DNA of 64,000 nucleotides, taken from contig CAJINV010000006.1 of the NCBI GenBank assembly GCA_905178155.1, positions 3,475,573 to 3,539,572 on the forward strand, in the 5' to 3' direction. Below are positions 1 through 64,000 of this stretch, one piece after another. The position numbers and the translations under genes are program-made. Numbering within the stretch: position 1 is the first letter of the stretch; each line of letters starts with the position of its first letter. Source of the DNA: Amoebophrya sp. A120. Taxonomy: Eukaryota > Protista > Dinoflagellata. The notes below the pieces were generated by a model, which made no database searches, was not told the origin of the DNA, and saw only the letters and a program-made list of their open reading frames with translations.

Positions 1-21
1 GGGACGTTTTTACGCAGAATA
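1..21. mobile_element. Introner family E, end only
   Basis: GGGACGTTTTTACGCAGAATA matches family E terminus. Confidence 0.65.
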
Positions 22-2367
22 GCGGTTCTTCAGTTTTTCCACTTCGTGCACGCGCTCGCCCAACTTGCTTCCCGTGTAGCCGCTGACGTAGCCCGACAAG
101 AGGAAAAAACCGCCGACGATGACATTTTCGTGTGTCATATGCAATACAAATTTCCCGCCCATGTACAAAATGCATCACAAATTTCACCAATTTGGAGCGT
201 AAAACTTGTCATGCTAAACTAGGATCGAAGCCAAGTTTTGTCATGCGGAGACCGCATTTGTACGTGTACGGGAAATTTGCTGTGGATATGTCAGAAACTT
301 CAGGAGCGGCAGCGAGATCTGGTTCTGCTTCTCGTGTCGTGCCGTCGCAAGTGCCGCCGGTATAAAGTGGCCGATGATGATGGGTAGAACTAGCAAAAAC
401 CTACACCCATCCAAGGAATCCAAATGCGGTTTGCTTCCCGGCAAAGGCGCGCCCCCCGGCCCCGTGGTGAGTTGGCGACTCGCAGCTCTAGTGCCAGCAG
501 CAACGGGGGTGAGGGACCGGGGAACAGTAGGAAGATTTTCTGGTTTTTGTTTCCCGGACAGAAAAGTCGTTTCGATCTGCGACTGCTCCGCAGACGACGG
601 AACCTCGACGACGGCGGGGGCAATTCCGCCGTAAATACCCTTCGACTGGAGAAATTGGATTTTGCTCTGGCGGATCGTGTATGAACTGCAAAAGTATCGT
701 ACTCGTATGAATGCATTACAAATTTTCTCAGCATGAGAAATAAAATTTGTAATGCTGATATGCCTTGACAAAGAAATTTGTAATGCAAGACGTGCATTTA
801 TACGAGTACGATACTTTATTTGCACAGCATACCGTGTCCGACCCAATCCCCACGTTGATCGCAGATTCCAAACTCGCAATCGTGCTGTTCGAATGCATTG
901 CAAAAGTATGTAGTAATTGCATCTATCGTTCGTTCGTTGTGGATCGGCTCTGCCGACCGGGTAACCCATCGCCTCGCATACAAATGACCGACATAGGCGA
1001 ACCCCGTTGCGGGACATACAAATTGGCCGTGCGGAAGGGCCCTAAGCGCTACATACATAGTTCACCCTAAGCGCCTACCACTTCGGTCGGGACTGAGTCT
1101 ACCTGGTCCTGGGCATCTATGCATTACAAATTTTGCTTTTATGGTAAATCCGCATTAGCATTACAAATTTTCTTTGTCATGCTGAGCTAATTTGTAATGC
1201 AATTTTTACAAGTAGTACGATACTTTTGCAATTCATAGTTCGAATCTGACCGTCGGAGGGTGGACGACCCCGGCGCGGGATATGACACCCTCAGAATGGA
1301 AATCCTCAAAGTGGAAATAATTTGTGATGCATGTAATGCGACACCAAAAAGTCTGTATTGCAGAGAACGTAATGGAGGCCGACTACTGTGCTTCTACGGG
1401 TTCAGAATTGGGATGCTGATTAGCATGACAGAAGGGCACCCCTTTGCCTACCTAGCATGACAGACACGTTTTGAGTGCCCGGGAAATTTGTCATGCGCCG
1501 ACTAGAAATGGTGCTCCAACTGGAGTCGTTTTTTTGCATTACAAATTTTTTTCACTTTGAGGATTTCCAACCTGAGGCTTTCATACGGGAAGCCCCAGAG
1601 GACCGGTTTGGAGTTGTTGGCCTCCATTATGTATCAAAAGTAAAAGGGTCTGGGTCTGGAAACTTGTGATGCTGCGTGGCGTCTCATGATGAGGCTACAG
1701 ATGCTGGCTCAGCATGACAAGTTTCCGAGCTCCTAGGTGTTGCCTATTCTGCATGACAAACTGCGCTTCAAAAACGGAGCTCTTGGGTAACGTGCATGAC
1801 AGATTTAAGAGTCATGCCAGACAAGCATGACAAACATGAATTCTGCCAGACCCAGACATTTTCACAGTTGATATTACCACTGTTTGTTCCTAGTTGTTCC
1901 CTGCTAATTTGATTAACCTCTCCGCCGGTTGAAGATGCATTCGAGGGGTCGTTGGAGGTGCCGCTCCCCCGCGCTGGTGTATGGAAGCGTCAGGATTGAA
2001 ATCGTCAAAGTTGGAGTAATTTGCAATGCATAAAACGGATACCAGTTGGTACCTAGTTTTCAAGTGGCGCATGACAAATTTGGGTAGAACTACCGGGATC
2101 CAGTTTGTAATGCTGTTTGGGTAAGGAAGCCGCCTTCTATCATGCTACTTTAGCACCTCTATTTCTACCCCTCAACAGGCTTACCATCTGTCTCCCTTGC
2201 CTACTCTGCTAGACCGGCTCTTTGTGGGTTGCATTTTATGCATCACAAACTATCTCATTCTCAACTTTGTCGATTTCAAACCTGACGCTTCCATATGGTG
2301 CCGTTCCATCGTACGCGCTATGGTATTCGCGAGAGCGACGCCGCAGATTCTTGTGGGTGAGCATCAT
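1..2367 (-). CDS. Acyltransferase family 3 (OafA/YrhL-like, Acyl_transf_3) membrane protein; 3' end beyond window
   Basis: Removing 6 introners (+5 nt each) gives one frame MMLTHKNL...HLDSLDGCRFLLVLPIIIGHF...VIVGGFFLLSGY; LDGxR..H and FFxLSGY are Acyl_transf_3 hallmarks. Start uncertain. Confidence 0.8.
138..288. mobile_element. Introner family A (TIR TAT..AAATTTCCCG)
   Basis: DR TGTCA. Confidence 0.9.
680..831. mobile_element. Introner family B (TIR TAT..TGCAAAAGTATCG)
   Basis: DR TCGTG/CCGTG. Confidence 0.85.
892..1237. mobile_element. Introner family B with nested insert
   Basis: DR GTTCG. Confidence 0.85.
927..1112 (-). mobile_element. 186-bp SINE-like insertion nested in introner 892-1237
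   Basis: 8-bp duplication GCATCTAT at 919-926 and 1113-1120; (AACG)3 tail at minus-strand 3' end; no TIR. Confidence 0.65.
1281..1585. mobile_element. Introner family D (TIR TATGGAAGYGTCAG-like)
   Basis: DR CGGGA. Confidence 0.9.
1632..1873. mobile_element. Introner family C (TIR TATCAA..GTCTGGGTCTGG)
   Basis: DR TTATG/TTACC, frame restored. Confidence 0.85.
1980..2295. mobile_element. Introner family D
   Basis: DR TGGTG. Confidence 0.9.
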
Positions 2368-4080
2368 TTTGGATATTACTGCACTGTAAATTTTTCAAAG
2401 ACATAAATACCACGTTGCCCCCCTTACGCCGAATGTCTTCTCCTGGGCGCCGGGAAGAATAAACTAATAATGCTACGAAAATAACTAGAACTACATCATG
2501 ATCATTTGCCAAAGGACTTGGACTTGTTGCGGCGAGATACAAAAAACACAGCGAGAGCATGATGAAAAACGAATTTATCGCCCGCCCGGAATAGACGTGG
2601 TTGGACGATGAAGCGAAAACATTTATCAGGTGGTATTTTCTTTTTTCAACGTGAAGATTATATACGAGCCCGACTTCTGACGAGTAAGTACCTCTTCCCT
2701 TGAACGATGAAACACACAATAAACACTGTATTGTCATCACCGAAGAAGTAGTTGTTTCGGAAAGGTAAAAGAACTTGTTCGCTTCAATAAATTCACAACC
2801 GAGTATTTGCATCAAGTCGACCATCAGCTACCCACCCCAATTTTTCAGAACCTCTTTGCGCAAGTCCTCAAAGAGTCGCGGAATACGAAGAAGCGAGAAG
2901 CGTACGAATCAAAAATAGCAGCACTTTATAACTTTTTCGCCCTAGATCGACGGAGGTGGCAGCTTGGTACCACCAGCAGCCCCAGGCACCAGCGAAAGAA
3001 CATCATCGACGCAGGAACTCTACTTGTACATCTTCCACCTCTTTCCCTTTCGCTTGTTCTGTAGTTTTCATCCTCCTAAGTAAACGCAGCCACCCCTGCA
3101 GGCCGCGAGCCTCATTTTCTTGGAAGTTCTTGTTGTTTCCATCGATTCATCTTGCATGCCGTGCCTCGACAAGTATGCTGCATGTAGATGTTGTACAAGT
3201 GGTGCCAAAGCATAATTCCTGTACTCAAGTGTCACAGCATAGATACGTAGTCGTGTAAAGCTGCTGCTCATCTTCGTGGGAAATAGATCACACGTGGGCA
3301 GCAAGGTGGTCGTTGTATAGATGAACCTACGTGGAAGTTGTACAGGAACTTGTTCGTTTTTTAATATGGCCTCGACGTAGTTTTTCAAGAACATGAATTT
3401 GAATTTCAATCATTGTACACGACGGACTTGTCTATATCGTAATCATACATGGGAGAAGTGAAGTGAAGTCTAATCTTCTCATCATACAGATACAACCAAC
3501 ATGGGATAAAATTAAATAAAACTAAAACTTCTCCTACAAGCACAGTGCATGATCCTCTCCTACAGGCAGGAGATGATCCACTGATTCCTCCTGCAGGCTG
3601 CAATGATTACGAAAAAAGAGCACTATGAACTACACCGCGAGAAGCGCTGCCGTTCTTTCGGGTGGCACTGTACCTGAAGTGGTTATAGTTGTACCACTTC
3701 AGGACGACGCCCTTTGGAGGCCTCGCACTTCTGGCGGGACATAATTACTTAGTACCTACAAAGCAACTTTTTTAGGCGAAGATGACGCGACAGAAAATCT
3801 CCGGCAACTAACTTTGATCGAGACGGGAAGGAGTCGGATAATTTGGCACTTACCACCGGCGGTAGTACATTTTTAGTATTCTTAACCTTATACTATACCA
3901 GATACGACTCTATAAGACCACTCCCATCTACAACTTTGTCCGAGTCATCTATTGGAAGATCTCCAAGAAGATAATTTGCCTGGTGAGCCGGGTCATCTTC
4001 CCCGAATTAAAATTATACAGGCTTATTCTTGATCGCTTTGAGATCTCGTCCGCAACATGGCGTGGCTTTGAGTTGTTCTC

Positions 4081-6649
4081 TCAGCTGTCTTTTTGTTTGT
4101 TTCCCCGTTTTGTTCCACAACATCGGACAAAGCGCCGACGTAGCCTTTCACCCAAGCCACGGTCCGCCTGGCGCGCGCGCGTTACCTTTTCCCACCCTTC
4201 TGGCGTCCAGAGAGCGTTTCCGCGTTCTACCGGTGCAATTATGGTAGGGAAAATAAACGGGGCCCACGCCCCACGGTCAAGATGGGAATTTTTTTGCAAC
4301 ACAAATCCAGAAGCTACTTCGGGAGTCACGCATGACAAGTCTCTAGCACAACTAGCTGTCGCGTGGTGCAGATTCGCAAGAAGGGCAGCCACATCTTCAA
4401 CACAGAGCCATCTGCTTATGATCCTATTTATTATACGTTTACACCATCACAAATGCCGAAACACGAATGTGTCTCATGGGCGGGATCATGCGCATTACAA
4501 ATCTTGCTGTAGATGCGAATCTCCATGACAACTCTGAGGTGCAGTAGTGGGCCTCGTTTTTCGTCAGGATACAAAAAGTTGTCGCCTCTTCATTCACCAC
4601 CCCTCCATATTCCTCGTAGGAGCAGTCGTACACTTCATAGCTTTTGTCCTCCGACGAGGTAGCTCTAGTACTACTTGGGATGTGGATACTAAACTCCGCA
4701 GCAGCTGGAGGTAGCGGCTGGTGTTTGTTGTTCCAATACCATTTGTCCCCACAAATTTCCATTACCCGTTCTCTTCCTTCAAGTTGATGCGCTTTTCGGA
4801 TAATTTCTGGTGATACGATTACCACCTCGGAAACCCATGATTGGGTTTGAAACCAGGGCCAGCGGTTCACGGGCTCGGCAGGCGTGTGGCGAAGCGTGAC
4901 GGCGACCTTGCGCAGTTCTGCATAATTACGGCCGTGGTTATCCGACGTGAGGGCAAATTTAAACTCAGCGGTGAGCTTCGGGCGGCGTTCCGCCACGTAA
5001 AAAGCGCCACTTGAAACGGGCTCGTGTCCACTGTACTCTTGAAACAGGACGGCATTATTTAAACTGCTGTCTCTGTAAACCGAGGTGCGGTAGTAGATGG
5101 CTTCCTCACGGCTCTCTAGACGAAGCGTCACCTGTCGGACAGGTGACGCTTCGTCTGGAGAGTCGTCAGGAACAGGAAGCCATCTCCAGTCCACAACGGG
5201 CTTCTTCAACTCTCCCGGTGCTAGCAACAAAGATATCCAAGAAAAAAACTCCCTTAGTGTAGGTCTAGGTGTGCTGGTGGTGTCATTGGTTTTTAATTGC
5301 ATGACAAAATTCCTCTGCATCACAGAGAAGTCCTCTTGTCATGCACAGCTAGTACGTGAAAACACGTACGAAAGCAAGACATTAATATGGCTGGTACGCA
5401 TTACAAGTGTGCCTCCTGCGTTGCATGCTTTCCACGTAATACAGACAATACACCACTACACTGCTTTTTTCTTGCATAAAAGACGCCGCGCGTTCAACGT
5501 CGGCGATCGGCGGAAAACCTTGGCGAGTTGTCTCCGCTGCGTCAGTATCAAATGTAAAAATGTCTGGGTCTGGAAGAATGCATGTTTGTCATGCTTGTCT
5601 GGCATGACTCTTAAATCTGTCATGCGCATTGCCCAAGAGACGTTTTTTTCTGTCATGCGGAGACGCAGTTTGTCATGCAGAATAGGCAACACCTACAAGC
5701 TCAGAAATTTGTCATGCTGAGCCAGCACTTGTGGCCTCCGTATGCTACGCCACTCAGCATCACAAGTTTCCAGACCCAGACATTTTTCCATTTGATAGTC
5801 AGACTCGCGGCGCCCGCCGATCGGCGGAACCGTCAGCAGCACCTCTCTCGGCGCCATCAAGTGGGACGGCGCTTGACCACCACGGCGAAGCCCACTGCTG
5901 GCGCTACCGCCCTCCTCCCTCCGTACTTCATGTCGAGGCTGGTACGCAAGCAGGCTGCGTAGAAAGTTACGCGCAAAGACGGTAACCACGCGCGACCGCT
6001 GCAGCTGGGCCACCTGGTTTGGGCCCTCAATGCTGGCCCCCAATGCGGTCCGACCCCAACCGCGACCGGCAGTGGCTAGGCTTGTCTTTTCTTCCTTGGT
6101 TAACAGAGAGCGAGGCTCTCCGTCTAGGGACCCTCCACCTAGGTGCTCGGCAGCGAAAGGTTGCTGGACCGCATTCATAGCTGATGAAGATCTTGCATCA
6201 ACCGCCCCAGCGACCGGCTCTACTTCTCTGCCGCGGGAGAGAACAGTGCTAACAAGCGGGCGCTGCTGGGCAAGGAGGTTCGCAAAATCTGCGGAATACG
6301 CGTGGTTCTTCTCAATACGTCCTTCTTCGGGAGCAACAGCACCCCCGTCGATCCGGATGGGAGCGAAGTAGTCTTCCAAGTTGGCAACTGGAAGTACAGC
6401 CTCGTCTTTGCTGGTTGTACCACGAGTAGGCGACCGTCCGGCGCCACGACTCCGTCCCGACGAGGAAGGGCTTCTACTTGGCCGCCCTCGGCCAGCACCA
6501 GAAGAGGACGACACCTGAAGTTCCAGGGCTTGGCACGTATAAACGACACTGCTCGACGTCATACTTTCCGATAAAAGAAGCAAGGCCGCCGCGGTGCTGC
6601 CGGCCAACTTCCACGACACAGACGAGGTTTTGGTAGTTTCCTTCATCAT
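4081..6649 (-). CDS. Hypothetical protein with signal-peptide-like N-terminus
   Basis: ORF-track segments 5693..6649, 4439..5323 and 4081..4392 join in frame across 3 introners; last junction has a poor DR, so C-terminus less certain. Confidence 0.6.
4240..4571. mobile_element. Introner family E (TIR TATCCTGAGTAAAAACG-like), diverged
   Basis: TIR and core motifs; poor DR. Confidence 0.75.
5234..5478. mobile_element. Introner family L (TIR TATCCAAGAAAAAA)
   Basis: DR AAAGA. Confidence 0.9.
5546..5797. mobile_element. Introner family C
   Basis: DR GTCAG. Confidence 0.9.
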
Positions 6650-8205
6650 TATTGTGCAACTTCTACTACTTTGCTAGAAGTGCTGTTTTACTTACAAATG
6701 GAAAGGAAATGTCTCCTCCTTTCTTGTCACGAATTTGCAGGTGAAGACAATGGCTTGAAAAACTTCGATATTACGGGTGGAAAAATAGTGGGTGTCAAAC
6801 GTTATAGAGCGATCTATAATCGCTATGGTCAGAGTAACAATTTTTTGTAAAGAATAACAATTCGTCTAACTAGGATCTTCTGCACAGAGGTTTTTTCGTA
6901 ACTCAAAGTTGTACTAGGTGAAAGTACGTAGAATTACAAGCTGTTGAACTGTGGGGAAGACCAACATGATTTGGCAAGTGCATGTTGTCTGTCACAACAG
7001 AATATTAGAACGATCTCGGAGGCCAGGCGGGTGCGAGTACGACATACGCCGCGCCTGCGAAATTTTTCATCAAGTCAGGATCCTGAATTTTATCCACCGA
7101 ATGTAGGTCTTGTACCGACCCCACCTTCGAGGGGGACTGCTTAGAATTGCGAGTTTTTCGTGACCAGCAGCGAGAGAGCACAAAAACAAGAAACGACCGC
7201 GGATTTTGTCATTTTGATCTTATTGGATGATCCTGTCTATAATTTTGGTCGTGATGTGGATCTGCCGACGCTTGGCACACGAATCCAAAGAACCGATATG
7301 GAAGATCTGAGTTCTTGCCTGCGACTTCTGATCAGGTTGAGCTGCTGAGGTCCTCGTGGATCTGGGCCTTCACTTATTTCTCGGGCCTGCAGATCTGAGG
7401 ATGCACATTGTTCGCGAAGATCGCTCCTCGACCTTTCTTTGCAAACTGATCGAAAAAAATAGAAAAAAAGGACCATCATCCGGAGGCAAAAGAGCACCGT
7501 CTGCGAGCGTCTCGATAGCACTGGTACAAAACCAGAAAGAACTCCTAGTGCGATTTTCTCAATTTGCGATAGCAATGCAGAGCAATACACGACCTTAGGA
7601 TCATCACGAAGTTGCGCGCCTGCGCGCAATAAAATGTGCAACTGGTGCAGCACTGCTGAAAATGAAAAACTCTGCGAAAATAAATTATGAGAAGGTGATT
7701 GATACGGATGTACTGCAAGTAAAAACTTCTCAGCATGATTTGTCATCCGATCACTCACAACGTCGTCATGATCTGTCGTCATATAAAGCGATGTTGAATG
7801 GGCTCGTTTTATTCATGTTGGTCCCTTCAGGGTGCAACTGCAATGTAAATGCTGCACCTTATCGGTAGAAAGATTAAACCCTGCTGGGCGACGAGGAGAA
7901 ACAAATCCGACCTCCTGGGCGAGGAGAAGCAAACAGTTACCGTATTTGCACTTCTGCTTTCGCGATTTGATATAAATAAACTCTGATCATGTTCATGTTG
8001 TAAAAATGTTCAAAAAATAAAGGCAGTTTTTAGTTGTTGAAGCGCAAGCGTAAAAAGTCGTGGTGGTCATTAGATTTTACTAGCTGATCTTTTAAATTTG
8101 ATGCAGCAAGGATTATCGTCTTGCCTTTAGTCTTGGTAGTCCTCTCGTCGGTTTTTGCGTGATCATCATCGCGTGTGAATACTCATAGACTCGTCGCTGT
8201 AGTCT

Positions 8206-11200
8206 TCACAATGGCCCCTCCTGCTTCTCCAGTTCCCGAATCAAATCCCAATCCGCCCAGGGCACGTACTTTATATGAAATGCAAAATAAGCATCGTACT
8301 AGTAGAAATCGCATGACAAATTCCCTCAGCATGAAAAATGGAATTTGTCATGCGGATTGAGGTTGAGAAGGAGATTTGTAATGCGTGGTTGCGATAATGA
8401 CTACGAGTGCGATACTTTTATTGCACAGGATACTTTATCTTCCCCGACACAGCGTCCTTCTTCATGTGGTTTTTCCGGAACACGCACCTTTGCATATCCT
8501 GCGTAAAAACGTCCCCGCGGCCCCATAGTCAAGATGATGGGGAATCTGCTAGACAAATCCGCCAGATTTTGTTGTTTCGCATGACAGGTTTGCGATTGCC
8601 CCCACAGTCGCACCCGGTTTAGCTAGTTCAGCAGCATCACAGATCTAGAATATCATGCTGATTCTAGCATCACAAATTATCCCCGAACACGACTAGAAAA
8701 TGCTTCTCATGTGGCTCCGCATGAGAAACTTTTTTGCAGGCATGCAGATTTGCATTGCAACTCTGGGGTTGGGACGTTTTTGCCCAGGATATTCCAACAT
8801 GTTGAAGTCTTCGTCCCACATTTTTTTCCACATGTAGAGCCAGAACACATGCTATGAAATGCAGGAGCATCGTACCAGTATAAATCGCATGACAAATGAT
8901 CTCCTCAGCATGAGAGAGAGAGATAGAATTTGTAATGCGGATTCAACTTGAGAAAGAAATTTGTGATGCATGAATGCGATTAGTACGACTACGATACTTT
9001 TGCACAGGATACATGCGACTCCCTGACGATCTCCATTGCCTGCTTGCATTGGTGGTTCAGCCTGTCCATGTCAATTGGCTCAGGTTTGCTGGAGCTGCGG
9101 CATTCTTCGTCTCCGTCGGTTTTCAGCCACAAGTCGTACTCTTCCTTGTCGTACATATGCTTCAAAACTTTCGAACTGCTGGCTCGGTAGTTGTCCTGGT
9201 CGTAGAATTCTTCTTCAAATTCGCACTTGATTACATATGAAACGCAGATAGGTCTGGGTCTGGAAGCTGCTTGCCGGGTTTGTCATGCATATTTTGCATG
9301 TCCACTGATTATCTGTGATGTATGTATGCCCTAGAAGCATCACAGACGTCTAGAACTCTTCCTGTTCCTGATCCTGATATGCCTATTCCGCATTAGAAAT
9401 GCCCTACACATTGCAATTTTTTTCGAATCCGGAGACAGCATTACAAGTTGCAACCTTCCAGAGGACCCAGACATATTTGCAATGCGTATTCCAGCTTCCT
9501 TCTCAAATTCTTCGATTCCCACCGAGTCGAAGTTTTTCAGGTGCCAGTGCTTGTACGTTTCGAACTCATTCAGACACTTCTCCACGAAAGATTCAGTGTA
9601 TGAAAGTGGAAATAAAGAACTCCTCGTCGTTGTTAGTTGTCCCCCTCATTTCCAAGGCATGATAACCACTCGTGCTATAATGCTTGCAGCTGCCCGTGCC
9701 CCCGCGTCCTAGAACTGCGCTGCATCTAAGAAGTTGCAGCACGACTACGGTAATAAACTGCGGCGCTAGCATCTAGAAGCACTTCTTCTCGTCCTCAGAA
9801 GTAAAAACTACACGAGGATCATTGTGCCTGTTAGTGCTTCATCTCTTGCTGGTGTTCATGCACAACTTGAATCGAGATGATAGTGAGCGGGGAGGGGGCG
9901 AGGTCGAGGGGTGACACAAGTAGAGCAGTTCTCTTTGTGGTCCACTTTCATACAATGCTGCTATCGTGATGCTCGGGATCGCAGACGTGGTGCCAAGGCT
10001 TCAAAGTCCCCGAATAGTGAACCACGGCGATGCGAAGGCGGCCACTGAGATTTCATTTTAATATTGTGTAGCTGAATGTAAAAATTACGAGCATTTTTGA
10101 ACTCGCAGTGGCACTCGATGAAATTGGAATCATAATTCGAAAGACGAGAAAGCTTGGCTTCATAAGGCTGCAACCAATAACATACATAGAAGAAAAACTC
10201 GCCCTGTTGAAAAGAAAAAAAATTATCAATCTTACATCGGATCCAAGTATCGCTTGCGTTCCGCACAATTAAGCGGGTTCATGTTGTGAAAAATCTGGTG
10301 CTATCAACTGTAAAAATGTCTGGGTCTGGAAGATTCTGACACTTGTCATGCACGGTTTGCATGAGACATGATGTCTGTGATGCATGCCCTAGCATCACAG
10401 GTTTTTTGCGGGATTCTTGATGCCTATTCCGCATGATAAATGCCCTCTCCGCGTAGCAAAAATTAGAATCCTTTTGCTGCTCATGCAACACAAATCTTTT
10501 AGACATCCATATGCAGCATGACAAGTTGCATTCTTCCAGACCCAGACATTTTTACATTTGATAGGTGCAGCTGAAAATTGAACCGAACAGAAATGTTGTG
10601 CCAGGGGTAGTCGGCAAAGTAGCGCGACAAGAAATCCTGCTCCGGCGCGGTGGTGTTGATGTGCTCCGGGTGTCGGGTCGTTTTCACAACCGTACACACG
10701 TCCTGAAACCGCTTCGCGTCCGGCTGAAACAGCATGTATCCAAGAAAAAAACGTGTGTAGGTGTAGCTTTGTGCTGCGGAAGATGCTAGACGCTTACGTT
10801 TGTCATGCTGGACATGCATCAGAGGCTCTTTTCGCACTAGTTTTCACTGATACTAGCTACGCATGACAGGTTTTCTCTGTCATGCAGAGCAAACTTGTGA
10901 TGCTGTTCCTCCAAGAAAGTTAAACTTACACAGTTTTTTACTTGCATAGCATGACCCCGGCGTTGATCCCCGTTCCCTGGAAAAACGCCTCCGGCCACTG
11001 TTCATTTTCCTTCGGTGCTTCGGGGCCGGACAGACCCTTCCGGAAGAAGTTGGTATGCAGCGCAAATTATATGTCTGGGTCTGGAAGAGTGCAAGAACTT
11101 GTGATGCTGCATTTGGATCCTAGAAAAATTTGCGTTGCATGAGCAGCAATGGGTAATGAGAGTCTTGCTAGGTGGAGGGGGCATTTGTAATGCGGAATAG

Positions 11201-14200
11201 GTGGCAACCAGAAGCCCTCAAAAAATCTGTGATGCTACGGCATGCATCACAGACGTCATGGCTCATGCACAACATGCGTGACAGGTGTCAGAAACTTCCA
11301 GACCCAGACATATTTGCATTTGATAGTTAGCCCCGTTTAACGACTGGCCGTGCGCGTATATCGTAAGGAAAAATCCCCCCTCCCCATATCGAAAGAACAC
11401 GCCTCAGAGAATTTGCAATGCTGATTTGTGGCCACAAATCGCGTCTGTCTTGCAAGAAAGCAACGGCATCAGCTTCGCCCCATTATACAGGCGGTTTGTA
11501 ATGCTGTTCGGCCTACAGCATAGACGTTCCTCATGCTAAGTGCCTAGGCCAAAACCTTTCTACAGTGGCATGATATGGGCCTGCAGTCCTCTACTGCAAG
11601 ACAGACCTGATCTGTGTACGCAAATCCAGCATCAGAAATTTTGCTTTGATATGGGGAGGGGGAATCTTTCATTTTGATAGCGTACTTGCAGTTGTTGTTC
11701 GCCCCCCGCTGCATGGCCGCCGGGCACGGGAGGTCGAATAAACAGTCGATGTTGCGCCGAATGCACATGTCGATGTCGAGAACCAGAACTTTCTCGTATT
11801 CGGTTTGATTCAAAGCGTGGAGCTTGGTTATGCATTGCAACTATATCTGGGTCTGGATCGTGGAAACTTGTCATGCTAGATCTGAATCATGCAAAGATCT
11901 GTGTTGCATGATCACCAAAGGCGGTGGTCCACGTTCTTTGAGCAAATTGAGGGGGAGTTTCTCAGGCAGAATAGGCATGATAAAGATCTCATCACTACGG
12001 AATCTGTCAGGCCAGTTCCTGCATTTCAGTTCTCACATGGGTCACGGAATAAAACCTGCATGACAAGTGGTTCTGCAATTTTCGTCCAGACCCAGACATA
12101 TTTGCATTTGATATTGGTGAACACGTAGCAGAAGCGGTTTTGGTCCTTCCAGCCGTTGAACAATCCCTTGTCCGTCGCTTCTATGTGGTTGATCTCCTTG
12201 CACTTCCAAAATTTCTCCAGCGTTTTCAGCTCTGTGACGTCCTTGGTATGAAGACAGAGCAGATCATGTTTTGTATCCGTTTCCAGTAGTGACTTCCCTA
12301 ACACTATCCTCTGCAAAAGTATCGCATAGTAATCGCAGCACTGCATTAGCATATACAACTTTCATCCTCTACCCAAAGCAGCATTACAAGATCCATTTTT
12401 CAACTTGAGAAAATTTGTGATGCTACGTGCACCAGTACGATACTTTTGCCTTGCCTAAACACACACGCCCCCAACACGTACTCAATCGACTCCCCCCACA
12501 GGAAAATCACAAACGCGCACTTCTTGATGTGCGGGTCCTGGAAGTAGGAAGAACCTTGTTGATGCTCATGATCTACTTGTAGTTCCCCGTTGCATCTATT
12601 CGCTTCAACGATGGCCTGTATCCGCGGGTGGGTTTGGAACAGTTGTGTTTTGATTTTTTCTCGCTGCGCCTGTTCGTCGAGCAGTTCCTGCCTTTTGATT
12701 TTCGCGTCCGCAAGCTCCTCCTCTTTGTCCTTGTTGTTTTTCCACGTTTGCCACTCTTCCTCCGTCCACTGGGCCGAAAAAGAACTGTTTTTGAAAGCAG
12801 AAGAAGATGAGGAGTAGAAGCCGTCGTAATTCATTTTTTGGTCGTAGTAGTTGTACCGATTTTCTTGTTGTTCTTCGTTGCCGTCCTTACCACTAGTAGA
12901 TGACCGAGGAGCGCCTGTCGAAGTCGGAGCTGCCACAGGTGCCGTTTTGGATTTGAGTATAGCGTCTATGTTCACAAGTTTACCGTCTTCGAGCAGAGTT
13001 GGCGTCACTGCTTCAACTACATCTTCTGCCGCTCGTTCTTTTATTTCTCGTGGTTGATGCAACTGCTCTGCAGAGGTTCTTCCGTCACCGTTCGTTTCGT
13101 TTTTATCTTGTTGGCCTACTTCTGCTACTTCATCATCATCGTCTTCAGAAGTGATATTTTTAGAACCCTCTTCTTGCCCGTCCTCTTTCGCAGTCACAAG
13201 GGCGGAAATTTGTGTGCAGTCATCCTCGGAAGTAGTTGTAATGTTGCCTTCGGAAGACGAGGACAACGTACTTGATTTGCGTTCTTGTGCAGGATCTACT
13301 TCGTCTCCATTTCTACTCCAAACGCAGTCGTTCTCCGGCGGGTTCTTTTCGTTCACTTCCTGTCCACCCCAATTTTCACTGTAACCTCTTGACCAACTTG
13401 TCGTCCTCCCGGAGAAGTTGTTGACACCGTCTTGGTTTCCTCGCATTTGCTCGTCCTCCTCCATAACCATCCCTTCGTTCAGATTCGATTTTTCCACCAC
13501 CGGCGCGTGTCCTGCTAGTGGTGCTGCACCAGCAGGTTGTAGTCCTACCTGTAGGTCTACCGCCGGCAGCGTCGTGGTCTCCGGTGGTGATGTCTCACGA
13601 GGACCTCCTCCAAGAACAACAGCATCATCACGTCTGCTCTCGCCCGGATTGCCCGTCTGCGACTCATCTCCCTGCGAGGAACAAGACGGGTTCATTTCCG
13701 AAGAGGTTCTCGAACTACTAGAGTTGCAGCTTTCGATTGCATTATTTGCAGGGGACACTGTGGTTGTATCCAAATTGTAGTCCTGTGGTCCTTATCAACT
13801 GCAAAAGTATCGTATTCGTATAAATGCATTACAAATTCGCTCAGCATGAGAAATGAAATTTGTAATGCGGACTTGCCTTGGGAACAAGATTTGTAATGCA
13901 AGACTTGCATTTATACGAGCACGATACTTTTGCACAGGATAGTCCTCCCGCAACATGATCTTCTTCATAAGAATCTCCCGAGGACGGCGGAGCAGGCTCC
14001 ATGTTGCCACTCCAGTTCTCCCTCGTGCGGTCGGAGGTGTAGCGAAAATTCCAAGTTTCGTCCTCCTCCCCGATAATACTTCTGACTTTTAACACCTCCT
14101 CAAAGTCGATGATTTGGATTTCTGCTGCGGATGATGTCGGTGAAGATGTTTTGTGTTCATCAGATGTTGACCAACTACTTCCATAGTGGTGGTCGTTTTC

Positions 14201-17200
14201 CTCCATCACATCAAACGAGGACTTGTCTGTCGTGGTCAACAAAAGCTGTTGTTTCACCAGTTCCTGCAAGGGTTTCGCAGTCTCCGTTTCCTCGTAACAC
14301 ACCCGGGAGTGAAAGTACATTATCAAATGCAAATGTGTCTGGGTCTGGACGAAAGCCAGGTTTGTCATGCGCATTTCTTATGCTCCATGATGCCTGTAAT
14401 GCATGACCTGGCATCACAGATTTTTAGACGGCTTCCTGATGCCTATCCCGCATGAGAAATGGCCTCCTGGCGTAGAACAAACTAGACTCCTCCTTGTGGG
14501 CATGCAATACAGATTTTTTTCGAATTCAAAGACAGCATCACAAGTTGCAACCTTCCAGACCCAGACATGTTTGCAATGCATATACATCGGATCGTGTTCA
14601 TTCCAAAACCTTGCCGACTGCTCCGCTGCAAAAGCACTATGGCGCTCTCAACTGCTACACTCTCAACTGTTACATGATTTGTCACGCAAAACTACAATCA
14701 GAATCGGCGCGGTCAAGCTGCTTTGCATGACAAATTCTTGAAGGGCCAAACAGGCTGAGAAACTGTTCCAAATCTGTCATGCAAGACGCGCAAGGTCAGG
14801 TCACCCCGTCCACTTTTTCCATTTTTGCATCACAAACTCGTGTAACAGTTGAGAGTGTAACGTTTGAGAACGCCATAAGCACCGAGGAAGAGTTGCGAGT
14901 TCTTTTGGTCTTCCTGTTCTGCTGTAGCTTTATCGTGTGGCTGAAGATGTTGTTCATTTTCATCTTCACAGGAGTTGTTGCTGGGCTCTCTGTATGCATT
15001 GCAAAAGTATCGTACTCGTATAAATGCATTACAAATTATTTTCTTAGCATGAGAAATAAAATTTGTCATGCGAATTTGACTTAACAAGAAAATTTGTAAT
15101 GCATGTGTGCAATACGAATTATATGATACTTTTGCACAGGATACTCTGGAAAAATCCTCATCCCACTCTCCGTTCAAGTGCCACATCTTCAAATTCTGTA
15201 TGCATTGCAAATATGTCTGGCTCCTCTGGAAAGGTTGAACCTGTATTGCGTGTCCAGGATTCCAGAAAAATCTGTGTTGCATAGAAGCATCAAAAGCGCC
15301 ACAATTTGAATAATTTCGTCATGGAAAAGTGCAGTTTGTAATGCGCGCTAAACATGAGAGAGCGCTTGGAAAATTTGTCGTGCTACACTGCACTTAAAGG
15401 CGCTCTCACTCATGACCGTTCAGCATTACAGGTTTATTCCAGAGGACCCGGGGATATTTGCAATGCATATTCTGTGGCCGGTAACAACACGGACAGTGAT
15501 ACCAAATGTAAAAATGTCTGGGTCTGGAAGAATGCGCGATTTGTCATGCTGCTTTTCCATGACCCATGAGGTCTGGAATGCAGGGATTCTGCGAGACCTT
15601 TCTGATGCCTATCCTGCATGAGAAACTACCTCCAGACTTGGTCAAAACTGGACGGCTTTTGGCAATCATGCAACACAGATTTTTGCATGCTTCAGATTTA
15701 GCATGGCAAGTTGCAATCTTCCAGACCCAGACATTTTTACATTTGATAAGTGAAACGAGTACATAATGTCCGGTTGGGTCACCTTTTGACCACGCGGCTG
15801 CTGCTGATTTCTTGTTTCCCCGGAAGTAGAAGACGAAGCACCAGCATGAAGATTTTTACTATACCCTGTCCTCGGCCACAACACTGCTTTTTTCGGAAGC
15901 GCGTATCCTGTGCAAAAGTATCGCACTCGTAGTAATCGCATTCATGCATTACAAATCTCGATCCCAAGGCAAAACAGCATGGCAAACTCCATTTCTCATG
16001 CTGAGTGAATTTGTCATGCGATTTCTACTAGTACGATACTCCTGCATTGCATAGCGCGTAATCCGCAACCAAGTCACTCTGCACCTCGCATTCATAAGGC
16101 AGCGTTGCGTAAACGGCCAAGGAGCCGAGCTCTCGGGTTTTCTGCAGCAGCTGTTTCGCGATCCTCTGGAGTAATTTAATCTGGAGCTTGTTGTCCTGCT
16201 GGTCTTGAAGCTGGGACGATGTTGAGGGAGTAGCGGTGGCTGTGTTGGTATAGTACGTGTTGTTGTAGCCGTAAGTAGAAGTTGAACCACTGCTAGTACC
16301 CAAGCCGTAGTAGGACGACGAGTTGGTAGCTGCAGAAGATCCGTAAGAACCGTAGTAATACGAAGATGAGTTACTGTGATTTTTGTAGTAGTCGTACGAG
16401 GAGCTTCTTGCATAATGTTCCTCCTGCTCCCGCTGTTTCTCCGCGGCAGCATCTGCGAGCAGCATGGCGGAGTTTTCCAAAGTGAAGAGAATGGATTCCG
16501 CGACTTTTTCGACTATCCTGTGCAAAAATATCGCACTCGTATAAATTTAAATGCAAGTCTTGCATTACAAATCTTGTTCCCAAGGCAAATCTGCATTGCA
16601 AATCCTATTTCTCATGCTGGGGAAATTTGTATATGCATTTATTTTTATACGAGTACGATTACGATACTTTTGCAATGCATATCGACAACGAAGTCCTCAT
16701 TCAGCTGCTCTTGGTCAGCATACGGGCGATTCTCGAAGATGGTTTGCCTCAAATTATGCATTGCAAATACGACTGGGTCTGGAAGGTTGCAACTTGTCAT
16801 GCTGAGCCTGCACACTGTAAAAACCTGTGTTGCGTGTCTAGCAAAAGTTGTCCACTTTTGGCCGAGTTGAGAGGGAGTTTCTCATGCAGGACAGGCAGGA
16901 TCGAGATGTTGCCACAGAATCTGTCATGCTAGTTCCTGCATTCCGGACCTTATGGGTCATGCAAAATCTGCAGGACAAGTCGCGCAATTCTCTTCCAGAC
17001 CCAGACATATTTGCATTCGATACAAATGCTGCTGGATCAAATTCGAGACGGTGGCTTTGATGTGCTCCGGATTATTTGATGTGGATGTGGTTCCTCCTCG
17101 GGAGAAGGTTAAGGAGGATGACGGAGATAGCATTGTTTTTTCGTTCGATGATGTTGATTGGCCAGCAGCATTGCAAATCCCTTCTCCTGCTCCTCCCGCA

Positions 17201-17544
17201 AGACCCGTGTTTGAAGTAGAGCACCTGTCTCTTTCAGCAGTGAAGCCCGTCCCCAGCCGTTGCTTGAAAAGGTCGATTTTCATGCTCCGTCTTCCAAGTT
17301 TCCTCGGTGTCGCTTTGTCGTGCTGTTGTGGTCCACCTCTCTTGTCACACATTTTCAAAGCGGGGCACTGTAGCAACCACACCCACAGTTCACGCAGGAA
17401 CAGGATTACTGTGGGGTTGATGTGCCGCTCGAGCTTGGTTTTCGCACAGCCCCACGCGGCGGAAAGGACTCGCACTGCGGTCTGCTGCCAAACAGACCGC
17501 GGTGCAGTTTGTTCTACTTTGATGTTGTGCTGATGTTGCCGCAT
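8206..17544 (-). CDS. Glycosyltransferase family 8 (glycogenin-like) with long low-complexity N-terminal extension
   Basis: Continuous frame across 20 introners + 1 GT-AG intron; motifs YVLGACVLGKSL, FTKLHALNQTEYEKVLVLDID (DxD), GINAGVML, PEQDFL, VHYSGTLKPW; TGA at 8206-8208. Confidence 0.85.
8274..8432. mobile_element. Introner family B
   Basis: DR CTTTA. Confidence 0.9.
8495..8791. mobile_element. Introner family E
   Basis: DR TTGCA/TTCCA. Confidence 0.9.
8853..9011. mobile_element. Introner family B
   Basis: DR CATGC. Confidence 0.9.
9236..9488. mobile_element. Introner family C
   Basis: DR TTACA/TTCCA. Confidence 0.85.
9599..9952. mobile_element. Singleton aged introner (TIR TATGAAAGTGGA)
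   Basis: DR CAGTG/CAATG; joins DSSI|ESFVEK. Confidence 0.8.
10045..10235 (-). other. Canonical GT-AG intron
   Basis: GTAAGA...TCTCAG; gives YLDPIGRLRIAVVHYSG. Confidence 0.75.
10302..10563. mobile_element. Introner family C
   Basis: DR GGTGC. Confidence 0.9.
10737..10948. mobile_element. Introner family L
   Basis: DR GCATG. Confidence 0.9.
11054..11325. mobile_element. Introner family C
   Basis: DR GTTGG/GTTAG. Confidence 0.9.
11359..11679. mobile_element. Introner family F (TIR TATCG..GAAAAATCCCCCTCCCCATATC)
   Basis: DR GCGTA. Confidence 0.9.
11829..12113. mobile_element. Introner family C
   Basis: DR TTGGT. Confidence 0.9.
12305..12457. mobile_element. Introner family B
   Basis: DR AACAC. 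Confidence 0.9.
13793..13941. mobile_element. Introner family B
   Basis: DR GTCCT. Confidence 0.9.
14321..14582. mobile_element. Introner family C
   Basis: DR TACAT. Confidence 0.9.
14638..14877. mobile_element. Introner family G (TIR TATGGCGYTCTCAA)
   Basis: DR AGCAC. Confidence 0.9.
14993..15143. mobile_element. Introner family B
   Basis: DR CTCTG. Confidence 0.9.
15199..15469. mobile_element. Introner family C variant
   Basis: DR TTCTG. Confidence 0.9.
15500..15748. mobile_element. Introner family C
   Basis: DR AGTGA. Confidence 0.9.
15904..16053. mobile_element. Introner family B
   Basis: DR GCGCG. Confidence 0.9.
16514..16681. mobile_element. Introner family B
   Basis: DR TCGAC. 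Confidence 0.9.
16755..17022. mobile_element. Introner family C
   Basis: DR CAAAT. Confidence 0.9.
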
Positions 17545-18674
17545 CTTGTTTCGTCGATTCTTGACGTGGTCGTGTATTCGATGTTGAGAAAAAAAACTTA
17601 AGCAGTCTGTTGGGATGGTACAATACGGTAGATGAAAATGTAAACTTAGAACCTTTGTTCTGCAATCTGATTCTTCAAGCTGGTAGGAAACACGCCGGGT
17701 CTACTGAAATTTAAGTAGAATTTCATCCGCACCAGGAGGGAATGAAACGTCGGACCATGCTACTAGGACTTCAAGTTCATCTTCATGTCGATATATTCCT
17801 ACTTATACTTTGTCGCTGCTTCATCTAGTAATAGTGGTGCCACTACATGCAATACGCGTCGTTCATCGAACGTCTCCCCGTCCTGCTCTGTCACGAAAGT
17901 AGATTCAAGTGCATTTCTTGCGTTGAAGAAAAAACACAGAAGCTGTGGTAGATCTTCGCAAGACTTCAGCTTTTTGACGCGAGGCAGACCAATGTCGCTT
18001 TCGCTTCAACATAAATAGCTGCGACAGGTACTTACGCCACAAAATCGCGCTGGAACATCGATAATCAGGGCCAGAAATTCTAGACTTCGTTGCTGTCAGT
18101 GTCATCGTGCAGTAGAAAACTTCGCTGTCAGCAGCACGAGAAGCCGCTTCTTGATTTTTCTGCTGTGTCTTCATTTTTCCTACGTGTTACTAAGCGGAAG
18201 TTTCTAGGAATGAGGAAAATTCGAAAAATTTCAATCCCCAGATGAAAGTAGGCAGGTGGAGATATCAGGTCGCGGCCCCGTGCCGGCCCATTTGCGAATA
18301 CCGCTGCGCAAGAAGAGCTCGAAGAGCCCCGCGGACAACTGCGGTAGCCGAGCCTGGAGAGTCATCCGCGGCTCGCATATAATGGCCTGTATCGCGGCTG
18401 CATCAAAAAGACAACGCATGGCTCTCCGAACGGTGGCGCCTCCACACACGCGCATCATTCTCAAAGCTATTAAGCCAAAACCTCAGGCGCCATGGACCTT
18501 CCTACCCATGGACGCCATGCGCTACAAATAAACACTCTATAGCGGGGCAGGTGTACCCCCTTACCGAACCGCGCCAAACATCCCACGCCGTCGACAGCTT
18601 CCCACCGTGAATCAACCTGCCGCGTCTTTGCTCCTAACGCCTTCAACTTGCGGGCATTTCGCGCCGGACTCGAA

Positions 18675-19012
18675 ATTTTCCTCGGAAATTGAATCGCGGT
18701 GCTATGGTGGTGGTTTTGGCCTCGCTTCGGGCGTGTTTTGCTGCCGCGCTCGCTACCCAAAAAAGGGAGCCCGGGAAAGCCAGCAAAACAGACCAGGCCC
18801 CAGACTCGCCTCGAAACAAGGCAAAAAACGGCGCCATACCGTCGCGATTCAATTTCCGAGGAAAACTCAGAGCCCCCTCTTCGCCATTTTCCTCGGAAAT
18901 TGAATCACGACGGCACGGGGGCGATTTTGGCCCCCTTCAGAGGGGGCCCTCCGGAGGCCCAATCCGGCCCCCCCGCGACCCCCCCTTCGGCATTTTCCTC
19001 GGAAATTGAATC
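18675..19012. repeat. Four copies of TTTTCCTCGGAAATTGAATC (one inverted)
   Basis: Copies at ~18675, 18846 (inverted), 18886, 18992. Confidence 0.85.
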
Positions 19013-20552
19013 ACGAGCGGAAAGCGCAGAGCGCTATTTGAAGCATGGAAGAAATAGCAAAAAAATCAACGCGGGGCTGAGCCCTCGGGCGCGACCTTTG
19101 TTGGGGCACCCCGCCAAAACCCGGCCGCCGCACTTGAGGGCGCCGGGGTAGTCCTCCGCCTTTCTTTTCAAATGTTTCCGCACCTCCTCAAGACGGCTAG
19201 GCCACGCGTCCGACCCCACTGGCCCCTTTCAGGGCTGCCGCGTTAGGTTGGGATCCCCACTAGGGGATTGCCGGGGGGCTGGTGTTCGGTAGAATAGGCC
19301 CAGAGACCTCAAAGACCTGCCACCTTAGCGCGCTGCTCTGACTGCGATGCACATGTAGAGATCGCTGCCGTTATTCAGATGAAGCGCGGCTTTGTGGGTG
19401 TGTGTTGAGCCTCCGGCGATGGCTGGTTGGCTATCGAGGTGAGTGGCACCCGAAAAGCCGCCAGCCTGCTTTGGTGATTTCACTGCGCGGCAATGCGTCT
19501 GAACTCTGACGCAGTCGCTTCCCCTTTCCATTTTCGAATACAACAAACAAATGCTGGCGCGCCACGCCAGCCAAACACAGCTACGAAAAGCTGCTACAGT
19601 CGGAAGAGAATTCGAAGGGGGGGCAATTTATTCAAAATTTCCTCATTCCTAGAAAGTTCCACTTAGTACGTGTGGTGCCACATTTACAGCGTATTGCATT
19701 CAACATTCTGAACATTTCAATTCGTCCAATGCCCCTGCTAAACTTCTCCATGGTCGTTTGTTCTTTGACAAAGATTACACTGGAGACGACTGTTTCTGTT
19801 CTTGGCATCTTGTATAATTTGTACATTCTTTCATCTGCCGTGGCGGCGATGAAACCACGCAGCTTGTTCAAAGTTTAAACAAAATCTACCGCACGACTAC
19901 AGTGCACTTCTTCTTTTGTGGCTTAACGACATGACAGCGGAGCGAAAGGAAGTCCCACCCCGTCTCCGTCAACATATTGAAAACAAAACAGCTTCTATTC
20001 CTTTCTAAACTCTTGCTCTCGTTTGAGAGATCATGATCATCTAAAGCCATAGTTGGAAAAAAAATCGGCAACTTTTCGTTTCTCGATGAAGACCGTGATA
20101 GTGATAGAAGTAGAAGTCTTCAACCTATTGCATTAGCCTATTCCCGAAGTTTATTTTCCTCATTCTCGTATCTGTTGCTTAATAATGTGTCTGCTGTACT
20201 CTAAGATGAATTTCACTTAAATATTTTTTGAAACCACTCGATCGCATTACCTCCAGCAGGACTTCTTGGTGAAAGAGACGTAAAATTGAACAAGGGCGCG
20301 GCAGTAGCAAGCTCGCTGTCATAATGGTGAACGTAACTTTATTTCTGCAATTCCTAATTGGAAAAATTCCTCCTGTCCGCCAACAAGTACTTCCAGTGGG
20401 CCTATTGGATCGTTCGCTAATTACTGAAAAACAAAATCTGGACAGCTGCACTCATGATGGTAAAACCTGTATCCCCCTCTTGCCTCCTGCAGCCTCCATT
20501 GACGTGCCAAAATTGTTTTTATCTAGAAGTCCTCCTTGCTCAAAAATCCATC

Positions 20553-23500
20553 TTACTCAAACTTCCCCTGCACGAACAAATCCTCCGGTGAACCCATCAC
20601 TGGATATGGAATGCAAAAGCATTGCATCGCACTAGTACAAATTGCATTACAAATTAGCCCAGCATTACAAATTAAATTTGTATATGCTGATTCACCTTGA
20701 AAGAGAGATTTGTAATGCATAAACGCAACTAGTAGTACGAGTACGATACTTTTGCACAGGATACTGGACTGCCGGTCTCCACGTCCTCCGGACCGGGGTG
20801 GTGTATCCCCAAAAAAAGACGCATGATCCACATCTTCAAATTTGTCATGCAAAAAACGCATCAGATCCAGTGTCTGTCATGCAAGAAAAGGATCATGGGT
20901 CCTCTTTTTTTGTGGATCATATGCTGCTGCATCATTCCTCCGCCGAGCCCGAATCCTGATCCCATCTTCCCCGGGCTACCATTGTATGCAAGGCAAAAGT
21001 TGGATAGCGCTGCTCGCACTTCTCGGTGGGGATGATTACTTACATGTTTCAAACTCGTCCTGCAGCCGTGCATTACAAACCTCTTTCCACTTTACATGTG
21101 CGTCACATCTTCGAACATGACGAGTTGCTCTCTACACTCATGGCCAGTTTCATCCCCACCTTTCGCATAGTCGTGTGCAATAGCAGCAGCTTCTACCAAT
21201 GCATACCCCGCCACTCCTAGATCCCATTTCCATCCCGCCCCTCATGCCGGATTTCGTGGTCACCGAGTAGTTGCTTGACCCGAACACCTTCCTCAGCAGC
21301 ATGATAACCCCGACGATCCCAATCACGTACAGGACCAAGTAGACCTTAAACGCGTGGGGAGAGGTGGTAATCGGCATGATATCCAAGTCCTCGTCTAACA
21401 ACAAGGTCTGCTGATAGGAGTCGATTTTCTCCTGCTTTTCAAACAGGTTCTTGTAGGATTTGTAGATCTTGTTGCCCACGGTCGTTTATGCACTGCAAAT
21501 AAAGTATCGTACTATGTAGTAATTGCAGCCTCGCATGACAAATCTACTTTACTTAGTAGCTGCTCAGCATGACAAATTCCTTTTTTTTCTGAGAAAATTT
21601 GTAATGCAATTCCAATTCCTACTAGTACGATACTACTTTTGCAATGCATATCGTTCCGTCGTTGTTGTCGGTGTCGATATTGGATGCACCAAACATGTTG
21701 ACCGCATCGTGAAAGTGGTTGCCGTGGAAATTACTCCCCTTGGAAACGTAGTCGCCGTGGGAGGTTCCAGACGCGAGGTAAACACCAGAACGGTACTTAG
21801 TGTAGGACCCGTTGTCGACTGGTTATGCAAGACAAATTCATCATCATCTTCCAGCACACGATTGTAATGCACAATATAGACGCAACATAGATAAAGATGA
21901 AAGGCATGTTGACATTCTCTTCATGTGAGAGTTCCTCACGCAGCATCACAAACCAGTCGTGTATGAAGAGGACGGCTGAGTTCTTTCTGTTTTCCATAGC
22001 TGCTTCTTCACTTGTTCGTCATAGTCCGTGTTTTCGATCTTGTGGAAACCGTGGCTGCGGTCGGTATTCGTGTACACCGGTTTGTTTTCGTTGCGGCTTT
22101 TCGGGACCTATGCACTACAAATTTATTCCGGTACATGTACAAAATGCGTCACAAATTTCGCCAATTTGAAATGTAAAACTACTTGTCATGCTACACCAGG
22201 ACCGAGGGTAAGTTTTGTCATGCAGAGACCGCAATTGCTGGACTTGTACGTGTACCAGAAATTTCCTGTGGATAGGACCTTCATATCACCGGCGTCCCTC
22301 TTCCGGTTTCGGTTGGAGGGAGAGTTTATGCATTGCAAAAGTATCGCACTGTATAATTGCATTACAAATTTCCTCAGCATGAGAAATAGAATTTGTAATG
22401 CGGATTTACCTTAACAAAAGGACTTGTAATGCATGACTGCAGTACGAGTACGATACTTTTGCACAGGTTAGAGTTCGGCGAGTCCGAGTTTTCCTCATTG
22501 CTGGTTGGCGAGTCGGAATTTTGCTTCTTCTTGTAGTAAGCGAATTTCACGTTGTCTCTGTCGCCTTGTTTTGGCAAACTGTTTGAATTCATGTTCTGCA
22601 GCATCATGTAGTCCTTCGAAAACTTCTGGAAAGCCGCCTGCGAAGCCTGGATAAAAATTTATCATTCCAACAATTTGTCATGCGGAAGAACATTGCCATT
22701 AGCGGCCTATCGTGCTTGTAGTTGTGCTCCTTCTCACGCTGCATGCATAGAAAGATGTTTTTCATTTTCACGACGGAGCAAAAAAAATCCTATTTACCGC
22801 GTTCGCCATCTCTTCTGGCGTCATCTGGTTGTTAGTCACTGGTATGGGGGTGTCAGGATCGAAATTGACAAAGTCGAAATCGAAAAATTTGTAATGCATA
22901 AAATGTAGGGCACGCGTGGCCTGTGTTGGGGAGCAGGCAAATGAGTCCGATTGCAAGCCTGTTTAGGGGTGTGCAATGTGCTGCCAGAGTAGCATGACAG
23001 GAGCAGTCTTCTTTGCCCAAACAGCATGACAGACTGCATTTGGGTGCTCCCGAAATTTGTCATGCGCCGCTTGCAAACTGAGGCACCAACTGGTATCGAT
23101 TTTATGCATCACAAGTTTTTCGATTTTGTCAATTTCGATTCTGACACTTCCATAACTGGTTCCGGATTGGTATGCAATGCTAAAAAGTAGTCATGGTGCT
23201 GCTGCCATCTTCATCATACTGAGCTGCGATAATTTGTTGACATTGTCATGCAGCAAACATGGACTGAAGAAGCTGAATCTTGCAAATGCAGCTGGTGCTG
23301 CCCATGTTCTTGCTACTCCACATCACAAATCGAATAAATCGCAAGAGTGTTGTACTACACACTAGTAGAAGATGGCAACATTACGCGACCAAGAAGTACA
23401 TCCTGTTGTTTCATATCTCTGCCCCGAGCTTGGCGACGCCGGGCTATCTATGGATTGTAAAAGTATCGTACCTACTAGTAGTAATCGCAGCCATGCGTTA

Positions 23501-23832
23501 CAAATTGAAGCTCTTCTCGTTAGGTAAACCCGCACTACAAATTGCATTTCTCATGCTGAGAAAATTTGTCATGCGATTTATACTAGTACGATGGTAGTTT
23601 TGCACAGGATACTGTCGCCCTTGTCACTGTCCCGTGCAGGGGGTGACATTTCGGGAGAGGCTTCTGGAGACGCTTCCGGGGATGCAGCAGGTGAGTTCGG
23701 GCTCCCAGCTTCGTCGGACGCAGCAGCTAGAGCTTCGTCTTTGCTGCTGCCTTCCGTTTTCTGCTTGTCACCTTGTTCTTTGCTTTGGTCTTCGGCGGAA
23801 GTTGGCTTTTCCGAGTCGCCAAGTTGAGTCAT
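20553..23832 (-). CDS. Hypothetical single-pass membrane protein
   Basis: MTQLGDSEK...VYLVLYVIGIVGVIMLL (TM)...QGKFE*; frame continuous across 10 introners + 1 GT-AG intron. Confidence 0.65.
20605..20763. mobile_element. Introner family B
   Basis: DR CTGGA. Confidence 0.9.
20804..20918. mobile_element. Introner family K (short hairpin type), diverged
   Basis: TIR TATCCCCAAAAAAAGACGCATGATCC; DR degenerate; frame restored. Confidence 0.7.
20985..21205. mobile_element. Aged introner
   Basis: TATGCAAGG...CAATGCATA; DR CATTG/CCCCG; frame restored. Confidence 0.7.
21487..21650. mobile_element. Introner family B
   Basis: DR TCGTT. Confidence 0.9.
21824..21998. mobile_element. Aged introner
   Basis: TATGCAAGAC...GTTTCCATA; DR degenerate; frame restored. 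Confidence 0.6.
22109..22274. mobile_element. Introner family A
   Basis: DR GGACC. Confidence 0.9.
22327..22470. mobile_element. Introner family B
   Basis: DR GAGTT. Confidence 0.9.
22647..22797 (-). other. Canonical GT-AG intron containing a core motif
   Basis: GTAAAT...TATCCAG; in-frame join MANA|ASQA. Confidence 0.75.
22843..23154. mobile_element. Introner family D
   Basis: DR ACTGG. Confidence 0.9.
23171..23415. mobile_element. Aged introner
   Basis: TATGCAATG...GTTTCATA; no DR left, but 5-nt register restores frame. Confidence 0.55.
23449..23611. mobile_element. Introner family B
   Basis: DR CTATC/CTGTC. Confidence 0.9.
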
Positions 23833-25900
23833 AGTTTTTTGCAACAGACTAGGGATTGTCGTGAAAGAATAAAGTTGTTTTTTATCGATGGCAGTTAGAA
23901 GTTTAATATTTTCAGTTGAGCCAACACAAAAGAATGAAGGCAGCGCGAGGCGGCGTAGCCAATGAGTGTTAGCTTTCGGTCGCAGTAGAGTTGCGCAGGT
24001 TGGGTGGCCGCGTTTGGACAAGGTCCAGGTATGTTCGGTCGCTCGTTGCAAACCGGCGCGCGGTAGAGCCACGTGGCTGCGGCTCTCCAGCTACCAGCAC
24101 AACCTTGCAAGCAATAGGAAAATCGGATGATGAATGCATCAAGAACATACTCTCTCTTCATTGGCTCTCATGCGTCTGCCACAGTTTTGAACAAGCTGCT
24201 TTGATTACATCTCGGCTTTCCCTTTCATCTCAACTCCCTCTCAGAAACACTCGCACAACCTGAGTCACACTGCACAAGAGAACTCGTGGGCCACTGCAAG
24301 GAAGCCCTCGCCCGATTACGGGTCACGGTTTGGGGGCGCCTCCAAGGATAACGCTGAAACAAAATAAAAATGATTGCAGCGGCGCAGGCAGCAAATGGCC
24401 ATAGGTAGTCAACGAATATAACCCTGGCCGCACGAGCAGGCAGGGTAGCTGGCAATGGTAAGCCAAACGCGCGCCACTCCGCCATACGCGCTAGAGTTGC
24501 AAACCAGCGCGAAGAAAGAAGCTGGCGCGCCACACGCTGGCGGGCTCCGGGGCTTCGCTGCCGGAGCCTGCCCCCTCAGATTGATCGGCCACGCCCCCGG
24601 CAACACACGCTGAGAACCGCGCGCGCCGGCCCCCCTCCGTCCGGGCAGGTGGTATGCCGGGCCCCGGCCGCTCGCAGGTGCCGTCTCGGCGGGCCGGCCG
24701 GGCATGATGGCGGGGCTTGTTGGGCCCCCTCGACTCGCCGACAGAAGTAGAGAAATGCGGAGAGGCGCCGGGCGGCGCCTGCCTGGTAGGCGGAGCGAGC
24801 CTCCGCCTGGAACTCACACTGGAGGGGGCGCCGAGCTCTAACGGGCTTGCACTGGGTGGCGTGCTAAACTGATATACTGGGTAGCTTGAAACTGCGTGGC
24901 AACTTGGTGGAAAGCACGAGGAGGCACTGGCACGCTGCGGCCCTTTGGCTGTCCGCCCAATCTCTCTCTGCGCGCGCGCGACGGCCCTGCTGGAAAGTCG
25001 GGCCGGAGTCGATCAGGTGTCGATGGCGTGCGCGCCCGCGAGGTCAGGTCGGCCCATTTGGCGGCCCTCGCGACTTCTCTCCGCCAGCTATCGACCTCGC
25101 CGCGGCCGTCGGCGGGTATGGCGAAAAACCAGTCCCAACGGCCGCCGGGAGGACGGACGCAACACCCGCCCGCCGGAACGGACTTGGTGCCGCGCGCGAG
25201 TCATTATAACCATCGCCATTCTATTAAGTCGGCTACATTCCGTTCGTGTTTCGCAAGCGTCTCTCTCCTCTCTGCCAGGCAGCAATATTCATATAATTAA
25301 TAAATGAATGAATTTATGTTGCTGCTGCAGGCGGTGCTGGTGATCCACATCCAGCTGCAGCCCTGCATGGTCTCACTTCCGCTCGCGCTCGTTCTCTAGA
25401 ATAAAAAATGCTTCGCCGCGCCACTGTTTACACATCAGTTTGTCCATTTTCTGCTCATTCAACAGGGTCTGTAGTACAGACCCTGTGGTTCTCACGGACA
25501 GACTCTGTAAGGAGGAGCATCTACATCAACGAGAACACGACCACACTGCTCCGTCGTCGAGATAGTCATCATGTCTGACACGTAGTTTCGCCAACAAGAA
25601 GATTGCCTTAAAAGCAAAATCATCAATGGTGCTACATTTTGGCGGAAGTAGTCGAAACAGAAACTTGAAACCACACGTGTCTTTTTTTGTGTTCTTAACA
25701 ACGTCATGGTCATTCTCATTTCCTGCTCCTGCTGTTCTCGGAACATAATGAGTCTTGCTCTACTCTTGCCCGTCACTGAGGACAGCGTAGAGCCAAAAAC
25801 AAAATCTATTACACTGGCCACTACGCTTGATTTTATTTTTCCTCACAATCAGCTAGGAGTTTCAATCCCCTCCAAAACTCGTCCCAGGAAAAAATTTTCG

Positions 25901-27516
25901 TCACCTCAGCAGCGATATCTGGTTGATCCCGAAGAACCCCCAAGGCCGCGGATTCGTCATGTCCACACTGATCTTTTTCACGTTTCGTTTATCAAGTGTG
26001 AAAGTGTCTGGGTCTGGAAACTTGTGATGCTGGGGGGCGTCTCATGATGAGGCCACAGGTACTGGCTCAGCATGACAAGTTTCTGAGCTTCTAGGTGTTG
26101 CCTATTCTGCATGCCAGACTGCGTTTCTGCATCACAGAAAAATAGTGCTCTTGGGTAACGTGCATGACAGATTTAAGACTCATGCCAGACAAGCATGACA
26201 AACATGCACTCTTCCAGACCCAGACATTTTTACATTTCATATCGTTGCTTGTCGAACAACAAGTTTTGTTCGTACGTCACCTCCGACCGGGGACTCGCGT
26301 GGAAGGGTATGATCGTGCTCCAGTGCACGCCGTCCGGACTGGTTCGGATTTGTACTTTCCCCGGTGCGTAGGCCCAGAAGATTTTCACGCCGGAGAGCTT
26401 TTTGCGGTGTTTCAGCTCCCCCGCGTAAGAAACGACGTCGTTGAAGCCGTGCTTGCCGGAAGAACACCAATAACTGAAAGTAGTCGTGTGGAAGCAGGTG
26501 TTTGATAAAAAATTCAGATGATATTTCTTGTGTCTTTCTGAATGCGGGTGCTGTAACTCATCAGAGGAGAGAAGGAGAATGAAAATCGCGCATGACAAAC
26601 AACAGGAAAAGCGAAGATTTGTTTTATCTTACCCGCTGCCCAGCGCCAGCGCTTTTTCCGCCGAAAACGTGTCGTCGACATCACCTTCCGAATAGGTGGA
26701 GGTAGATTATCAAATGTGAAAGTGTCTGGGTCTGGAAGAATGCAACTTGTCATGCTGCATTTGGATTCCAGAAAAATCTGTATTGCATGAGTACCAAAAG
26801 GGCTGTAATTTTTGCTACGCGGAGAGGACATTTGTCATGCGGAATGGGCATCAAGAAGCTCTGAAAAAATCTGTGATGCTAGGGCATGCATCACAGACAT
26901 CAGGGCTCATGCAAAACGTGCATGACAAGCGTCAGAATGTTCCAGACCCAGACATTTTTGCATTTGATATAGATGCCGCTTTGTCAATGTGCGAGTAAAA
27001 CCGCATGATGAAACTGGTTTTCGGATCTGCTTTGTGTTTGTTATGCAGCAAGGGGCTGTGGTGCTGAGTAAAGTGTGTTGCAGGTGGTGCAAGTATAGTT
27101 GATGCACTCGAAGAACTGCTTGTACTTGTACTTGACGATGATGAAGATGGGTGTCTTGCTCCAGCTGACCTTCCTGTAGCACCACCGGACGATGAGAAGC
27201 TCGAGTAGTTCTGGTGACGAGCATTCTGCACCTCGTGGTTTGGTTGAAACAAAAACGACGTCGCCTGGCTCCTTCGTATTGTTGCTGGTGCGGGGTTTGC
27301 GGTTGTTCCACCGAGCGTCGGATCGGAATGATTCAGCAAGCAGGGAGGTTGAGCACAAGTGCCAGTGGTTGTATTTCGCGGCAGCGGAGCCGCTCTTCTG
27401 GCAACAAAGTTCGCCGACGACGAGGATGAAGGGGCTACTTGTAGTTTACTCGTGTTGTGAAAAAAACCGTCGAAAAGGTTCTGCGCAGGATCGAAAGCGG
27501 ACAGAACACGGCTCAT
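25901..27516 (-). CDS. F5/8 type C (discoidin/galactose-binding-like) domain protein
   Basis: Spliced: ASTSTYSEG..FSAEKALALGSGYWCSSGKH...VQIRTSPDGVHW...PWGFFGINQISLLR*; 2 introners + 1 GT-AG intron; start uncertain. Confidence 0.65.
25990..26241. mobile_element. Introner family C
   Basis: DR TCGTT. Confidence 0.9.
26474..26632 (-). other. Canonical GT-AG intron containing a core motif
   Basis: GTAAGA...TTTCAG; join GSG|YWCS. Confidence 0.8.
26708..26969. mobile_element. Introner family C
   Basis: DR TAGAT. Confidence 0.9.
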
Positions 27517-29694
27517 TTTCTTGCTTGCACGATGGAAGATAAAGATAAACGCCGTTGAGAAAGAACCTGGTCCACCTTTGTTCTGTCCTTCGCCTTCGAC
27601 AGCAACAACTACGGATGTCAATACTGAGGAAACATTTCTAACATGATCGTGTTCTGACAGCTACAATAGTACGCAGGCAGAAAGCAATCTCATTTCACAT
27701 CATGATGCGCAAGAATTCTCATCCTCCTCTCGATCTCGCATCGCAACTCCCCGAGAGCTACTATTCGCGCCGAGCATGCGATTAAAGTTGTCAACGACAT
27801 CTCTTCTCGTCATCTCTCTCTACTACTACCTCAACTTTTTCGCAACCGGTTCTGCTTCTATCAATGTACGAAATGCATGGAACAATGCCGGGGCAACGCA
27901 CTGCGCAGCCAGAACCGTTCTGAGAAGAGCGGGCCATTGGTGATCTTCCACGAGAAAATAATCTCGCCCACAACAATCACTCTACTAATGCTCCCACAAC
28001 GAGGGAGTCGAATCGCCCAAGCAAAGCGTGCGAGCCGGGCTACTTGGCTGCCTCGCAATCACTGAGAGAGAGTTTGGCGCCACCCTCCCAGGGTAGCCAG
28101 GCTGGCCAGCTGCGGCCAAAAACAAATATACCAAAGAATGGCCGGGACACCGCCCACAAACCAAGACCGCAGGCCCCGAAGGCGAAGCGAGGCAGGACGT
28201 CGCGCCGGCGGGGCGCCTCCCCCCCTCTGCCTGCCGCCTTACTTCGGCGAAACACACCGCCCCGCCGGCCCCCACTATCGCGCCCGGCCGCAGGCAAACG
28301 CGGAGGCGCCCGGGGGTCTGCGCCGACCGGGCGCTAGCCCCGCCCCGAGACAGACAACGGCGACGCCGCCACCCAGGCAGGCGGCCGCGCCAAGCCAAGC
28401 GGCGCGCGAAAGGCGCCGCCCTGCTTGGGCAAACATCACGCGCACCACACGCGCGGGCCACTCACATCAACGAACCGGGCGCGCGCGCGTCCAAGAGTGT
28501 ACTCATCGCCGGACGTGCCTCGCTGTACGGCCTCGGGGCACAGGGCGACTCTTCTTCGGGTCAACCTCCCGGCCCTCGCTCCTCCCACCCTCAAGGCAGG
28601 GCGGCGCTGCCTATCTTTTAAAGCGCCGGGCGGCCCCTGCGTGCGCGCCACGCAAGGGGGCGCCCCTCGCAAAAGGGGGGGGGGCGAGGGCCATCCCCCG
28701 AAGCCCCGCGCCCCCACGACGCGAAACACGGCGCGCGACCGACCCCCGTGCCCCCTTGGTCCTTCTAGACTGGGCGCACCCCGAAGGGCCGCGCGCCCCT
28801 CCCAAGTCCGTCGCGCAACAATGCGTCCGGCCCCGCCCTTTCGACGGACGCGGCGAACGGGGGCGACGGGGCGGCCACCCATCCCCAACAAGTCAGCGCC
28901 TGCCGCGTGTGGGCTATGAAACGGCCGAACGAAACACAGCGCGGGGCGCCCCACCCCGTGCCAGTTGTCGCCCACCGTGCCAGGTGTCGGCGGGCAATCT
29001 TCTGCAACTTGCTTGCGCCTCTTTCGCTTGAAAATGGCAGGCACCACAATGGGGGGCCTTCAGCCGGTTCGTTGGACCGGGCGCGCGGCGGGGGCGATCA
29101 GAGCCAGGCCCGGACGTGGCGCATGTGGATCCCGGAGAGCATGCGGGCCCGGACTAGTTCTCGCCGCCTTGTTTCCCTGCGCTGCGAGTACGCCCATAAA
29201 CGGGCGGACTACTTTCAGCTTTTCCGCCGACAAAAGTCGCACAAAAAGCGCCCCGGTCTCTTGTTTCAGCTGAACAACGAGAACCATTCGACCACAACAA
29301 AACGGCCTCCCCCTCATCGCTTCTCCTTCTTGTTTCTCTCCCCGAACACAATAAGAGGAGCCAGGACTTCGACTAGAAGTTTGTCCTGATTTCTTAACAA
29401 AAGACACGGCGGCTGCCCATCTGTACGCATTAGTACCTTTGCAGCCGAGTGTTAGTGCGTGCTCTTTGACTTCTACGACCACACAAAGAACAATTCGAAC
29501 TTGGAGCTGCGGTGTCACAAGCGCAATCAATCTCACTTTAGCGTCTTCTTGTTCGACATCGCGGGCGGTGAATAGGAATACTAGCTCGCTGTGCGTCACG
29601 ACGAGTAATTGCTTGCTACTCGCACGACGTCAACATGCAACACCAACATTAGAGAAAATAATATGAAATCTTTCTCACATCATCAACCACATCC

Positions 29695-32600
29695 TCACTT
29701 TATCTTCTTCGCGTGTTCTTCAAACGCCTGCAGCATTTTATCCGTCAATACCGCCTGCATGGTATCCCAAATCGGCAGGTACAACACCGAATTGACCTTC
29801 AAAAACAAGTTCAGAGACACTTCCGTTTCGTTGTCCTTTGAAATAAAAATCCAGTCGTAGACCAACCGATCCCCGTACGCAAACCCCCGCGCCCCCGTGT
29901 CCGCGATAATCCGCGCCTCCACCGTCGTAGATCCTGGACCTGCTGTATCCACTGTAAATTTCCCGTACATGTACAAATGCGGTCTCTGCATGACAAAACT
30001 TGGCTTCGATCCTAGTTTAGCATGACAAGTTTTACGCTCCAAATTGGTGAAATTTGTGATGCATCTTGTACATGTACGGAAAATTTGTATTGCATATGCT
30101 GCGCTTTCCGTCGGTTCAAACACCTCCATCTCGTACGTCACATCGTCCCCCAAAACCCCCAAAAGCGTTGTCCTAGGTAAAAACGTCCCCAATTTTTATC
30201 GGCCAGAGTCAAGAAGAACATGGAGAGTTTGCAACACAGACCTCAGAAGCTTTGGAAGTTGTCACGCATGACAAGTTGCAGTCCGTGGTGCGAGTAGCAG
30301 TGTAGGTTAATAGCAAGGACAGCCGTGAATCACGACAAAGCCGTCTGCTCAGTTTACAGCATTACATATGCCAAAATAACACGACCTCTCATCATGTTGA
30401 TGCGCATTGCAAATGTTCCTGTAGATCCGAACCTGCATGACAACTCTGGGAAGTAGGTGGGAACGTTTTTACTGAGGATAAACGTGTTGGTTTCAATCCC
30501 GAAAGCCACTTTCACCGCCGGCTTCGCCCCCGCTGGTACATTATCCGGCAACTTCTGCCCGCCCGTGCACATGGGCATCCACTGGGAGTAGGTTTCCACG
30601 TCGCGAATCATTTTGAAGGGGATTTCAATGCTATGCATTGCAAAAGCATCTACTTTTAGTACAAATGGCATTACAAATTTCATCAGAAAGAAAAATGGAA
30701 TTTGTAATGCTAATTCAGGCAAAATAAACGTAGGTTTGTCATGCGAGATTGCAATAATCAGTACGACTACGAGTAGGAGCCAACTTTTGCAATGCATAAA
30801 TGTCCATGTCCTTCAGTTTCCTCCTCACCTGTAGGTACCGCGCGAGCTGGTCCTGCGCGGCAAGTTTTTGGAACTCCCGCTTGGAAATATCCGCGAGAGA
30901 TATCCTCTGTAAAAATGTCCTCGCCCCCTAGTCAAGATGCGAAATCTGCTAGACAAATCCACGACCTGTGGGCCTGGCGCATGACAAGTTTGGGGACGTA
31001 GTAGAGTGCTGCATTATACTTGGGAAATAACCCAGACGCATCACAGATCCATTCTCTTATCCTGATTCGCGCATGACAGATTACCGAGCACGGCTGGAAA
31101 ACGCCCGTTTTGCGAAGCCGCGTGACACATTTTCATTTTCTGGGGATTGGCATTGGGATGCAGATTTGCATGACAACTTTGGGATGGGCACGTTTTTCCT
31201 CTGGATAAGTGAGGAGAGGGATTTTTTCTTCGTGAAAGGTTTGTTTGCCGCTTGGTCTGGTAAGGAAGAGGTGGCGCTGGAAGAAGGAGAGGAAGCTCGC
31301 CCGTCTGTCAGGTTTATTTCAGCATCTGCATAGGCAGCTCCGGCGGTCGAAGAAAATTGGTCAAATGGTGATGAACTTGTTCCTGTGCCATCTACTGCTG
31401 CACCTCCAGCAGGACTACTTTCACCCGCGGACCCCGTCGCAGTAGAGGAGGACTGCGGGCTCGCGAACCCTTTATAGGGTAAGTAAATTGTCGCGTTTTC
31501 CTATTCTGAGTAAAAACATCCCCACCCCAGAGTTGTCATGCAGATTTGCCATGACAGGAACATTTGTGATGCGCAACCCCATGACAGGCATTTTCAATCG
31601 TGTTTGGGAACTTGTAATGCTGTAAACAGGATCAGAAGGTCGACTTGTGATGCGGCTTTCCTTGCTAACTTGCACTACCTTACGGACTGAAACTTGTCAT
31701 GCGTGACTCACAAAACTCCTAGGTTTGTGTTGCAAAATCCCCATCCTGACTCTGGTGTGGGTACGTTTTTACTCAGGATATTTCTTTCTCCTTCAACAAG
31801 TTTTCAATCACCGTTGCCTCCTGGTAGAGCGTGTTCAACCGTTCGCGGACAGTGCCGACGTTCCCCCCGGCTTGCCAAAAAGGGATGCTGTCGTCTTCAG
31901 AGATGGCCTCGGTCGACGATTGAGTTGCTGTTGTTGTGTTGCCGGCATGCATTGCCAAAGTATCGCACTCGTACTAATTGCAAATATGCATGACAAATGT
32001 AAAACAGCATTAAATTTGTAATACTGATCTAATTTGTAATCGTAAATGCAATTTATACTACGTACGATGCTTTTGCATTTGATAGCCAATGCTGGTACTG
32101 GACGACGAGTTGTTTGGCTCATCTTCACTCTGCAATCTTCCGGAACCTTCGGTAGTTACCGTCGTTGTTTCTTCACTCAGCGGCATGCTGGAAGATTGGT
32201 GGTGGTAGCCTGTGGTGGTTTCGTTGATGAAGTCGAAGTCCTCTGCACCTATGTCTTTTCTGGATGACAAACACTCATAATGCAGCAGAATACGCGTGAC
32301 AAAACCCAGAATATTAAAAATCTCTGTCAAGAATTTAATACGCATCACGCTGAGACTTCTCTTCATCGTCTTCTTTTTCCGGGCCATGTTATCCAGGAAA
32401 AAACACCCATCCCCATCCATTTTTTGCATGACAAATAGTGGATTTTATGCATGTTTTGCATGACAAATTGGATGGGGATGGGTGTTTTTTCCTGGATACG
32501 TGTCCAACGCACTCACCAAGGAAAACTGCCACTTTAAGCCCTATCGAAATGAAAAATCCCCCCTCCCCATATCAAAACGGAACTTCTGATGCTGGATTTG

Positions 32601-35600
32601 TGTACTACACAGATGCGGTTTGTGTATTGCAGGAAGGCATTGCGGCCAGATACCGAGCCTAGGCAGAGGCGTCTGGGTCTTGTTGTTCAGCATTGCAAAC
32701 GGCCGCCCTTTAGGCCCACCAGCATGACAAATCGCTCTCATAATGGGACGGAAGCTTCCGCATTTGCCTTCTTGCAGGACAAATGTGATCTGTGGCCACA
32801 AATCAGCAACGCAAATTTTCGGAAACATACCTTTTCAGTATGGAGAGGGGGGATTTTTCCTCCCAATAAGCCCAAAATGCTCACTTCCGAGCTGTTTAGC
32901 ACGTCCTCCAGGATCGTCACGACAGTCGTCATGATGTGCGCGTAGACTTTCGATTCCAGACTGTCCGGCACCCACACGATGTTGGTGTCATCGCAGTTTA
33001 TATCGTACGAAAAAAGTGTTTCACTGTAAGGACTTTGCAGCAAGTTTTGCATCACAGGTTTGCTCTACATAACAAAGAAAATTGCTCATGCAAGGCTCCT
33101 AAGGGAAAATACAGCAAGCTCAAAACCCACTGTGTTGCATGTGTAGCAAGACAAGCACTTTTGCGATACACATTTTGCATTACAAGTTTACAGTGAACCA
33201 GTTATATTTTCCTGCGATAGTTTAACAATTCCTCCACAAACATGTTTACCGACTCCTTGTTGATCAAATCCCCCGCCGGCCTTCTCCTTTCCGACAAAAA
33301 TTGATCAATCTGGTCTTGATTCATCGGCTCGCACTCCCATTTCAGCTCGTGCTATGCATCACAAGAGTAGCATATCGTACTGCTGCTGGTAGAATAGTAA
33401 AGCGCATCACAAATCTTATTTCTCAAGAGTAAAAACGCAAAAATTTTGTCATGCTAGATTCAATCCAGTAGAAGGTGGGTAGGAGATCTGTCATGCATTA
33501 GACTGGGATCGCCATTAGAAGTACAACGAGCAGTACGATATTACACTTTTGCGGTGCCTACGTGCCCCAGCATGCGGATTTTGATTCTGGAAGGGGAAAA
33601 TAAATCGTTCATCAGCCGCATGACGATTTGGGATATGGTGATGATAAAATCGCCTTCGATGTCCGACAAAAAGTTCGGCACGTTACTGTTCTTCGCACTC
33701 GGTAGTATGCATTGCAAAAGTGGCTGGGTCTGGAAGATTGCTGAGGTTTGTGATGCTGTGTCTGCTTGACACGGAAGGTGTGACATGCACGGCCTAGCAT
33801 CACAGGTTTTGAGACGGTTTCCGAGTGCTTAATCCGCATGGCAAACGCCTTCGTTCTTTCGGCGACAGGAAAAGAAGCCGAGCTCCCTTTGCCGTCTAAG
33901 CATGACAGATTTTTGTGTGATCCAAGTCTGCATCAGAAGTTCTTCGCATCTTTCCAGACCCAGACACTTTTTCATTTGATAGGTAGGTACTTCAAACAAC
34001 TTTCCCGCTCTCGTATCACCCGTTTCATGACCCGTTCCACTCGTTTCTGGTGCAATACCGTCCAGGCTTGCAGTGGCTTCACCGTATCTTCATCTTCCCC
34101 GTATTCTAAATGTTTCAGGTTGATCGTCAATTCGTGCCCGAGCAAATCCGAGCCGTTGAGCTTCAGCAAGCCAATTTCGAAAATCTGCAGGGTCGTGCGA
34201 ATCAAATCGTAATAGATTTTCCGCTCCAAAACCGCGGGGAGCTGGACGATGCGCTTGAATTTCGCGTCGGAGAGGAGGTTGTCGATGTAGGTCTCGAGCA
34301 GAACGTCCCCTAAGCGGACGCGTTTTGCATCCGCCTATCCAGTGCAAAAGTATCGGAAACTCGTAATACGTTGCAGTTATGCGCATTACAGATCTAGTGG
34401 CTCTAGGTAAGTCCGCATTACAAATTTGACTTGTAAAAATGCTGAGCGAATTTGTATTGCAATTATTTGTACTACTACGATACTTTTACATTGCATACCG
34501 CCATGAGCTCGACGAATTTCCGTGCGTCTTCGCGAGAGAAGGACGGGGATATCAAACAAAAAAAGTTCGTCACGATCATCACTCATGCGCATTTTTGCAA
34601 TACAAAATTTTTTGTCATGCGTAAAAATGCATCACAACCAGGCTCCATAGGGGATTTCCCTAGTGTTTCTGCAGTACAGGGAAAACTTGTGATGCTAAAA
34701 AAATTTGTAATGCAAAACCGTGCAAGTTAGTGAGTGTGACAAACTTTTTTCGTTCGATAGGGGAAGAGGAACTGCTAGCACTGCTCGAAGAGGACGAAGA
34801 TCCGCCGGCAGTCGTACTTGCGTCAGCTCCGACTGTACTAGTTTCCGAGCCTGCGGCGCCATCAGTTTTGCCGTCCCCGCCGTCCTCTTTGGGCAGAATC
34901 TGCAGCTTGACCCAATTGGGATCGTTCGGACCCAACACCCGTAAATTCACGTCCAAAACCTCTAGCGCTTCGTTATAACCCGCTCAGGTGTTACAATCTC
35001 AAACGTTACAATAGAATCTGGAATTTGTGTTGCAAGAAGTGCACTATCTAGCCAACTCTCATAGGATTGCGCATGACAAGTTCTGGAGTCCCGATCCGCA
35101 GTACAATCTGGCGAAACTTGTATTGCAGAAAGTGGAATGCTGTCCGAGTCTGTCATGCTCGTCATGCAATACAAATAAACCCAGATTCTATTGTAACGTT
35201 TGAGATTGTAACGTTTAAGCAGGTCATATTCGTTCGCAGTTTTTGTCGCCTCCACCATGGTGTTGTGGGCGATTTATCAACTGCAAATATGTCTGGGTCT
35301 GGAAACTTGTAATGCTAAATACTGAATGAGACTTCTACTGCAATACGGCGAAGCATGACAAATTTTCACGCTCCAATGTGATGCTCGTTCCGCATGGCAA
35401 GCTGCGTTTTTGCACGACAGGTAAGACGACCGCTTCGCGCCCATGCATCACAGACTCTCGAGTCATGCCGAACTAGCACGACAAATCTCGTAGTCTCCCA
35501 GACCCAGACATATTTGCACTTGATATGTTTTCTGCGGAAGCGATGTCGTTCAGGAGGCTTTTCGTGCTCGCTCCCATTGCTGCACCCGGCATGCTATCCT

Positions 35601-35944
35601 GTGCAAAAGTACCGCACTCGTATTGCAATCATGCATTACAAATCCTTTTGCTAAAGGTAAATCCGCATTAGAAATCTTATTTCTCATGCTGAGGAAATTT
35701 GTAATGCATTTATACGAGTACGATTATACTTTTGCAGTTCATACATGCTGCTGGAACTACTACCTGCAGCATGACTGCCAGTTGCAGATTCCGCTGCCGG
35801 AAAAACCACCCCGGCTTGTTTCGCCTTCCCGAGTACCTGTCTCGACGGTCGGTCTAGAATCTGCGCAGCCGCCTTCGCAATCTTTGCTCCGTCCTGGAAA
35901 AGCTGCGCGAGCGTGGTGGTGGTGCGCGGATTCATGCCGGCCAT
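29695..35944 (-). CDS. Multidomain protein with C-terminal COQ10/RatA-like START (Polyketide_cyc) domain
   Basis: Frame continuous across 16 introners; C-terminus FKMIRDVETYSQWMPMC...MLQAFEEHAKKIK*; N-terminal half has three related helical repeats (e.g. VQLPAVLERKIY, VWVPDSLESKVY). Confidence 0.7.
29946..30096. mobile_element. Introner family A (inverted near-copy of 138-288)
   Basis: DR TGCTG. Confidence 0.9.
30169..30480. mobile_element. Introner family E
   Basis: DR AGCGT/AACGT. Confidence 0.85.
30632..30798. mobile_element. Introner family B
   Basis: DR AATGC/AATGT. Confidence 0.9.
30901..31207. mobile_element. Introner family E
   Basis: DR AGAGA/AGTGA. Confidence 0.9.
31502..31780. 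mobile_element. Introner family E
   Basis: DR TTTCC/TTTCT. Confidence 0.9.
31946..32084. mobile_element. Introner family B
   Basis: DR GCCGG/GCCAA. Confidence 0.85.
32390..32498. mobile_element. Introner family K
   Basis: Long near-perfect TIR TATCCAGGAAAAAACACCCATCCCCATCCA; DR CATGT/CGTGT. Confidence 0.9.
32542..32868. mobile_element. Introner family F
   Basis: DR AGCCC. Confidence 0.9.
33001..33219. mobile_element. Introner family L-like
   Basis: DR GTTTA. Confidence 0.9.
33353..33560. mobile_element. Introner family B, diverged
   Basis: DR CGTGC. Confidence 0.85.
33706..33981. mobile_element. Introner family C
   Basis: DR GGTAG. Confidence 0.9.
34336..34497. mobile_element. Introner family B
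   Basis: DR CCGCC. Confidence 0.9.
34550..34759. mobile_element. Introner family I (TIR TATCAAA.AAAAAAGTTCGTCAC)
   Basis: DR GGGGA. Confidence 0.9.
34974..35228. mobile_element. Introner family H (TIR TATAACCCGCTCAGGTGTTAC)
   Basis: DR TTCGT. Confidence 0.9.
35275..35525. mobile_element. Introner family C
   Basis: DR CGATT/TGTTT; frame restored. Confidence 0.85.
35595..35743. mobile_element. Introner family B
   Basis: DR CATGC. Confidence 0.9.
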
Positions 35945-36582
35945 TTTGTGGATAATGGAGTCGCGTTGAAGTTCTTTGCGGGTGGTGCGGATATTCGATG
36001 TTGCGCGTGCACGCACGACAGTGGCACGCAAACAACTACGCAAAAATGTTGAAATGTTTTAGTACTCGAAGCAAGTGGTAGATGATATCAAAGCAAACTT
36101 TGCTCAACAAACATTGACTATGCTATCGAATCCGGAGCGCATGGTTTCCGATAACGAAGATAAAATGATAAAAAAATGCATCTGTGCGTGACTGCTGCGA
36201 AAGGTACACTATACGTCGACCATACCATCGCGATTGATTGATTTTTCATCGTGCAAATGAATGGACGGACAAACCCATTGATTAACACACGTCTGCAATC
36301 ACACTCGCAGTCAGAACAAAACAAAAAAAAATATAGCGCGTGAGCTGGTGAGGAAGTAATCTAACCAAGTACTACTTGCTTACTTTTCATCATGAAGATT
36401 TTCGATACACATACTGCAAGAACTTTTGATCACCTCCTGCGCAAAGGAAGTTGTAATCAATCCAGTCCACCATGTTGTTGCGTTTGGTTTTAGTACAGCG
36501 GCTTTTTATCCTTATGTTTTGAAACGAACCCACCATCTCCCTCATGATGTTCGTGTTGCTTGTTTATTTCCCGTCTTGTTCT

Positions 36583-38907
36583 TCACGCCGCTATCAGAAT
36601 CAACACGACGGCGACCACCAAAATCAGAAACGACACTACACCCAAAATCTTCAAATTTTTCTGCAACTGGTAATCCGGATCTGCGGCTTGCTTTTCCTCG
36701 AGTTGAATTATCGCGTTAGCGAAATCCGATACTTGCCACCATCTCTCGTACTCGATCCTTTTCGACTTGCACATCTTCTTTAACTTGTTGATGTCGTACT
36801 CCTGCAAAGCCTGCATCTATCACAGGAGAAAAGTCGTGTTGCAGTTACACATTATTGTTGGTGGAGTTTCTGCATCACAAAGTTGCTCGAAATGGCAAGA
36901 AAGAAAGCCTGCGATGCCCAGATTACAAGGGGAAACACGACGAATGAATTTGAAATGAGGTTGCTAGGCATTTCCTGCATGACAGAGGTTGTCTGTGTTG
37001 CTTGTCTCCCATCAGAGTATGTAACTGTAACACTTGTTTTCTCTCACGATAGCATCCGTTTCTTCCTCTGCACCAAGTATTTCTCTCCTCTCGATTGCGG
37101 TCCCGCGTAGGTCGGTGCCTGGTCGTCGGAGTCTTCGGGGGTTACCTGAACAAGTTTGTCATGCTACGATCGCATGATTGAAAAGAGAGGTTTGTCATGC
37201 TACTCTCACGACCACCCGAACAAATCATTACATGATTGTACCTGGTCCCCCCTCTTGCAGCAGATGCACCACTTGTTCCATTGCCTTCTTCTCCTTTCGT
37301 CGTCCGCCGCCTTCGCATCCGCAGCGAGAATTACCCTTATCAGCTCCTCGGAGCTGTCTTGGTTTGAAACATCCAAAATTCCGGCAGATTATGAGGGCGC
37401 ACAACTCCCCGTCCCCCTCACTTGTCATGCAAAATGCCAAAGCCACGCTTTGCCGCTTTGCACTGTTTGCATGACAAGTTTGGGCCTCTCAAATGGCACT
37501 ACCTTCCTGTGCGAATTACTCATGCAAAACCTGCATTCTTGCTGATGCTTGTATTGCTGGTTATGTCAGCACACAAATGAAGGGGAGGGGGGTTGTGCAC
37601 TGTCATACAGATCGCGCTTCGTCCCGAAGCTGTTCCAGGGAGAGACGCTCGAGCGACTGGCGGAGTTCTTTCTGGATGTCGGTGAATTTCAGACCCTCCA
37701 TGTTGCCCTGAAGAGAGGTTATTTAGGTTGCGTTAGTAAACCATGTGTAATGTTGCTGAACATGATGAAATAAAGGCTCCCTGTAGAAGTTCTTGATATT
37801 GATATCCGTAATCTGCATAAGCTTGTCGATTCCTGCTCATGCAATACAAATCTTATCAGACCTCCGACCTGTATCAGCTTGTCCTTGCATTTCTTCAATT
37901 CCGCTTCCAATTCTGATTTTTTCGTTTTCGTTTCCCCACCACCCTCCTCTGCCGGTATGAACTGTATCGCCCTCTCGTAGCTGTTTTTTGCGTCTGCGTA
38001 CTTTTCCAGACACTGTTCCGCCCCGGCCCTTCTGGACCACCCTTTCCACCATTTTGGATCCAACGCCGTGGCCTTCTTCGCATCGGCTAGTGCTTTGTCG
38101 TATTGTTTTTGAAACTATGCAATGTAAATTTCCTGTACATGTAAAAAATGCATGACAAACTTCGCTACCTGGCAGAGGCCAACTTGTCATGCTGGACTAG
38201 GATCGAAGGCAAGTTTTGTCATGCAGAAACCGCATTTGTACCTACGTCGTGTACAGGAAATTTACTGTGGATAGAAACTGGTAACACGCGGCGCGGTTGG
38301 AGAAAAGGATGGCGTTGTCGGTTTTCACATCCTGTGCAAAAGTATCGCACTGGTATAAATGCAAGTCTTGTGTGCATTACAAATCCTTTTCTAAAGGGAA
38401 CTCCGCATTCCAACTTTTACTTCTCATGCTGAGGAAAATTTGTAATGCATTTATACGACTACGATACTTGTTTTGCAGTTCATATTTCAGTTCGATAGCT
38501 TTGGAAAATTGCTCGATCGCTTTTTCGTACTCCTTTTTCTTAAAATGCTCACTTATGGAAGTGTCAGAATCGAAATTCATTGGCAAAATCAAAAAATTTG
38601 TGATGCACAAAATCAATGCTAGTTGGAGCCTCAGTTTTCAAGTGGCGCATGACAAATTTCGGGAGCACCCAAATCCAGTCTGTCATGCTGTTTGGGCAAA
38701 GAAGGCTGCTCCTGTCATGCTACTCTGGCAGCACATTGCATACCCCTAAAGAGGCTTACACTCGGTCTCATATGCCTGCTCCCCAGTACAGGCCTTCAGT
38801 GCTCTACATTCTATGCATCACAAGTTTTTCGATTTTGTCGATTTCGATCCTGGCACATCCATATCATTCCCATTCTGCTTATGCTGCTCCCAAATTTCGG
38901 ACGACAT
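36583..38907 (-). CDS. TPR-domain (STI1/HOP-like clamp) protein with C-terminal transmembrane tail anchor
   Basis: KQNGNEHFKKKEYEKAIEQFSKAIEL..NAILFSNRAACY..ALADAKKATALDPKWWKGWSRRA; ends ILGVVSFLILVVAVVLILIAA*; 5 introners + 2 GT-AG introns. Confidence 0.8.
36818..37051. mobile_element. Introner family M (TIR TATCACA.GA..AAA)
   Basis: DR GCATC. Confidence 0.9.
37146..37241 (-). other. Canonical GT-AG intron with two perfect core motifs
   Basis: GTACAA...GTTCAG; TTTGTCATGCTAC twice. Confidence 0.75.
37390..37607. mobile_element. Introner family J (TIR TATGA..GYGCACAAC.CCCC)
   Basis: DR CAGAT. Confidence 0.9.
37708..37868 (-). other. Canonical GT-AG intron with family-C-like remnant
   Basis: GTCGGA...CTTCAG; join KLIQ|GNMEG. 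Confidence 0.75.
38116..38273. mobile_element. Introner family A
   Basis: DR GAAAC. Confidence 0.9.
38328..38484. mobile_element. Introner family B
   Basis: DR TTTCA. Confidence 0.9.
38554..38863. mobile_element. Introner family D
   Basis: DR TCACT/TCATT. Confidence 0.9.
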
Positions 38908-40258
38908 AGTGGCGGCGGCGGAGGTTGTATAGTGCCCGCTGTGGAGGTGGAAGCAGGAGAAATTTGTCTACTTGCGCGGATGAGGATGGCGGTGTGTGTG
39001 TGTTCGCGCTTGTGTTCTTGATGGTGCTCCTGTTACTAGAACTTCTCAATCTTTCACCAGGAGAGCAGGCGTGATTTGTGTCTCCTTCGAACGAACAATG
39101 GATCTAGTTGGTATCGTGCGGAAGAATTACCGGAAGACAACAGCAACCGGTTATTTTCCGCGGGTGCGTCCGGACAGAAACAGAATCGATGGTGTGAAGA
39201 GTGTGACCCGAACTACCGCAGAAAGAATCAATGTCAGCTCATGTTTTTCCTGAAGCAAGCACAAGTTGTTGATGAACTCAGTTGTACCAGCGCCAACAGC
39301 TTAACTAGTTAGAAGAACTTCTATCTGCTCATCTCTCACTGTCCAAAACAACTAGACAAACTTTCTGACATATCTCCGCCCCTCATTTCTCTCGAAGTCA
39401 CTACAGAAAACTGGTACTGCCGACCGCGTACCATAGTTGCCTCGTAGCTCTGGAGAGGCACCATGCGAGCATGGGAGTACTGTGCAAGCGGAAAAGGATC
39501 GAATTGGCGCTGAACAATGCGGCGGTCTTAAGTTTTCGAAGCTTGTGCGCGTCTGCATCCGCTCCGGCCAGCGTTTTGCGTTCGTGATTGATGTACAAGG
39601 ACGAATGCTGATACAAATCAGCAAAGATGTAATGTACAGAAATGAAATGTCGCGTAGAAGAGTTCACAAATGTTGTCGCCGTCGCCCAACGTGGATTTAC
39701 AATATGTGGTTGTTGCATATGTATTCATGAGAGCCGTGTAATACTAGTCGCTAGAATTCATTTGTTCTTCCTCTTATTCCTCTTCCCCCTGTTCTGTTTT
39801 CCCGGGCTTGTGCTTGCAGCAGTACTTCTTGCAGGGGTCTTTTCCTCAACGTCGTTGGTTCCTGTAGAAGGCGGGTCCTTTTTCAATACTGAAGCTGATG
39901 CAGTGTCCTGTAAGGCTGAGTCAACGACTTTTGGCGTCGTCCTACTCACCCCGAGTTCTTGATCTCCCGCCCTCGAAGAAGACGCACTCGTCGGCGGTTC
40001 CACAGAGCTAGACACGACTTCGTGGTCCTCTCCATCATGCGACGCGATCAACTCCGCTTGGTTTAGTATTGGTTCCTTTTCCGGTGAGGACACGCGGTCT
40101 AACCGTAAAGGAGGCACGAGGTTCTGCTTTGAGGATGTTCTGTTCCTAATGTCCTGCTCTGGAGTGGTGCCTGTTGTGGTCTTTATGCCCCCTACCGGAG
40201 CAGTAGTTGCCTCTGCAGCGTTATTCATTTTCGACGGACTACTTGCAGCAGGCGTTTG

Positions 40259-43200
40259 TTACCCTGTGGTCGGCCACACATCCACTACTGAAGCGGAAGA
40301 ACGTCGCAGGGTCAATTTTTTCAGGGACATAGATGAGTTCTCCTTTGTCATTTGTTCTCCCCTCGCAGAGGAGGTTGCGGAAGACGCCGAGCTGCTGGTT
40401 GAGTAGATCAACGGTTTGTCGAAAATATTTTCATCCCTGCTGTGATCGCCAGAACTCCTTGCCCGCTTCAGTTTGTCATGCGATAAATTCGCGTTCGACA
40501 GTAGCATTTCTTCTGACGGCAAGTCGTTCGAGGAAGACGTGTGCTGCGAGTCCGCTAGGGAGTTGCTGCTGGTTTCCTTCTGCATTGAGGGGATTTGGAT
40601 AATTTGCTTGATGTTCGTCCTCTCGTCATGCATGGAAACGCCAGACCTATCGTCTACTATTCTTGTCGAAGTAGCTCCATGCTTATCTCTCCAACCGGGG
40701 AGATCGTCTAGATGAAACGTTGGCTATGCATTGCACAAGCATCGTACTAGTAGAAATCGCATTTACAAATTCGGCCAGCATGACAAATGGAATTTGTCAT
40801 GCTGTTTTGCCTTGAAAAAGAGATTTGTAGTGCATAAATGCAATGACTACGAGTACGATACTTTTTCACAGGATATTGTCTCATAGTCGTTCTCCGCAGC
40901 TGAAGATCTCAACAGCTCTTCTCGTAATAGCTCGTCGGAAGAGGATTTCAAATCGAAATCGCGCCGCGGTTCTTGTCTTGCTTGTTTTTTGTTGCCATAG
41001 TCGAGGACTGGTGAAGGACTGTTGACCCCTCCAAGATCACTTACCACCTGCTTCACATGGTCAACGCAAGAGCTTATCGGGATCACGTTTATCCTGTGCA
41101 AAAGTATCGTAGTCGTACTAATTGCAGTCAAGCATTACAATTTCTTTTCTTCAGGTAAATCCGCATGACAGATTGTATTTCTCATGCTGAGGAAATTTGT
41201 AATGCATTTAATATACGAGTACGATACTCTTGCAATGCATAACGTTGTCTCCTGTGCAAGAAGACCCGGCGCTCATCTGCTCTGCCGCTACTCTCGACGC
41301 CAGCGTGTTTTCTGTCGATCCTAATTTACCGAGCAGGATCGGCATAGAAGAAGTAGTAGTGCTGTTGTTCTGGCTGCTCGGCTCTCCTTCTACAACATGA
41401 CTGGAAGACGACAGTGGGGCACTGGATAAAACCGGCTCATTAATCGACGTGGCGTAATTATCCGTCACGACCGGCATTATGGTCGGCAGCTCCAGCCTGA
41501 AGGGCGTTGGCGTCACGTCTCTACTCCCTGACAGCTGCGTCATCGCACCACCGGGTGGTGGCGTCATTTCCGGGGAGGGTGGTCCGGACGTGTCGGCGCT
41601 GTCCTCATTCATCCCTCTCGTACTGAAACCACCACCACCGTCCCTCATACTCACATCCGGTCTGGGACTAACTGGCGGGCTTGGTGGCGGCCGTTTCAAA
41701 ACGTATTTGTAAAAAGCGGGGACGTATGCAGTGCAGAAGTATCGTACTCGTACGAATCATCTCAATCATGCAAGACAAATCGCCTGACCAAGCTAAATCA
41801 GCATGGCAAATTGCATTTGTCATGCTGCGCTAATTTGTATTGCGATAATTCCTAGTATAGTACTAGTACGGTACTTGTTTTGCAATGCATAATATGATCA
41901 GCCAGTCGACGAATTTCTTCAGTCCGGAAAACTCGTAAAACATCAAGAAGTATTCACTAACCCACCGCCACCAACCTAAACTCCGGCCGGAAACCGGTAT
42001 CCCCCAAATAATCTTCGACTGCATGATGTCAAACACCGTCGCTAAAATTGCCGTTGTGTCCAAGTTCGCGAGTAGCGGGTAGATCGTGCCGTGAAGGAAG
42101 AACAGTAGGGAGATTATCGGGTCGAAGAAGAAGTTTTTCACCGGCCGCACGAAATTCATCAACGAGTTCCACCAGGTATGACTGTGCACAACTCCCCGCC
42201 CCCCTCATTTCTCATGCAAAATCCACAATTACAGTTGCTCCCTTGCGTCACTATTATGCATGACAAATTTCGAGAGCCCAAACAATCAACTACAGTAGGT
42301 ACACAAATTTGTCATGCACAGGCTCCACCAGGGTCGCTGGCGTTTGTATTGCTATTCGCGCAATACAAACGAGGGGGAGGGGGGTTGTGCACTGTCATAC
42401 CTGGCTCTCAAATACGTGAGAAATTCGTCTATTGGAATCACGAAGATCCAGATTAAATGAAGCGTGTTTGCAAAAGAAAACGCCTAATTGGCGGGCGATT
42501 CGAACTTTTCCAAAACTTTTCGTTTGACTTTTCAGGATTTCAGGGTATTGAAAACGATTTGATAAAGCGAGTCAGAACGAAAAAACGCAACGAAGATACT
42601 CCAAGTAGCGACAGAACAGGGGCGCCTGCGAGGTCTTGGGCGCCGACGCCTCCTCTTGTCCCGCGGGTGATCGGCGAAGCCCGAGCGACCGCCTTTCAAC
42701 CCGCCGAAGCGTGCGCGCGCCGGGCACCCGCCGACCGCACCCAGCCAACGGCTGCCGGCGCGGGCGCCCTAAAGAAAAAGGCCATGACCGCCCATCGCAC
42801 CCACCCGCCCCCCCCCAGGCCCGGAAGGCCTACCCGGGAACGGACTAGGAGGAGGGCTACCGACACAGGGAAGGGGGCCGGTCCGCCAGACCCTAAACCC
42901 GACGCAACCGGGCACCGGGCAGCACGCGCCCTCGCCAAAAAACGCGCGCGCCCAAGCCTCACAAACACCGCGAACCACGGCGCTCCCCCGCGCCTCCCGC
43001 CGCCGGCGGGCCGCCACCGCGAAACGGCCCGACCCTGGCAGCTTTCTTAATGCAAAGCAACCACCGGCCAAAAGCTGCCGGCGGTGCGTGCTGCTGTTTC
43101 GCGCTTTTCCACATGAGGAAGATCAAAGCGCGCCAGCCTGTTGGGCTTTGTTTGACTTCAACGAACCGCCGGCGCCGGGTTCTATCGGTCGCCGGCTGAT

Positions 43201-46200
43201 AATACTCTCGACACAGGAGGGCCGACAAAGAAAAGGGGCACCCCGCTGAGGCGCCGGCCGCGTGGGGTTCTGGCGATTTGGGGCGCGCAAAAGAGCGCCC
43301 CAAAAAACTCGCGGCAAATCAGAAAAGCGAAGCCACACGACAGGGCCGGGGCTCCGTTCGGAGCATTTGGCCGGCCGCGAAAGCGGCCGCCACCTTTTCG
43401 CCGGTTTCTATGTGGCGGAAGCTTTGCAAAGGGTGCCGGCGCGCAAAGAAAAAACACAGAAAAGCAAAAGCGCGCGAGGCCAATCCCCATGCCATGGGAC
43501 CGGCTTGCCTTCGGTTTCAGGGCGCTCCACCGCGGCGCCCGGATCGGCCCCATACCGCCAGGGGTAGCTTTCGGACAGGGGTTCTGAAAATTTGGCAAAG
43601 AAGTGCCATGCTTTCCAAAAGACGGCCAAGCCACACGGCATGGCCATACCAAAAGCGGCACGGGGGGGCCCAGAAAAAGGACGCAGTGGCTGGCCAGGGC
43701 AACGGTCGGCGGGCAAGGCAGCCAGCGGCACCGACCTCACCACCTCCGCCACGGAGGCTATATTTGGCACGCTGGGCACACGCAGCAGCGGCTTACCGTC
43801 CGACAGCCCCACACGTAGCAAGCAAACAGGCCCCGAGGGTAACTAAGCTCCCACGACGCCCCCTCCGCTACGTCGCACGCAGGGGCGCAGTTCCGCCCGT
43901 GCACCAACCACATCGCCCGGCGCCCCAACATGACTCGCCCCGCCCGAAACGGTGTCGAGCGTGCCATGCGGTCCGACGTCGGACCGCGCGGTATGCTTGT
44001 CGGAAAAGCAAAACAGCAAAGGCACAGGCGCCCTGGCTGACCAGATAGAGACGAAACGGATCGCCCAATCCCGGCCCACAGGGTGGGGCGCAGGGCGAGC
44101 GAAGGGCGAGACGAGCGATGGGTGGCAATCGGGCCGCCGGCACGTAGGAAGTAGACCCGCGGCGGCGCCGCCCGGTATTCCAGGCGCGCAGGCAGGCCGG
44201 CGGGGCCCAACATGCAGGCGCCCCCCCATATCAGAGGGTGGGAGGCCCCCAGGCAGGCCGGCTCCGGCCGGCTGGCGCCTGGCGGATGCGGCGGAATCGC
44301 TTCGGCACCCCAATAACACGCCTCCCCCGCCCGGGCTCGGCAGTGCGCCGGCGCCACGCCCGCGCGGCTGTTGCCGGCCGGCACATTGTGGCCCCGGTCT
44401 AGGTCGGTCGCGGGCGGGGGGGCGAAGGAATGGCGCGGCCGGGCCGGGTGTTCCTTCCGTCTATGGGTTTGGGCAAACCGACGCCAACTCCAGCGGCGCC
44501 CGGGCCCCCGAGAGCCCGCCGGCCGCCGCAAGTGTGGAGCACGCGGAGCGCATGCCCCGAACGCGCCCCGAACGGCGCAACGCGCCAAGTTCAGGGGGTC
44601 GGTAGCAAACGCCGAAGCCCGGGCGCCCTCTCTTGGTTCGCAGCAAGCTACACGCGCACCGGCGCCCCCGGGGCGTGAATCCGCTGCCCGGTGGCGCATG
44701 CGACAACGTAGCGCCGCCCGCCCGCCGGGGCGGGGCCGGCCGCTTGCCTGGCTACGCCCGTGCGCAATAACCGCAGGCGTGCCTGCCGGGGGGCTGTGCC
44801 TGCCTCTTTTCGGGCGCAAGGCAGCCGCCCGAGGGCGGCCCGGCTGGCGGGCAGGAACAAAGGGCAGGCGCCGGGCGGCGAAGCTTTTCCGCCCCTCTAC
44901 CGAAAACTCTGCCGGATACTTTGCCGAGAACTTGCCGAAAACTTTCCCCCGAACTTTCCCGAAAAGTCGGCGAAAACCTTCCGCGAAACCTTCCCGAAAA
45001 ATTCTCCCGTTTAAAAGTCGACCAAAAGTTACAGACCGGGAGTTGAAAAGTCATCCAAAAGTTTTCGAGTCCAAAAATGATCCCGAAGCGGGAAAGTTCG
45101 GGGGAAAGTTTTCGGCAAGTTTTCGGCAGGCTTTCGGCACTCAGGCAGAAGATTTCGTCGCGCCCTCAAAAGCCGAAAAGCCGGAAGGCTTGCACATCCG
45201 CCAGGCTTGCGAAGAATCCCGCTGCCCCCCCCCTTTTCTACATGGCTGAGGCGGTCTCCCCGAAAATGGGGACAGAGCCTCCTGGGCGAACTTATTGCGC
45301 GCGCCGGCGCGGCAACATGTGAGTGGCGCCCCGCGCGCGCCCCTGCTGCGCCGGCGCCCTTTCTACTCGCGAAAAGCCGGCCGCGCAAGGCCGCCGCGAC
45401 CGAGGCGGAGCACTCTGGAGCGGCGGCATGGTCTCGCCGCTTTGTATGTATGTAAGTGCGGGGGGCCGGCGAATATGAAAGAGAAAGGGGCAGGCCGGAC
45501 GGCCTCTAGCTAACGCCCAAAGAAGGGCGCCACGCAAAAACGTGAGGCGCGGGCAGCTCCACCGAAGCGCGCCACGCCATGCGGCCCGAACGTGCGAGGC
45601 CGGGCCGCGCGGCGTGCTGCGCGCCTACTTCAATGCGCCAAATATTGCCGCCGGGGCGGAGATAATGAGGCCGGCGCCGCTTCTTTGCCCGCCGACCTTG
45701 GCCCACGCCACTTTTTTGTTTTTTCTGGGCCCGCCGTGCCGGGGTGGGTAAGGTTATGCCGCACGGTATGGCGGCCGGTTGGGGAAAATGGCAGACATTG
45801 GGCAACTTGCCAAAACGCCTTCCCGAAAGCCAACCCCGATGCTATCGGGCCGACCCGGGCACCGCGGGGGGCGCCCAAAAACCGAAGGAAAAGCGGGCCC
45901 ATAGAATGCGGGCTGGCTTCGCGCGCTTGGCGCGTTTCTTCTTTTTTGCGTTGTTTATTATTTTTCGCGCCCGCGCCTTTTGCAAAGCTAGCGCCCCCCC
46001 GCTGAGAACCCGGCAAAAGGGCGGCCGCTTTCGATTCGCGACCGGTTTCGCGGCCCTGCCATACGGCTTCGCTGTTCTGGCTTCGGGCGGGTTTTTTGGG
46101 GCGCCCTTTTGGGCGCCCCAAGTCGCGCGCCAGAATCGCACGCGGCCGGCGCCTGAGAAGGGTGCCACGTTTGCCGACCCCCCTACGTCATTTTTTCAGA

Positions 46201-49200
46201 CAGTCTTTCCCCCGGCGGCCGACTGAGCCCACCGGCGACTGCATTCATTGAAGTAAGACAAAACCAAATAGGCGGGCGCGCTTGGGTTTTTTTCATCTTC
46301 AACATGCGAAAAAACGCGAGCCAACGCCCCAAGCCCCCGGCCGTTTTTGGCGGTTCTTGTCGGGAAAGCTGCAGAGATACAGCCGGCCCACGGGGTCGCT
46401 GCGGTACATCCTACAAGAGAAGGCAAACCACCCAGGCACGCAGGCTCGTGCTGGAGGGCAACATACCAGAGGGGCCACGGGGCCCCCGCCCGCCGGCTCG
46501 CTTGTGGGGCGGGCCACCCGGGGGAGTTGCGTTATCCATTTCCTGAACCAAAGAACACCCCACCGGGGAAGCCCACCCAACCGGGGGAGGTCGGCCCCAC
46601 ATCGCGACGCGATGCCGCACGCACGGACGGCCTGGCGCGTGAGGCTGGCCCACCATCGCGCACCATACCATGCGGTCCGACGTCGGACCGCATGGTATGC
46701 TGCCTCTTTGCTTCTCTCGTTCAAGCAGGCGAAGCAGAATAGACGGGCAACCGAAAAAGACAGGTGGCGCCACCACAGCGCGCCACAGACCCATATCACG
46801 CGCCGGCCATCGGGGTGGCCCCCCGTCCGCAGGCCCTTGACACTTCTGCCACCGCTAGCGAGACGAGCGGAGGAACCGCCTCTGCCCGTTGGTTGCAAAA
46901 GGGGGGCGCCTTTGGCGCGCGCTTCGGTCGCGTCGCGTAACCGCGGAAAGGCGGGCAGGAAACAGACTGCCGGGGCGCGACAGCCTCTATTTTGTAAGAA
47001 TGGGCAAGCGGCGGGCCAGAATGTAGGGGGCTGAAGGTACGTAGGACAGGCAGCGCGCGGCCGGCGTGCCATCCAAGACACCGCGGCGGGGCGGCGCGCC
47101 CATTCGGTTTCGGGCCCTGGCAGTGGCAGCCAGTGCCATTGCTTATTTAAAAGGCGCTCAGGGCGAAGAGGGCCGACGCGCCCCGGCATTTCCGAAGCGC
47201 GAGGCGGCGATCAACATCCGGGCGAATACTGAAAGGCCAAAGGCCAGCGCCCTCGCACCACTTCAAAAGGTGCACAAAATGCGCACAGGGCCCCACAGCG
47301 CTCGCGAATAATCGCGAACAACCGACCACGGAGGCGCTGCCCGTCCGATGCGCGGCGGGTGGCATTTCCCGCAGCCTGCTTGGAGGCGTCGATCAAAATG
47401 GGAGGCAGCTGGCGGGCACACGCCGCGGCGAAGAGGTGCCGCCCTTTCATGCTCTGCCACTCCCAAAGTGCGGACTTACCAGCAACAGGCAGCACGGTCC
47501 AAACAATTTTCGCAAAGCATGGATTGCCGACGATCAAAATAGCGATTTTGCCAAAAGTCAAAGTAAAAGTTTTGGAAAAGTCGCTATCCCTTTCCAATTA
47601 GGCGTTTTCCTTTGTAACGTGTAGGATAACGTCGCGAAGACGAAGTTCGTCAAGTACAACACCGTGTCGCGGATAAACCCGGGGGTGTAATACAACGCAA
47701 TCGCCGCTGTGTTGTCCCCGAACCACTGTTCCGCTTTGTAACTCGCGTACGAATCGCATTTTCGTAAGAAATATGGATTGCAAATATGTGGTCTGTTTCT
47801 GAGCGAGTACAAACTTGTGCTGCGCACTTGAGGACACAGAAAAATCTCTCATGCATAGGTAGCAAAAGATGCCCACTTTCTGTCACCAAAATTAAATGGG
47901 AGATTTGTCCTGCGGATTCGGCATCATTGCGAAAGCTTCCTGAAACCTGTGATGCTAGAGCTCCCATGCCAGACCTTCTGGGTCATGCAAAAACAGCATG
48001 ACTCTTCCAGACCCAGACACTTTTGCACTTCATAAGAAAATCATGATGGGGTCGGTTTCCAGGCGGCCGAAAAATTGCACCTTGTGGATGACGAACTGGT
48101 AGAAGTGGTATCCTGTGCAAAAGTATCGTACTCGTAGTAATTGCATTCATGCATTACAAGTTTTTTTCTCAAGGGAAATCCGCATGAAAGATTTCATTTC
48201 TCATGCTGGGGAAATTTGTAATGGATGCATTTATACGATTACGAGTACGATACTTTTGCACAGCATAAGTGGTGCACCGCGGCGATTAGGAAGCAACAGG
48301 GAAGCAAAATGTCCAACACCCAGATGATCCACCGTCGGATGTTCTTGCTGTTGTACACCCGGGAGGGAAGCAGAGCGGACAAAACGTACTCTACGTAGTA
48401 CCCGCCAACGTAGATTTTTTCGTCTAAATGCTTCAACTTCCGCTTCATCCGACTTAGCTCATTCAGCTCGGAGGAGTCAAATGCTTTGCAAAAGTATCGC
48501 ACTCGTAGCAATTGCATTTATGCATTACAAATTTCTTTCTCAAGGTAGATCAGCATGACAAATTTAATTTGTAGTGCTGGGCTAATTTGTAATGCAATTT
48601 ATACTTAGTGCGATGCTTTTGCAATGCATAAGTCAAACGTGAAGACGATCGGCTCTTGCGGTCTCGGAAAAAGAACCTTTATAACCCGCTCAGGTGTTAC
48701 AATCTCAAACGTTGCAATAGAATATGGAAATCTGTGATGCAAGAGTGCATGATCTAGCCAACTCTCATAGGATCGCGCATGACAAATTCTGGAGTCCCAA
48801 TCCGCACTACAATCTGGCGAAATTTGTATTGCAGAAAGTGGAATGCTGTCCGAGTCTGTCATGTTCATCATGCAAGACAGATCTCAGATTCTATTGTAAC
48901 GCTTGAGATTGTAACGTTTGAGCAGGTCATAACCTTCCCGAGGACTTTTTTGTTCAGAAACGGGTACCAGAAAAGAGTTTTGAGATTCATCTCCAGAAAT
49001 CTTGTACACCTACTGAAGATATCAAATGCAAAAATGTCTGGGTCTGGAAGAATGCAAGCTTTGTGATGCAGGTTTTCCATTACCCATGAGGCCTGGAATG
49101 CGAGACCCAGCATGACATATTTTTTGAGGTCTCTATCATGCCTTTCCTGCATGAGAAACTCCCTCTCAACTTGGGCAAAAGCGGACAGCTTTAGGCACTC

Positions 49201-52200
49201 ACGCAACACAGATTTCTGCATCGTTCAGATTTAGCACGACAAGTTCTAACCTTCCAGACCCAGACACTTTTACATTTGATAGAAGAACACGATCACGTTG
49301 TGGGCCTGCTTCTGGAACAGCTGCTTCCTCTATCACAAGAAAAAGTTTTTAAGATTAACGGTTTTCTTCACCGATTGCAGTGATGCATCACAAATGTAGC
49401 CCAATATGCATGCTATGCATGACAAATTTTGGCACGTTATTTAGTGATGCATTGCTTTTGCTGCATCACAAATTCCGTTAACGTTAAACACTTTTTCCTG
49501 TGATATTCTCTCGAAGGCGCGCTGGGAGAGGTTGTGAAACTCTTCAATCGCGCCGGAAGCGGAGGAGATGGTGGAAGTGGAGAGGATGGAAACGTGGATG
49601 GAGGAGTTGTTGCTGTTTAAACTGCTGTTCGTGTGGTGGAGGTTTTTATTCGTGGTTCCAAAGTGAATGTGCTTCTTCGGGACCACGACAGGCACAGGCT
49701 GCTCGTCCTTGCTCAACATCTCTGGCGCAGGAGTAGGAGTACCTGGCACTGCCTTCCGCTCTCGCAAAGTTGTACCTGAAAAAGTGGATGTCGTGGCGGC
49801 GGCTTCGTCGCTCGTCACATCAACTACCTCTGCAGATGTTGTTGATGAGACCACTGGCATCAACATCCCTGGTTCATTCGGATTCGCGTTGATGATTTGT
49901 ATTCTGGGGAGAGAATTGCCGCTGGGAACAAGAGAACTGGTCAAGAGGTCGGAGGTTGAGGTGGCGGAGGAGTCGAGGACGACGCTGTCATTCTCTGTAG
50001 TCATAGTTCCACCCCCGTTGGACATGATCAAAGTTGATCCACCACCGAGCGACCTGTCGATCTCTCGCTGGAGCTCCGAGGGAAGATCATCTAGAGGTGG
50101 TGCATCCTCTACTACTTCTTTCGCATCTTCATTCATCGCAGCATCAGAGATGACAGCACCACCACCAGCAGTATGAACTGCAAAAGTATCGTACTAGTAG
50201 TAATGGCAATACAAGTTCGCTCAGCATGACAAATGGAATTTGTCATGTTGATTTGCCTTGGGAACGAGATCGTTAATGCATGACTTCAATTACTACGAGT
50301 ACGACACTTTTGCACAGGATAAGCAGTGCCGCTCTTGGGCGAAGGCGGAACGGCTGCGGTCATCTATCAAATGCAAAAATGTCTGGGTCTGGAAGAATGC
50401 AAGTTTGTCATGCTTGTCTGGCATGACTCGAGAATCTGTGTTGCATAGGCACGACGAAAAGGCCCTCTTACCTGTCATGCCAAAACGCAGTTTGCCATGC
50501 GGAATTATACGTAAGACATGGGAGCCACAAAATTTGTCATGCGTAGCTGCGTACTGTGGTGCGTCTAGTACCATTCACTTTTAGCATTACAAGTTTCCAG
50601 ACCCAGACATATTTGCAATCCATATCATCCTTGGTAGTGCCATGGTGGTTCGTCTCATTAGCTCGTCGTCGTCTACTATCGCAAGAAAAAACTGTTTCAC
50701 TGTGAACTTGTGATGCATAGAATTGAACACAGCACTATTTGTCTTGCTACAGCTGCAAGGCGTTGGATTTTTCAGCGTGTTTTCCCTTGGAAGGCGCGCA
50801 TGGCAAATTTTCTGTGTCATGTGTAGCAAATTTGTGCTGCGGATCTTGCAAAACCATCACAGTGCAGCAGTTTTTTCGTGGAATATCTACTTCCTCGTCG
50901 CCATTCCCTTCGTGGTCTAGAGAAGCCGACGAGCTGGTGCCATTTGTTCCTAATGTAGAGCTACTAGAAGAGCAGGTTGTCCCTTGATTCTGCAACTGCT
51001 GCGCCTGGGAGAACCGCACATCGTACTCTGAAACGAGCTTCCGCATGGTGATTCTAAAATTGCTGTACTCCTCTTCGTAGTATTTCATGAAGCTCACTTC
51101 CGCGTTGATGTACGCAATCAGCATCATCCACCCGAAGATCACCGTGCGGGAAAGGAAATTCCAGACCCAGAGGTTTCGATAAGCGAAGAGGATAAAGCTG
51201 AAATTCCGCCAGTACGCGATATGCATTGCAAAAGTAACTTACTAGTATAAATTGCATTACAACTTTTGGCAAGAAGAAAAGTGAAATTTGTAATGCTGTT
51301 TTACCTTAGGAGGAAGGTTTGCCATGCAGATTTGCAATTACTACGAGTACGATACTTTTGCGCAGCATACGCGAAGGATAACAGCGAGAAGTTCGTCGGG
51401 TTGATCTGGGAGGATCCCGTTCCGGATTTCTATCGTAAGGAAAAACCCCCCCTCCCCATATCAAAACGAAGTTTCTGACTCTGGATTTCCGTACAAAAAT
51501 CGGCGCTGTCTTGCAGTACAGGATTGGAGGCAGATGCCGCGCCTGAGTGCAGAGCTTCTGACGTGGACGCTTAACATCACAAACGTCTATGCAGTAGCCC
51601 AAGCAGCATCACAAACCGTCCGCATAATGCGGCGGACACTGTAGAGATAGAGTTGCCTTCTTGCATAGACAAATATGATTTGTGACCTCAAATCAGCAAC
51701 ACAGATTTTCGGTGACATACCTTTTCAATATGAGGAGGGGGGATTTTTCCTTTCAATAATTTCTCCGCCGCAGCTAACGCAGAATTCGCCCAGAGATTCA
51801 TGACGCCGATGATCAAGCACCATATGGTCGTGATCTCCGCGTACAGAGAAACCCAGATGTTCCACTGATTCCTTTTCGTCCCATCGGGAGAGGCTGAAAA
51901 GAGGTGTAAAATACACCCGATGGTGATCAGCATGCTTGTCAGCGGCCCGAACCAGCAGTAGCTCGCGATGAAGATCAAAATGAGGGAAAACGTATGCATT
52001 GCAAAAGCATCGCACTCGTATAAATGCATTGCAAATTTCCTTAGCATGAGAAATAAAATTTGTAATGCTGATTTACCTTAAGAAAACGATTTGTAATGCA
52101 TGATCGCAATACGAATACGATACTTTTGCACAGGATAAAACAAGTGGTAGACCCACGCGAACCAGTTTAACCCACGGTATTCGTCGATCTCCTGTATGAT

Positions 52201-53492
52201 CGTGATTTTTGCGTTCAAGGGGATGCCCTTCTCCGCCTGGATCGCGATGTTCATTCCTAAAGCGGTTTTCCGCTGCATGCGGCTGATTCGGAGATGGTTG
52301 TACTGAGCTTGCTGGGACGACCGAGCAGCTGCTCCTGGTGCGATAACAACTCCAGGAACACCACCACGCGTGGGAGAATTGTTTGGACGATTTGATGCTT
52401 GTCGGGAATCAGATTGCACACTCAAGTTCGACTGCACAGACGTCGTCGACATCGTGCTGTCTTGGGTTTGGAGTATCCTCTGCTTACTGTTCGTCCTCGT
52501 CGTGCTAGTAGACCCGAAGTTTGTCATGCTACTCCCGATGCTACTTGTGGTTCCAGCATTGTTCAGGTTGATCATCCTGCTACCGGAACTACCTGTGATC
52601 ATCCCCGTGCTGGAAGAGGAGCCACCGCCACCACCTATTATCCCCTTGCTTTTCGCCAGGAAAAGCGGGGATTTGTTGCCACTGCTACTTGCACCAGCTC
52701 CAGCTCGAGCGGGACTACCCGGATCCACGTAGCCCCTCTCATTCAGCATCGCCGTCGCGGTGCGTTTCTTCAGATTTTGGTGATGCTGCTGCTGCTGCTG
52801 CGCGGGGCTTTTGCTCGGGGAACTTGGAGTAGCTTGTTGCGCCGAAAAATTGCAGCTCATCTCGGATGAAAATTGCACCGCGGACAAGGCGGTGTTCGGG
52901 TGGTGATGGTGTAATACTGCCTCGCCTCTTGGGGAAACGACTCCTTGTTGTAGAAGTCCTCCGCCTCGTGCCAAGGCTGTAGATGACCCCGGCACGACCG
53001 CACCCCGATTGCTGTACTTATTTTCCTGTATCGCCTCTTTCGTTTCCTTCGTGCCTGTCCTACTCCCTGCCGCGCTGGACGAGGCTGATGGTCCGGAGTT
53101 GCTTTCGTTTGGTTCACCGTGCTGTTCTATCAAATGCAAAGTGTCTGGGTCATCTGGAAGAATGCGCGACTTGTCATGCAGCTTTTCCATGACCCATGAG
53201 GTCTGGAATGCAGGACCTAGCATGACAGATTCTGCGCGATCTCTCTCATGCCTATCCTGCATGAGAAACTCCCTCCCGACTTGGTCAAATCTGGACGACT
53301 TTTGGTAATCATGCAGCACAGATTTTTGCATGCTTCGGATTTAGCATGACAAGTTGCATTCTTCCAGACCCAGACATTTTTGCATTTGATATGTTCGAAA
53401 TTTCGGTTGTCATGATTCTCGTCCTCTTCCGTCTGATCGGTCAAAGCGCTCTCCTTGCTGGAGGTCAGGCTCTTGTCGTGGTCGTCGAACAT
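40259..53492 (-). CDS. Large hypothetical multi-pass membrane protein
   Basis: Frame continuous at the junctions I joined across 17 introners and the 5.15-kb element 42468-47617; several hydrophobic segments; first stop TAA 40259-40261, with same-frame ORF continuing to 39758. Confidence 0.7.
40725..40875. mobile_element. Introner family B
   Basis: DR TTGGC/TTGTC. Confidence 0.9.
41090..41241. mobile_element. Introner family B
   Basis: DR ACGTT. Confidence 0.9.
41725..41891. mobile_element. Introner family B
   Basis: DR degenerate GGACG/ATATG; frame restored. Confidence 0.8.
42177..42399. mobile_element. Introner family J
   Basis: DR CCAGG/CCTGG. Confidence 0.9.
43040..46372. repeat. Diverged ~750-bp inverted repeat (arms ~43040-43790 and ~45610-46372) inside the 5.15-kb element
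   Basis: Colinear blocks such as GGCGCCGGCCGCGTG, GCGCCCCAAAAAAC, AGCTTTGCAAA and ATATTTGGC in opposite orientation. Confidence 0.8.
44922..45128. repeat. 40-bp-arm inverted repeat (MITE-like)
   Basis: TGCCGAGAACTTGCCGAAAACTTTCCCCCGAACTTTCCCG vs reverse complement of 45089-45128, 1 mismatch. Confidence 0.85.
46664..46699. repeat. Perfect 36-bp palindrome; 20-bp core copy at 43968-43987
   Basis: CATACCATGCGGTCCGAC|GTCGGACCGCATGGTATG. Confidence 0.9.
47772..48034. mobile_element. Introner family C, diverged
   Basis: DR AGAAA. Confidence 0.9.
48109..48267. mobile_element. Introner family B
   Basis: DR AGTGG. Confidence 0.9.
48480..48630. mobile_element. Introner family B
   Basis: DR AGTCA. 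Confidence 0.9.
48680..48931. mobile_element. Introner family H
   Basis: DR ACCTT; close copy of 34974-35228. Confidence 0.9.
49020..49281. mobile_element. Introner family C
   Basis: DR GAAGA. Confidence 0.9.
49331..49505. mobile_element. Introner family M
   Basis: DR TCCTC/TTCTC. Confidence 0.9.
50172..50321. mobile_element. Introner family B
   Basis: DR AGCAG. Confidence 0.9.
50365..50624. mobile_element. Introner family C
   Basis: DR TCATC. Confidence 0.9.
50677..50885. mobile_element. Introner family L-like
   Basis: DR TCTAC. Confidence 0.9.
51220..51369. mobile_element. Introner family B
   Basis: DR CGCGA. Confidence 0.9.
51431..51758. mobile_element. Introner family F
   Basis: DR ATTTC. 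Confidence 0.9.
51993..52137. mobile_element. Introner family B
   Basis: DR AAACG/AAACA. Confidence 0.9.
53128..53391. mobile_element. Introner family C
   Basis: DR TGTTC. Confidence 0.9.
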
Positions 53493-54689
53493 GATAGGCG
53501 TTTAAAAATAGTTTGGCTAATATTAAAATTCTGTACAAGGCGAAGTAGCTGTAGCTTCCTTTAGCCGACTATCAAAAAGTCTGTCTTCCCGGAGGAGCAA
53601 GAACGTCAATCGACATAGTTATAGGTCTCGTGTGCAGGTAGAAGAATCGATGTAATATACTCACATCACAAGAACCCGCCCAACAGCACCAAATGCATGA
53701 CGAGCGTCATGCTTCATGATGTCGTAGTCTGCGATTGTAAACAAAGACTGAATATAGTGCTTGCGTGAAAATAAGAAAGGATTCGTCTGGGTAGAATCTG
53801 CCGTGGCTCAAGAAAACAAGCGTTATTTGACATAGCGATAACTTTTGTTCGGCACCAGCAGGGGTTTTCAAAAATTATAGATATAGTTATACTCAAAATT
53901 TTCAGATCGTCATTTTCCCGTTGGTTGCGCGGTCAAAATATTGGGAGTACTACTTAATTTCAGACCCAGCTCGTCCAGCAGCAGCAGCACTGGCACTGCT
54001 AGTCCGTGCTATCTCATGATCCACAGTAGACCTTCAAAAAGTAAGAGCCACACACTCGATCGCGGGAGGCCTGTTGCCAACAAGAACCTCACGTCAACAC
54101 ATCTGACAGAAATAAAACGAGTCAAGCAAAACTTTAGCAGACAGGGTACTATGAGAGAATGAAGCGAGTAGAACGGAGAAAAACTTGTTTGAATACACGA
54201 CAAGCAAACTGGATTTGTTCACCGGGACTCATGGGGCAAACATCATGGGTCAAAAATTTCAATGGGGTCCTGTTGGAATGACAAAGTCGTCCCAGGAGGT
54301 TGTTCTTCTTGTTGTATTTACAGTGATAATTTTCTTTGACATTCATCAGAAACAAAGCTCCAGATTGTAGTTTCGCGCGAAGTCTGTGTGGCGGTATCCT
54401 CCATCTCGTGTCGCGGTCACCCGCTGAAGATAAAAACAGGTTGCAGTTCAAGAACCGATAATCTAGGTTTACGTTTTTGAAACAAAAAAGCCGACATTGT
54501 CTTCGTTCACTTGTTTCCACCGAGAAGTAAAGAAAACAACCGATTAGGTCGATATTATATTTTTCAAACCTATATATTCTCAAACACGACCGAAACTTCA
54601 TCTTCAAATAGTAGGACCACTAGTACACTAGGAGTCGGCACCAGCAAAACAAAACTGAATTTCGTCGGATGTCTAAATATTTATACTCG

Positions 54690-57600
54690 CTATAGTTGAG
54701 ACGGAATCCCCGGAATGTCAAAGTTTCGCACCCGCATATCATCCGCGGCGATATCAGACTATGCATTGCAAAAGTATCGCACTCGTATAAATGCATTACA
54801 AATTTCCTCAGCATGAGAAATAAGATTTGTAATGCTGATTTGCCTTAACAAAAAGACTTGTAATGCACGACTACAATACGAGTGCGATACTTTTGCACAG
54901 GATACAGACTCGTAGCTGTAATTCGTTTCCAACAGCGGAAACGGGTACTGATTGAACCTGATCTTTATCAAAGAAAAAAAGTTCGTCACGATCACTCATG
55001 CGCATTCTTGCAATACAAAATTGTTTATCATGCGTAAAAATGCGTCACAGCCAAACTTTATTAGGGATTTCCCTAGTGTTTCTGCAATACAAGGAAAGTT
55101 TGTGATGCTGAGAAAATTTGTAATGCAAAACCTGCAAGTTAGTGACTGTGACAAACTTTTTTCTCTCCATAATCTTCCCCACCGTGGTAATATGCACTGC
55201 AAAAGTATCGTACTCGTCGTACTAAATAGCAGCCATCCATTACAAATCTACTAATCAAGTGCAATCCGCATTACAAATTACATTTGTAATGCTGAGCCAA
55301 TTTGTAATGCAATTTATACTAGTACGATAAATTTCCAGTTCATAGGTAATATCCGGATGCGACTTCGAGCCCAAGTTCGTTACCGTTAAGGTCCACGCCT
55401 GCGCCGTCGTGTTCGCGACATGATTATCAACTGCAAATATGCCTGGGACTGGGAGAATGCGAGATCTGTCATGCAGGTTTTACCTGCCCCAGACCGTCTG
55501 GCATGCGAGCTCTAGCATCACAGATTTAGATTTTGTTGAGCAGCTACCCCAATGCCTTCTAATCAGCATGACAAATCCCCTCTCTCGGAAACAAGAAGCG
55601 GGGCCTTTTGCTGGCCATGCATGACAGATGTTGTCATGCTGTAGACCTCGCATCACAAATTCGAATCCTTCCAGACCCAGGCATATTTGCATTTGATAAT
55701 GATTCGTAGTCGCCCCCGCACCGTTGGTCGAGGACAGAGAGCCGCTGGAATATGCCGTTGAAAAGCATCGCACTCGTACAAATCGGTATTGCAAAATCAT
55801 GCAACACAAATCTCATTCGAATAGGTGAATCTGCATCACAAATTTCTTTTCTCATGCTAGAGAAGTTTGTCATGCGATTTTTACACGTCTATGTCTACGA
55901 CGCTTTTCTTGTAGCGGATATGGAAACCCCGCCGCCGATGTCGCACCAATCCGGCACGAAAAAGGGGTGCTTCCCGGTCAGGGGTTCGGCGTCGTGGCGG
56001 AGAAAAGTGCTGTTCCCCAAATCGTAAACCGCGTCCCACTTGATTTCTCCCGTCAAGTCGTTTTGCAGAGTGACTTTGATCTCGCCCAACGGGATTCCAA
56101 ACCTGATCTGGGGGTGGTGTATGGAACTCTACTCAGTTGTTACACTCTCAAATGTTTGCATGAATTTGTAATGCAAGAATAGCAAATAAAGTCAAAGGGA
56201 GAGCAGGGTTGCGCCTCTAGCATTACAAACTCCACACAGATTTAGATGCTGTTTAGCCCTTGATGGGGTGGAATTTGTCATGCAAAACGCAAAACGGCTT
56301 GATCCTGGGGTTGCTATATGGTAATTTTGCATCACAACCTCATGCAACAGTTGAGAATGTAACGTTTGAGCACGCCATATGGTGCCACCAGAACTTTTGC
56401 TGGAAATCGTCTCCAGCATGGCAGTATGCATTGCAAAAGTATCGTACTAGTACAACTTGCATCACAAATTTTTTCAAGAAGAAAAAATGGAACTTGTAAT
56501 GCTATATTTGTGATGCATGTTAGCAATTGCTACGAGTACGATACTTTTGCACAGGATAGGCAGCCGAAGCGCCCGTTGAGGTTGAACAAGTCGGTGAACT
56601 GGATTAACGGAGAGCGATCCATAATCATGAACTTCTGGCCCTGGTCTAAAGCGAAGTTGTGGTGCTTGATCCAGTATCAAATGCAAAAGTGTCTGGGCTT
56701 CCTGGAAGTCATGCAGATTTTGCATGACCTATGAGGTCTGTGATGCATGCCCTAGCATCCGAGATTCTCTGAGGGCTTTCTAATGCTCATACCGCATGAG
56801 AAATCAATGTTTTGCTTCTCCGCGTAGCACAAATTGCATCTCCTTTGCTGTTCATGCAATACAGATTTCATGTAGATTCCAAAGGTAGCATCACAAGTTG
56901 CAATCAGCCAGACCCAGACATATTTGCAATGCATATCCAGTGTCGGGGGTTTTGAATCGGAGGGAAGAAGGACTCAATCTTTTCCGGCGTCATATCCACA
57001 GTAAATTTCCCGTACACGTACAAAATGCATGACAAATTCCGCTAACTTGCAGTGTACAACTTGTCATGCTGGACTAGGATCGAAGGCAAGTTTTGTCATG
57101 CAGAGACTGCATTTGTACGTGTACGGGAAATTTACTGTGGATACGTCATCTGCTCCTTCACCATGGTCGCCATCGCAGCAGAGGTCGTTGGGCCCATAAT
57201 CGACCCCGCAACGTTCGTATGCATTACAAAAGTATCGCACTAATCAAAAATGCATCACAAATTTTTTCCAAGGAAAAAATGGAATTTGTAATGCTGATTT
57301 ACCTAAAAAGGGACATTTGTCATGCATGATAGCAACAATTGGTACGAGTACTACGATACTTTTGCACATGATACTTCGCGCCCTGTTTTATGAAGTTCAG
57401 TGGCCCTTTCAACACCTTCGCCACCACGGTGCCGAGCGCTAAATTCGCGCGCAAGGCGGTGCCGAGAATTTCGGCGAGAAAGGTATGAGACTACACAACC
57501 CCCCCTCCCCCTCATTTGTAATGTATAATACAAAATCCAAACTGTGCTTCTTGGCACTGTTTGCATGACAAACTCCGGAAGCCTAAACAGCACGACACTC

Positions 57601-58512
57601 CTGTGGAAATTTGTCGTACAAAACCGGCATTCTTGCTGACCCTTGTATTGCCGTTCATGCTATACAAATGAGGGGGAGGGGGAGTTGTGCACTCTCATAA
57701 AAAGGCATGGCATTGGTGAAGCTGGACAGCATTCCGCCGACGTCAAAGAATTGGGTGGCTTGTAAAAGCTCCTTCTGCTCTTTCGTGAGGTTTTTCCGGT
57801 CTTTCGGGAGGGTGGACAGGTGGAAAAGGAGGTTTTTATTTTGCAGGTTCTTTGTCGTGCTGCTGCTGCTGTTGTCGTCGTCAGGATTGGCAGCTTCTGG
57901 TGCTGCTGCGCTTTTACCAATGGTAGGAGATATTGATGAAGATGATCTTGAGGCGCCAGCACGATCAGGCATCATGTTTTTGTGCTGCGTCTTCAATCTT
58001 TTCACACTCGGATGCGCGAACAACGTGTTCGGGTCCAGTTTACTGTGATGGGACGTCTTGATGGTGATGGAGGTCGAGGCAATAGTGCTCCCGCGATTCG
58101 CTGGTGCGTTGTGGTCGTTTTGCGGCGTCCTCTCCGAAGGGGCAGTGACGAAACTAGAGGCCGCAGCGCCAGCATCGGTAGTTGTTTTCTCTTGTACTTG
58201 TTTTACAGCATGAGCAGGCATTTTCGTGCGTGGTTGTGAGGAGCCAATTGCAGCATGATGGGAAGCACTAGGAGGTTCCGTCGTCGCTGAGAGGTCCTCT
58301 GGGAGAAGCAAAGCCTTGTCCTTGAATGATGTGGCGATTTTCCGCGGCAGCTGATCCCGAACAGAGAACTGGAACTCTAGTAAAACCTGATGGCTGGTGA
58401 CGCTGGTTGCCGTACTCCTGTTCTGCTTGCTTCTCGAAAAAGAAACTTCTGGGTCCATCTCCAGATGCTGGTCTCTGAACATCAGATGAAAGCGCTCGGC
58501 AAGAAAACCCAT
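54690..58512 (-). CDS. Hypothetical protein
   Basis: Frame continuous across 11 introners (MPFLAEILGT...KFWWHHPQIRFG...DIPGIPSQL*); start uncertain. Confidence 0.7.
54760..54904. mobile_element. Introner family B
   Basis: DR CAGAC. Confidence 0.9.
54966..55171. mobile_element. Introner family I
   Basis: DR ATCTT. Confidence 0.9.
55191..55344. mobile_element. Introner family B
   Basis: DR GGTAA. Confidence 0.9.
55425..55698. mobile_element. Introner family C
   Basis: DR ATGAT. Confidence 0.9.
55751..55920. mobile_element. Introner family B, diverged
   Basis: DR TGGAA. Confidence 0.9.
56120..56379. mobile_element. Introner family G
   Basis: DR TGGTG. Confidence 0.9.
56425..56558. mobile_element. 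Introner family B
   Basis: DR GGCAG. Confidence 0.9.
56675..56935. mobile_element. Introner family C
   Basis: DR TCCAG. Confidence 0.9.
56993..57143. mobile_element. Introner family A
   Basis: DR CGTCA. Confidence 0.9.
57218..57373. mobile_element. Introner family B
   Basis: DR GTTCG/CTTCG. Confidence 0.9.
57484..57699. mobile_element. Introner family J
   Basis: DR AAAGG/AAAAG. Confidence 0.9.
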
Positions 58513-59315
58513 GTTGGCTTGATGTTTTTCTTTGGTGTAGTTGAGAAGCTTTAGTTGTTGAAGAAAATTATATACGGAAAGCTGCACAAAAGACGAATTC
58601 AATTGGCCAACAGGAGGTACGTAGATTGAAATTGAAAAAGCACCATCGCGAGGACAACAACATAGATGAAGACGGTCGATAGAATTGCACTTCTTGCCCT
58701 CTCTGTGCGATCGACGTGAGGTCCTGTCTCTCATCTCTTGTTCGACAAATCAAACCTAACAAGTCCCTGACACAACGAATTATTCGAGGTCGCGACAACT
58801 TCTGGGCCTCGTCCAGAAAAGAACATGAGCATGACGAGGACTCGTCCAGAAAAGAACAGCGCAGTCACTGCGCTGCCTACTTTCAGTCCCAAGCCAAGGT
58901 GCCGGTGCCCCCTTGGCGGCTTGCACGACTTTTGCAGTGCCTGATTATCGCGAAGTTGCTTATCAATCTCAATTTACAACGAGCGTGCGCCTGCCCGCCA
59001 CAGACGGGCTGCATCCTCGGTAGGACTAGAACAAGATTGCTTTGCGTTTAAGTCGATGTAAAAGTACAAGACGGCCATCTTGCGCGTTGAATGATGATGA
59101 AAGAAGGCTGTTTAATATGCCCAGCACCACCGTGCTCGTTCTGCCCTTCTCAAAGCAAGTTCAAGAGACTTCTATGTTATTTTCGAAAGCGCTAACGCGG
59201 GCAACATCCTCCACATCCCTCATAACCGGGTCGCAGAAGCAATGCTCCGGTTCCGCTCCCGCAGTTTTTGTCACCTCACGTTTGTTCTAGGAAGATGTTG
59301 GTCTTGGTGTTCTTG

Positions 59316-59573
59316 TATCAAATGTAAAAGTGTCTGGGTCTGGGAACTTGTGATGCTGGGTGGCGCCTCATGATGAGGCTACAAATGCTGGCTCAGCATG
59401 ACTTGACAAGTTTCTGAGCTCCTAGGTGTTGCCTATTCTGCATGACAGGCTGCGCTTCTGCATCACAGAAAAGCGGAGCTCTTGGGTAACGTGCATGACA
59501 GTTTTAAGAGTCAGGCCAGACAAGCATGGCAAATCTTGCATTCTTCCAGACCCAGACATTTTTGCATTTGATA
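59316..59573. mobile_element. Introner family C (apparently in 3' UTR)
   Basis: DR TCTTG. Confidence 0.9.
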
Positions 59574-59698
59574 TCTTGTCGACCGTGCTGCTCCTGCCTT
59601 CTGCAACTGCTCGTATTTGACTGAGTACAAGGAAGTATTTGTTTTTGCGAACAACGGCGGTAAGATCTACTAGCCGAAAGTAGAAGACGAGTCGGACA

Positions 59699-62256
59699 CT
59701 ATATCCTCCCGGGCGAAGAAGTACTGCCACCACCGCCGCCGATTGGCGAAGAAAGTATTGGTCTCCCCTCCGCATTATCAAATGCAAATATGCCTGGGTC
59801 TGGAAAATTGTGATGCAAGTCTCTGAAAAATGGTGGGCGCACTACAATATGCAGCCAAGCATGACAAGTTTTTGCACTGCCATGTGTTTCGTTTTTCGCA
59901 TGACAAGCTGCGTTTTTGCATGACAGGCACCAAGCGCAGGCCCCGATCCTGCTTATGCATCACAGATCTAAGAGTCATTCCAGACAAGCATGACAAGTCC
60001 TACATTCATCTTCAAGCCCCAGACATTTTTGCAATGCGTACGCATCTCTTTCCCCCGCATCAGAATCCGCCGCTCCGGTTTTCGAGTTTAAACTTCCCGT
60101 TTCATCTTGATCTGCGTCCCCGTATATCCTCTCCCCCGCGTAGTAATATCGAAAGGAAAAATCCCGTCTCCCCATATCAAAACGAAGGCTCTGATGCTGG
60201 ATCTGCGTACACAAGTCAAATCTGTCTTGCCCTGGAGAGGAAGGCAGGCCCATACGGAGCTTAGCGAGAGAGGATGTGGGCTAGGTACTAACTTGGCATG
60301 AAAAAAACGTCTGTGCTGTAGCCCCAACAGCATCACAAGCCGCGTGAGCAATGCGGCGGAGCTGCTTGTGGAGTTGCCGTCTTGCAAAACAGATGCGATT
60401 TGTGGCCACAAGTCAGCAACATAAATTTTCAGAAGCGTGCCTTGTCGATCGTATGGAGACGGGAGATTTTTCCTCACAATAAGTAGAACGCGCCCATCAC
60501 AGCTGCGTACATGCCAATGAAGAGGAACGAAAACAGCACCTCGGAGTAGTGACCGGAGTCCGGGTGGACTTGTGAGCCCGTCCAGAGCGACATGACCGCC
60601 GCGATGATAAACTGGGGCTGTTTCAGCGCAAACATGACCTGTGCGAGGATACCGTGCCACTTCACCACCCCTCGTTTTGGCAAGGACGTGTACTTGAGAA
60701 CCCCACCGGCATCAAGTGCAAATGTGTCTGGGTCTGGAAGGATGCAACTTGTCATGCTAAGTCTGGGTAGTGCAATTATTTGTGTTGCGTGATTACCAAG
60801 AAGTGTCCACTTCTGAACAAGCTTAGCGGCAGTGTCTCATGCAGGATAGACATGATGGAGAGTTCGCAGAACCTGTCGTGCTAGGTCCTGCATTGCAGAC
60901 CTCATGGGGCATGGAAAATATGCATGGCAAGTCTGCATTCTTCCAGACCCAGACATTTTTGCATTTGATAACCGGCGATCTGGATCAACCAGCAGATTAG
61001 CAGGGAATAACCCAGGTAGACGTGGACCTGATAGTAAACAAACACAAAGGTAGTTTTTGATGAATTTGTTGAAATCATCTTTGGATTCATTTTTGTGGCA
61101 AAGAGATGAAACCATCATGGCTGTCTTACTGCAGTAAGGAGTTCGCTCAACATGATGAGAAAATCCAAAATGGTTGCACGTTCTGCAACACGAACACAGT
61201 AGACGCAGCTCTACTATACCTGATGCCACCACGGTGAGTCTTTTGCGAAGTGGCTGGCCCTATCAACTGTAAAAATGTCTGGGTCTGGAAGAATACGCGA
61301 TTTGTAATGCAGGTTTTCCATGCCCCATGAGGTCTGGAATGCAGGGCCTAGCATGACAGATTCTGCGAGAGCTCTATCATGCCTATCCTGCATGAGAAAC
61401 TCCTTTTCACCTTGGTCAAAAATGCACGGCTTTTGGTACTCATGCAACACAGATTGTTGCATGATCCAGATTTAGCATGACAAACATGCATTCTTCCAGA
61501 CCCAGACATTTTTACATTTGATAGGCCCCTTTCTCCGCGTGCTGTAGGTACATGAACAACCATCCGAGAAATATCCCGAGCAAAAACGTCCCCACCCCAG
61601 AGTCAAGATCGGGACCCCGCAACACAAATCGAGAAGTTTTGGCAGTCAAGCATGAGAAGTTCGTCTCTGTATTGTAGTGCAGGTTAGCAACGACAGCCGC
61701 AACGCAAATCCATCTACTCATCCTGTTTAGAGCATTACAAAGTCCAAAACACGATTGGAAACGCCTCTCATGGGGATGCGCATTACAAATCTTCCTGTGA
61801 CTGGAAATCTGCATGACAACTCTGGGGTGGGTACGTTTTTACTCAGGATAAGAAAGAAAAACAGCCCGGCCAAGCTCATCAGTATCACGTGATTCCTGGA
61901 CTCGTTCCCCTGCTCCAGTATTCCGAGGCCCATCAAACCTAACCCGATGGAGTTGCAGACAGGATGCAGCATAAATTTCCACACATTGCTGTACTTCTGA
62001 ATAGCCACGGCGGAGACGGCGAGGGCAACGGAGATGGCGAGATATGCAAGGCAAAAGCATCGACATCGTACTAGTATAAATCGCATGACAAATTTGCTCA
62101 GCATGAGATATGAAATTTGTCATGCTGTTTTACCTTGGAAAGGAGATTTGTAATGCATGACTGCAATTACTACAACGAGTACGATACTTTTGCACTGGAT
62201 ACGAGAGTCCCGCCTGCCATGTACCAGCGGGAGGTACGGGGAATCTTCACCGGCAT
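59699..62256 (-). CDS. Cytochrome b561 domain protein
   Basis: FMLHPVCNSIG, SRNHVILMSLA, WHQVHVYLGY, VKWHGILAQ: four spaced His in TM helices; 6 introners + 1 GT-AG intron; 3' end may extend if another intron exists. Confidence 0.75.
59776..60040. mobile_element. Introner family C
   Basis: DR CGCAT. Confidence 0.9.
60147..60481. mobile_element. Introner family F
   Basis: DR AGTAA/AGTAG. Confidence 0.9.
60710..60970. mobile_element. Introner family C
   Basis: DR ACCGG. Confidence 0.9.
61028..61219 (-). other. Canonical GT-AG intron
   Basis: GTATAG...TATCAG; join WWHQ|VHVYLG. Confidence 0.8.
61261..61523. mobile_element. Introner family C
   Basis: DR GGCCC. Confidence 0.9.
61572..61850. 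mobile_element. Introner family E
   Basis: DR AGAAA. Confidence 0.9.
62043..62201. mobile_element. Introner family B
   Basis: DR CGAGA. Confidence 0.9.
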
Positions 62257-63376
62257 GGTTTCTGGTTGGTAGTTAAATAATACGCAGGTCTGCTCGCAGG
62301 TATTCAAGATTTTACTTAGACAGAAAGCGTACTACTACAACACTTTGTGCAGCTGAGAGAGACAACTACAATCTCAGCCAGTAGGTCACCAACATCGTCA
62401 CTGTCTTCATATTCACCCAGCACCCAACATCAATATGTGTCGCCGTTGGCAAAAAGAAGAAGAAACTGCGAAAGTAGTAGGTGATATTGATTGATAACAG
62501 GGAAACAAAACACAAGGGACCTGTCGTGTCGGAATGTTAAGGCAACGTCGAGAGAAGATCGATGAAAAACGGACGAAGACCGATGCCGGATAGCATTTCT
62601 TCACGCTTACCGAACCTCCGAAAGATGAGGACGGAACTGCGGCTGTCGGTTGTGCTCTCTTTCAAAAGTGGCGCTCGTGCGACGTTGTCAACAATCGCAA
62701 ACGAAGATCTTCCGAGTAATAGTTGTTCCTGGTTCGTTACAACTTCAAAAACCGAAAACAGCAACGAAAGGACGTGGTAGCTGCCAATCGCTAAACGAAA
62801 CCGACACGAGATTCATGAGCAGCTTCTCTCTCGTCTAGTATTATATCGCTAGTACTTGCTGCTGCTGCAGCGCGGCCGAAATCCTGATAATTAAGTACAC
62901 AAATGCGAGCACACGTCAGCTGCTTCGCCAGACATGCGTTTTTCATCTCTTCTTCTGCAGTAGCACTGTGACGACAGATTAGATACAAGGCTTCACTGGT
63001 GTTCAGTTTTTCTGCGCTGGGTACTACGACCAGGGGGGTGTGGTCCGAAATTTTTTACAAGTGGTTGATATTGAACTTTGAGCTTCACAAATGCTAATCA
63101 GCAGTTTTTTCTTCAAATCGAGGCTGATTAGAAAATCAATTTTCTGGCAACGTTGGTACCAGTTTGATCATCAAATAAACATGAAGCGACGTAACCTCGC
63201 TTAGGTTTCGTGCTCGTTGTAACTTCAATGAAAATAAGTAAATGTGTTCTACTGAACAATTTGATTATTGAATTTTGGAGAAAGTCGATAGAAGCCCAAT
63301 TTCTGAGTTTTCAACTTGCTTTTCTTGTACGGTAATCCAGAAAAGAAAAACCGCCGTCGATCCCTTGTTCGATTCC

Positions 63377-64000
63377 TCACCTCGGCGGCAGCAAGTATTC
63401 ATCCGCCAACAGGTATGGAAGCGTCAGGTTTGAAATCGACAAAGTTGAAATACAAGAAATAACTTGTAATGCATAAAATCGATACCAGTTGGAAGCCCAA
63501 TTTCTAAGCGGTGCATCACAAATTTTGGCTGTCCCTAAATCCAGTTTGTCATGCTGCTTAGGCAAAGAAGACTGTCTTTCTAATGCTACTTTACCAGCTC
63601 GAACAGGCTTACAATCGGCGTCACTTGCCTGCTCTGCAACACACGCACCTCGCGTCATGCATTCTATGCATTACGTATTATTTCAAGAACTTTGACGATT
63701 TCGATCCTGACACACCCATAACAGGTCATCCTCCTCGTCCACGATGTCTTCATGCCTTACCGTTTATCACACAGAAAAAAGCAGGCAGGTCACATTTGTA
63801 ATGCAAAAATAAATACACAAAAAAATCTGTATCGCATATCCGAAACAGCGTGCGGCGGGGCCTCCCATGAAAGACTTTTCTGTGTATTTATTTTTGCATC
63901 ACAAATGTGCCCTGCCTGCTTTTTTCTCTGGGATACCGTTGGACCCCTCCCGTCATCCTCGTCGTCATTGCCACCACCTGCATCCGCTACCCCCTCCTCC
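63377..64000 (-). CDS. 3' end of hypothetical protein (acidic tail); 5' beyond window
   Basis: ...GPTVRHEDIVDEEDDLLADEYLLPPR* in frame across 2 introners. Confidence 0.55.
63414..63720. mobile_element. Introner family D
   Basis: DR ACAGG. Confidence 0.9.
63765..63935. mobile_element. Introner, M-like with ~60-bp TIR
   Basis: DR CCGTT. Confidence 0.9.

What the first reader, a model, noticed from the sequence alone, without database searches (positions are those of the whole stretch)
1..63935. About 100 MITE-like non-GT-AG introns obeying one rule: TAT...ATA ends, 5-bp DR, excise element + 5 nt
Seen: at least 13 TIR families with different TIR interiors and family-specific lengths (A ~150-165, B ~135-210, C ~240-285, D ~305-316, F ~320-335 bp). 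Nearly all begin TAT and end ATA, have a 5-bp DR of arbitrary sequence, and show no consistent GT/AG at the junctions. Removing element + one DR rebuilds recognisable motifs (GT8 FTK|LH and GINAGVM|LFQP, TPR, b561). Known: introner elements with inverted and direct repeats and non-canonical splice sites are described in Amoebophrya. Inference: one transposase class and one non-standard removal machinery serve all families; whether removal is RNA splicing or precise DNA excision cannot be told from DNA.
Basis: partly seen in the sequence, partly recalled or inferred. Interest (0 to 1): 0.85.

Follow-up and report, generated by a model that had tools for sequence, protein, structure and literature searches.

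The report
Amoebophrya transposon introns share hidden rule
About 100 transposon-like inserts, of a kind already published for the parasitic dinoflagellate Amoebophrya, interrupt the genes of this stretch and are missing from likely RNA contigs in every case checked; they are likely cut at one fixed offset from their TAT...ATA ends rather than at GT-AG, which would give a first testable splice code for them.

Summary
Confirmed, and mostly known. The window is Amoebophrya sp. A120; the elements are the introner elements of Farhat et al. 2021 (PMC7789003).

I count 98, covering a third of the window. Of 97 catalogued, 71 have a perfect 5-bp duplication and 85 have exact TAT...ATA ends. Likely-RNA contigs lack element+5 nt at 28 of 28 elements that could be checked; a DNA-like run keeps them. 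Removal therefore looks like RNA splicing.

Three things were not found in print (four searches):
(1) Imperfect duplications bracket one cut register, N|TAT...ATA-NNNN|. The lower bound rests on one RNA junction plus two indirect cases.
(2) The ends are conserved differently by transcript direction (378 elements): T at +2 is favoured, and A at -7.
(3) All 22 clusters carry a phased internal motif, GCAT(G/T/C)ACAA, in either orientation.

Best reading: non-autonomous transposons of one unidentified 5-bp-stagger transposase, likely removed by a relaxed spliceosome that reads +2U/+3A and measures from a terminal A. No transposase was found. Earlier, unchecked notes of this scan report similar hairpin-ended introns in other dinoflagellate genomes.

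The parts
138..2295 (-). 6 elements: 138-288, 680-831, 892-1237, 1281-1585, 1632-1873, 1980-2295
   Evidence: sequence and frame only
4240..5797 (-). 3 elements: 4240-4571 (degenerate DR), 5234-5478, 5546-5797
8274..9952 (-). 5 elements in the 3' part of the GT8-like gene: 8274-8432, 8495-8791, 8853-9011, 9236-9488, 9599-9952
   Evidence: DNA-like run X1 holds 9599-9952 in one contig
10302..17022 (-). 15 elements in the GT8-like gene: 10302-10563, 10737-10948, 11054-11325, 11359-11679, 11829-12113, 12305-12457, 13793-13941, 14321-14582, 14638-14877, 14993-15143, 15199-15469, 15500-15748, 15904-16053, 16514-16681, 16755-17022
   Evidence: 1326-codon open frame after removal; the nine from 13793 on are absent from X3 record 9, skipped lengths summing exactly to element+5
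20605..23611 (-). 9 elements: 20605-20763, 20804-20921, 20985-21205, 21487-21650, 21824-21998, 22109-22274, 22327-22470, 22843-23154, 23449-23611
   Evidence: first three absent from X3 record 10 (513 nt = sum of element+5); 20985-21205 gives offset 0-1
25990..26969 (-). 2 elements: 25990-26241, 26708-26969
29946..35743 (-). 16 elements in one gene: 29946-30096, 30169-30480, 30632-30798, 30901-31207, 31502-31780, 31946-32084, 32390-32498, 32542-32868, 33001-33219, 33353-33560, 33706-33981, 34336-34497, 34550-34759, 34974-35228, 35275-35525, 35595-35743
   Evidence: 14 listed joints equal element+5; the last two follow from record coordinates
30165..30481 (-). register-informative intron (element 30169-30480; DR copies AGCGT/AACGT): at most 1 nt of the upstream DR is in the intron
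   Evidence: joint 30162-30480, both=2, in all four runs
32386..32499 (-). register-informative intron (element 32390-32498; CATGT/CGTGT): offset 0-1; carries the internal motif only antisense to the mRNA
35271..35526 (-). register-informative intron (element 35275-35525; CGATT/TGTTT): offset 1-2, the only RNA-based lower bound
   Evidence: inferred from side=42 in the neighbouring joint row in X3 and X5; the joint row itself was not displayed
32210..32341 (-). canonical GT-AG intron (132 nt, in frame) in the same gene; starts GTAT; two one-mismatch copies of the internal motif
   Evidence: joint in X3, X5, X6
36818..38863 (-). 5 elements (the last three in the TPR gene): 36818-37051, 37390-37607, 38116-38273, 38328-38484, 38554-38863
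   Evidence: TPR by Pfam
40725..42399 (-). 4 elements: 40725-40875, 41090-41241, 41725-41891, 42177-42399
   Evidence: homologue P0002 has Pro at the 41725 junction
47772..53391 (-). 13 elements: 47772-48034, 48109-48267, 48480-48630, 48680-48931, 49020-49281, 49331-49505, 50172-50321, 50365-50624, 50677-50885, 51220-51369, 51431-51758, 51993-52137, 53128-53391
   Evidence: 1036-codon open frame after removal
54760..57699 (-). 11 elements: 54760-54904, 54966-55171, 55191-55344, 55425-55698, 55751-55920, 56120-56379, 56425-56558, 56675-56935, 56993-57143, 57218-57373, 57484-57699
   Evidence: removal gives the NCBI A120 protein P0001 (546 aa) exactly for offsets 1-5, and one wrong residue for offset 0
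59316..62201 (-). 7 elements: 59316-59573, 59776-60040, 60147-60481, 60710-60970, 61261-61523, 61572-61850, 62043-62201
63414..63935 (-). 2 elements: 63414-63720, 63765-63935
138..63935 (.). internal motif GCAT(G/T/C)ACAA in either orientation, 210 exact copies inside elements, preferred spacings 16-18, 31-34 and 48-49 bp

Best explanation
These are the known Amoebophrya A120 introner elements: short inverted-repeat inserts with TAT...ATA ends and a 5-bp duplication, likely spread by one unidentified transposase and likely removed from the RNA by a relaxed spliceosome at one fixed offset.

Shown: the anatomy; insertion in both orientations; and absence of exactly element+5 nt from likely-RNA contigs while a DNA-like run keeps the elements.

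Inferred (1): insertion by a DDE transposase with a 5-bp stagger. It would bind TAT-SNNNTGYAAAA ends and the phased GCATNACAA sites, of which some ends hold a variant copy.

Inferred (2): the intron is N-TAT...ATA-NNNN. The 5' cut lies 1 nt before the element and the 3' cut 4 nt after it, so one full copy of the duplication is rebuilt and the protein is unchanged.

Inferred (3): TAT supplies U+2 and A+3, as in GUA of a normal donor, without needing G+1. The first A of the terminal ATA sits at -7 and would serve as branch point or ruler in place of AG. Because the ends mirror each other, either orientation is spliced.
For: Identity: 100% match to an A120 protein; 11 removals give the 546-aa protein.

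Removal: 14 of 14 displayed element joints equal element+5. 14 more fit by exact record arithmetic (105, 384, 68 and 94 nt gaps, plus one direct adjacency). X1 contigs span whole elements, e.g. 9456-10326, 12088-13822, 20740-21550. Both orientations of the two largest families are removed.

Register: offset at most 1 at 30169, 32390 and 20985; at most 2, 3, 4, 4 at four more; 1-2 at 35275; at least 1 at 57218 (P0001 Asn306) and at 41725 (Pro in P0002). Offset 1 is the only value that fits all ten.

Direction-dependent conservation: outer T changed in 2 of 378 mRNA-5' ends against 11 of 378 mirrored 3' ends (p=0.02). Third base changed in 13 against 2 of 378 (p=0.007).

Common origin: perfect 5-bp DR in 262 of 347 elements from another assembly. 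Motif 210 exact copies against a mean of 2.2 in shuffles, in 22 of 22 clusters and 330 of 347 elements.

Context: Farhat reports a nearly complete spliceosome without detectable U1.
Against: The lower bound on the offset is thin. One RNA junction gives it, read from a 'side' value and not from a displayed row; an assembly error at one base would undo it. P0001 is an annotation whose aligner may have preferred the GT that offset 1 creates there. P0002 reads Val-Pro, which fits offsets 4-5 slightly better than 1-3.

All RNA contigs are from one sample, are labelled 'RNA?' by guess, and show only the majority form.

The outer-T asymmetry is not significant in the second assembly alone (p=0.29); the third-base asymmetry is (p=0.04). 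The second base shows none when pooled (2 against 3 of 378).

The bases around -7 do not match a U2 branch consensus (position -9 is G46/T35/C16), and 7 nt is a very short branch distance. G is not enriched at +1 (24 of 97).

No lariat, spliceosome or transposase evidence was obtained. Published splice-site tallies are symmetric (gt/at about as common as ag/ac) and do not discriminate offset 1 from offset 4.
Confidence: 0.6

Rival explanations
1. RNA-level removal by a non-spliceosomal, hairpin-guided nuclease and ligase, as proposed for euglenid nonconventional introns. The terminal stem would set the cuts with 1-nt and 4-nt overhangs.
For: Ends pair in the predicted fold of 96 of 97 elements; one example folds at z=-6.25. 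Euglena uses unequal spacers from a paired motif (PMC12501133, abstract and Discussion). No G+1 or AG is needed.
Against: No sign of selection on RNA pairing: G-U against A-C mismatches 100 vs 92 (p=0.61; isolated mismatches 77 vs 55, p=0.07). The two ends do not covary within families (p=0.84, 0.25). There is no strand bias in folding energy, and position 4 pairs in only 49 of 97.
Confidence: 0.27
2. RNA splicing with a loose or variable cut position inside the duplication; the apparent single register is a small-sample effect.
For: Only ten junctions are informative. Farhat's Fig. 3 legend calls splice sites variable relative to the hairpin. P0002 hints at offsets 4-5.
Against: All seven RNA-based upper bounds keep the upstream copy at the mismatched positions. 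Terminal conservation differs by transcript direction.
Confidence: 0.1
3. Precise DNA excision, like ciliate internal eliminated sequences, at an unsampled life stage, so that transcripts come from element-free DNA.
For: Transposon-like ends and a motif that works in either orientation suit a DNA-binding protein. Contigs drop rare variants, and X1 may be the assembly's own source.
Against: DNA-like contigs keep the elements unbroken. End conservation follows transcript direction. An ordinary GT-AG intron is spliced in the same transcript.
Confidence: 0.03

Closest known systems
Introner elements / non-canonical introns of Amoebophrya sp. A120 (Farhat et al. 2021, PMC7789003; abstract, passages, Results part 3, Discussion section 16, supplement parts 2-3 as text; figures not visible)
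   Same: Same organism; inverted repeats starting TAT with an A-run after seven variable bases; short DRs over the junction; RNA-supported non-GT-AG removal; many families.
   Different: The paper gives DRs of 3-5 nt, variable splice positions and no clear signature. Here the duplication is uniformly 5 bp, one register fits, and a shared internal motif is present, which the text I read does not mention. [quoted passage not shown]
A120 introner families in Gozashti et al. 2025 (PMC12130899; passages and 21 of 58 A120 rows of supplementary file 8)
   Same: TIR DNA-transposon introners of 106-340 bp and longer; some rows give a 5-bp TSD.
   Different: Automated TSD calls range 2-5 bp and the splice mechanism differs per family. 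No common rule appears in the rows seen. Family 38, with integrase-like homology, is a possible mobiliser, not tested here.
Integrase-like DDE transposons: IS481EU, IS3EU/GingerRoot, Ginger2 (PMC10045372, passages)
   Same: IS481EU ends TNT..AYA and IS3EU/GingerRoot ends TA..TA both admit TAT..ATA; Ginger2 makes 4-5 bp TSDs.
   Different: IS481EU TSDs are mostly 4 or about 15 bp, IS3EU/GingerRoot 6 bp. No transposase was found here.
Euglenid nonconventional introns (PMC12501133, abstract and Discussion)
   Same: MITE-like origin, paired ends, cuts at fixed unequal spacers from a terminal motif.
   Different: Euglena needs N3-CDG...CH'G-N5-6; these elements use TAT/ATA and show no pairing selection.
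Micromonas/Aureococcus introners and Fritillaria non-canonical introns (PMC11282704, passages; Huff 2016 not held)
   Same: MITE-derived introns with TSDs; a spliceosome adapted to odd ends in Fritillaria.
   Different: Those carry or co-opt near-canonical or specific dinucleotides; here neither G+1 nor the last two bases are constrained.

Membership tests
Amoebophrya A120 introner elements | Lies in the A120 genome | tested here: met
   exon query 100% identical to an NCBI A120 protein; whole protein rebuilt
Amoebophrya A120 introner elements | Inverted repeat starting TAT with As at positions 11-13 | tested here: met
   A in 80-90 of 97 at positions 11-13 on both ends
Amoebophrya A120 introner elements | 3-5 nt direct repeat over the junction | tested here: met
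   5 bp; 71 of 97 perfect
Amoebophrya A120 introner elements | Removed from transcripts at non-GT-AG sites | tested here: met
   28 of 28 elements that could be checked; runs labelled RNA by guess
MITE | Short, non-coding, TIR plus TSD, multi-copy, both orientations | tested here: met
MITE | Cognate autonomous element with transposase | tested here: inconclusive
   none in the window or 490 kb of loci; a 415-aa ORF inside one long copy has no Pfam hit; no whole genome held
IS3EU/GingerRoot | TA..TA ends with 6-bp TSD | tested here: not met
   ends fit, but 6-bp flank identity is 0 of 97
IS481EU / Ginger2 | Transposase sequence of the clan | not testable with these tools
   no transposase sequence available; only ends and TSD length are compatible
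Canonical U2 intron | GT/GC...AG ends | tested here: not met
   possible in any register for 3 of 97
Canonical U2 intron | Lariat formation through U2/U6 | not testable with these tools
   needs debranching or lariat reads
Euglenid nonconventional intron | CDG at +4..6 paired with CH'G at the 3' end | tested here: not met
   +4 is T in 92 of 97; no pairing selection
Ciliate-type eliminated sequence | Absent from somatic DNA | tested here: not met
   DNA-like contigs keep the elements; rare or stage-specific loss is not excluded

The most novel reading that the evidence does not exclude
A120 splices tens of thousands of transposon-derived introns by a single undescribed code with neither G+1 nor AG. 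The spliceosome reads N-U-A at the 5' end, takes the A of the terminal AUA at -7 as branch point and cuts a fixed 7 nt on. A DNA-binding protein on phased GCATNACAA arrays marks the introns during transcription in place of the missing U1, which would explain the motif in canonical introns too.
Probability: 0.3. Interest if true: 0.85.

Novelty: already known. Interest (0 to 1): 0.5.

Why it matters
How Amoebophrya removes the more than 60% of its introns that lack GT-AG has been open since 2021, and the paper reported no clear splice signature. A fixed register with +2U/+3A and -7A makes that testable with existing RNA-seq and one lariat experiment. It would also correct intron annotation, where aligners shift junctions inside the duplication. 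It explains why insertion is harmless: either orientation is spliced and the protein is restored exactly. The shared motif is a bait for finding the missing transposase or intron-marking protein.

Tried and rejected
No whole genome is held, so all counts are from the window or from 135 loci.

No listed holder run is on record as RNA. Raw RNA runs X9 and X10 did not cover the unique sequence, so there is no read-level splicing rate or strand.

One search's joint table was swamped by repeat-derived DNA joints (15 of 1652 shown), so element-free DNA alleles could not be sought directly.

Two of three homologue searches found nothing.

Internal motif as a sense-strand branch point: rejected. It has no fixed distance to the 3' end, 9 of 97 elements lack a sense copy, and three of those nine are removed in contigs.

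A codon-likelihood test of the offset on 49 imperfect-DR elements nominally favoured offsets 2-3 over 1 by about 5 log units. One stop codon in a wrongly chosen frame was found behind it. I did not rerun the test and treat it as uninformative.

Published splice-site tables first looked like support for offset 1 but are symmetric, so they were not counted.

No G enrichment at +1 and no AG drift among mutated duplications.

Rfam: 0 hits. Viral contigs: 0 hits for a family end motif. No locus was orthologous to the window, so there was no empty-site comparison.
Full report
Identity and prior work. An exon from 57700-58512 matches, at 100%, a 546-aa NCBI protein of Amoebophrya sp. A120. Removing 11 elements plus 5 nt each reproduces it. 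Farhat et al. 2021 (PMC7789003) describe in this strain RNA-supported non-canonical introns with inverted repeats starting TAT, 3-5 nt direct repeats, many families and no detectable U1 snRNA (figures not visible, so logos there may show more than the text). The elements themselves are therefore known.

Observation. A scan blind to direct repeats found 89 candidates against 2-3 in controls. 62 of 89 had identical 5-bp flanks; lengths 3, 4 and 6-10 gave 0-1. After dropping 6 and adding 14 the set is 97, and one degenerate element found later makes 98, a third of the window. They form 11 multi-copy clusters and 11 singletons; both large families occur in both orientations. The duplicated sequence has no base preference. 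Removal of element+5 restores minus-strand frames (72 of 97 against 32-34). In 135 loci of another assembly, 262 of 347 distinct elements have a perfect 5-bp duplication.

RNA or DNA. Contigs of runs guessed to be RNA skip the elements. In one gene 14 of 14 displayed element joints equal element+5, two more follow from record coordinates, and one ordinary GT-AG intron is also spliced. In one search two contigs skip 9 and 3 elements, with lengths that add up exactly. That is 28 of 28 elements that could be checked, out of 98. A run that covers intergenic DNA evenly keeps whole elements inside single contigs. All RNA contigs come from one sample, and the DNA-like run may be the assembly's source. 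Stage-specific DNA excision is thus unlikely but not formally excluded.

Where the cut falls. Perfect duplications hide the cut; imperfect ones reveal it. Let the offset be the number of upstream-duplication bases inside the intron. RNA contigs give at most 1 (30169, 32390, 20985), at most 2, 3, 4, 4 (30901, 31946, 30632, 31502) and 1-2 (35275, read from the side value 42 of the neighbouring row in two runs). The annotated protein needs at least 1 at 57218, and a homologue's proline suggests at least 1 at 41725, although its valine would fit 4-5. Only offset 1 fits all ten: intron = N-TAT...ATA-NNNN. The lower bound is the weak side: one RNA junction and two indirect cases.

What that register implies. 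It puts T at +2 and A at +3 in 97 of 97 window elements, with +1 and the last four bases random. The confirmed canonical intron starts GTAT. The ends are not conserved symmetrically. Pooling the window with 281 strand-called elements of 347 from the loci, the outer T varies in 2 of 378 mRNA-5' ends but 11 of 378 mirrored 3' ends. The third base varies in 13 against 2. So +2 U and the A at -7 are what seems protected. In the loci alone only the second effect is significant. A direction-dependent constraint points to an RNA-level reader. I found no selection for RNA pairing, which weighs against a purely hairpin-guided nuclease, although the ends do pair in predicted folds. I therefore favour a relaxed spliceosome (inference, about 0.6). 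Against it, the -7 context is not a U2 consensus and no lariat data exist.

Shared internal motif. GCAT(G/T/C)ACAA occurs 219 times, 210 of them inside elements, against about 2 in shuffles, and in all 22 clusters. Spacings cluster at 16-18, 31-34 and 48-49 bp, also with one representative per cluster (14 of 58 gaps at 30-35). 28 element ends hold a one-mismatch copy starting at base 4. It occurs in either orientation, and elements with only antisense copies are still removed, so it likely acts on DNA. The simplest role is a subterminal transposase site, which supports one mobiliser for all families. It also appears in the one confirmed canonical intron and in 5 of 7 other regions with putative canonical introns (my gene models, unconfirmed), so an intron-marking role is open.

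Mobiliser. No autonomous element was found in the window or the loci. TAT..ATA ends with a 5-bp stagger are compatible with the integrase-like clan, and Gozashti et al. report an integrase-like TIR family in A120. This is a lead only.

Novelty. Searches returned no paper stating the fixed register, the direction-dependent conservation or the motif. Subscription papers such as Roy et al. 2023 were not searchable, 37 of 58 A120 rows and two files of the Gozashti supplement were not seen, and Farhat's figures were not visible. Verdict: known elements with a sharper and testable rule; interest 0.5.

Noticed in passing
window, about 20.5 kb outside my gene spans, e.g. 42500-47500, 17700-20500, 27600-29600: 97 of 98 elements lie inside gene spans, which hold only about half of the non-element DNA (spans were drawn after seeing the elements). 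The GC-rich intergenic tracts have none, suggesting insertion or retention specific to gene bodies.
   Followed up: partly
window 42600-47500: 5-kb GC-rich (60-67%) tract with its own long inverted repeats (44922-45128) and mirrored segments; no elements and no Rfam hit.
   Followed up: no
L068 476-2934: A family-C element with intact ends and a 5-bp duplication carries about 2.2 kb of extra DNA with a 415-aa ORF lacking any Pfam hit; possibly a nested mobile element. Other long copies: L043 (972 bp), L027 (631 bp), L039 (1031 bp, nested copies).
   Followed up: partly
window 15666-15748, run X9: About 120 raw RNA reads of a related strain match a family-C end at 90-95% and run on into a different flank, so an element copy at another locus is present in those reads.
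   Followed up: no
window 32210-32341: The canonical intron is 132 nt and has no stop in frame, so it reads through as 44 extra residues in a DNA-only gene model.
   Followed up: yes
window 892-1237: 346-bp member of the 150-bp family with an unrelated internal stretch.
   Followed up: no
window 18676-19012: Three to four copies of a 23-27 bp repeat in inverted and direct arrangement in intergenic DNA, unrelated to the elements.
   Followed up: no
window 40259-40261: A single stop codon separates a 503-codon and a 166-codon open frame in the same phase; it may be a true end, a hidden intron or read-through.
   Followed up: no

What the first reader, a model, noticed from the sequence alone, without database searches (positions are those of the whole stretch)
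138..63935. One short motif, TTTGT(C/G/A)ATGC / GCAT(G/C/T)ACAAA, tiles the interior of otherwise unrelated introner families
Seen: most elements carry several copies in alternating orientation, often as inverted pairs (e.g. GCATGACAAATGGAATTTGTCATGC near 40778 and 50224), spaced a few tens of bp apart, while the sequence between copies is family-specific. The motif is scarce in exons and intergenic DNA. Inference: shared retention across families points to a common trans-acting binder (transposase sub-terminal sites, a chromatin protein, or a splicing adaptor) or to stacked RNA hairpins.
Basis: partly seen in the sequence, partly recalled or inferred. Interest (0 to 1): 0.8.

Follow-up and report, generated by a model that had tools for sequence, protein, structure and literature searches.

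The report
Shared docking word in jumping introns
About a hundred short mobile elements sit as introns in the genes of this window, and a dozen mostly unrelated families of them share one 10-letter word at regular 16/32-base spacing; the word is likely the DNA docking site of the protein that copies them around the genome, not a splicing signal.

Summary
The motif is real: 152 exact hits (0.85 expected), 145 inside 96 elements with TAT ends and 5-bp target duplications. Its fuller form, GCA-N-B-ACA-R-R, occurs about 4 times per element. Same-orientation neighbours dominate, so 'alternating' is wrong. New points: (1) sites sit on a 16/32-bp lattice in 11 families whose spacers and TIRs mostly show no homology; (2) the core stays fixed while families diverge, yet decays in inserted copies at the neutral rate (about 3-4%), equally on both transcript strands and without covariation between inverted partners; (3) the element's first two bases, in contrast, are protected only at the transcript 5' end, where the splice cut falls 0-1 nt before TAT. 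Best reading: DNA binding sites for the mobilising transposase or its partner (0.65); splicing adaptor and stacked RNA hairpins are disfavoured. The elements match the published Amoebophrya A120-type introners; I found no mention of the internal motif in the texts seen. No transposase was found and binding is untested.

The parts
138..63935 (.). 96 TAT-ended elements with 5-bp target duplications, 20,970 bp in all, carrying 413 degenerate motif sites (145 exact)
   Evidence: duplications 5/5 in 70, 4/5 in 20, 3/5 in 3, 2/5 in 3
138..62201 (.). Family F0 (about 150 bp, 36 copies; sites > > < < at 18, 15, 31 bp): 138-288, 680-831, 8274-8432, 8853-9011, 12305-12457, 13793-13941, 14993-15143, 15904-16053, 16514-16681, 20605-20763, 21487-21650, 22109-22274, 22327-22470, 23449-23611, 29946-30096, 30632-30798, 31946-32084, 34336-34497, 35595-35743, 38116-38273, 38328-38484, 40725-40875, 41090-41241, 41725-41891, 48109-48267, 48480-48630, 50172-50321, 51220-51369, 51993-52137, 54760-54904, 55191-55344, 55751-55920, 56425-56558, 56993-57143, 57218-57373, 62043-62201
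   Evidence: start of 31946-32084 corrected from the joint
1632..61523 (.). Family F1 (about 262 bp, 24 copies): 1632-1873, 5546-5797, 9236-9488, 10302-10563, 11054-11325, 11829-12113, 14321-14582, 15199-15469, 15500-15748, 16755-17022, 25990-26241, 26708-26969, 33706-33981, 35275-35525, 47772-48034, 49020-49281, 50365-50624, 53128-53391, 55425-55698, 56675-56935, 59316-59573, 59776-60040, 60710-60970, 61261-61523
1281..63720 (.). Family F2 (about 308 bp): 1281-1585, 1980-2295, 22843-23154, 38554-38863, 63414-63720
4240..61850 (.). Family F3 (about 280 bp; all five consensus sites in one orientation): 4240-4571 (ends uncertain), 8495-8791, 30169-30480, 30901-31207, 31502-31780, 61572-61850
   Evidence: four copies removed from putative RNA in both insertion directions
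5234..50885 (.). Family F4 (about 210 bp): 5234-5478, 10737-10948, 33001-33219, 36818-37051, 50677-50885
37390..57699 (.). Family F5 (about 220 bp): 37390-37607, 42177-42399, 57484-57699
14638..56379 (.). Family F6 (about 236 bp): 14638-14877, 56140-56379 (left end uncertain)
11359..60481 (.). Family F7 (about 325 bp): 11359-11679, 32542-32868, 51431-51758, 60147-60481
892..63935 (.). Small families and singletons: F8 20804-20921, 32390-32498; F9 49331-49505; F10 34550-34759, 54966-55171; F11 34974-35228, 48680-48931; singletons 892-1237, 20985-21167 (right end uncertain), 33353-33560, 63765-63935
40778..40802 (.).
62083..62156 (.). Typical F0 triple: sites at 62083 (>), 62116 (<), 62147 (<): 33 then 31 bp
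32385..32503 (-). Element 32390-32498 with a 4/5 duplication: the joint keeps the transcript-upstream copy and brackets the 5' cut to 0-1 nt before TAT
59311..62206 (-). Host gene stretch from which seven elements, each plus 5 nt, and one GT-AG intron (61026-61217 region, no motif site) are missing in putative RNA contigs
18188..19668 (.). Outgroup: 1481-bp TA..TA element with 5-bp duplication and 44-bp TIR, no motif site, but its own internal repeat in both orientations that shares TTTTCCTC with its TIR

Best explanation
The 10-bp word is likely a DNA binding site for the transposase, or its partner protein, that mobilises these non-autonomous TIR elements in trans, and their removal from RNA likely depends on the element's ends instead. 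Shown: the elements have TAT termini and 5-bp duplications, interrupt minus-strand genes in either direction, and are missing with one duplication copy from putative RNA contigs; the word is fixed across families, sits on a 16/32-bp lattice, and decays neutrally once a copy has landed. Inferred: copies beget copies, so only those that keep several correctly phased sites are recognised and spread; 31-33 bp is three helical turns, which would put bound proteins on one DNA face, with inverted partners at 15-18 bp between them, building a cooperative complex that brings the two ends together. Inferred: the enzyme is an integrase-like DDE protein, because a published A120 family with TA/TA ends and 5-bp duplication has Copia/Gypsy homology. 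Not shown: the protein, and any binding.
For: 5-bp duplications: 60 vs 0-5 in shifted controls, 331 vs 0-7 in metagenome loci. Motif columns diverge half as much as spacers; core positions 1-3 and 8 by 5-9%. Tandem 31-33 spacing in 15 of 23 family representatives vs null mean 2.2, best-window null maximum 10; 38 of 47 neighbour distances in 11 consensuses within 2 bp of a multiple of 16 vs null mean 14.1, maximum 26; 23 of 31 after dropping related families. 165 of 166 metagenome elements outside F0 have two or more sites. Neutral reference about 3% per site (duplication pairs 6.2%; 3'-terminal base 16/487); motif core in conserved columns 326/8422 = 3.9%, not different from that base (p 0.63), and higher in copies with a mutated duplication (4.7 vs 3.6%, p 0.02), as spacers are. 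No strand asymmetry (4.3 vs 3.5%, p 0.10). Spacers differ 26-29% within families, far above 3%, so most change arose in spreading lineages that kept the word. Two TA-ended 5-bp-duplication elements lack the word and carry their own repeat echoing their own TIR. Precedent: abstracts of PMC1636448 and PMC3688188. Fam38 row of PMC12130899 supplement 8.
Against: No transposase found: 0 transposase or integrase hits among 146 metagenome ORFs and 36 window ORFs scanned; PMC7789003 reports none in A120 and rejects general transposase mobilisation. The word resembles TIR positions 4-13 only in F0 and F1 (2.2 and 2.8 mismatches) and not in F2, F5, F6, F7 (5-6, background about 6). Sites fill the interior and point both ways, and first-site distance from the end varies (27-50 bp, 75 in one case). 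In the 8 families seen only in the metagenome the 31-33 spacing was in 2 of 8 (null 0.5, maximum 5), not significant. In the window alone the age test hinted at protection of the core; over all columns neither core nor spacer rose with age. With 4-6 sites per element, single losses could be tolerated by a host function. Aligners anchor on motifs, which inflates the motif-spacer contrast. Period 16 was chosen after seeing the data (best-period null maximum 26).
Confidence: 0.65

Rival explanations
1. The word is bound by a host DNA-binding or chromatin protein that the elements co-opt (for bending, phasing or escaping silencing), the transposase itself reading only the TAT ends.
For: Same predictions as the best reading for conservation, phasing and strand symmetry. 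The TIR does not resemble the word in most families. The word looks like the animal Sox-Oct composite site (recalled; one passage of 10.1101/2022.09.23.509242 shows TTTGTCATGC in the DNA used to model such complexes), whose TTTGT half is an HMG-box type site (recalled).
Against: The word is nearly absent outside elements, including the GC-rich intergenic blocks (25 sites in 43 kb). Other TA-ended elements use different repeats tied to their own TIRs. POU proteins are animal-specific (recalled).
Confidence: 0.15
2. The word is an RNA signal for a splicing adaptor that replaces the missing U1 and marks these non-canonical introns.
For: All 21 listed element joints in putative RNA remove element plus 5 nt; the word is absent from the GT-AG intron at 61026-61217; U1 was not detected in A120 (PMC7789003); 84 of 96 elements carry both orientations; redundancy could mask selection.
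Against: Core decays at the neutral rate and equally on both strands, while the same data detect strong strand-specific protection of the first two bases at the 5' end (1/487 each vs 16/487 and 9/487). F3, with one-orientation consensus sites, is removed in both directions. Fixed 31-33 spacing has no obvious need in RNA.
Confidence: 0.08
3. The copies serve only as pairing arms of stacked RNA (or single-stranded DNA) hairpins.
For: Elements fold far better than shuffles (median z -6.1 in 30 sampled elements) and 383 of 826 site-strand cases pair with another site in the MFE. TIR arms covary (42 double changes vs 12.4 expected, 27 compensatory). Two F0 site pairs show excess matching at one position.
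Against: Pairing needs no shared sequence across families. MFE-paired sites show 97 single breaks and 0 doubles (1.2 expected, so weak), and their variable positions match less than chance (-0.027 +/- 0.009). F0 permutation tests p 0.2-0.6. Most neighbours are tandem. G-U pairs were not scored.
Confidence: 0.05
4. All families descend from one ancestor built of 16/32-bp inverted repeats, and the word is a functionless remnant.
For: Tandem spacers keep a faint inverted half-site at offset 14-15 and between-family spacer identity is 0.35 vs 0.29 shuffled; some families are related. This may well be the origin of the lattice.
Against: Core positions are 92-98% conserved across families whose spacers are near random; position 5 avoids A.
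Confidence: 0.07

Closest known systems
Introner elements (IEs) of Amoebophrya sp. A120 (Farhat et al. 2021, PMC7789003; passages, sections 12 and 16, supplement part 2 seen; figures not held)
   Same: Inverted repeats starting TAT, seven variable bases, then three or more A; 5-bp direct repeats; about 240-nt non-canonical introns in many families; co-oriented genes.
   Different: The text seen describes only terminal repeats, leaves the splice position unknown and rules out general transposase mobilisation; it does not mention an internal shared word, its lattice or its selection pattern. That the window is from this organism is inferred from the signature, not tested.
A120 introner family 38 and other 'TIR DNA, unknown' families (Gozashti et al. 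2025, PMC12130899; passages and 41 of 58 A120 rows of supplement 8 seen)
   Same: Row for fam38: 5-bp TSD, TA/TA termini, Ginger-like; many families of 150-320 bp classed as TIR DNA.
   Different: No internal motif in what I saw ('subterminal' 0 hits in the main text); fam38 has Copia/Gypsy homology, which I could not find in any element held.
Subterminal binding repeats of MITEs and long-TIR elements: Emigrant/Lemi1 (PMC1636448) and Galileo THAP sites (PMC3688188); abstracts seen. En/Spm TnpA sites and hAT subterminal repeats are recalled
   Same: Short repeated internal sites bound cooperatively, proposed to give specificity beyond the TIR.
   Different: Binding is shown there, not here. Here one word spans about a dozen families with different TIRs, fills the interior on a 16/32-bp lattice, and the elements are routine introns.
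IS3EU/GingerRoot superfamily (PMC10045372 and PMC6839031; passages seen)
   Same: TA..TA termini; integrase-related transposase would fit.
   Different: Duplication usually 6 bp (5 here); GingerRoot TIRs 100-150 bp (roughly 25-60 here); no transposase to compare.

Membership tests
Amoebophrya A120-type introner elements | IR starts TAT, 7 variable nt, then 3 or more A | tested here: met
   End profile (A at 11-13: 83-94%); F2, F5, F6 deviate in the A-tract
Amoebophrya A120-type introner elements | 3-5 nt direct repeat at the boundaries | tested here: met
   Exactly 5 bp
Amoebophrya A120-type introner elements | Removed from transcripts with non-canonical ends | tested here: met
   21 of 21 listed element joints = length + 5 in contigs of X3, X4, X7, whose RNA status is a guess; the 7 in the first lay have depth 0 in X1; reading frames restored at 69 of 96 junctions on the minus strand vs 16-29 for frame-breaking lengths or the plus strand
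Amoebophrya A120-type introner elements | Host is Amoebophrya | not tested
   Inferred from the published signature only; no genome held
Non-autonomous TIR DNA transposon (MITE) | TIRs, fixed-length TSD without target preference, short, multicopy | tested here: met
   578 elements in window plus loci
Non-autonomous TIR DNA transposon (MITE) | Cognate transposase in the genome | tested here: inconclusive
   None in 182 ORFs from about 0.57 Mb; genome not available
Non-autonomous TIR DNA transposon (MITE) | Empty sites in other individuals | not testable with these tools
   Only one DNA-like run laid; joined forms in other runs not given
Subterminal transposase-binding repeats | Short motif repeated in both orientations, better conserved than spacers | tested here: met
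Subterminal transposase-binding repeats | Motif related to the TIR | tested here: inconclusive
   Yes in F0 and F1, no in F2, F5, F6, F7
Subterminal transposase-binding repeats | Confined to the regions next to the TIRs | tested here: not met
   Sites run through the interior of 110-330-bp elements; in the 600-800-bp elements they cluster near the ends
Subterminal transposase-binding repeats | Bound by the transposase | not testable with these tools
   Needs EMSA or pull-down
IS3EU/GingerRoot | TA..TA termini | tested here: met
   definition
IS3EU/GingerRoot | 6-bp TSD | tested here: not met
   0 candidates at 6 bp, 60 at 5 bp
IS3EU/GingerRoot | Integrase-related DDE transposase in that clade | not testable with these tools
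   No coding element held
Intronic RNA element for a splicing factor | Strand-specific conservation and protection after insertion | tested here: not met

The most novel reading that the evidence does not exclude
One protein assembles along whole elements on a 16/32-bp lattice and mobilises a dozen families that share almost nothing else, while the same elements are spliced by a U1-independent rule read from their own end: the intron starts N-U-A-U (any first base, then the TIR), needs no AG, and ends 4 nt past the far TIR. Tens of thousands of apparently ruleless splice sites would reduce to one rule, and the word would be the bait that finds the missing transposase.
Probability: 0.3. Interest if true: 0.85.

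Novelty: new variant of a known kind. Interest (0 to 1): 0.63.

Why it matters
The published account left open how these introners move (no transposase found, no family-specific end motif) and where they are cut. A single internal word shared by nearly all families argues for one mobilising factor and gives a defined bait, with spacing mutants as controls. The contrast between neutral decay of the word and strand-specific protection of the first two bases separates the transposition signal from the splicing signal and brackets the 5' splice site, making both questions directly testable.

Tried and rejected
No whole genome was available and the metagenome records could not be searched by family, so the autonomous element remains open. 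Viral scan for the tandem pair: 67 loci, mostly 33-bp coding repeats (Ala-Leu/Ser-Gln), none with this element anatomy by my check; rejected as chance. The 815-, 753-, 631- and 622-bp TAT elements in the loci have no Pfam hit. The two raw-read RNA runs laid 9 and 2 reads and say nothing; no listed holder is on record as RNA. 'The word is the TIR core' looked general but holds for two families only. A window-only hint of protection after insertion did not hold in conserved columns of the larger set. The GC-rich blocks at 24-25 kb, 28-29 kb and 42.4-47.6 kb are not TA..TA elements with matching duplication by my scan. Literature: searches and supplement searches gave no paper on this word in introners; one search listed 30 of 220 papers, none on introners by title; figures, 17 of 58 A120 rows and supplement file 14 of PMC12130899 were not seen, and subscription papers are not covered. 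Rows dropped: two early calls (22660-22900 and a first version of 892-1237, later re-added), 5 metagenome candidates over 900 bp, 23 of 578 elements with more than 2 duplication mismatches, pattern-matched copies and all metagenome F0 copies in core-decay tests, and loci without a clear gene strand (506 of 555 oriented; 487 in families F0-F7).
Full report
What is there. The window is eukaryotic, 49% GC, with genes on the minus strand interrupted by short repeats. Pairing TAT[C/G] starts with [C/G]ATA ends gave 60 candidates flanked by an exact 5-bp direct repeat, against 0-5 in shifted controls and none at 6-9 bp. Relaxed calling gave 96 elements of about 100-350 bp, 20,970 bp in all; four have uncertain ends. 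These ends match the A120 signature in Farhat et al. 2021 (PMC7789003), so the host is likely Amoebophrya of that type; this is inferred, no genome was held.

The observation. The exact word has 152 hits against 0.85 expected; 145 lie in elements. Iterated profile building gave GCA(T/A)(G/T/C)ACA(A/G)(A/G), with 413 sites inside and 25 outside. Neighbours are mostly same-orientation (197 of 317). Two of the 7 outside hits fall in long minus-strand frames; the other five are unexplained.

More sequence. They hold the same families, so they are the same or a very close species and not an independent lineage. Of 166 elements outside F0, which the pattern did not select, 165 have two or more sites. 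Homology calling gave 578 elements with the window, 555 with at most two duplication mismatches.

Families. With motif and terminal 16 bases masked, most of 55 pairs among 11 consensuses show no homology; F5-F11 and F6-F11 do (z 7.3, 7.7) and three pairs are borderline. Beyond TAT and an A-tract the TIRs are family-specific. TIR positions 4-13 resemble the word in F0 and F1 only. The internal word is thus the main sequence that families share.

Spacing. Same-orientation pairs at 31-33 bp occur in 15 of 23 window family representatives (null mean 2.2; best-window null maximum 10). Inverted pairs peak at 15 and 33 (convergent) and 8, 17-18 and 47-50 (divergent). In 11 consensuses 38 of 47 neighbour distances are within 2 bp of a multiple of 16 (null 14.1, maximum 26). 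Tandem spacers keep a faint inverted half-site at offset 14-15, which suggests an ancestral alternating array. The test on 8 metagenome-only families was not significant (2 of 8). That 31-33 bp is three turns of B-DNA is textbook; that it reflects protein phasing is inference.

Selection between copies. Leave-one-out divergence in seven window families is 0.139 in motif columns and 0.265 in spacers; positions 1-3 and 8 change 5-9%; position 5 swaps among T, G and C 126 times and becomes A 12 times. Alignment anchoring inflates this contrast somewhat.

Selection after insertion. Duplication pairs mismatch at 6.2% per site and the 3'-terminal base at 3.3%, giving a neutral reference near 3% (up to 6% if the exonic copy is constrained). 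In columns at least 85% conserved the core deviates 3.9%, indistinguishable from that base (p 0.63), and more in copies with a mutated duplication (4.7 vs 3.6%, p 0.02), like spacers (10.9 vs 9.5%). It decays equally whichever form is on the transcript (4.3 vs 3.5%, p 0.10). Against this, the window alone hinted at protection, all-column rates did not rise with age for either class, and redundancy could hide host selection.

Pairing. Elements fold well (median z -6.1) and TIR arms covary, which may reflect pairing, subfamily structure or conversion. Motif partners do not: 0 double changes among MFE-paired sites (1.2 expected) and a deficit of matching at variable positions.

Splicing. Contigs of runs X3, X4 and X7 (RNA is the tool's guess; one study) lack element plus 5 nt at all 21 listed element joints, for nine or more families in both directions; the 7 joints of the first lay have no support in the DNA-like run X1; only the best-supported joints were listed. 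Removing element plus 5 nt opens minus-strand frames at 69 of 96 junctions. At all 7 joints with an imperfect duplication the transcript-upstream copy is kept; the tightest two put the 5' cut 0-1 nt before TAT if one rule applies; piece boundaries agree at three more elements. Each rests on one contig. Independently, bases T1 and A2 differ in 1 of 487 copies each at the transcript 5' end, but 16 and 9 of 487 at the 3' end (p 0.0002, 0.02), and the duplication has no base preference. The two GT-AG introns seen begin GTAT. An intron starting N-U-A-U is therefore the likely register (inference). The same data that fail to see host selection on the word see it clearly at the end.

Mechanism. Best reading (0.65): the word is bound on DNA by the mobilising transposase or its partner; selection acts through copying, not through each intron. 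Two TA-ended, 5-bp-duplication elements without the word (window 18188-19668; L127:3103-3623) carry their own internal repeats echoing their own TIRs, as expected if repeats track the mobilising protein; whether those two are spliced was not tested. Rivals: host DNA-binding protein 0.15, splicing adaptor 0.08, functionless ancestry 0.07, hairpins 0.05. No transposase was found in 182 ORFs.

Comparison. The elements are published (PMC7789003; PMC12130899, whose fam38 row reads '5-bp TSD, TA/TA termini', Ginger-like). Internal binding repeats are known for Emigrant and Galileo (abstracts). IS3EU/GingerRoot shares TA..TA ends but usually has 6-bp duplications, so I do not file these there. The word, its lattice, its selection pattern and the bracketed cut were not found in the texts seen; figures and part of the supplements were not seen and could show them.

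Verdict. A real, strongly non-random feature; a new variant of a known kind (subterminal-type binding sites in MITE-derived introns), unusual in spanning many families on a fixed lattice, and useful because it makes two open questions testable. Interest 0.63.

Noticed in passing
element ends, all families; window 30169-30480, 32390-32498 and others: The 5' splice cut falls 0-1 nt before TAT, and T1 and A2 are protected only at the transcript 5' end. The A three bases from the 3' end changes in only 3 of 487 copies, a weak hint of a further splicing role.
   Followed up: partly
window 18188-19668: 1481-bp TA..TA element with 5-bp duplication, 44-bp TIR, GC-rich interior and four copies of its own internal repeat in both orientations; no Pfam hit in two ORFs.
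   Followed up: partly
L127:3103-3623: 521-bp near-palindromic TAT-ended element with 5-bp duplication, no motif site, and GTTATCGAA eight times.
   Followed up: partly
window 42468-47617: GC-rich 5-kb block with nested inverted repeats (42468-42532/47553-47617, 43067-43768/45637-46351, 44922-44961/45089-45128) and two long palindromes near 43964 and 46660; right end looks TAT-like but no matching duplication; unexplained.
   Followed up: partly
window 24200-25200 and 27950-29050: GC-rich (62-72%) stretches without terminal repeats, perhaps intergenic or promoter DNA.
   Followed up: no
L131:1395-2209, L086:3622-4243, L083:2808-3438, L114:1561-2313: Long members (620-815 bp) with family ends and sites near the ends around unrelated filler; two share part of the filler by eye; no Pfam hit.
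   Followed up: partly
TIR positions 4-26, all large families: The two arms of one element covary at some positions (10, 14-16) but differ systematically at 4-7 in F0.
   Followed up: partly
L056, L063 (viral contigs): Phage stretches with 19 motif-like sites (GCATCACAAG repeats) in 3 kb; probably iteron-like and unrelated.
   Followed up: no
window 892-1237: 346-bp singleton whose right 120 bp is F0-like and whose left part has no sites; possibly a chimera or an F0 copy with an insertion.
   Followed up: no

What the first reader, a model, noticed from the sequence alone, without database searches (positions are those of the whole stretch)
138..30096. Same element in opposite orientations within same-strand genes implies orientation-independent removal
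Seen: 138-288 and 29946-30096 are both 151 bp and near-identical reverse complements (the ORF track shows the same pseudo-peptide CITNFTNLERKTCHAKLGSKPSFVM on opposite strands), yet both hosts are on the minus strand and both junctions restore frame. Likewise family C 5546-5797 versus 1632/25990/59316, and family G 14638 versus 56120. Known: spliceosomal donor, branch and acceptor signals are strand-specific. Inference: recognition is symmetric, via the TIR hairpin or the bidirectional motif.
Basis: partly seen in the sequence, partly recalled or inferred. Interest (0 to 1): 0.75.

Follow-up and report, generated by a model that had tools for sequence, protein, structure and literature searches.

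The report
Transposon introns spliced in either orientation
Small hairpin-ended mobile DNA inserts of a class already published for the marine parasite Amoebophrya sit in genes in both directions and are missing to the base from likely messenger-RNA assemblies either way, cut at one fixed spacing without the usual GT-AG signals, which likely means a relaxed splicing machine reads their symmetric ends.

Summary
Observation confirmed: 138-288 and 29946-30096 are 94.7% identical reverse complements. They are 2 of 97 TAT...ATA elements with 5-bp target duplications that match the published Amoebophrya A120 introner signature. All 9 families with mixed evidence occur in both orientations in minus-strand genes (largest 18:16). 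RNA-type contigs (one sample) lack 12 of 12 elements tested, by exactly length+5, in both orientations of one family, none at GT/GC-AG ends; a DNA-type run keeps them. Diverged duplications fix the cut 1 nt before the 5' TIR and 4 nt after the 3' TIR along the transcript, so recognition is orientation-blind but cutting is polar. The scan noted this 1+4 rule before in other windows of this genome. Added here: the orientation test, and a sense-strand excess of G.U-compatible changes in the TIR stem (56:33 against 181:202 inside, p about 0.01-0.02), pointing to selection on an RNA hairpin. The internal motif shows no role as a splice signal. Best mechanism: relaxed spliceosome guided by the hairpin (0.5).

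The parts
138..288 (.). TIR element, subfamily A, 151 nt, perfect 5-bp duplication (133-137, 289-293); in an acyltransferase-3-like minus-strand gene
29946..30096 (.). Same subfamily, opposite orientation, perfect 5-bp duplication (29941-29945, 30097-30101); in frame and stop-free if retained
   Evidence: RNA-type contig piece ends at 29940, DNA-type contigs run into the element
38116..38273 (.). Subfamily A copy in the orientation of 138 (80% identical), in a TPR gene; removed with 5 nt
   Evidence: joint 38110-38274 in 4 of 4 runs; TPR_1/TPR_2 in the next exon
22109..22274 (.). Subfamily A copy, orientation of 138
56993..57143 (.). Subfamily A copy, orientation of 138
5546..5797 (.). Family C element, opposite to 1632/25990/59316
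1632..1873 (.). Family C element, diverged duplication
25990..26241 (.). Family C element
59316..59573 (.). Family C element; host frame short (92 codons)
35275..35525 (.). Family C element, diverged duplication; RNA joint fixes the cut to within 1 nt of the 1+4 register
   Evidence: joint 35270-35527, 1 shared letter, 4 of 4 runs
14638..14877 (.). Family G element
56120..56379 (.). Family G element, probably opposite orientation
41725..41891 (.). Family 0 element (orientation class of 29946), diverged duplication; joint with no shared letters gives the 1+4 register exactly
   Evidence: joint 41720-41893, 0 shared letters, 4 of 4 runs
23171..23415 (.). Singleton element, diverged duplication; joint gives the 1+4 register exactly
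   Evidence: table 5c row 22843-23417 (one run), read
35595..35743 (.). Family 0 element (class of 29946), removed with 5 nt
38328..38484 (.). Family 0 element (class of 29946), removed with 5 nt in the same contig as 38116
40725..40875 (.). Family 0 element (class of 138), removed with 5 nt
   Evidence: 2 of 4 runs
41090..41241 (.). Family 0 element (class of 29946), removed with 5 nt
   Evidence: 3 of 4 runs
22843..23154 (.). Family 3 element, removed
   Evidence: table 5c (one run)
38554..38863 (.). Family 3 element, opposite orientation to 22843, removed with 5 nt
37146..37241 (-). Canonical GT-AG intron, 96 nt; fixes host strand
37708..37868 (-). Canonical GT-AG intron, 161 nt, with a TACTAAC branch-like motif; fixes host strand
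29698..36058 (-). Host gene: 920-codon frame after removal of 16 elements, weak Polyketide_cyc match at the C-terminus
   Evidence: contig X1/3
13..2394 (-). Host gene of 138, 680, 892, 1281, 1632, 1980: 280-codon frame, runs towards the window edge
10235..17700 (-). Host gene: 1326-codon frame after removal of 15 elements, weak glycosyltransferase-8 match
47561..53501 (-). Host gene: 1036-codon frame after removal of 13 elements
54693..58749 (-). Host gene: 625-codon frame after removal of 11 elements
138..63935 (.). Whole set: 97 TAT...ATA elements, 109-346 nt, 21,312 nt in all

Best explanation
These are MITE-derived introner elements that lie in either direction in minus-strand genes and are missing, with exactly one 5-bp duplication, from RNA-type contigs in both directions; they are likely cut out of the pre-mRNA by a relaxed U2-type spliceosome that reads the terminal inverted repeats. 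Shown: structure, both orientations, removal of length+5, no GT/GC-AG, a cut 1 nt before the 5' TIR and 4 nt after the 3' TIR where it can be read. Inferred: because the ends are inverted repeats, either strand presents the same intron, N-U-A-U-S ... S-A-U-A-N-N-N-N; the TIRs pair and bring the exons together; U+2 and A+3 act as the donor bases, A-7 as a fixed-distance branch, and the 3' cut is measured rather than read from an AG. Keeping 4 nt of the upstream duplication and 1 nt of the downstream one rebuilds the pre-insertion sequence whatever the target was, so any insertion in either direction would be near-neutral. Orientation-blind precise RNA-level removal: about 0.9; the spliceosome as the enzyme: about 0.5.
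For: 5-bp duplication exact in 46 of 63 elements picked without using it (3, 4, 6, 7 bp: 1, 0, 0, 0; shuffled mean 0.10). 89 of 97 elements fall in a minus frame of at least 140 codons once removed, 87 of those 89 break it if kept. Coding orientation counts 18:16, 10:6, 4:2, 2:2, 3:1, 1:3, 2:1, 1:1, 1:1, binomial p 0.45-1.0. 12 of 12 elements in 34760-42500 skipped by length+5 (10 in four runs, 1 in three, 1 in two), all compatible with the 1+4 register, none with GT/GC-AG in any allowed register. Register exact at 41725 and 23171, within 1 nt at 35275. End-to-end hairpin predicted in 87 of 91 exonic elements; z -6.2 and -4.7 for the named pair. Sense TIR duplex more stable than antisense (-31.7 against -30.2 kcal/mol, 54 against 33 elements, Wilcoxon p 0.006); G.U-making against A.C-making changes 56:33 in TIRs, 181:202 inside (Fisher p 0.009; element-level sign flip p 0.017; 73 of 97 elements, the six largest families). 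U+2 and A+3 unchanged in 97 of 97 while their mirror bases at the 3' end change in 6 of 97 (p 0.029); A-7 kept in 96 of 97 while its partner +4 changes in 5. The strain with this signature is reported to keep U2, U4, U5, U6 and most spliceosomal proteins but lack U1 (PMC7789003 section 10); fritillarid tunicates show a U2 spliceosome can adapt to non-GT/AG transposon introns (PMC13326754 abstract and section 30).
Against: No G+1, no AG, no bias in first/last base pairs, and no strand-biased branch consensus (CTRAY in 7 sense against 8 antisense of 97; no 4-5-mer passes correction), although the tunicate paper holds that a first-last base interaction is conserved in splicing. A stable stem would have to be opened for U2/U6 pairing. 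The end-base asymmetry rests on 12 variant ends, 84 elements were found by requiring TAT/ATA ends, and one element (15500) lacks A-7. All RNA evidence is contigs of one sample and one study, RNA status a guess of the tool (supported by loss of two GT-AG introns); contigs drop rare forms, so levels per orientation are unknown. All hosts here are on one strand, so transcript polarity cannot be told from chromosome polarity in this window. The G.U test was one of several asymmetry tests; whole-element energy (p 0.08) and raw G.U against A.C mismatch counts (118:93, p 0.10) were not significant.
Confidence: 0.5

Rival explanations
1. Same orientation-blind RNA removal, but by a non-spliceosomal nuclease and ligase that recognise the TIR stem, cut with a 1-nt 5' and 4-nt 3' overhang and join the exons (as suspected for euglenid nonconventional introns).
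For: Random terminal bases and random duplications; fixed distance from the stem; selection signal on sense-strand pairing; no branch consensus; U1 reported missing; euglenid hairpin introns are reported to leave as circles, not lariats (review PMC11282704 section 6).
Against: U+2 is kept while its stem partner varies, and A-7 is kept while its partner varies, which reads as base-specific donor and branch needs; TIR position 4 pairs no more than chance (46 against 42), so the outer stem is loose.
Confidence: 0.33
2. The elements are excised from DNA (ciliate IES-like) in the transcribing stage, and the RNA copies the excised template.
For: Symmetric TIR recognition and random orientation are natural for a transposase; DNA from the same stage as the RNA was not tested; the joint table of the DNA-type run was cut to 15 rows of repeat noise.
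Against: DNA-type run X5 holds element-exon junctions at genomic depth. A symmetric staggered DNA cut would give two junction forms after replication at diverged duplications; one form was seen at 41725 and 35275 in four runs. G.U excess on the sense strand has no DNA-level reason once the interior control is flat.
Confidence: 0.06
3. The joints are reverse-transcriptase template switches across a hairpin between short direct repeats, and the elements are not truly removed.
For: Hairpin plus short direct repeats is the known setting for such artefacts (recalled; search found no paper with all four terms); all data are cDNA-derived assemblies.
Against: Joints with no shared letters at 41725 (four runs) and 23171 follow the same length+5 and 1+4 rule; 87 of 89 coding elements would destroy frames of up to 1326 codons if kept.
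Confidence: 0.04
4. An ordinary spliceosome uses cryptic GT/GC-AG sites near the ends, differing between orientations.
For: 3 of 71 perfect-duplication elements allow a GT/GC-AG register on the sense strand.
Against: 6 of 71 allow it on the antisense strand, so this is chance; 0 of 12 RNA joints allow it; no other joint reached 15%.
Confidence: 0.03

Closest known systems
Introner elements / non-canonical introns of Amoebophrya sp. A120 (Farhat et al. 2021, PMC7789003; read: abstract, passages, sections 10, 11, 12, 16, passages of the one supplementary text file; figures not seen)
   Same: TAT + 7 nt + A-run inverted repeats, 5-bp direct repeats, hairpin, about 240 nt (here mean 220), many families, removal from RNA without GT-AG. 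Very likely the same elements.
   Different: The paper leaves splice sites 'variable' or unknown relative to the hairpin (Fig. 3 legend, Fig. S23 legend) and its uses of 'orientation' seen concern genes. Here: both orientations per family, one fixed polar register, and a strand-specific pairing signal.
Euglenid nonconventional introns (PMC6221363 passages; review PMC11282704 section 6)
   Same: No canonical ends, stem joining the intron ends with the 3' side longer, TSD-like repeats, suspected MITE origin, unknown machinery.
   Different: Euglenid stem pairs +4..+6 CAG with -8..-6 CTG (2-nt offset) with pyrimidine|purine junctions; here +2 pairs with -5 (3-nt offset), ends are TAT/ATA and junction bases are random.
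Fritillaria borealis non-GT/AG transposon introns (PMC13326754 abstract and section 30; review)
   Same: TIR/TSD-derived introns removed precisely without GT-AG, by an adapted U2 spliceosome.
   Different: Preferred ends (AG-AC, AG-AT), U1 kept, U2AF duplicated; here ends are random and U1 is reported missing.
TIR/TSD introners of algae and other dinoflagellates (Gozashti 2022 PMC9860276 and 2025 PMC12130899, passages)
   Same: DNA-transposon origin, precise restoration of the mRNA; the 2022 method allows opposite-orientation copies.
   Different: They carry or co-opt GY/GA and AG splice sites; the 2025 pipeline required same-orientation similarity and checked splice sites, so it would tend to miss families like these. 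Huff 2016 and Roy 2023 were not held and may report two-orientation introners with canonical ends.

Membership tests
Amoebophrya A120 introner elements | Inverted repeats starting TAT, seven variable nt, three or more A | tested here: met
   position counts; definition
Amoebophrya A120 introner elements | 3-5 nt direct repeats at the exon/intron boundary | tested here: met
   5-bp repeat exact in 46 of 63; 71 of 97 in the full set
Amoebophrya A120 introner elements | Removed from RNA at non-canonical sites | tested here: met
   12 of 12
Amoebophrya A120 introner elements | Repeated families, no internal transposase, hairpin | tested here: met
   12 multi-copy families and 11 singletons, 109-346 nt
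Amoebophrya A120 introner elements | Organism is that strain; match to its published family profiles | not testable with these tools
   no genome held, profiles not available; identity inferred from the signature
U2-type spliceosomal intron (canonical) | GT/GC 5' end and AG 3' end | tested here: not met
   0 of 12 RNA joints; 3 of 71 sense against 6 of 71 antisense by register
U2-type spliceosomal intron (canonical) | Branch-point consensus upstream of the 3' end | tested here: not met
   CTRAY 7 against 8, YTRAY 18 against 14 of 97; only a conserved A at -7
U2-type spliceosomal intron (canonical) | Lariat intermediate, snRNP dependence | not testable with these tools
   raw reads X8, X9 did not map
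Euglenid nonconventional introns | CAG +4..+6 paired with CTG -8..-6; pyrimidine|purine junctions | tested here: not met
Euglenid nonconventional introns | Stem bringing intron ends together | tested here: met
   87 of 91
Euglenid nonconventional introns | Excised as full-length circles | not testable with these tools
   no mapped raw reads
MITE (non-autonomous TIR DNA transposon) | TIRs, fixed-length random TSD, no coding capacity, both orientations | tested here: met
MITE (non-autonomous TIR DNA transposon) | Autonomous partner with matching TIRs | not tested
   no genome held
Ciliate-type DNA-eliminated sequences | Absent from the transcribed DNA | tested here: inconclusive
   present in DNA-type run X5; stage-matched DNA not available
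RT template-switch false introns | Joint lies within shared direct-repeat homology | tested here: not met
   0 shared letters at 41725 and 23171

The most novel reading that the evidence does not exclude
A second, strand-symmetric splicing code: a machine that needs no terminal dinucleotides, reads only a TIR hairpin and cuts 1 nt before and 4 nt after it, so any copy of these transposons at any site and in either direction becomes a perfect intron. In its boldest form the machine is a spliceosome-independent hairpin nuclease-ligase pathway acting on tens of thousands of nuclear mRNA introns.
Probability: 0.33. Interest if true: 0.88.

Novelty: new variant of a known kind. Interest (0 to 1): 0.6.

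Why it matters
How Amoebophrya removes most of its introns without GT-AG and apparently without U1 is an open question in the source paper. Orientation-blind removal at a fixed polar register turns it into testable predictions (branch at A-7 or none, lariat or circle, which bases matter), explains why these transposons could flood coding exons at little cost (no target or direction constraint), and gives a rule that would fix gene annotation in this lineage. A sequence-independent precise RNA excision signal would also interest RNA engineers.

Tried and rejected
No whole genome held, so no genome-wide orientation counts. The joint table was swamped by repeat noise from X5 (15 rows shown, 948 not). 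Internal motif as branch or splice signal: rejected (an apparent positional asymmetry vanished when positions were counted on each strand, p 0.77). Strand-biased k-mers: none after correction. TSD composition: no GT/AG bias. Register from reading frames alone: only register 0 is excluded, at element 4240. Whole-element energy and raw G.U/A.C counts: not significant. Pfam on single exons gave mostly weak hits. Rfam: 0 matches. Literature: 10 searches found no report of element orientation or a fixed register for these introns; Huff 2016 and Roy 2023 were not held, Henriet 2019 was not read, and Farhat's figures were not visible. PMC9481584 passages were not relevant.
Full report
Observation. 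138-288 and 29946-30096 are 151-nt elements, 94.7% identical as reverse complements. The family C and G pairs are also in opposite orientations (84-88% and 69%); G is partly palindromic, so its call is weaker. The window holds 97 such elements (109-346 nt, 21,312 nt in all): 63 from a TIR-only search, the rest added with looser searches and by hand. In the 63 picked without using flanks, an exact 5-bp direct repeat flanks 46; lengths 3, 4, 6 and 7 give 1, 0, 0, 0, and shuffled partners 0.10 on average. Ends read TAT-S-N6-AAA on each strand. This is the signature published for introner elements of Amoebophrya strain A120; no genome is held, so the organism is inferred.

Hosts and orientation. 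Removing each element with one copy of its duplication in silico yields minus-strand frames of 1326, 1036, 920, 625, 531 and 503 codons across 15, 13, 16, 11, 2 and 4 elements and 280 codons across 6. 89 of 97 elements lie in a minus frame of at least 140 codons; 87 of these 89 would add stops or shift the frame if kept. At 138 retention brings 4 stops, and a weak Acyl_transf_3 match spans the insertion (E 0.069, below cut-off). Clustering on interiors with 35 nt trimmed from each end gave 12 multi-copy families and 11 singletons with no inconsistent orientation edges. Nine families hold both orientations; three two-copy families hold one. Counts in coding frames: 18:16, 10:6, 4:2, 2:2, 3:1, 1:3, 2:1, 1:1, 1:1, none different from even.

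RNA evidence. Ten runs were listed. X5 behaves as DNA (flat depth about 42 across the intergenic stretches) and its contigs run from exon into element 29946 on both sides; X1 has no depth over the G+C-rich stretch 28338-29004; raw RNA runs X8 and X9 did not map. In X1, contig 3 (2913 nt) spans 36104 to 29459, with pieces ending at 35744, 34330, 33982 and 29940, the places expected after removal of element plus duplication. Its 361 nt between 35743 and 34331 equal the length left after removing five elements; the whole is 132 nt shorter than predicted with 16 removed, which a GT..AG candidate at 32341-32210 would explain (one of 12 candidates of that length, unverified). Laying X1-X4 (one sample, one study) on 34760-42500 gave 14 joints: 12 of the 12 catalogued elements, each skipping exactly length+5 (10 in four runs, one in three, one in two), and two introns that read GT..AG on the minus strand. 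The latter support RNA status and host strand. Family 0 is removed in both orientations (38116, 40725 against 35595, 38328, 41090, 41725; 38116 and 38328 in one contig); 38116 is the 138-type orientation of subfamily A and 29946 the other. Family 3 is removed in both (22843; 38554). For family 1, pieces start at the edge of 33706 and of the opposite 26708, one side seen each. None of the 12 joints allows GT/GC-AG in any equivalent register; among 71 elements with perfect duplications 3 allow it on the sense and 6 on the antisense strand.

The cut is polar. Where the duplication has diverged the register can be read. At 41725 the joint has no shared letter and keeps 1 nt of the left and 4 nt of the right copy on +, in four runs; at 35275 the same within 1 nt; at 23171 the same exactly, in one run (table 5c). 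Along the transcript the intron thus starts 1 nt before the 5' TIR and ends 4 nt after the 3' TIR; the mRNA keeps 4+1 nt and regains the pre-insertion sequence. All 12 joints are compatible. First, last and flanking bases are random. I reached this register; the scan's notes then showed it had been reported for other windows of this genome (unchecked). All hosts here are on the minus strand, so this window alone cannot separate transcript from chromosome polarity.

What is read. Hairpin: TIR positions 8-20 pair with the far end in 87 of 91 exonic elements; the named pair fold end to end on the sense strand in opposite orientations (z -6.2, -4.7), as any TIR element would. The informative test is strand asymmetry, since a G.U pair on one strand is an A.C mismatch on the other. 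The sense TIR duplex is more stable (54 against 33 elements, p 0.006), and changes from family consensus that give G.U outnumber those that give A.C by 56:33 in TIRs but not inside (181:202), which argues against a transcription-linked mutation bias (Fisher p 0.009; sign flip p 0.017, singletons only 39:21, p 0.025; 73 elements of the six largest families). Whole-element energy (p 0.08) and raw mismatch counts (118:93, p 0.10) were not significant. End bases: U+2 and A+3 never change in 97, their mirror positions at the 3' end change in 6 (p 0.029); A-7 changes once, its partner +4 five times. This rests on 12 variant ends. Internal motif: 311 copies inside against 11 outside, strand-symmetric (p 0.77), at least 38 nt from the 3' cut, absent on the sense strand in 15 of 97; it is better read as a transposase-binding repeat (inference). 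No strand-biased branch consensus was found.

Mechanism. Shown: orientation-blind, precise, non-GT-AG removal at a fixed polar register. Inferred: the symmetric ends give the same intron on either strand; the stem juxtaposes the exons; U+2/A+3 resemble the invariant donor positions and A-7 a short fixed branch distance (recalled parallels in compact spliceosomal and group II introns, from no call). I put a relaxed U2-type spliceosome at 0.5 (U2, U4, U5, U6 reported present and U1 missing in A120; precedent in fritillarids), a hairpin nuclease-ligase at 0.33 (random ends, no branch consensus, euglenid parallel), DNA excision at 0.06, RT artefact at 0.04 and cryptic sites at 0.03.

Comparison and novelty. 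The element class is published (PMC7789003). In the sections and supplement passages read, splice sites are called variable or unknown and the uses of 'orientation' concern genes. Gozashti 2022 allows opposite-orientation copies in its method and Gozashti 2025 requires the same orientation; both deal mainly with near-canonical ends. Ten searches found no report of orientation independence or a fixed register for these introns; Huff 2016 and Roy 2023 were not held and Farhat's figures were not visible, so prior mention cannot be excluded. Verdict: real; known class with an undescribed rule; interest 0.6.

Noticed in passing
window 37146-37241 (-): The canonical 96-nt GT-AG intron carries two sense-strand copies of the elements' internal motif, the last about 13 nt before its AG; it may be a decayed element turned canonical intron, or use the motif as branch site.
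   Followed up: partly
window 892-1237: A 346-nt element with a perfect 5-bp duplication whose interior matches no family; possibly a nested or rearranged insertion.
   Followed up: partly
window 29946-30096 and 14993-15143: The only two coding elements that are in frame and stop-free if retained; natural places to look for tolerated retention or exonisation.
   Followed up: partly
window 32341-32210 (-): Candidate in-frame, stop-free 132-nt GT-AG intron that would close the length gap of contig X1/3.
   Followed up: partly
window 18200-19200, 24200-25300, 28000-29300, 42500-47500: G+C-rich stretches (up to 71%) free of elements between co-oriented genes, with local repeats; no RNA-type depth at 28338-29004. 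Probably intergenic or promoter regions.
   Followed up: no
whole window: All well-supported genes lie on the minus strand, as in the co-oriented gene blocks reported for Amoebophrya.
   Followed up: partly
window 21824-21998, 22660-22770, 26510-26700: Stretches between restored frames that hold the internal motif but no clear TIR pair; likely older, decayed elements or canonical introns.
   Followed up: no
window 4240-4571: Element with a strongly diverged duplication; removing the whole left copy gives a stop, the 1+4 register extends the host frame from 531 to 582 codons.
   Followed up: yes

What the first reader, a model, noticed from the sequence alone, without database searches (positions are those of the whole stretch)
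42468..47617. A 5.15-kb TIR element inside a coding sequence behaving like a giant introner; candidate relic of an autonomous element
Seen: ~60-bp imperfect TIRs and a perfect 5-bp DR (CGTGT) bracket the whole GC-rich island. Deleting 42468-47622 fuses ...FATLSYT to LHLIWIFVIPIDEFLTYLRA in frame, and the flanking exons show no decay although the element interior looks old. It shares the 5-bp register of the small introners but is about 15-45 times longer, ends TT(G/A)...TAA rather than TAT...ATA, and I see no core-motif array in it. Inference: the removal system may need only paired ends plus the DR and tolerate kilobases of cargo; such long copies are where a mobilising transposase would be expected.
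Basis: partly seen in the sequence, partly recalled or inferred. Interest (0 to 1): 0.85.

Follow-up and report, generated by a model that had tools for sequence, protein, structure and literature searches.

The report
Five-kilobase transposon spliced out cleanly
A 5-kb mobile element with no recognisable gene sits inside a protein-coding gene of what is likely the marine parasite Amoebophrya, and contigs from two likely RNA runs lack it exactly, so this cell's unusual splicing likely reads only the paired ends of an insert, not its size or content.

Summary
A 5,150-bp element (65-bp TIRs, 53/65 complementary; CGTGT on both sides) interrupts a minus-strand reading frame of about 1,510 codons. 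Contigs of two likely-RNA runs join 42462 to 47618, skipping 5,155 nt; two DNA runs do not. One contig also lacks 16 small introners, each by element + 5 nt. Retention would stop translation after 19 codons.

The 'old relic of an autonomous element' reading is not supported. None of 77 interior ORFs matches a transposase. The interior is a low-copy family: contig depth is about 3-6 times single copy, contigs differ by 0.7-2.8%, and TIR relatives have other flanks. The old look comes from a built-in 800-bp inverted repeat about 68% alike.

A neighbouring introner with a 2/5 repeat is still cut exactly, so repeat identity is not needed. The likely cut is 1 nt before and 4 nt after the TIR stem. 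This is a giant non-autonomous variant of Amoebophrya introners (listed TIR families reach about 1.6 kb). Still open: RNA and DNA come from different samples, there are no raw junction reads, and catalyst and transposase are unknown.

The parts
42468..47617 (.). 5,150-bp TIR element, GC-rich, no recognisable coding sequence, low-copy family
42463..42467 (+). left 5-bp direct repeat CGTGT (target-site duplication, inferred)
47618..47622 (+). right 5-bp direct repeat CGTGT
42468..42532 (+). left TIR, 65 nt (3' arm on the transcript)
   Evidence: the ends co-fold at -71 kcal/mol
47553..47617 (-). right TIR, 65 nt, starts TTACAA as the relatives do (5' arm on the transcript)
   Evidence: loose ends
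42464..47618 (-). intron of 5,155 nt; length shown, exact register inferred from neighbours (would read GT...AC); none of the six possible registers gives GT-AG, GC-AG or AT-AC
43012..43816 (+). arm A of inner inverted repeat (about 800 bp, 68% alike to arm B, many indels)
45590..46398 (-). arm B of inner inverted repeat; its core has the highest summed depth in X1 (964 at 45640-45819), so it is likely shared with further elements
44900..45139 (.). central palindrome (40-nt arms, 98%) built of 11-12-nt subrepeats; same axis as the outer TIRs
46660..46703 (.). 44-nt perfect-type palindrome, with a second copy at 43958-43997
47619..47767 (-). host exon upstream of the element
42401..42463 (-). 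host exon downstream of the element (63 nt)
40262..53501 (-). host gene: open frame of about 1,510 aa after removal of 18 elements; predicted membrane protein (5 hydrophobic windows) with low-complexity stretches; no family found; the junction is at about residue 1016
41725..41891 (-). small introner with decayed DR (2/5) that fixes the cut register: 41721-41892 removed

Best explanation
This is a non-coding, low-copy TIR element, likely a non-autonomous DNA transposon moved by a transposase encoded elsewhere, that sits in a coding exon and is missing by exactly element + 5 nt from contigs of two likely RNA runs, most likely because the host splices it out guided by its paired ends. Shown: TIRs, 5-bp repeat, open frame after removal, stop after 19 codons if retained, the joint in RNA-type contigs and not in DNA-type contigs, relatives at 97-99% with other flanks. 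Inferred: the two 65-nt TIRs pair in the pre-mRNA and loop out 5 kb; the cuts fall 1 nt before and 4 nt after the stem, as in the small introners, so one repeat's worth of sequence leaves and the protein is restored whatever the cargo. Inferred and untested: the catalyst is the host's divergent spliceosome (U1 was not detected in PMC7789003), with the stem standing in for splice-site recognition; this register always puts the TIR's first T at intron position +2 and here gives GT...AC. I put spliceosomal catalysis at about 60% against a separate nuclease/ligase.
For:: joint 42462->47618, skip 5,155, in X4 (depth 132.5) and X5 (15.7), 63 nt on the short side, absent from X1 and X9. X4 record 9 (5,876 nt) matches removal of element + 5 nt in 9 of 9 steps covering 17 elements, with 0 other letters in the listed exon pieces; interior bins 0-27 in X4 against 132.5 on the exons; frame open across the joint, stop after 19 codons if retained. 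X1 interior contigs at depth 88-178 against 24-38 for five flanking contigs (ratio 2.9-5.8), 0.7-2.8% substitutions; a contig without the relatives' deletion at 42604 has depth 30.5, like the flanks, so the window's copy looks fixed in that DNA sample. loose ends: TIR relatives starting TTACAA with two other flanks; of 6 joints tested, one allows a single register and the other five are compatible with it; no transposase; the ends co-fold at -71 kcal/mol, against -43 to -63 for four small introners.
Against: The RNA label of X4 and X5 is the tool's guess, and both belong to one study; only contigs, no raw junction reads (X11 raw reads had no depth on the exons). RNA and DNA runs are different samples, and a spliced product reads the same as an empty allele. 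No X1 contig spans the element, X1 has no depth at 47620-47771, and at most listed interior sites X1 shows only the relatives' letter, so the window's exact interior and right junction are not independently confirmed. The register rests on one fully informative intron. No excess of G-U over A-C mismatches on the transcript strand (45 vs 34, p = 0.26), so selection for RNA pairing is not shown. One TIR relative lies in X4 contigs unspliced (42485-42585 at depth 102, and a loose end of 255+ nt). Summed contig depth is only a rough copy number. No transposase was found anywhere, and no genome was available to search.
Confidence: 0.75

Rival explanations
1. The RNA came from cells that lack the insertion (empty allele or precise excision from DNA); nothing is spliced.
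For: The joined form equals the pre-insertion site. X4 and X5 are other samples than X1. The family is young enough to be polymorphic. Contigs drop rare variants.
Against: No joint in DNA-type runs X1 and X9; the window-type contig at 42604 has single-copy depth (30.5); exon pieces of X4 and X5 have 0 differences from the window; X4 holds a 191-nt piece identical to 47400-47590 at depth 3.75, as pre-mRNA would give, though it could come from a relative or DNA. This copy differs from the majority type at many sites, so it is unlikely to be a fresh insertion.
Confidence: 0.08
2. It is the decayed relic, or an internally intact form, of the autonomous element that mobilises the small introners.
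For: Same 5-bp repeat length; size fits an autonomous element; the longest ORF (430 aa) is reached by only 5% of 200 shuffles, and stop codons are fewer than in shuffles (148 vs 190 segments).
Against: 0 of 77 ORFs match a transposase or integrase, 0 of 30 match PHROGs; 8 of 12 listed indels break frame; termini and core motifs differ from the small introners, so a shared transposase is not indicated; the interior is made of inverted repeats; relatives share it at 97-99%.
Confidence: 0.07
3. Removal is real and end-guided but not spliceosomal: a structure-specific nuclease and ligase cut and join at the stem, as suspected for euglenid nonconventional introns. This differs from the best explanation only in the catalyst.
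For: No canonical pair in any of six registers; U1 not detected in either strain (PMC7789003, section 10); euglenid TIR-bounded introns of up to several thousand nt leave as full-length circles (PMC11282704, passage).
Against: Most spliceosomal proteins and U2, U4, U6 are present (PMC7789003); the register puts a T at intron +2 throughout; tunicate non-canonical introns are described as removed by the spliceosome (PMC11282704, passage).
Confidence: 0.3
4. The joint is an artefact of reverse transcriptase switching template between the two CGTGT copies held together by the TIR stem.
For: Short direct repeats beside a stable stem are the known setting for such artefacts (recalled, no call).
Against: The interior is near-empty in the RNA-type runs while a contig joins across it; the neighbour with a 2/5 repeat is cut exactly; retention would truncate the frame by about 495 residues.
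Confidence: 0.03
5. The insertion and its removal are real, but the 5,150-bp interior in the window is partly a mosaic of relatives made by assembly.
For: At most listed interior sites X1 shows only another letter; no contig spans the element.
Against: X1 pieces tile 29 of 30 bins in order, with one 456-nt skip at low depth; X9 agrees with the window's letter at several sites where X1 differs (e.g. 43499, 43518, 44480, 44510); bubble removal in contigs would hide a single-copy variant.
Confidence: 0.12

Closest known systems
Amoebophrya introner elements (Farhat et al. 2021, PMC7789003)
   Same: [quoted passage not shown]
   Different: 5,155 nt against a mean of 240 nt for non-canonical introns of A120; 65-nt TIR against 8-20 nt; starts TTAC, neither TAT (A120) nor TTA + two purines (A25); carries an 800-bp inner inverted repeat. 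That paper's longest annotated A120 intron is 35,152 bp, type not stated.
Kilobase TIR introner families of Amoebophrya sp. A120 (Gozashti et al. 2025, PMC12130899, supplementary file 8)
   Same: TIR DNA introners well above MITE size are already listed: about 0.73, 0.81 (fam38, 5-bp TSD, TA/TA termini, weak homology to a Copia/Gypsy-type transposase), 1.2 and 1.6 kb, mostly with non-canonical sites and 4-32 copies.
   Different: In the 56 of 58 A120 rows seen, no TIR family is given at about 5.15 kb; single longer sequences (4,033-6,806 bp) appear inside fam25, fam60 and fam122 without sequence, so overlap with this element cannot be excluded. No coding homology here.
Euglenid nonconventional introns (review PMC11282704)
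   Same: TIRs pair the intron ends, TSD-like repeats at the junctions, non-canonical sites, length up to several thousand nt, likely MITE origin.
   Different: Other lineage; the CAG/CTG pairing at +4..+6 / -8..-6 is absent; release as circles was not testable here.
Integrase-type cut-and-paste transposons: Ginger2 and IS3EU/GingerRoot (PMC2836005 abstract; PMC10045372 passages)
   Same: TIRs of tens of bp and short TSDs (Ginger2 4-5 bp).
   Different: Termini TT..AA rather than TG..CA or TA..TA; IS3EU/GingerRoot TSDs are 6 bp; no transposase here, so no superfamily can be assigned.

Membership tests
Amoebophrya introner element (IE) | inverted repeats at the two ends of the intron | tested here: met
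   65-nt TIR, 53/65
Amoebophrya introner element (IE) | 3-5-nt direct repeat over the exon/intron boundaries | tested here: met
   CGTGT on both sides; the joint can slide 5 nt
Amoebophrya introner element (IE) | removed from transcripts at non-canonical sites | tested here: met
   joint in X4 and X5 contigs (RNA label guessed by the tool); no GT-AG, GC-AG or AT-AC in six registers
Amoebophrya introner element (IE) | repeated in the genome | tested here: met
   contig depth ratio 2.9-5.8, two other TIR flanks
Amoebophrya introner element (IE) | other copies of the family also form introns | not testable with these tools
   no genome held; one relative appears unspliced in X4
A120-type TAT introner families | TAT start with an A-run, core motifs, about 100-350 nt | tested here: not met
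   TT..AA ends, 0 of 6 motifs inside, 5,150 nt
autonomous DDE transposon or its relic | intact or decayed transposase/integrase frame | tested here: not met
   0 of 77 ORFs in Pfam, 0 of 30 in PHROGs; no frameshift-tolerant profile search was possible
Ginger / IS3EU / GingerRoot | TG..CA or TA..TA termini | tested here: not met
   TT..AA here and in two relatives; termini as given in PMC10045372 and PMC2836005
Ginger2 | 4-5-bp TSD | tested here: met
   5 bp; range from PMC10045372
Polinton / Polinton-like virus | 6-bp TSD, 14-40 kb, viral genes | tested here: not met
   5-bp repeat, 5.15 kb, no protein match; TSD from PMC10045372, size from the listing of PMC12220804
euglenid nonconventional intron | CAG/CTG pairing at +4..+6 and -8..-6 | tested here: not met
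   the ends printed do not show it in the inferred register
euglenid nonconventional intron | released as a full-length circle, no lariat | not testable with these tools
   needs RNase R and junction RT-PCR

The most novel reading that the evidence does not exclude
This lineage has a general transposon-healing splicing system: any insertion with paired ends and a 5-bp duplication is cut from the pre-mRNA at a fixed stagger (1 nt before, 4 nt after the stem), needing neither a family-specific end motif, nor matching direct repeats, nor a short loop, so even 5-kb foldback elements become neutral introns on arrival and keep spreading.
Probability: 0.45. Interest if true: 0.78.

Novelty: new variant of a known kind. 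Interest (0 to 1): 0.52.

Why it matters
How Amoebophrya removes tens of thousands of non-canonical introns, apparently without U1, and what moves them, are open questions (PMC7789003). This locus is a natural experiment. An element 20 times the usual size, with other termini and no shared interior motif, is removed in the same 5-nt arithmetic as 16 small introners of the same transcript. A neighbour with a decayed repeat shows that the repeat need not match. Together they narrow the signal to the terminal stem and give a concrete register and a large, easily detected excised RNA with which to test lariat against circle. It does not deliver the missing transposase, and kilobase introners in this organism are already listed, which caps the surprise.

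Tried and rejected
No whole genome is held, so no genome-wide TIR search. TIR patterns found 0 matches in viral contigs and in two scans of metagenome contigs; within the window only the two TIRs match. blastn against phages: none. Rfam: one chance match, E 0.93. No listed holder is on record as RNA. X9 covers only interior pieces, so it says nothing on an empty site. Host protein: two exon queries found no homolog (93 and 109 aa, weak searches) and four exons gave only sub-threshold Pfam matches; the wider HMMER search and the protein atlas gave no answer, so orthologs and the 430-aa ORF remain untested there. G-U against A-C bias: not significant. Likeness of the central palindrome to the TIR: reached by 4-7 of 100 shuffles, rejected as weak. 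A nested TAT-type element at 43030-46379 (4/5 repeat, one TAT-like end): only a hint. Long-read noise as the cause of the GC-rich scramble: rejected, since short-read contigs of X1 and X9 match at 96-100%. GC-ward decay of this copy: not seen among the listed variants. Enrichment of NT starts in the Gozashti table was not used as support, since aligners slide to such motifs. Five look-ups in the scan's earlier findings were empty.
Full report
Observation. The element runs from 42468 to 47617. Its ends are 65-nt inverted repeats with 53 of 65 positions complementary, and CGTGT stands on both sides. GC is mostly 0.57-0.77 per 200 nt inside, against 0.40-0.51 in the flanks. The window is full of small elements: my script found 77 TAT..ATA elements of 109-354 nt, 60 with a perfect 5-bp repeat, under criteria that favour good repeats. 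This anatomy matches the introners described for Amoebophrya strain A120 (PMC7789003, section 11), so the organism is likely Amoebophrya; that is an inference from anatomy. Six core motifs of the small elements occur 0 times inside the large one and 21-68 times outside.

Host gene. Removing the large element and 17 small ones, each with 5 extra nt, gives one minus-strand frame of 1,512 residues. The large element sits at about residue 1016, within one of five hydrophobic windows. If it is retained, a stop follows after 19 codons. No homolog was found with two exon queries, so constraint on the exons is shown only by the open frame and by identity with the transcript contigs.

Is it removed? 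Of 13 listed runs, 5 were laid. In one search (42400-47771) a joint from 42462 to 47618, skipping 5,155 nt, stands in X4 (depth 132.5) and X5 (15.7), with 63 nt on the short side, and not in X1 or X9. The tool only guesses that X4 and X5 are RNA, and they share a study. X4 record 9, however, is 5,876 nt long and its coordinates match removal of element + 5 nt in 9 of 9 steps over 17 elements, which is what a spliced transcript gives. Interior bins in X4 are 0-27 against 132.5 on the exons, and the listed interior pieces mostly differ from the window, so they likely come from relatives. Raw run X11 had no depth on the exons, so there is no read-level count. Since the joined form equals an empty site, an empty allele is the main rival. 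Against it: DNA-type runs lack the joint, a window-type contig at 42604 has depth 30.5 like five flanking contigs (24-38), and the exon pieces have 0 differences. For it: DNA and RNA are different samples, no contig spans the element, and X1 has no depth at 47620-47771.

What the interior is. It is not a transposase relic by any test I could run. All 77 stop-to-stop frames of 50 aa or more, 87% of six-frame codons, were scanned against Pfam: 23 gave nothing at E 0.1 and 54 gave three unrelated matches at E 0.1-0.17. The 30 longest gave nothing in PHROGs. The longest frame, 430 aa, is reached by 5% of 200 shuffles, and stops are somewhat fewer than in shuffles; this is borderline and may reflect the repeats. 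Instead the interior holds an inverted repeat of about 800 bp (43012-43816 / 45590-46398, 68% alike, many indels), a central palindrome on the same axis as the outer TIRs, and a 34-44-nt palindrome present twice. The diverged arms give the old look. The element itself is fairly young: eight long X1 contigs tile the interior at depth 88-178, 2.9-5.8 times the flanks, with 46 substitutions in 2,965 nt (0.7-2.8% per piece). Depth is a rough guide only. Of 12 listed indels 8 are not multiples of 3; 18 more indels and 89 substitutions were not shown. Loose ends show TIR relatives starting TTACAA with two other flanks, so the TIR is not unique and the terminus is fixed. An estuary metagenome (X9) holds interior pieces that share many letters with the X1 majority. 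At most listed sites X1 shows only the relatives' letter; bubble removal explains this, but a partly mosaic assembly is not excluded.

How removal likely works. Joints at imperfect repeats locate the cut. For 41725-41891, where only 2 of 5 repeat letters match, exactly 41721-41892 is removed; the five other joints tested allow that register among others. On the transcript the intron is 1 nt + TIR...TIR + 4 nt, and all three repeat mismatches of that introner fall in the removed part. So the repeat is a trace of insertion, not a splicing signal. In this register the large intron reads GT...AC; none of the six possible registers is canonical. The two ends co-fold at -71 kcal/mol, more than four small introners. 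I infer that the stem joins the ends and sets the cuts, whatever lies between. The register puts the TIR's first T at intron position +2; with U1 undetected and most other spliceosomal parts present (PMC7789003, section 10), a divergent spliceosome is my first choice (about 60%), a nuclease/ligase route as suspected in euglenids the second. Against selection on RNA pairing: G-U 45 against A-C 34, p = 0.26. The register rests on one fully informative intron. Movement is inferred to need a transposase in trans; a 5-bp duplication fits integrase-type enzymes (PMC10045372, passages), but TT..AA termini fit neither Ginger nor IS3EU/GingerRoot.

What is known. PMC7789003 (abstract, passages, sections 5, 10, 11, 16, 23, 25, supplement legends; figures not seen) describes these introners, 240 nt on average in A120, reports no transposase in A120, and lists a longest intron of 35,152 bp of unstated type. 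PMC12130899 (passages; supplement legends; 56 of 58 A120 rows of file 8) lists TIR introner families of about 0.7, 0.8, 1.2 and 1.6 kb and one, fam38, with weak homology to an LTR-type transposase. No family there is given at 5.15 kb, but single sequences of 4-6.8 kb appear in three rows without sequence, so the element may lie unnoticed in that dataset or in the public annotation. PMC11282704 (passages) gives euglenid TIR-bounded introns of up to several thousand nt. PMC2836005 was seen as abstract only. Roy et al. 2023 is not held and was not seen. Five paper searches showed no report of a multi-kilobase foldback element spliced from an Amoebophrya exon, nor of the 1-before/4-after register as such; subscription papers are not covered.

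Verdict. The feature is real and very likely spliced: a giant, non-coding, low-copy TIR introner, a new variant of a known kind. Interest 0.52; the general 'any paired-end insert is healed' reading has probability 0.45 and would deserve 0.78.

Noticed in passing
window 18188-19668: A second long TIR element, 1,481 bp, 44-nt TIR (TAC..GTA), with the same repeat CGTGT as the large one and internal palindromes; removal gives an ORF of about 105 aa across the site. No likeness to the large element; not tested against RNA. A family row with a 1,474-bp sequence (fam25) exists in PMC12130899 file 8; identity unknown.
   Followed up: partly
window 24300-25200 and 28050-29300: GC-rich islands (0.67-0.69) between genes with the same AA-rich, TA-poor dinucleotide pattern as the large element's interior but no blastn likeness to it and no TIR + repeat found.
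   Followed up: partly
window 41725-41891: Small introner whose direct repeat has decayed to 2/5 yet is cut at one exact place; fixes the register at 1 nt before and 4 nt after the TIR.
   Followed up: yes
window 43030-46379: The inner inverted repeat may be a nested element: right end TAT-like, flanks CGGCC/CAGCC (4/5). Depth peaks and cross-arm joints in X1 and X4 suggest a larger family sharing these arms. Weak.
   Followed up: partly
window 42485-42585: An X4 contig at depth 102 carries the inner part of the TIR with a relative's letter, and another runs on into 255+ nt of other sequence: some relative seems to stay in RNA unspliced.
   Followed up: no
window 48480-48630: Small introner whose left end has lost the TAT (reads AAT) and is still removed by element + 5 nt according to the contig arithmetic.
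   Followed up: partly
window 1-64000: Nearly all long frames recovered after removing introners lie on the minus strand, in line with co-oriented gene blocks.
   Followed up: no
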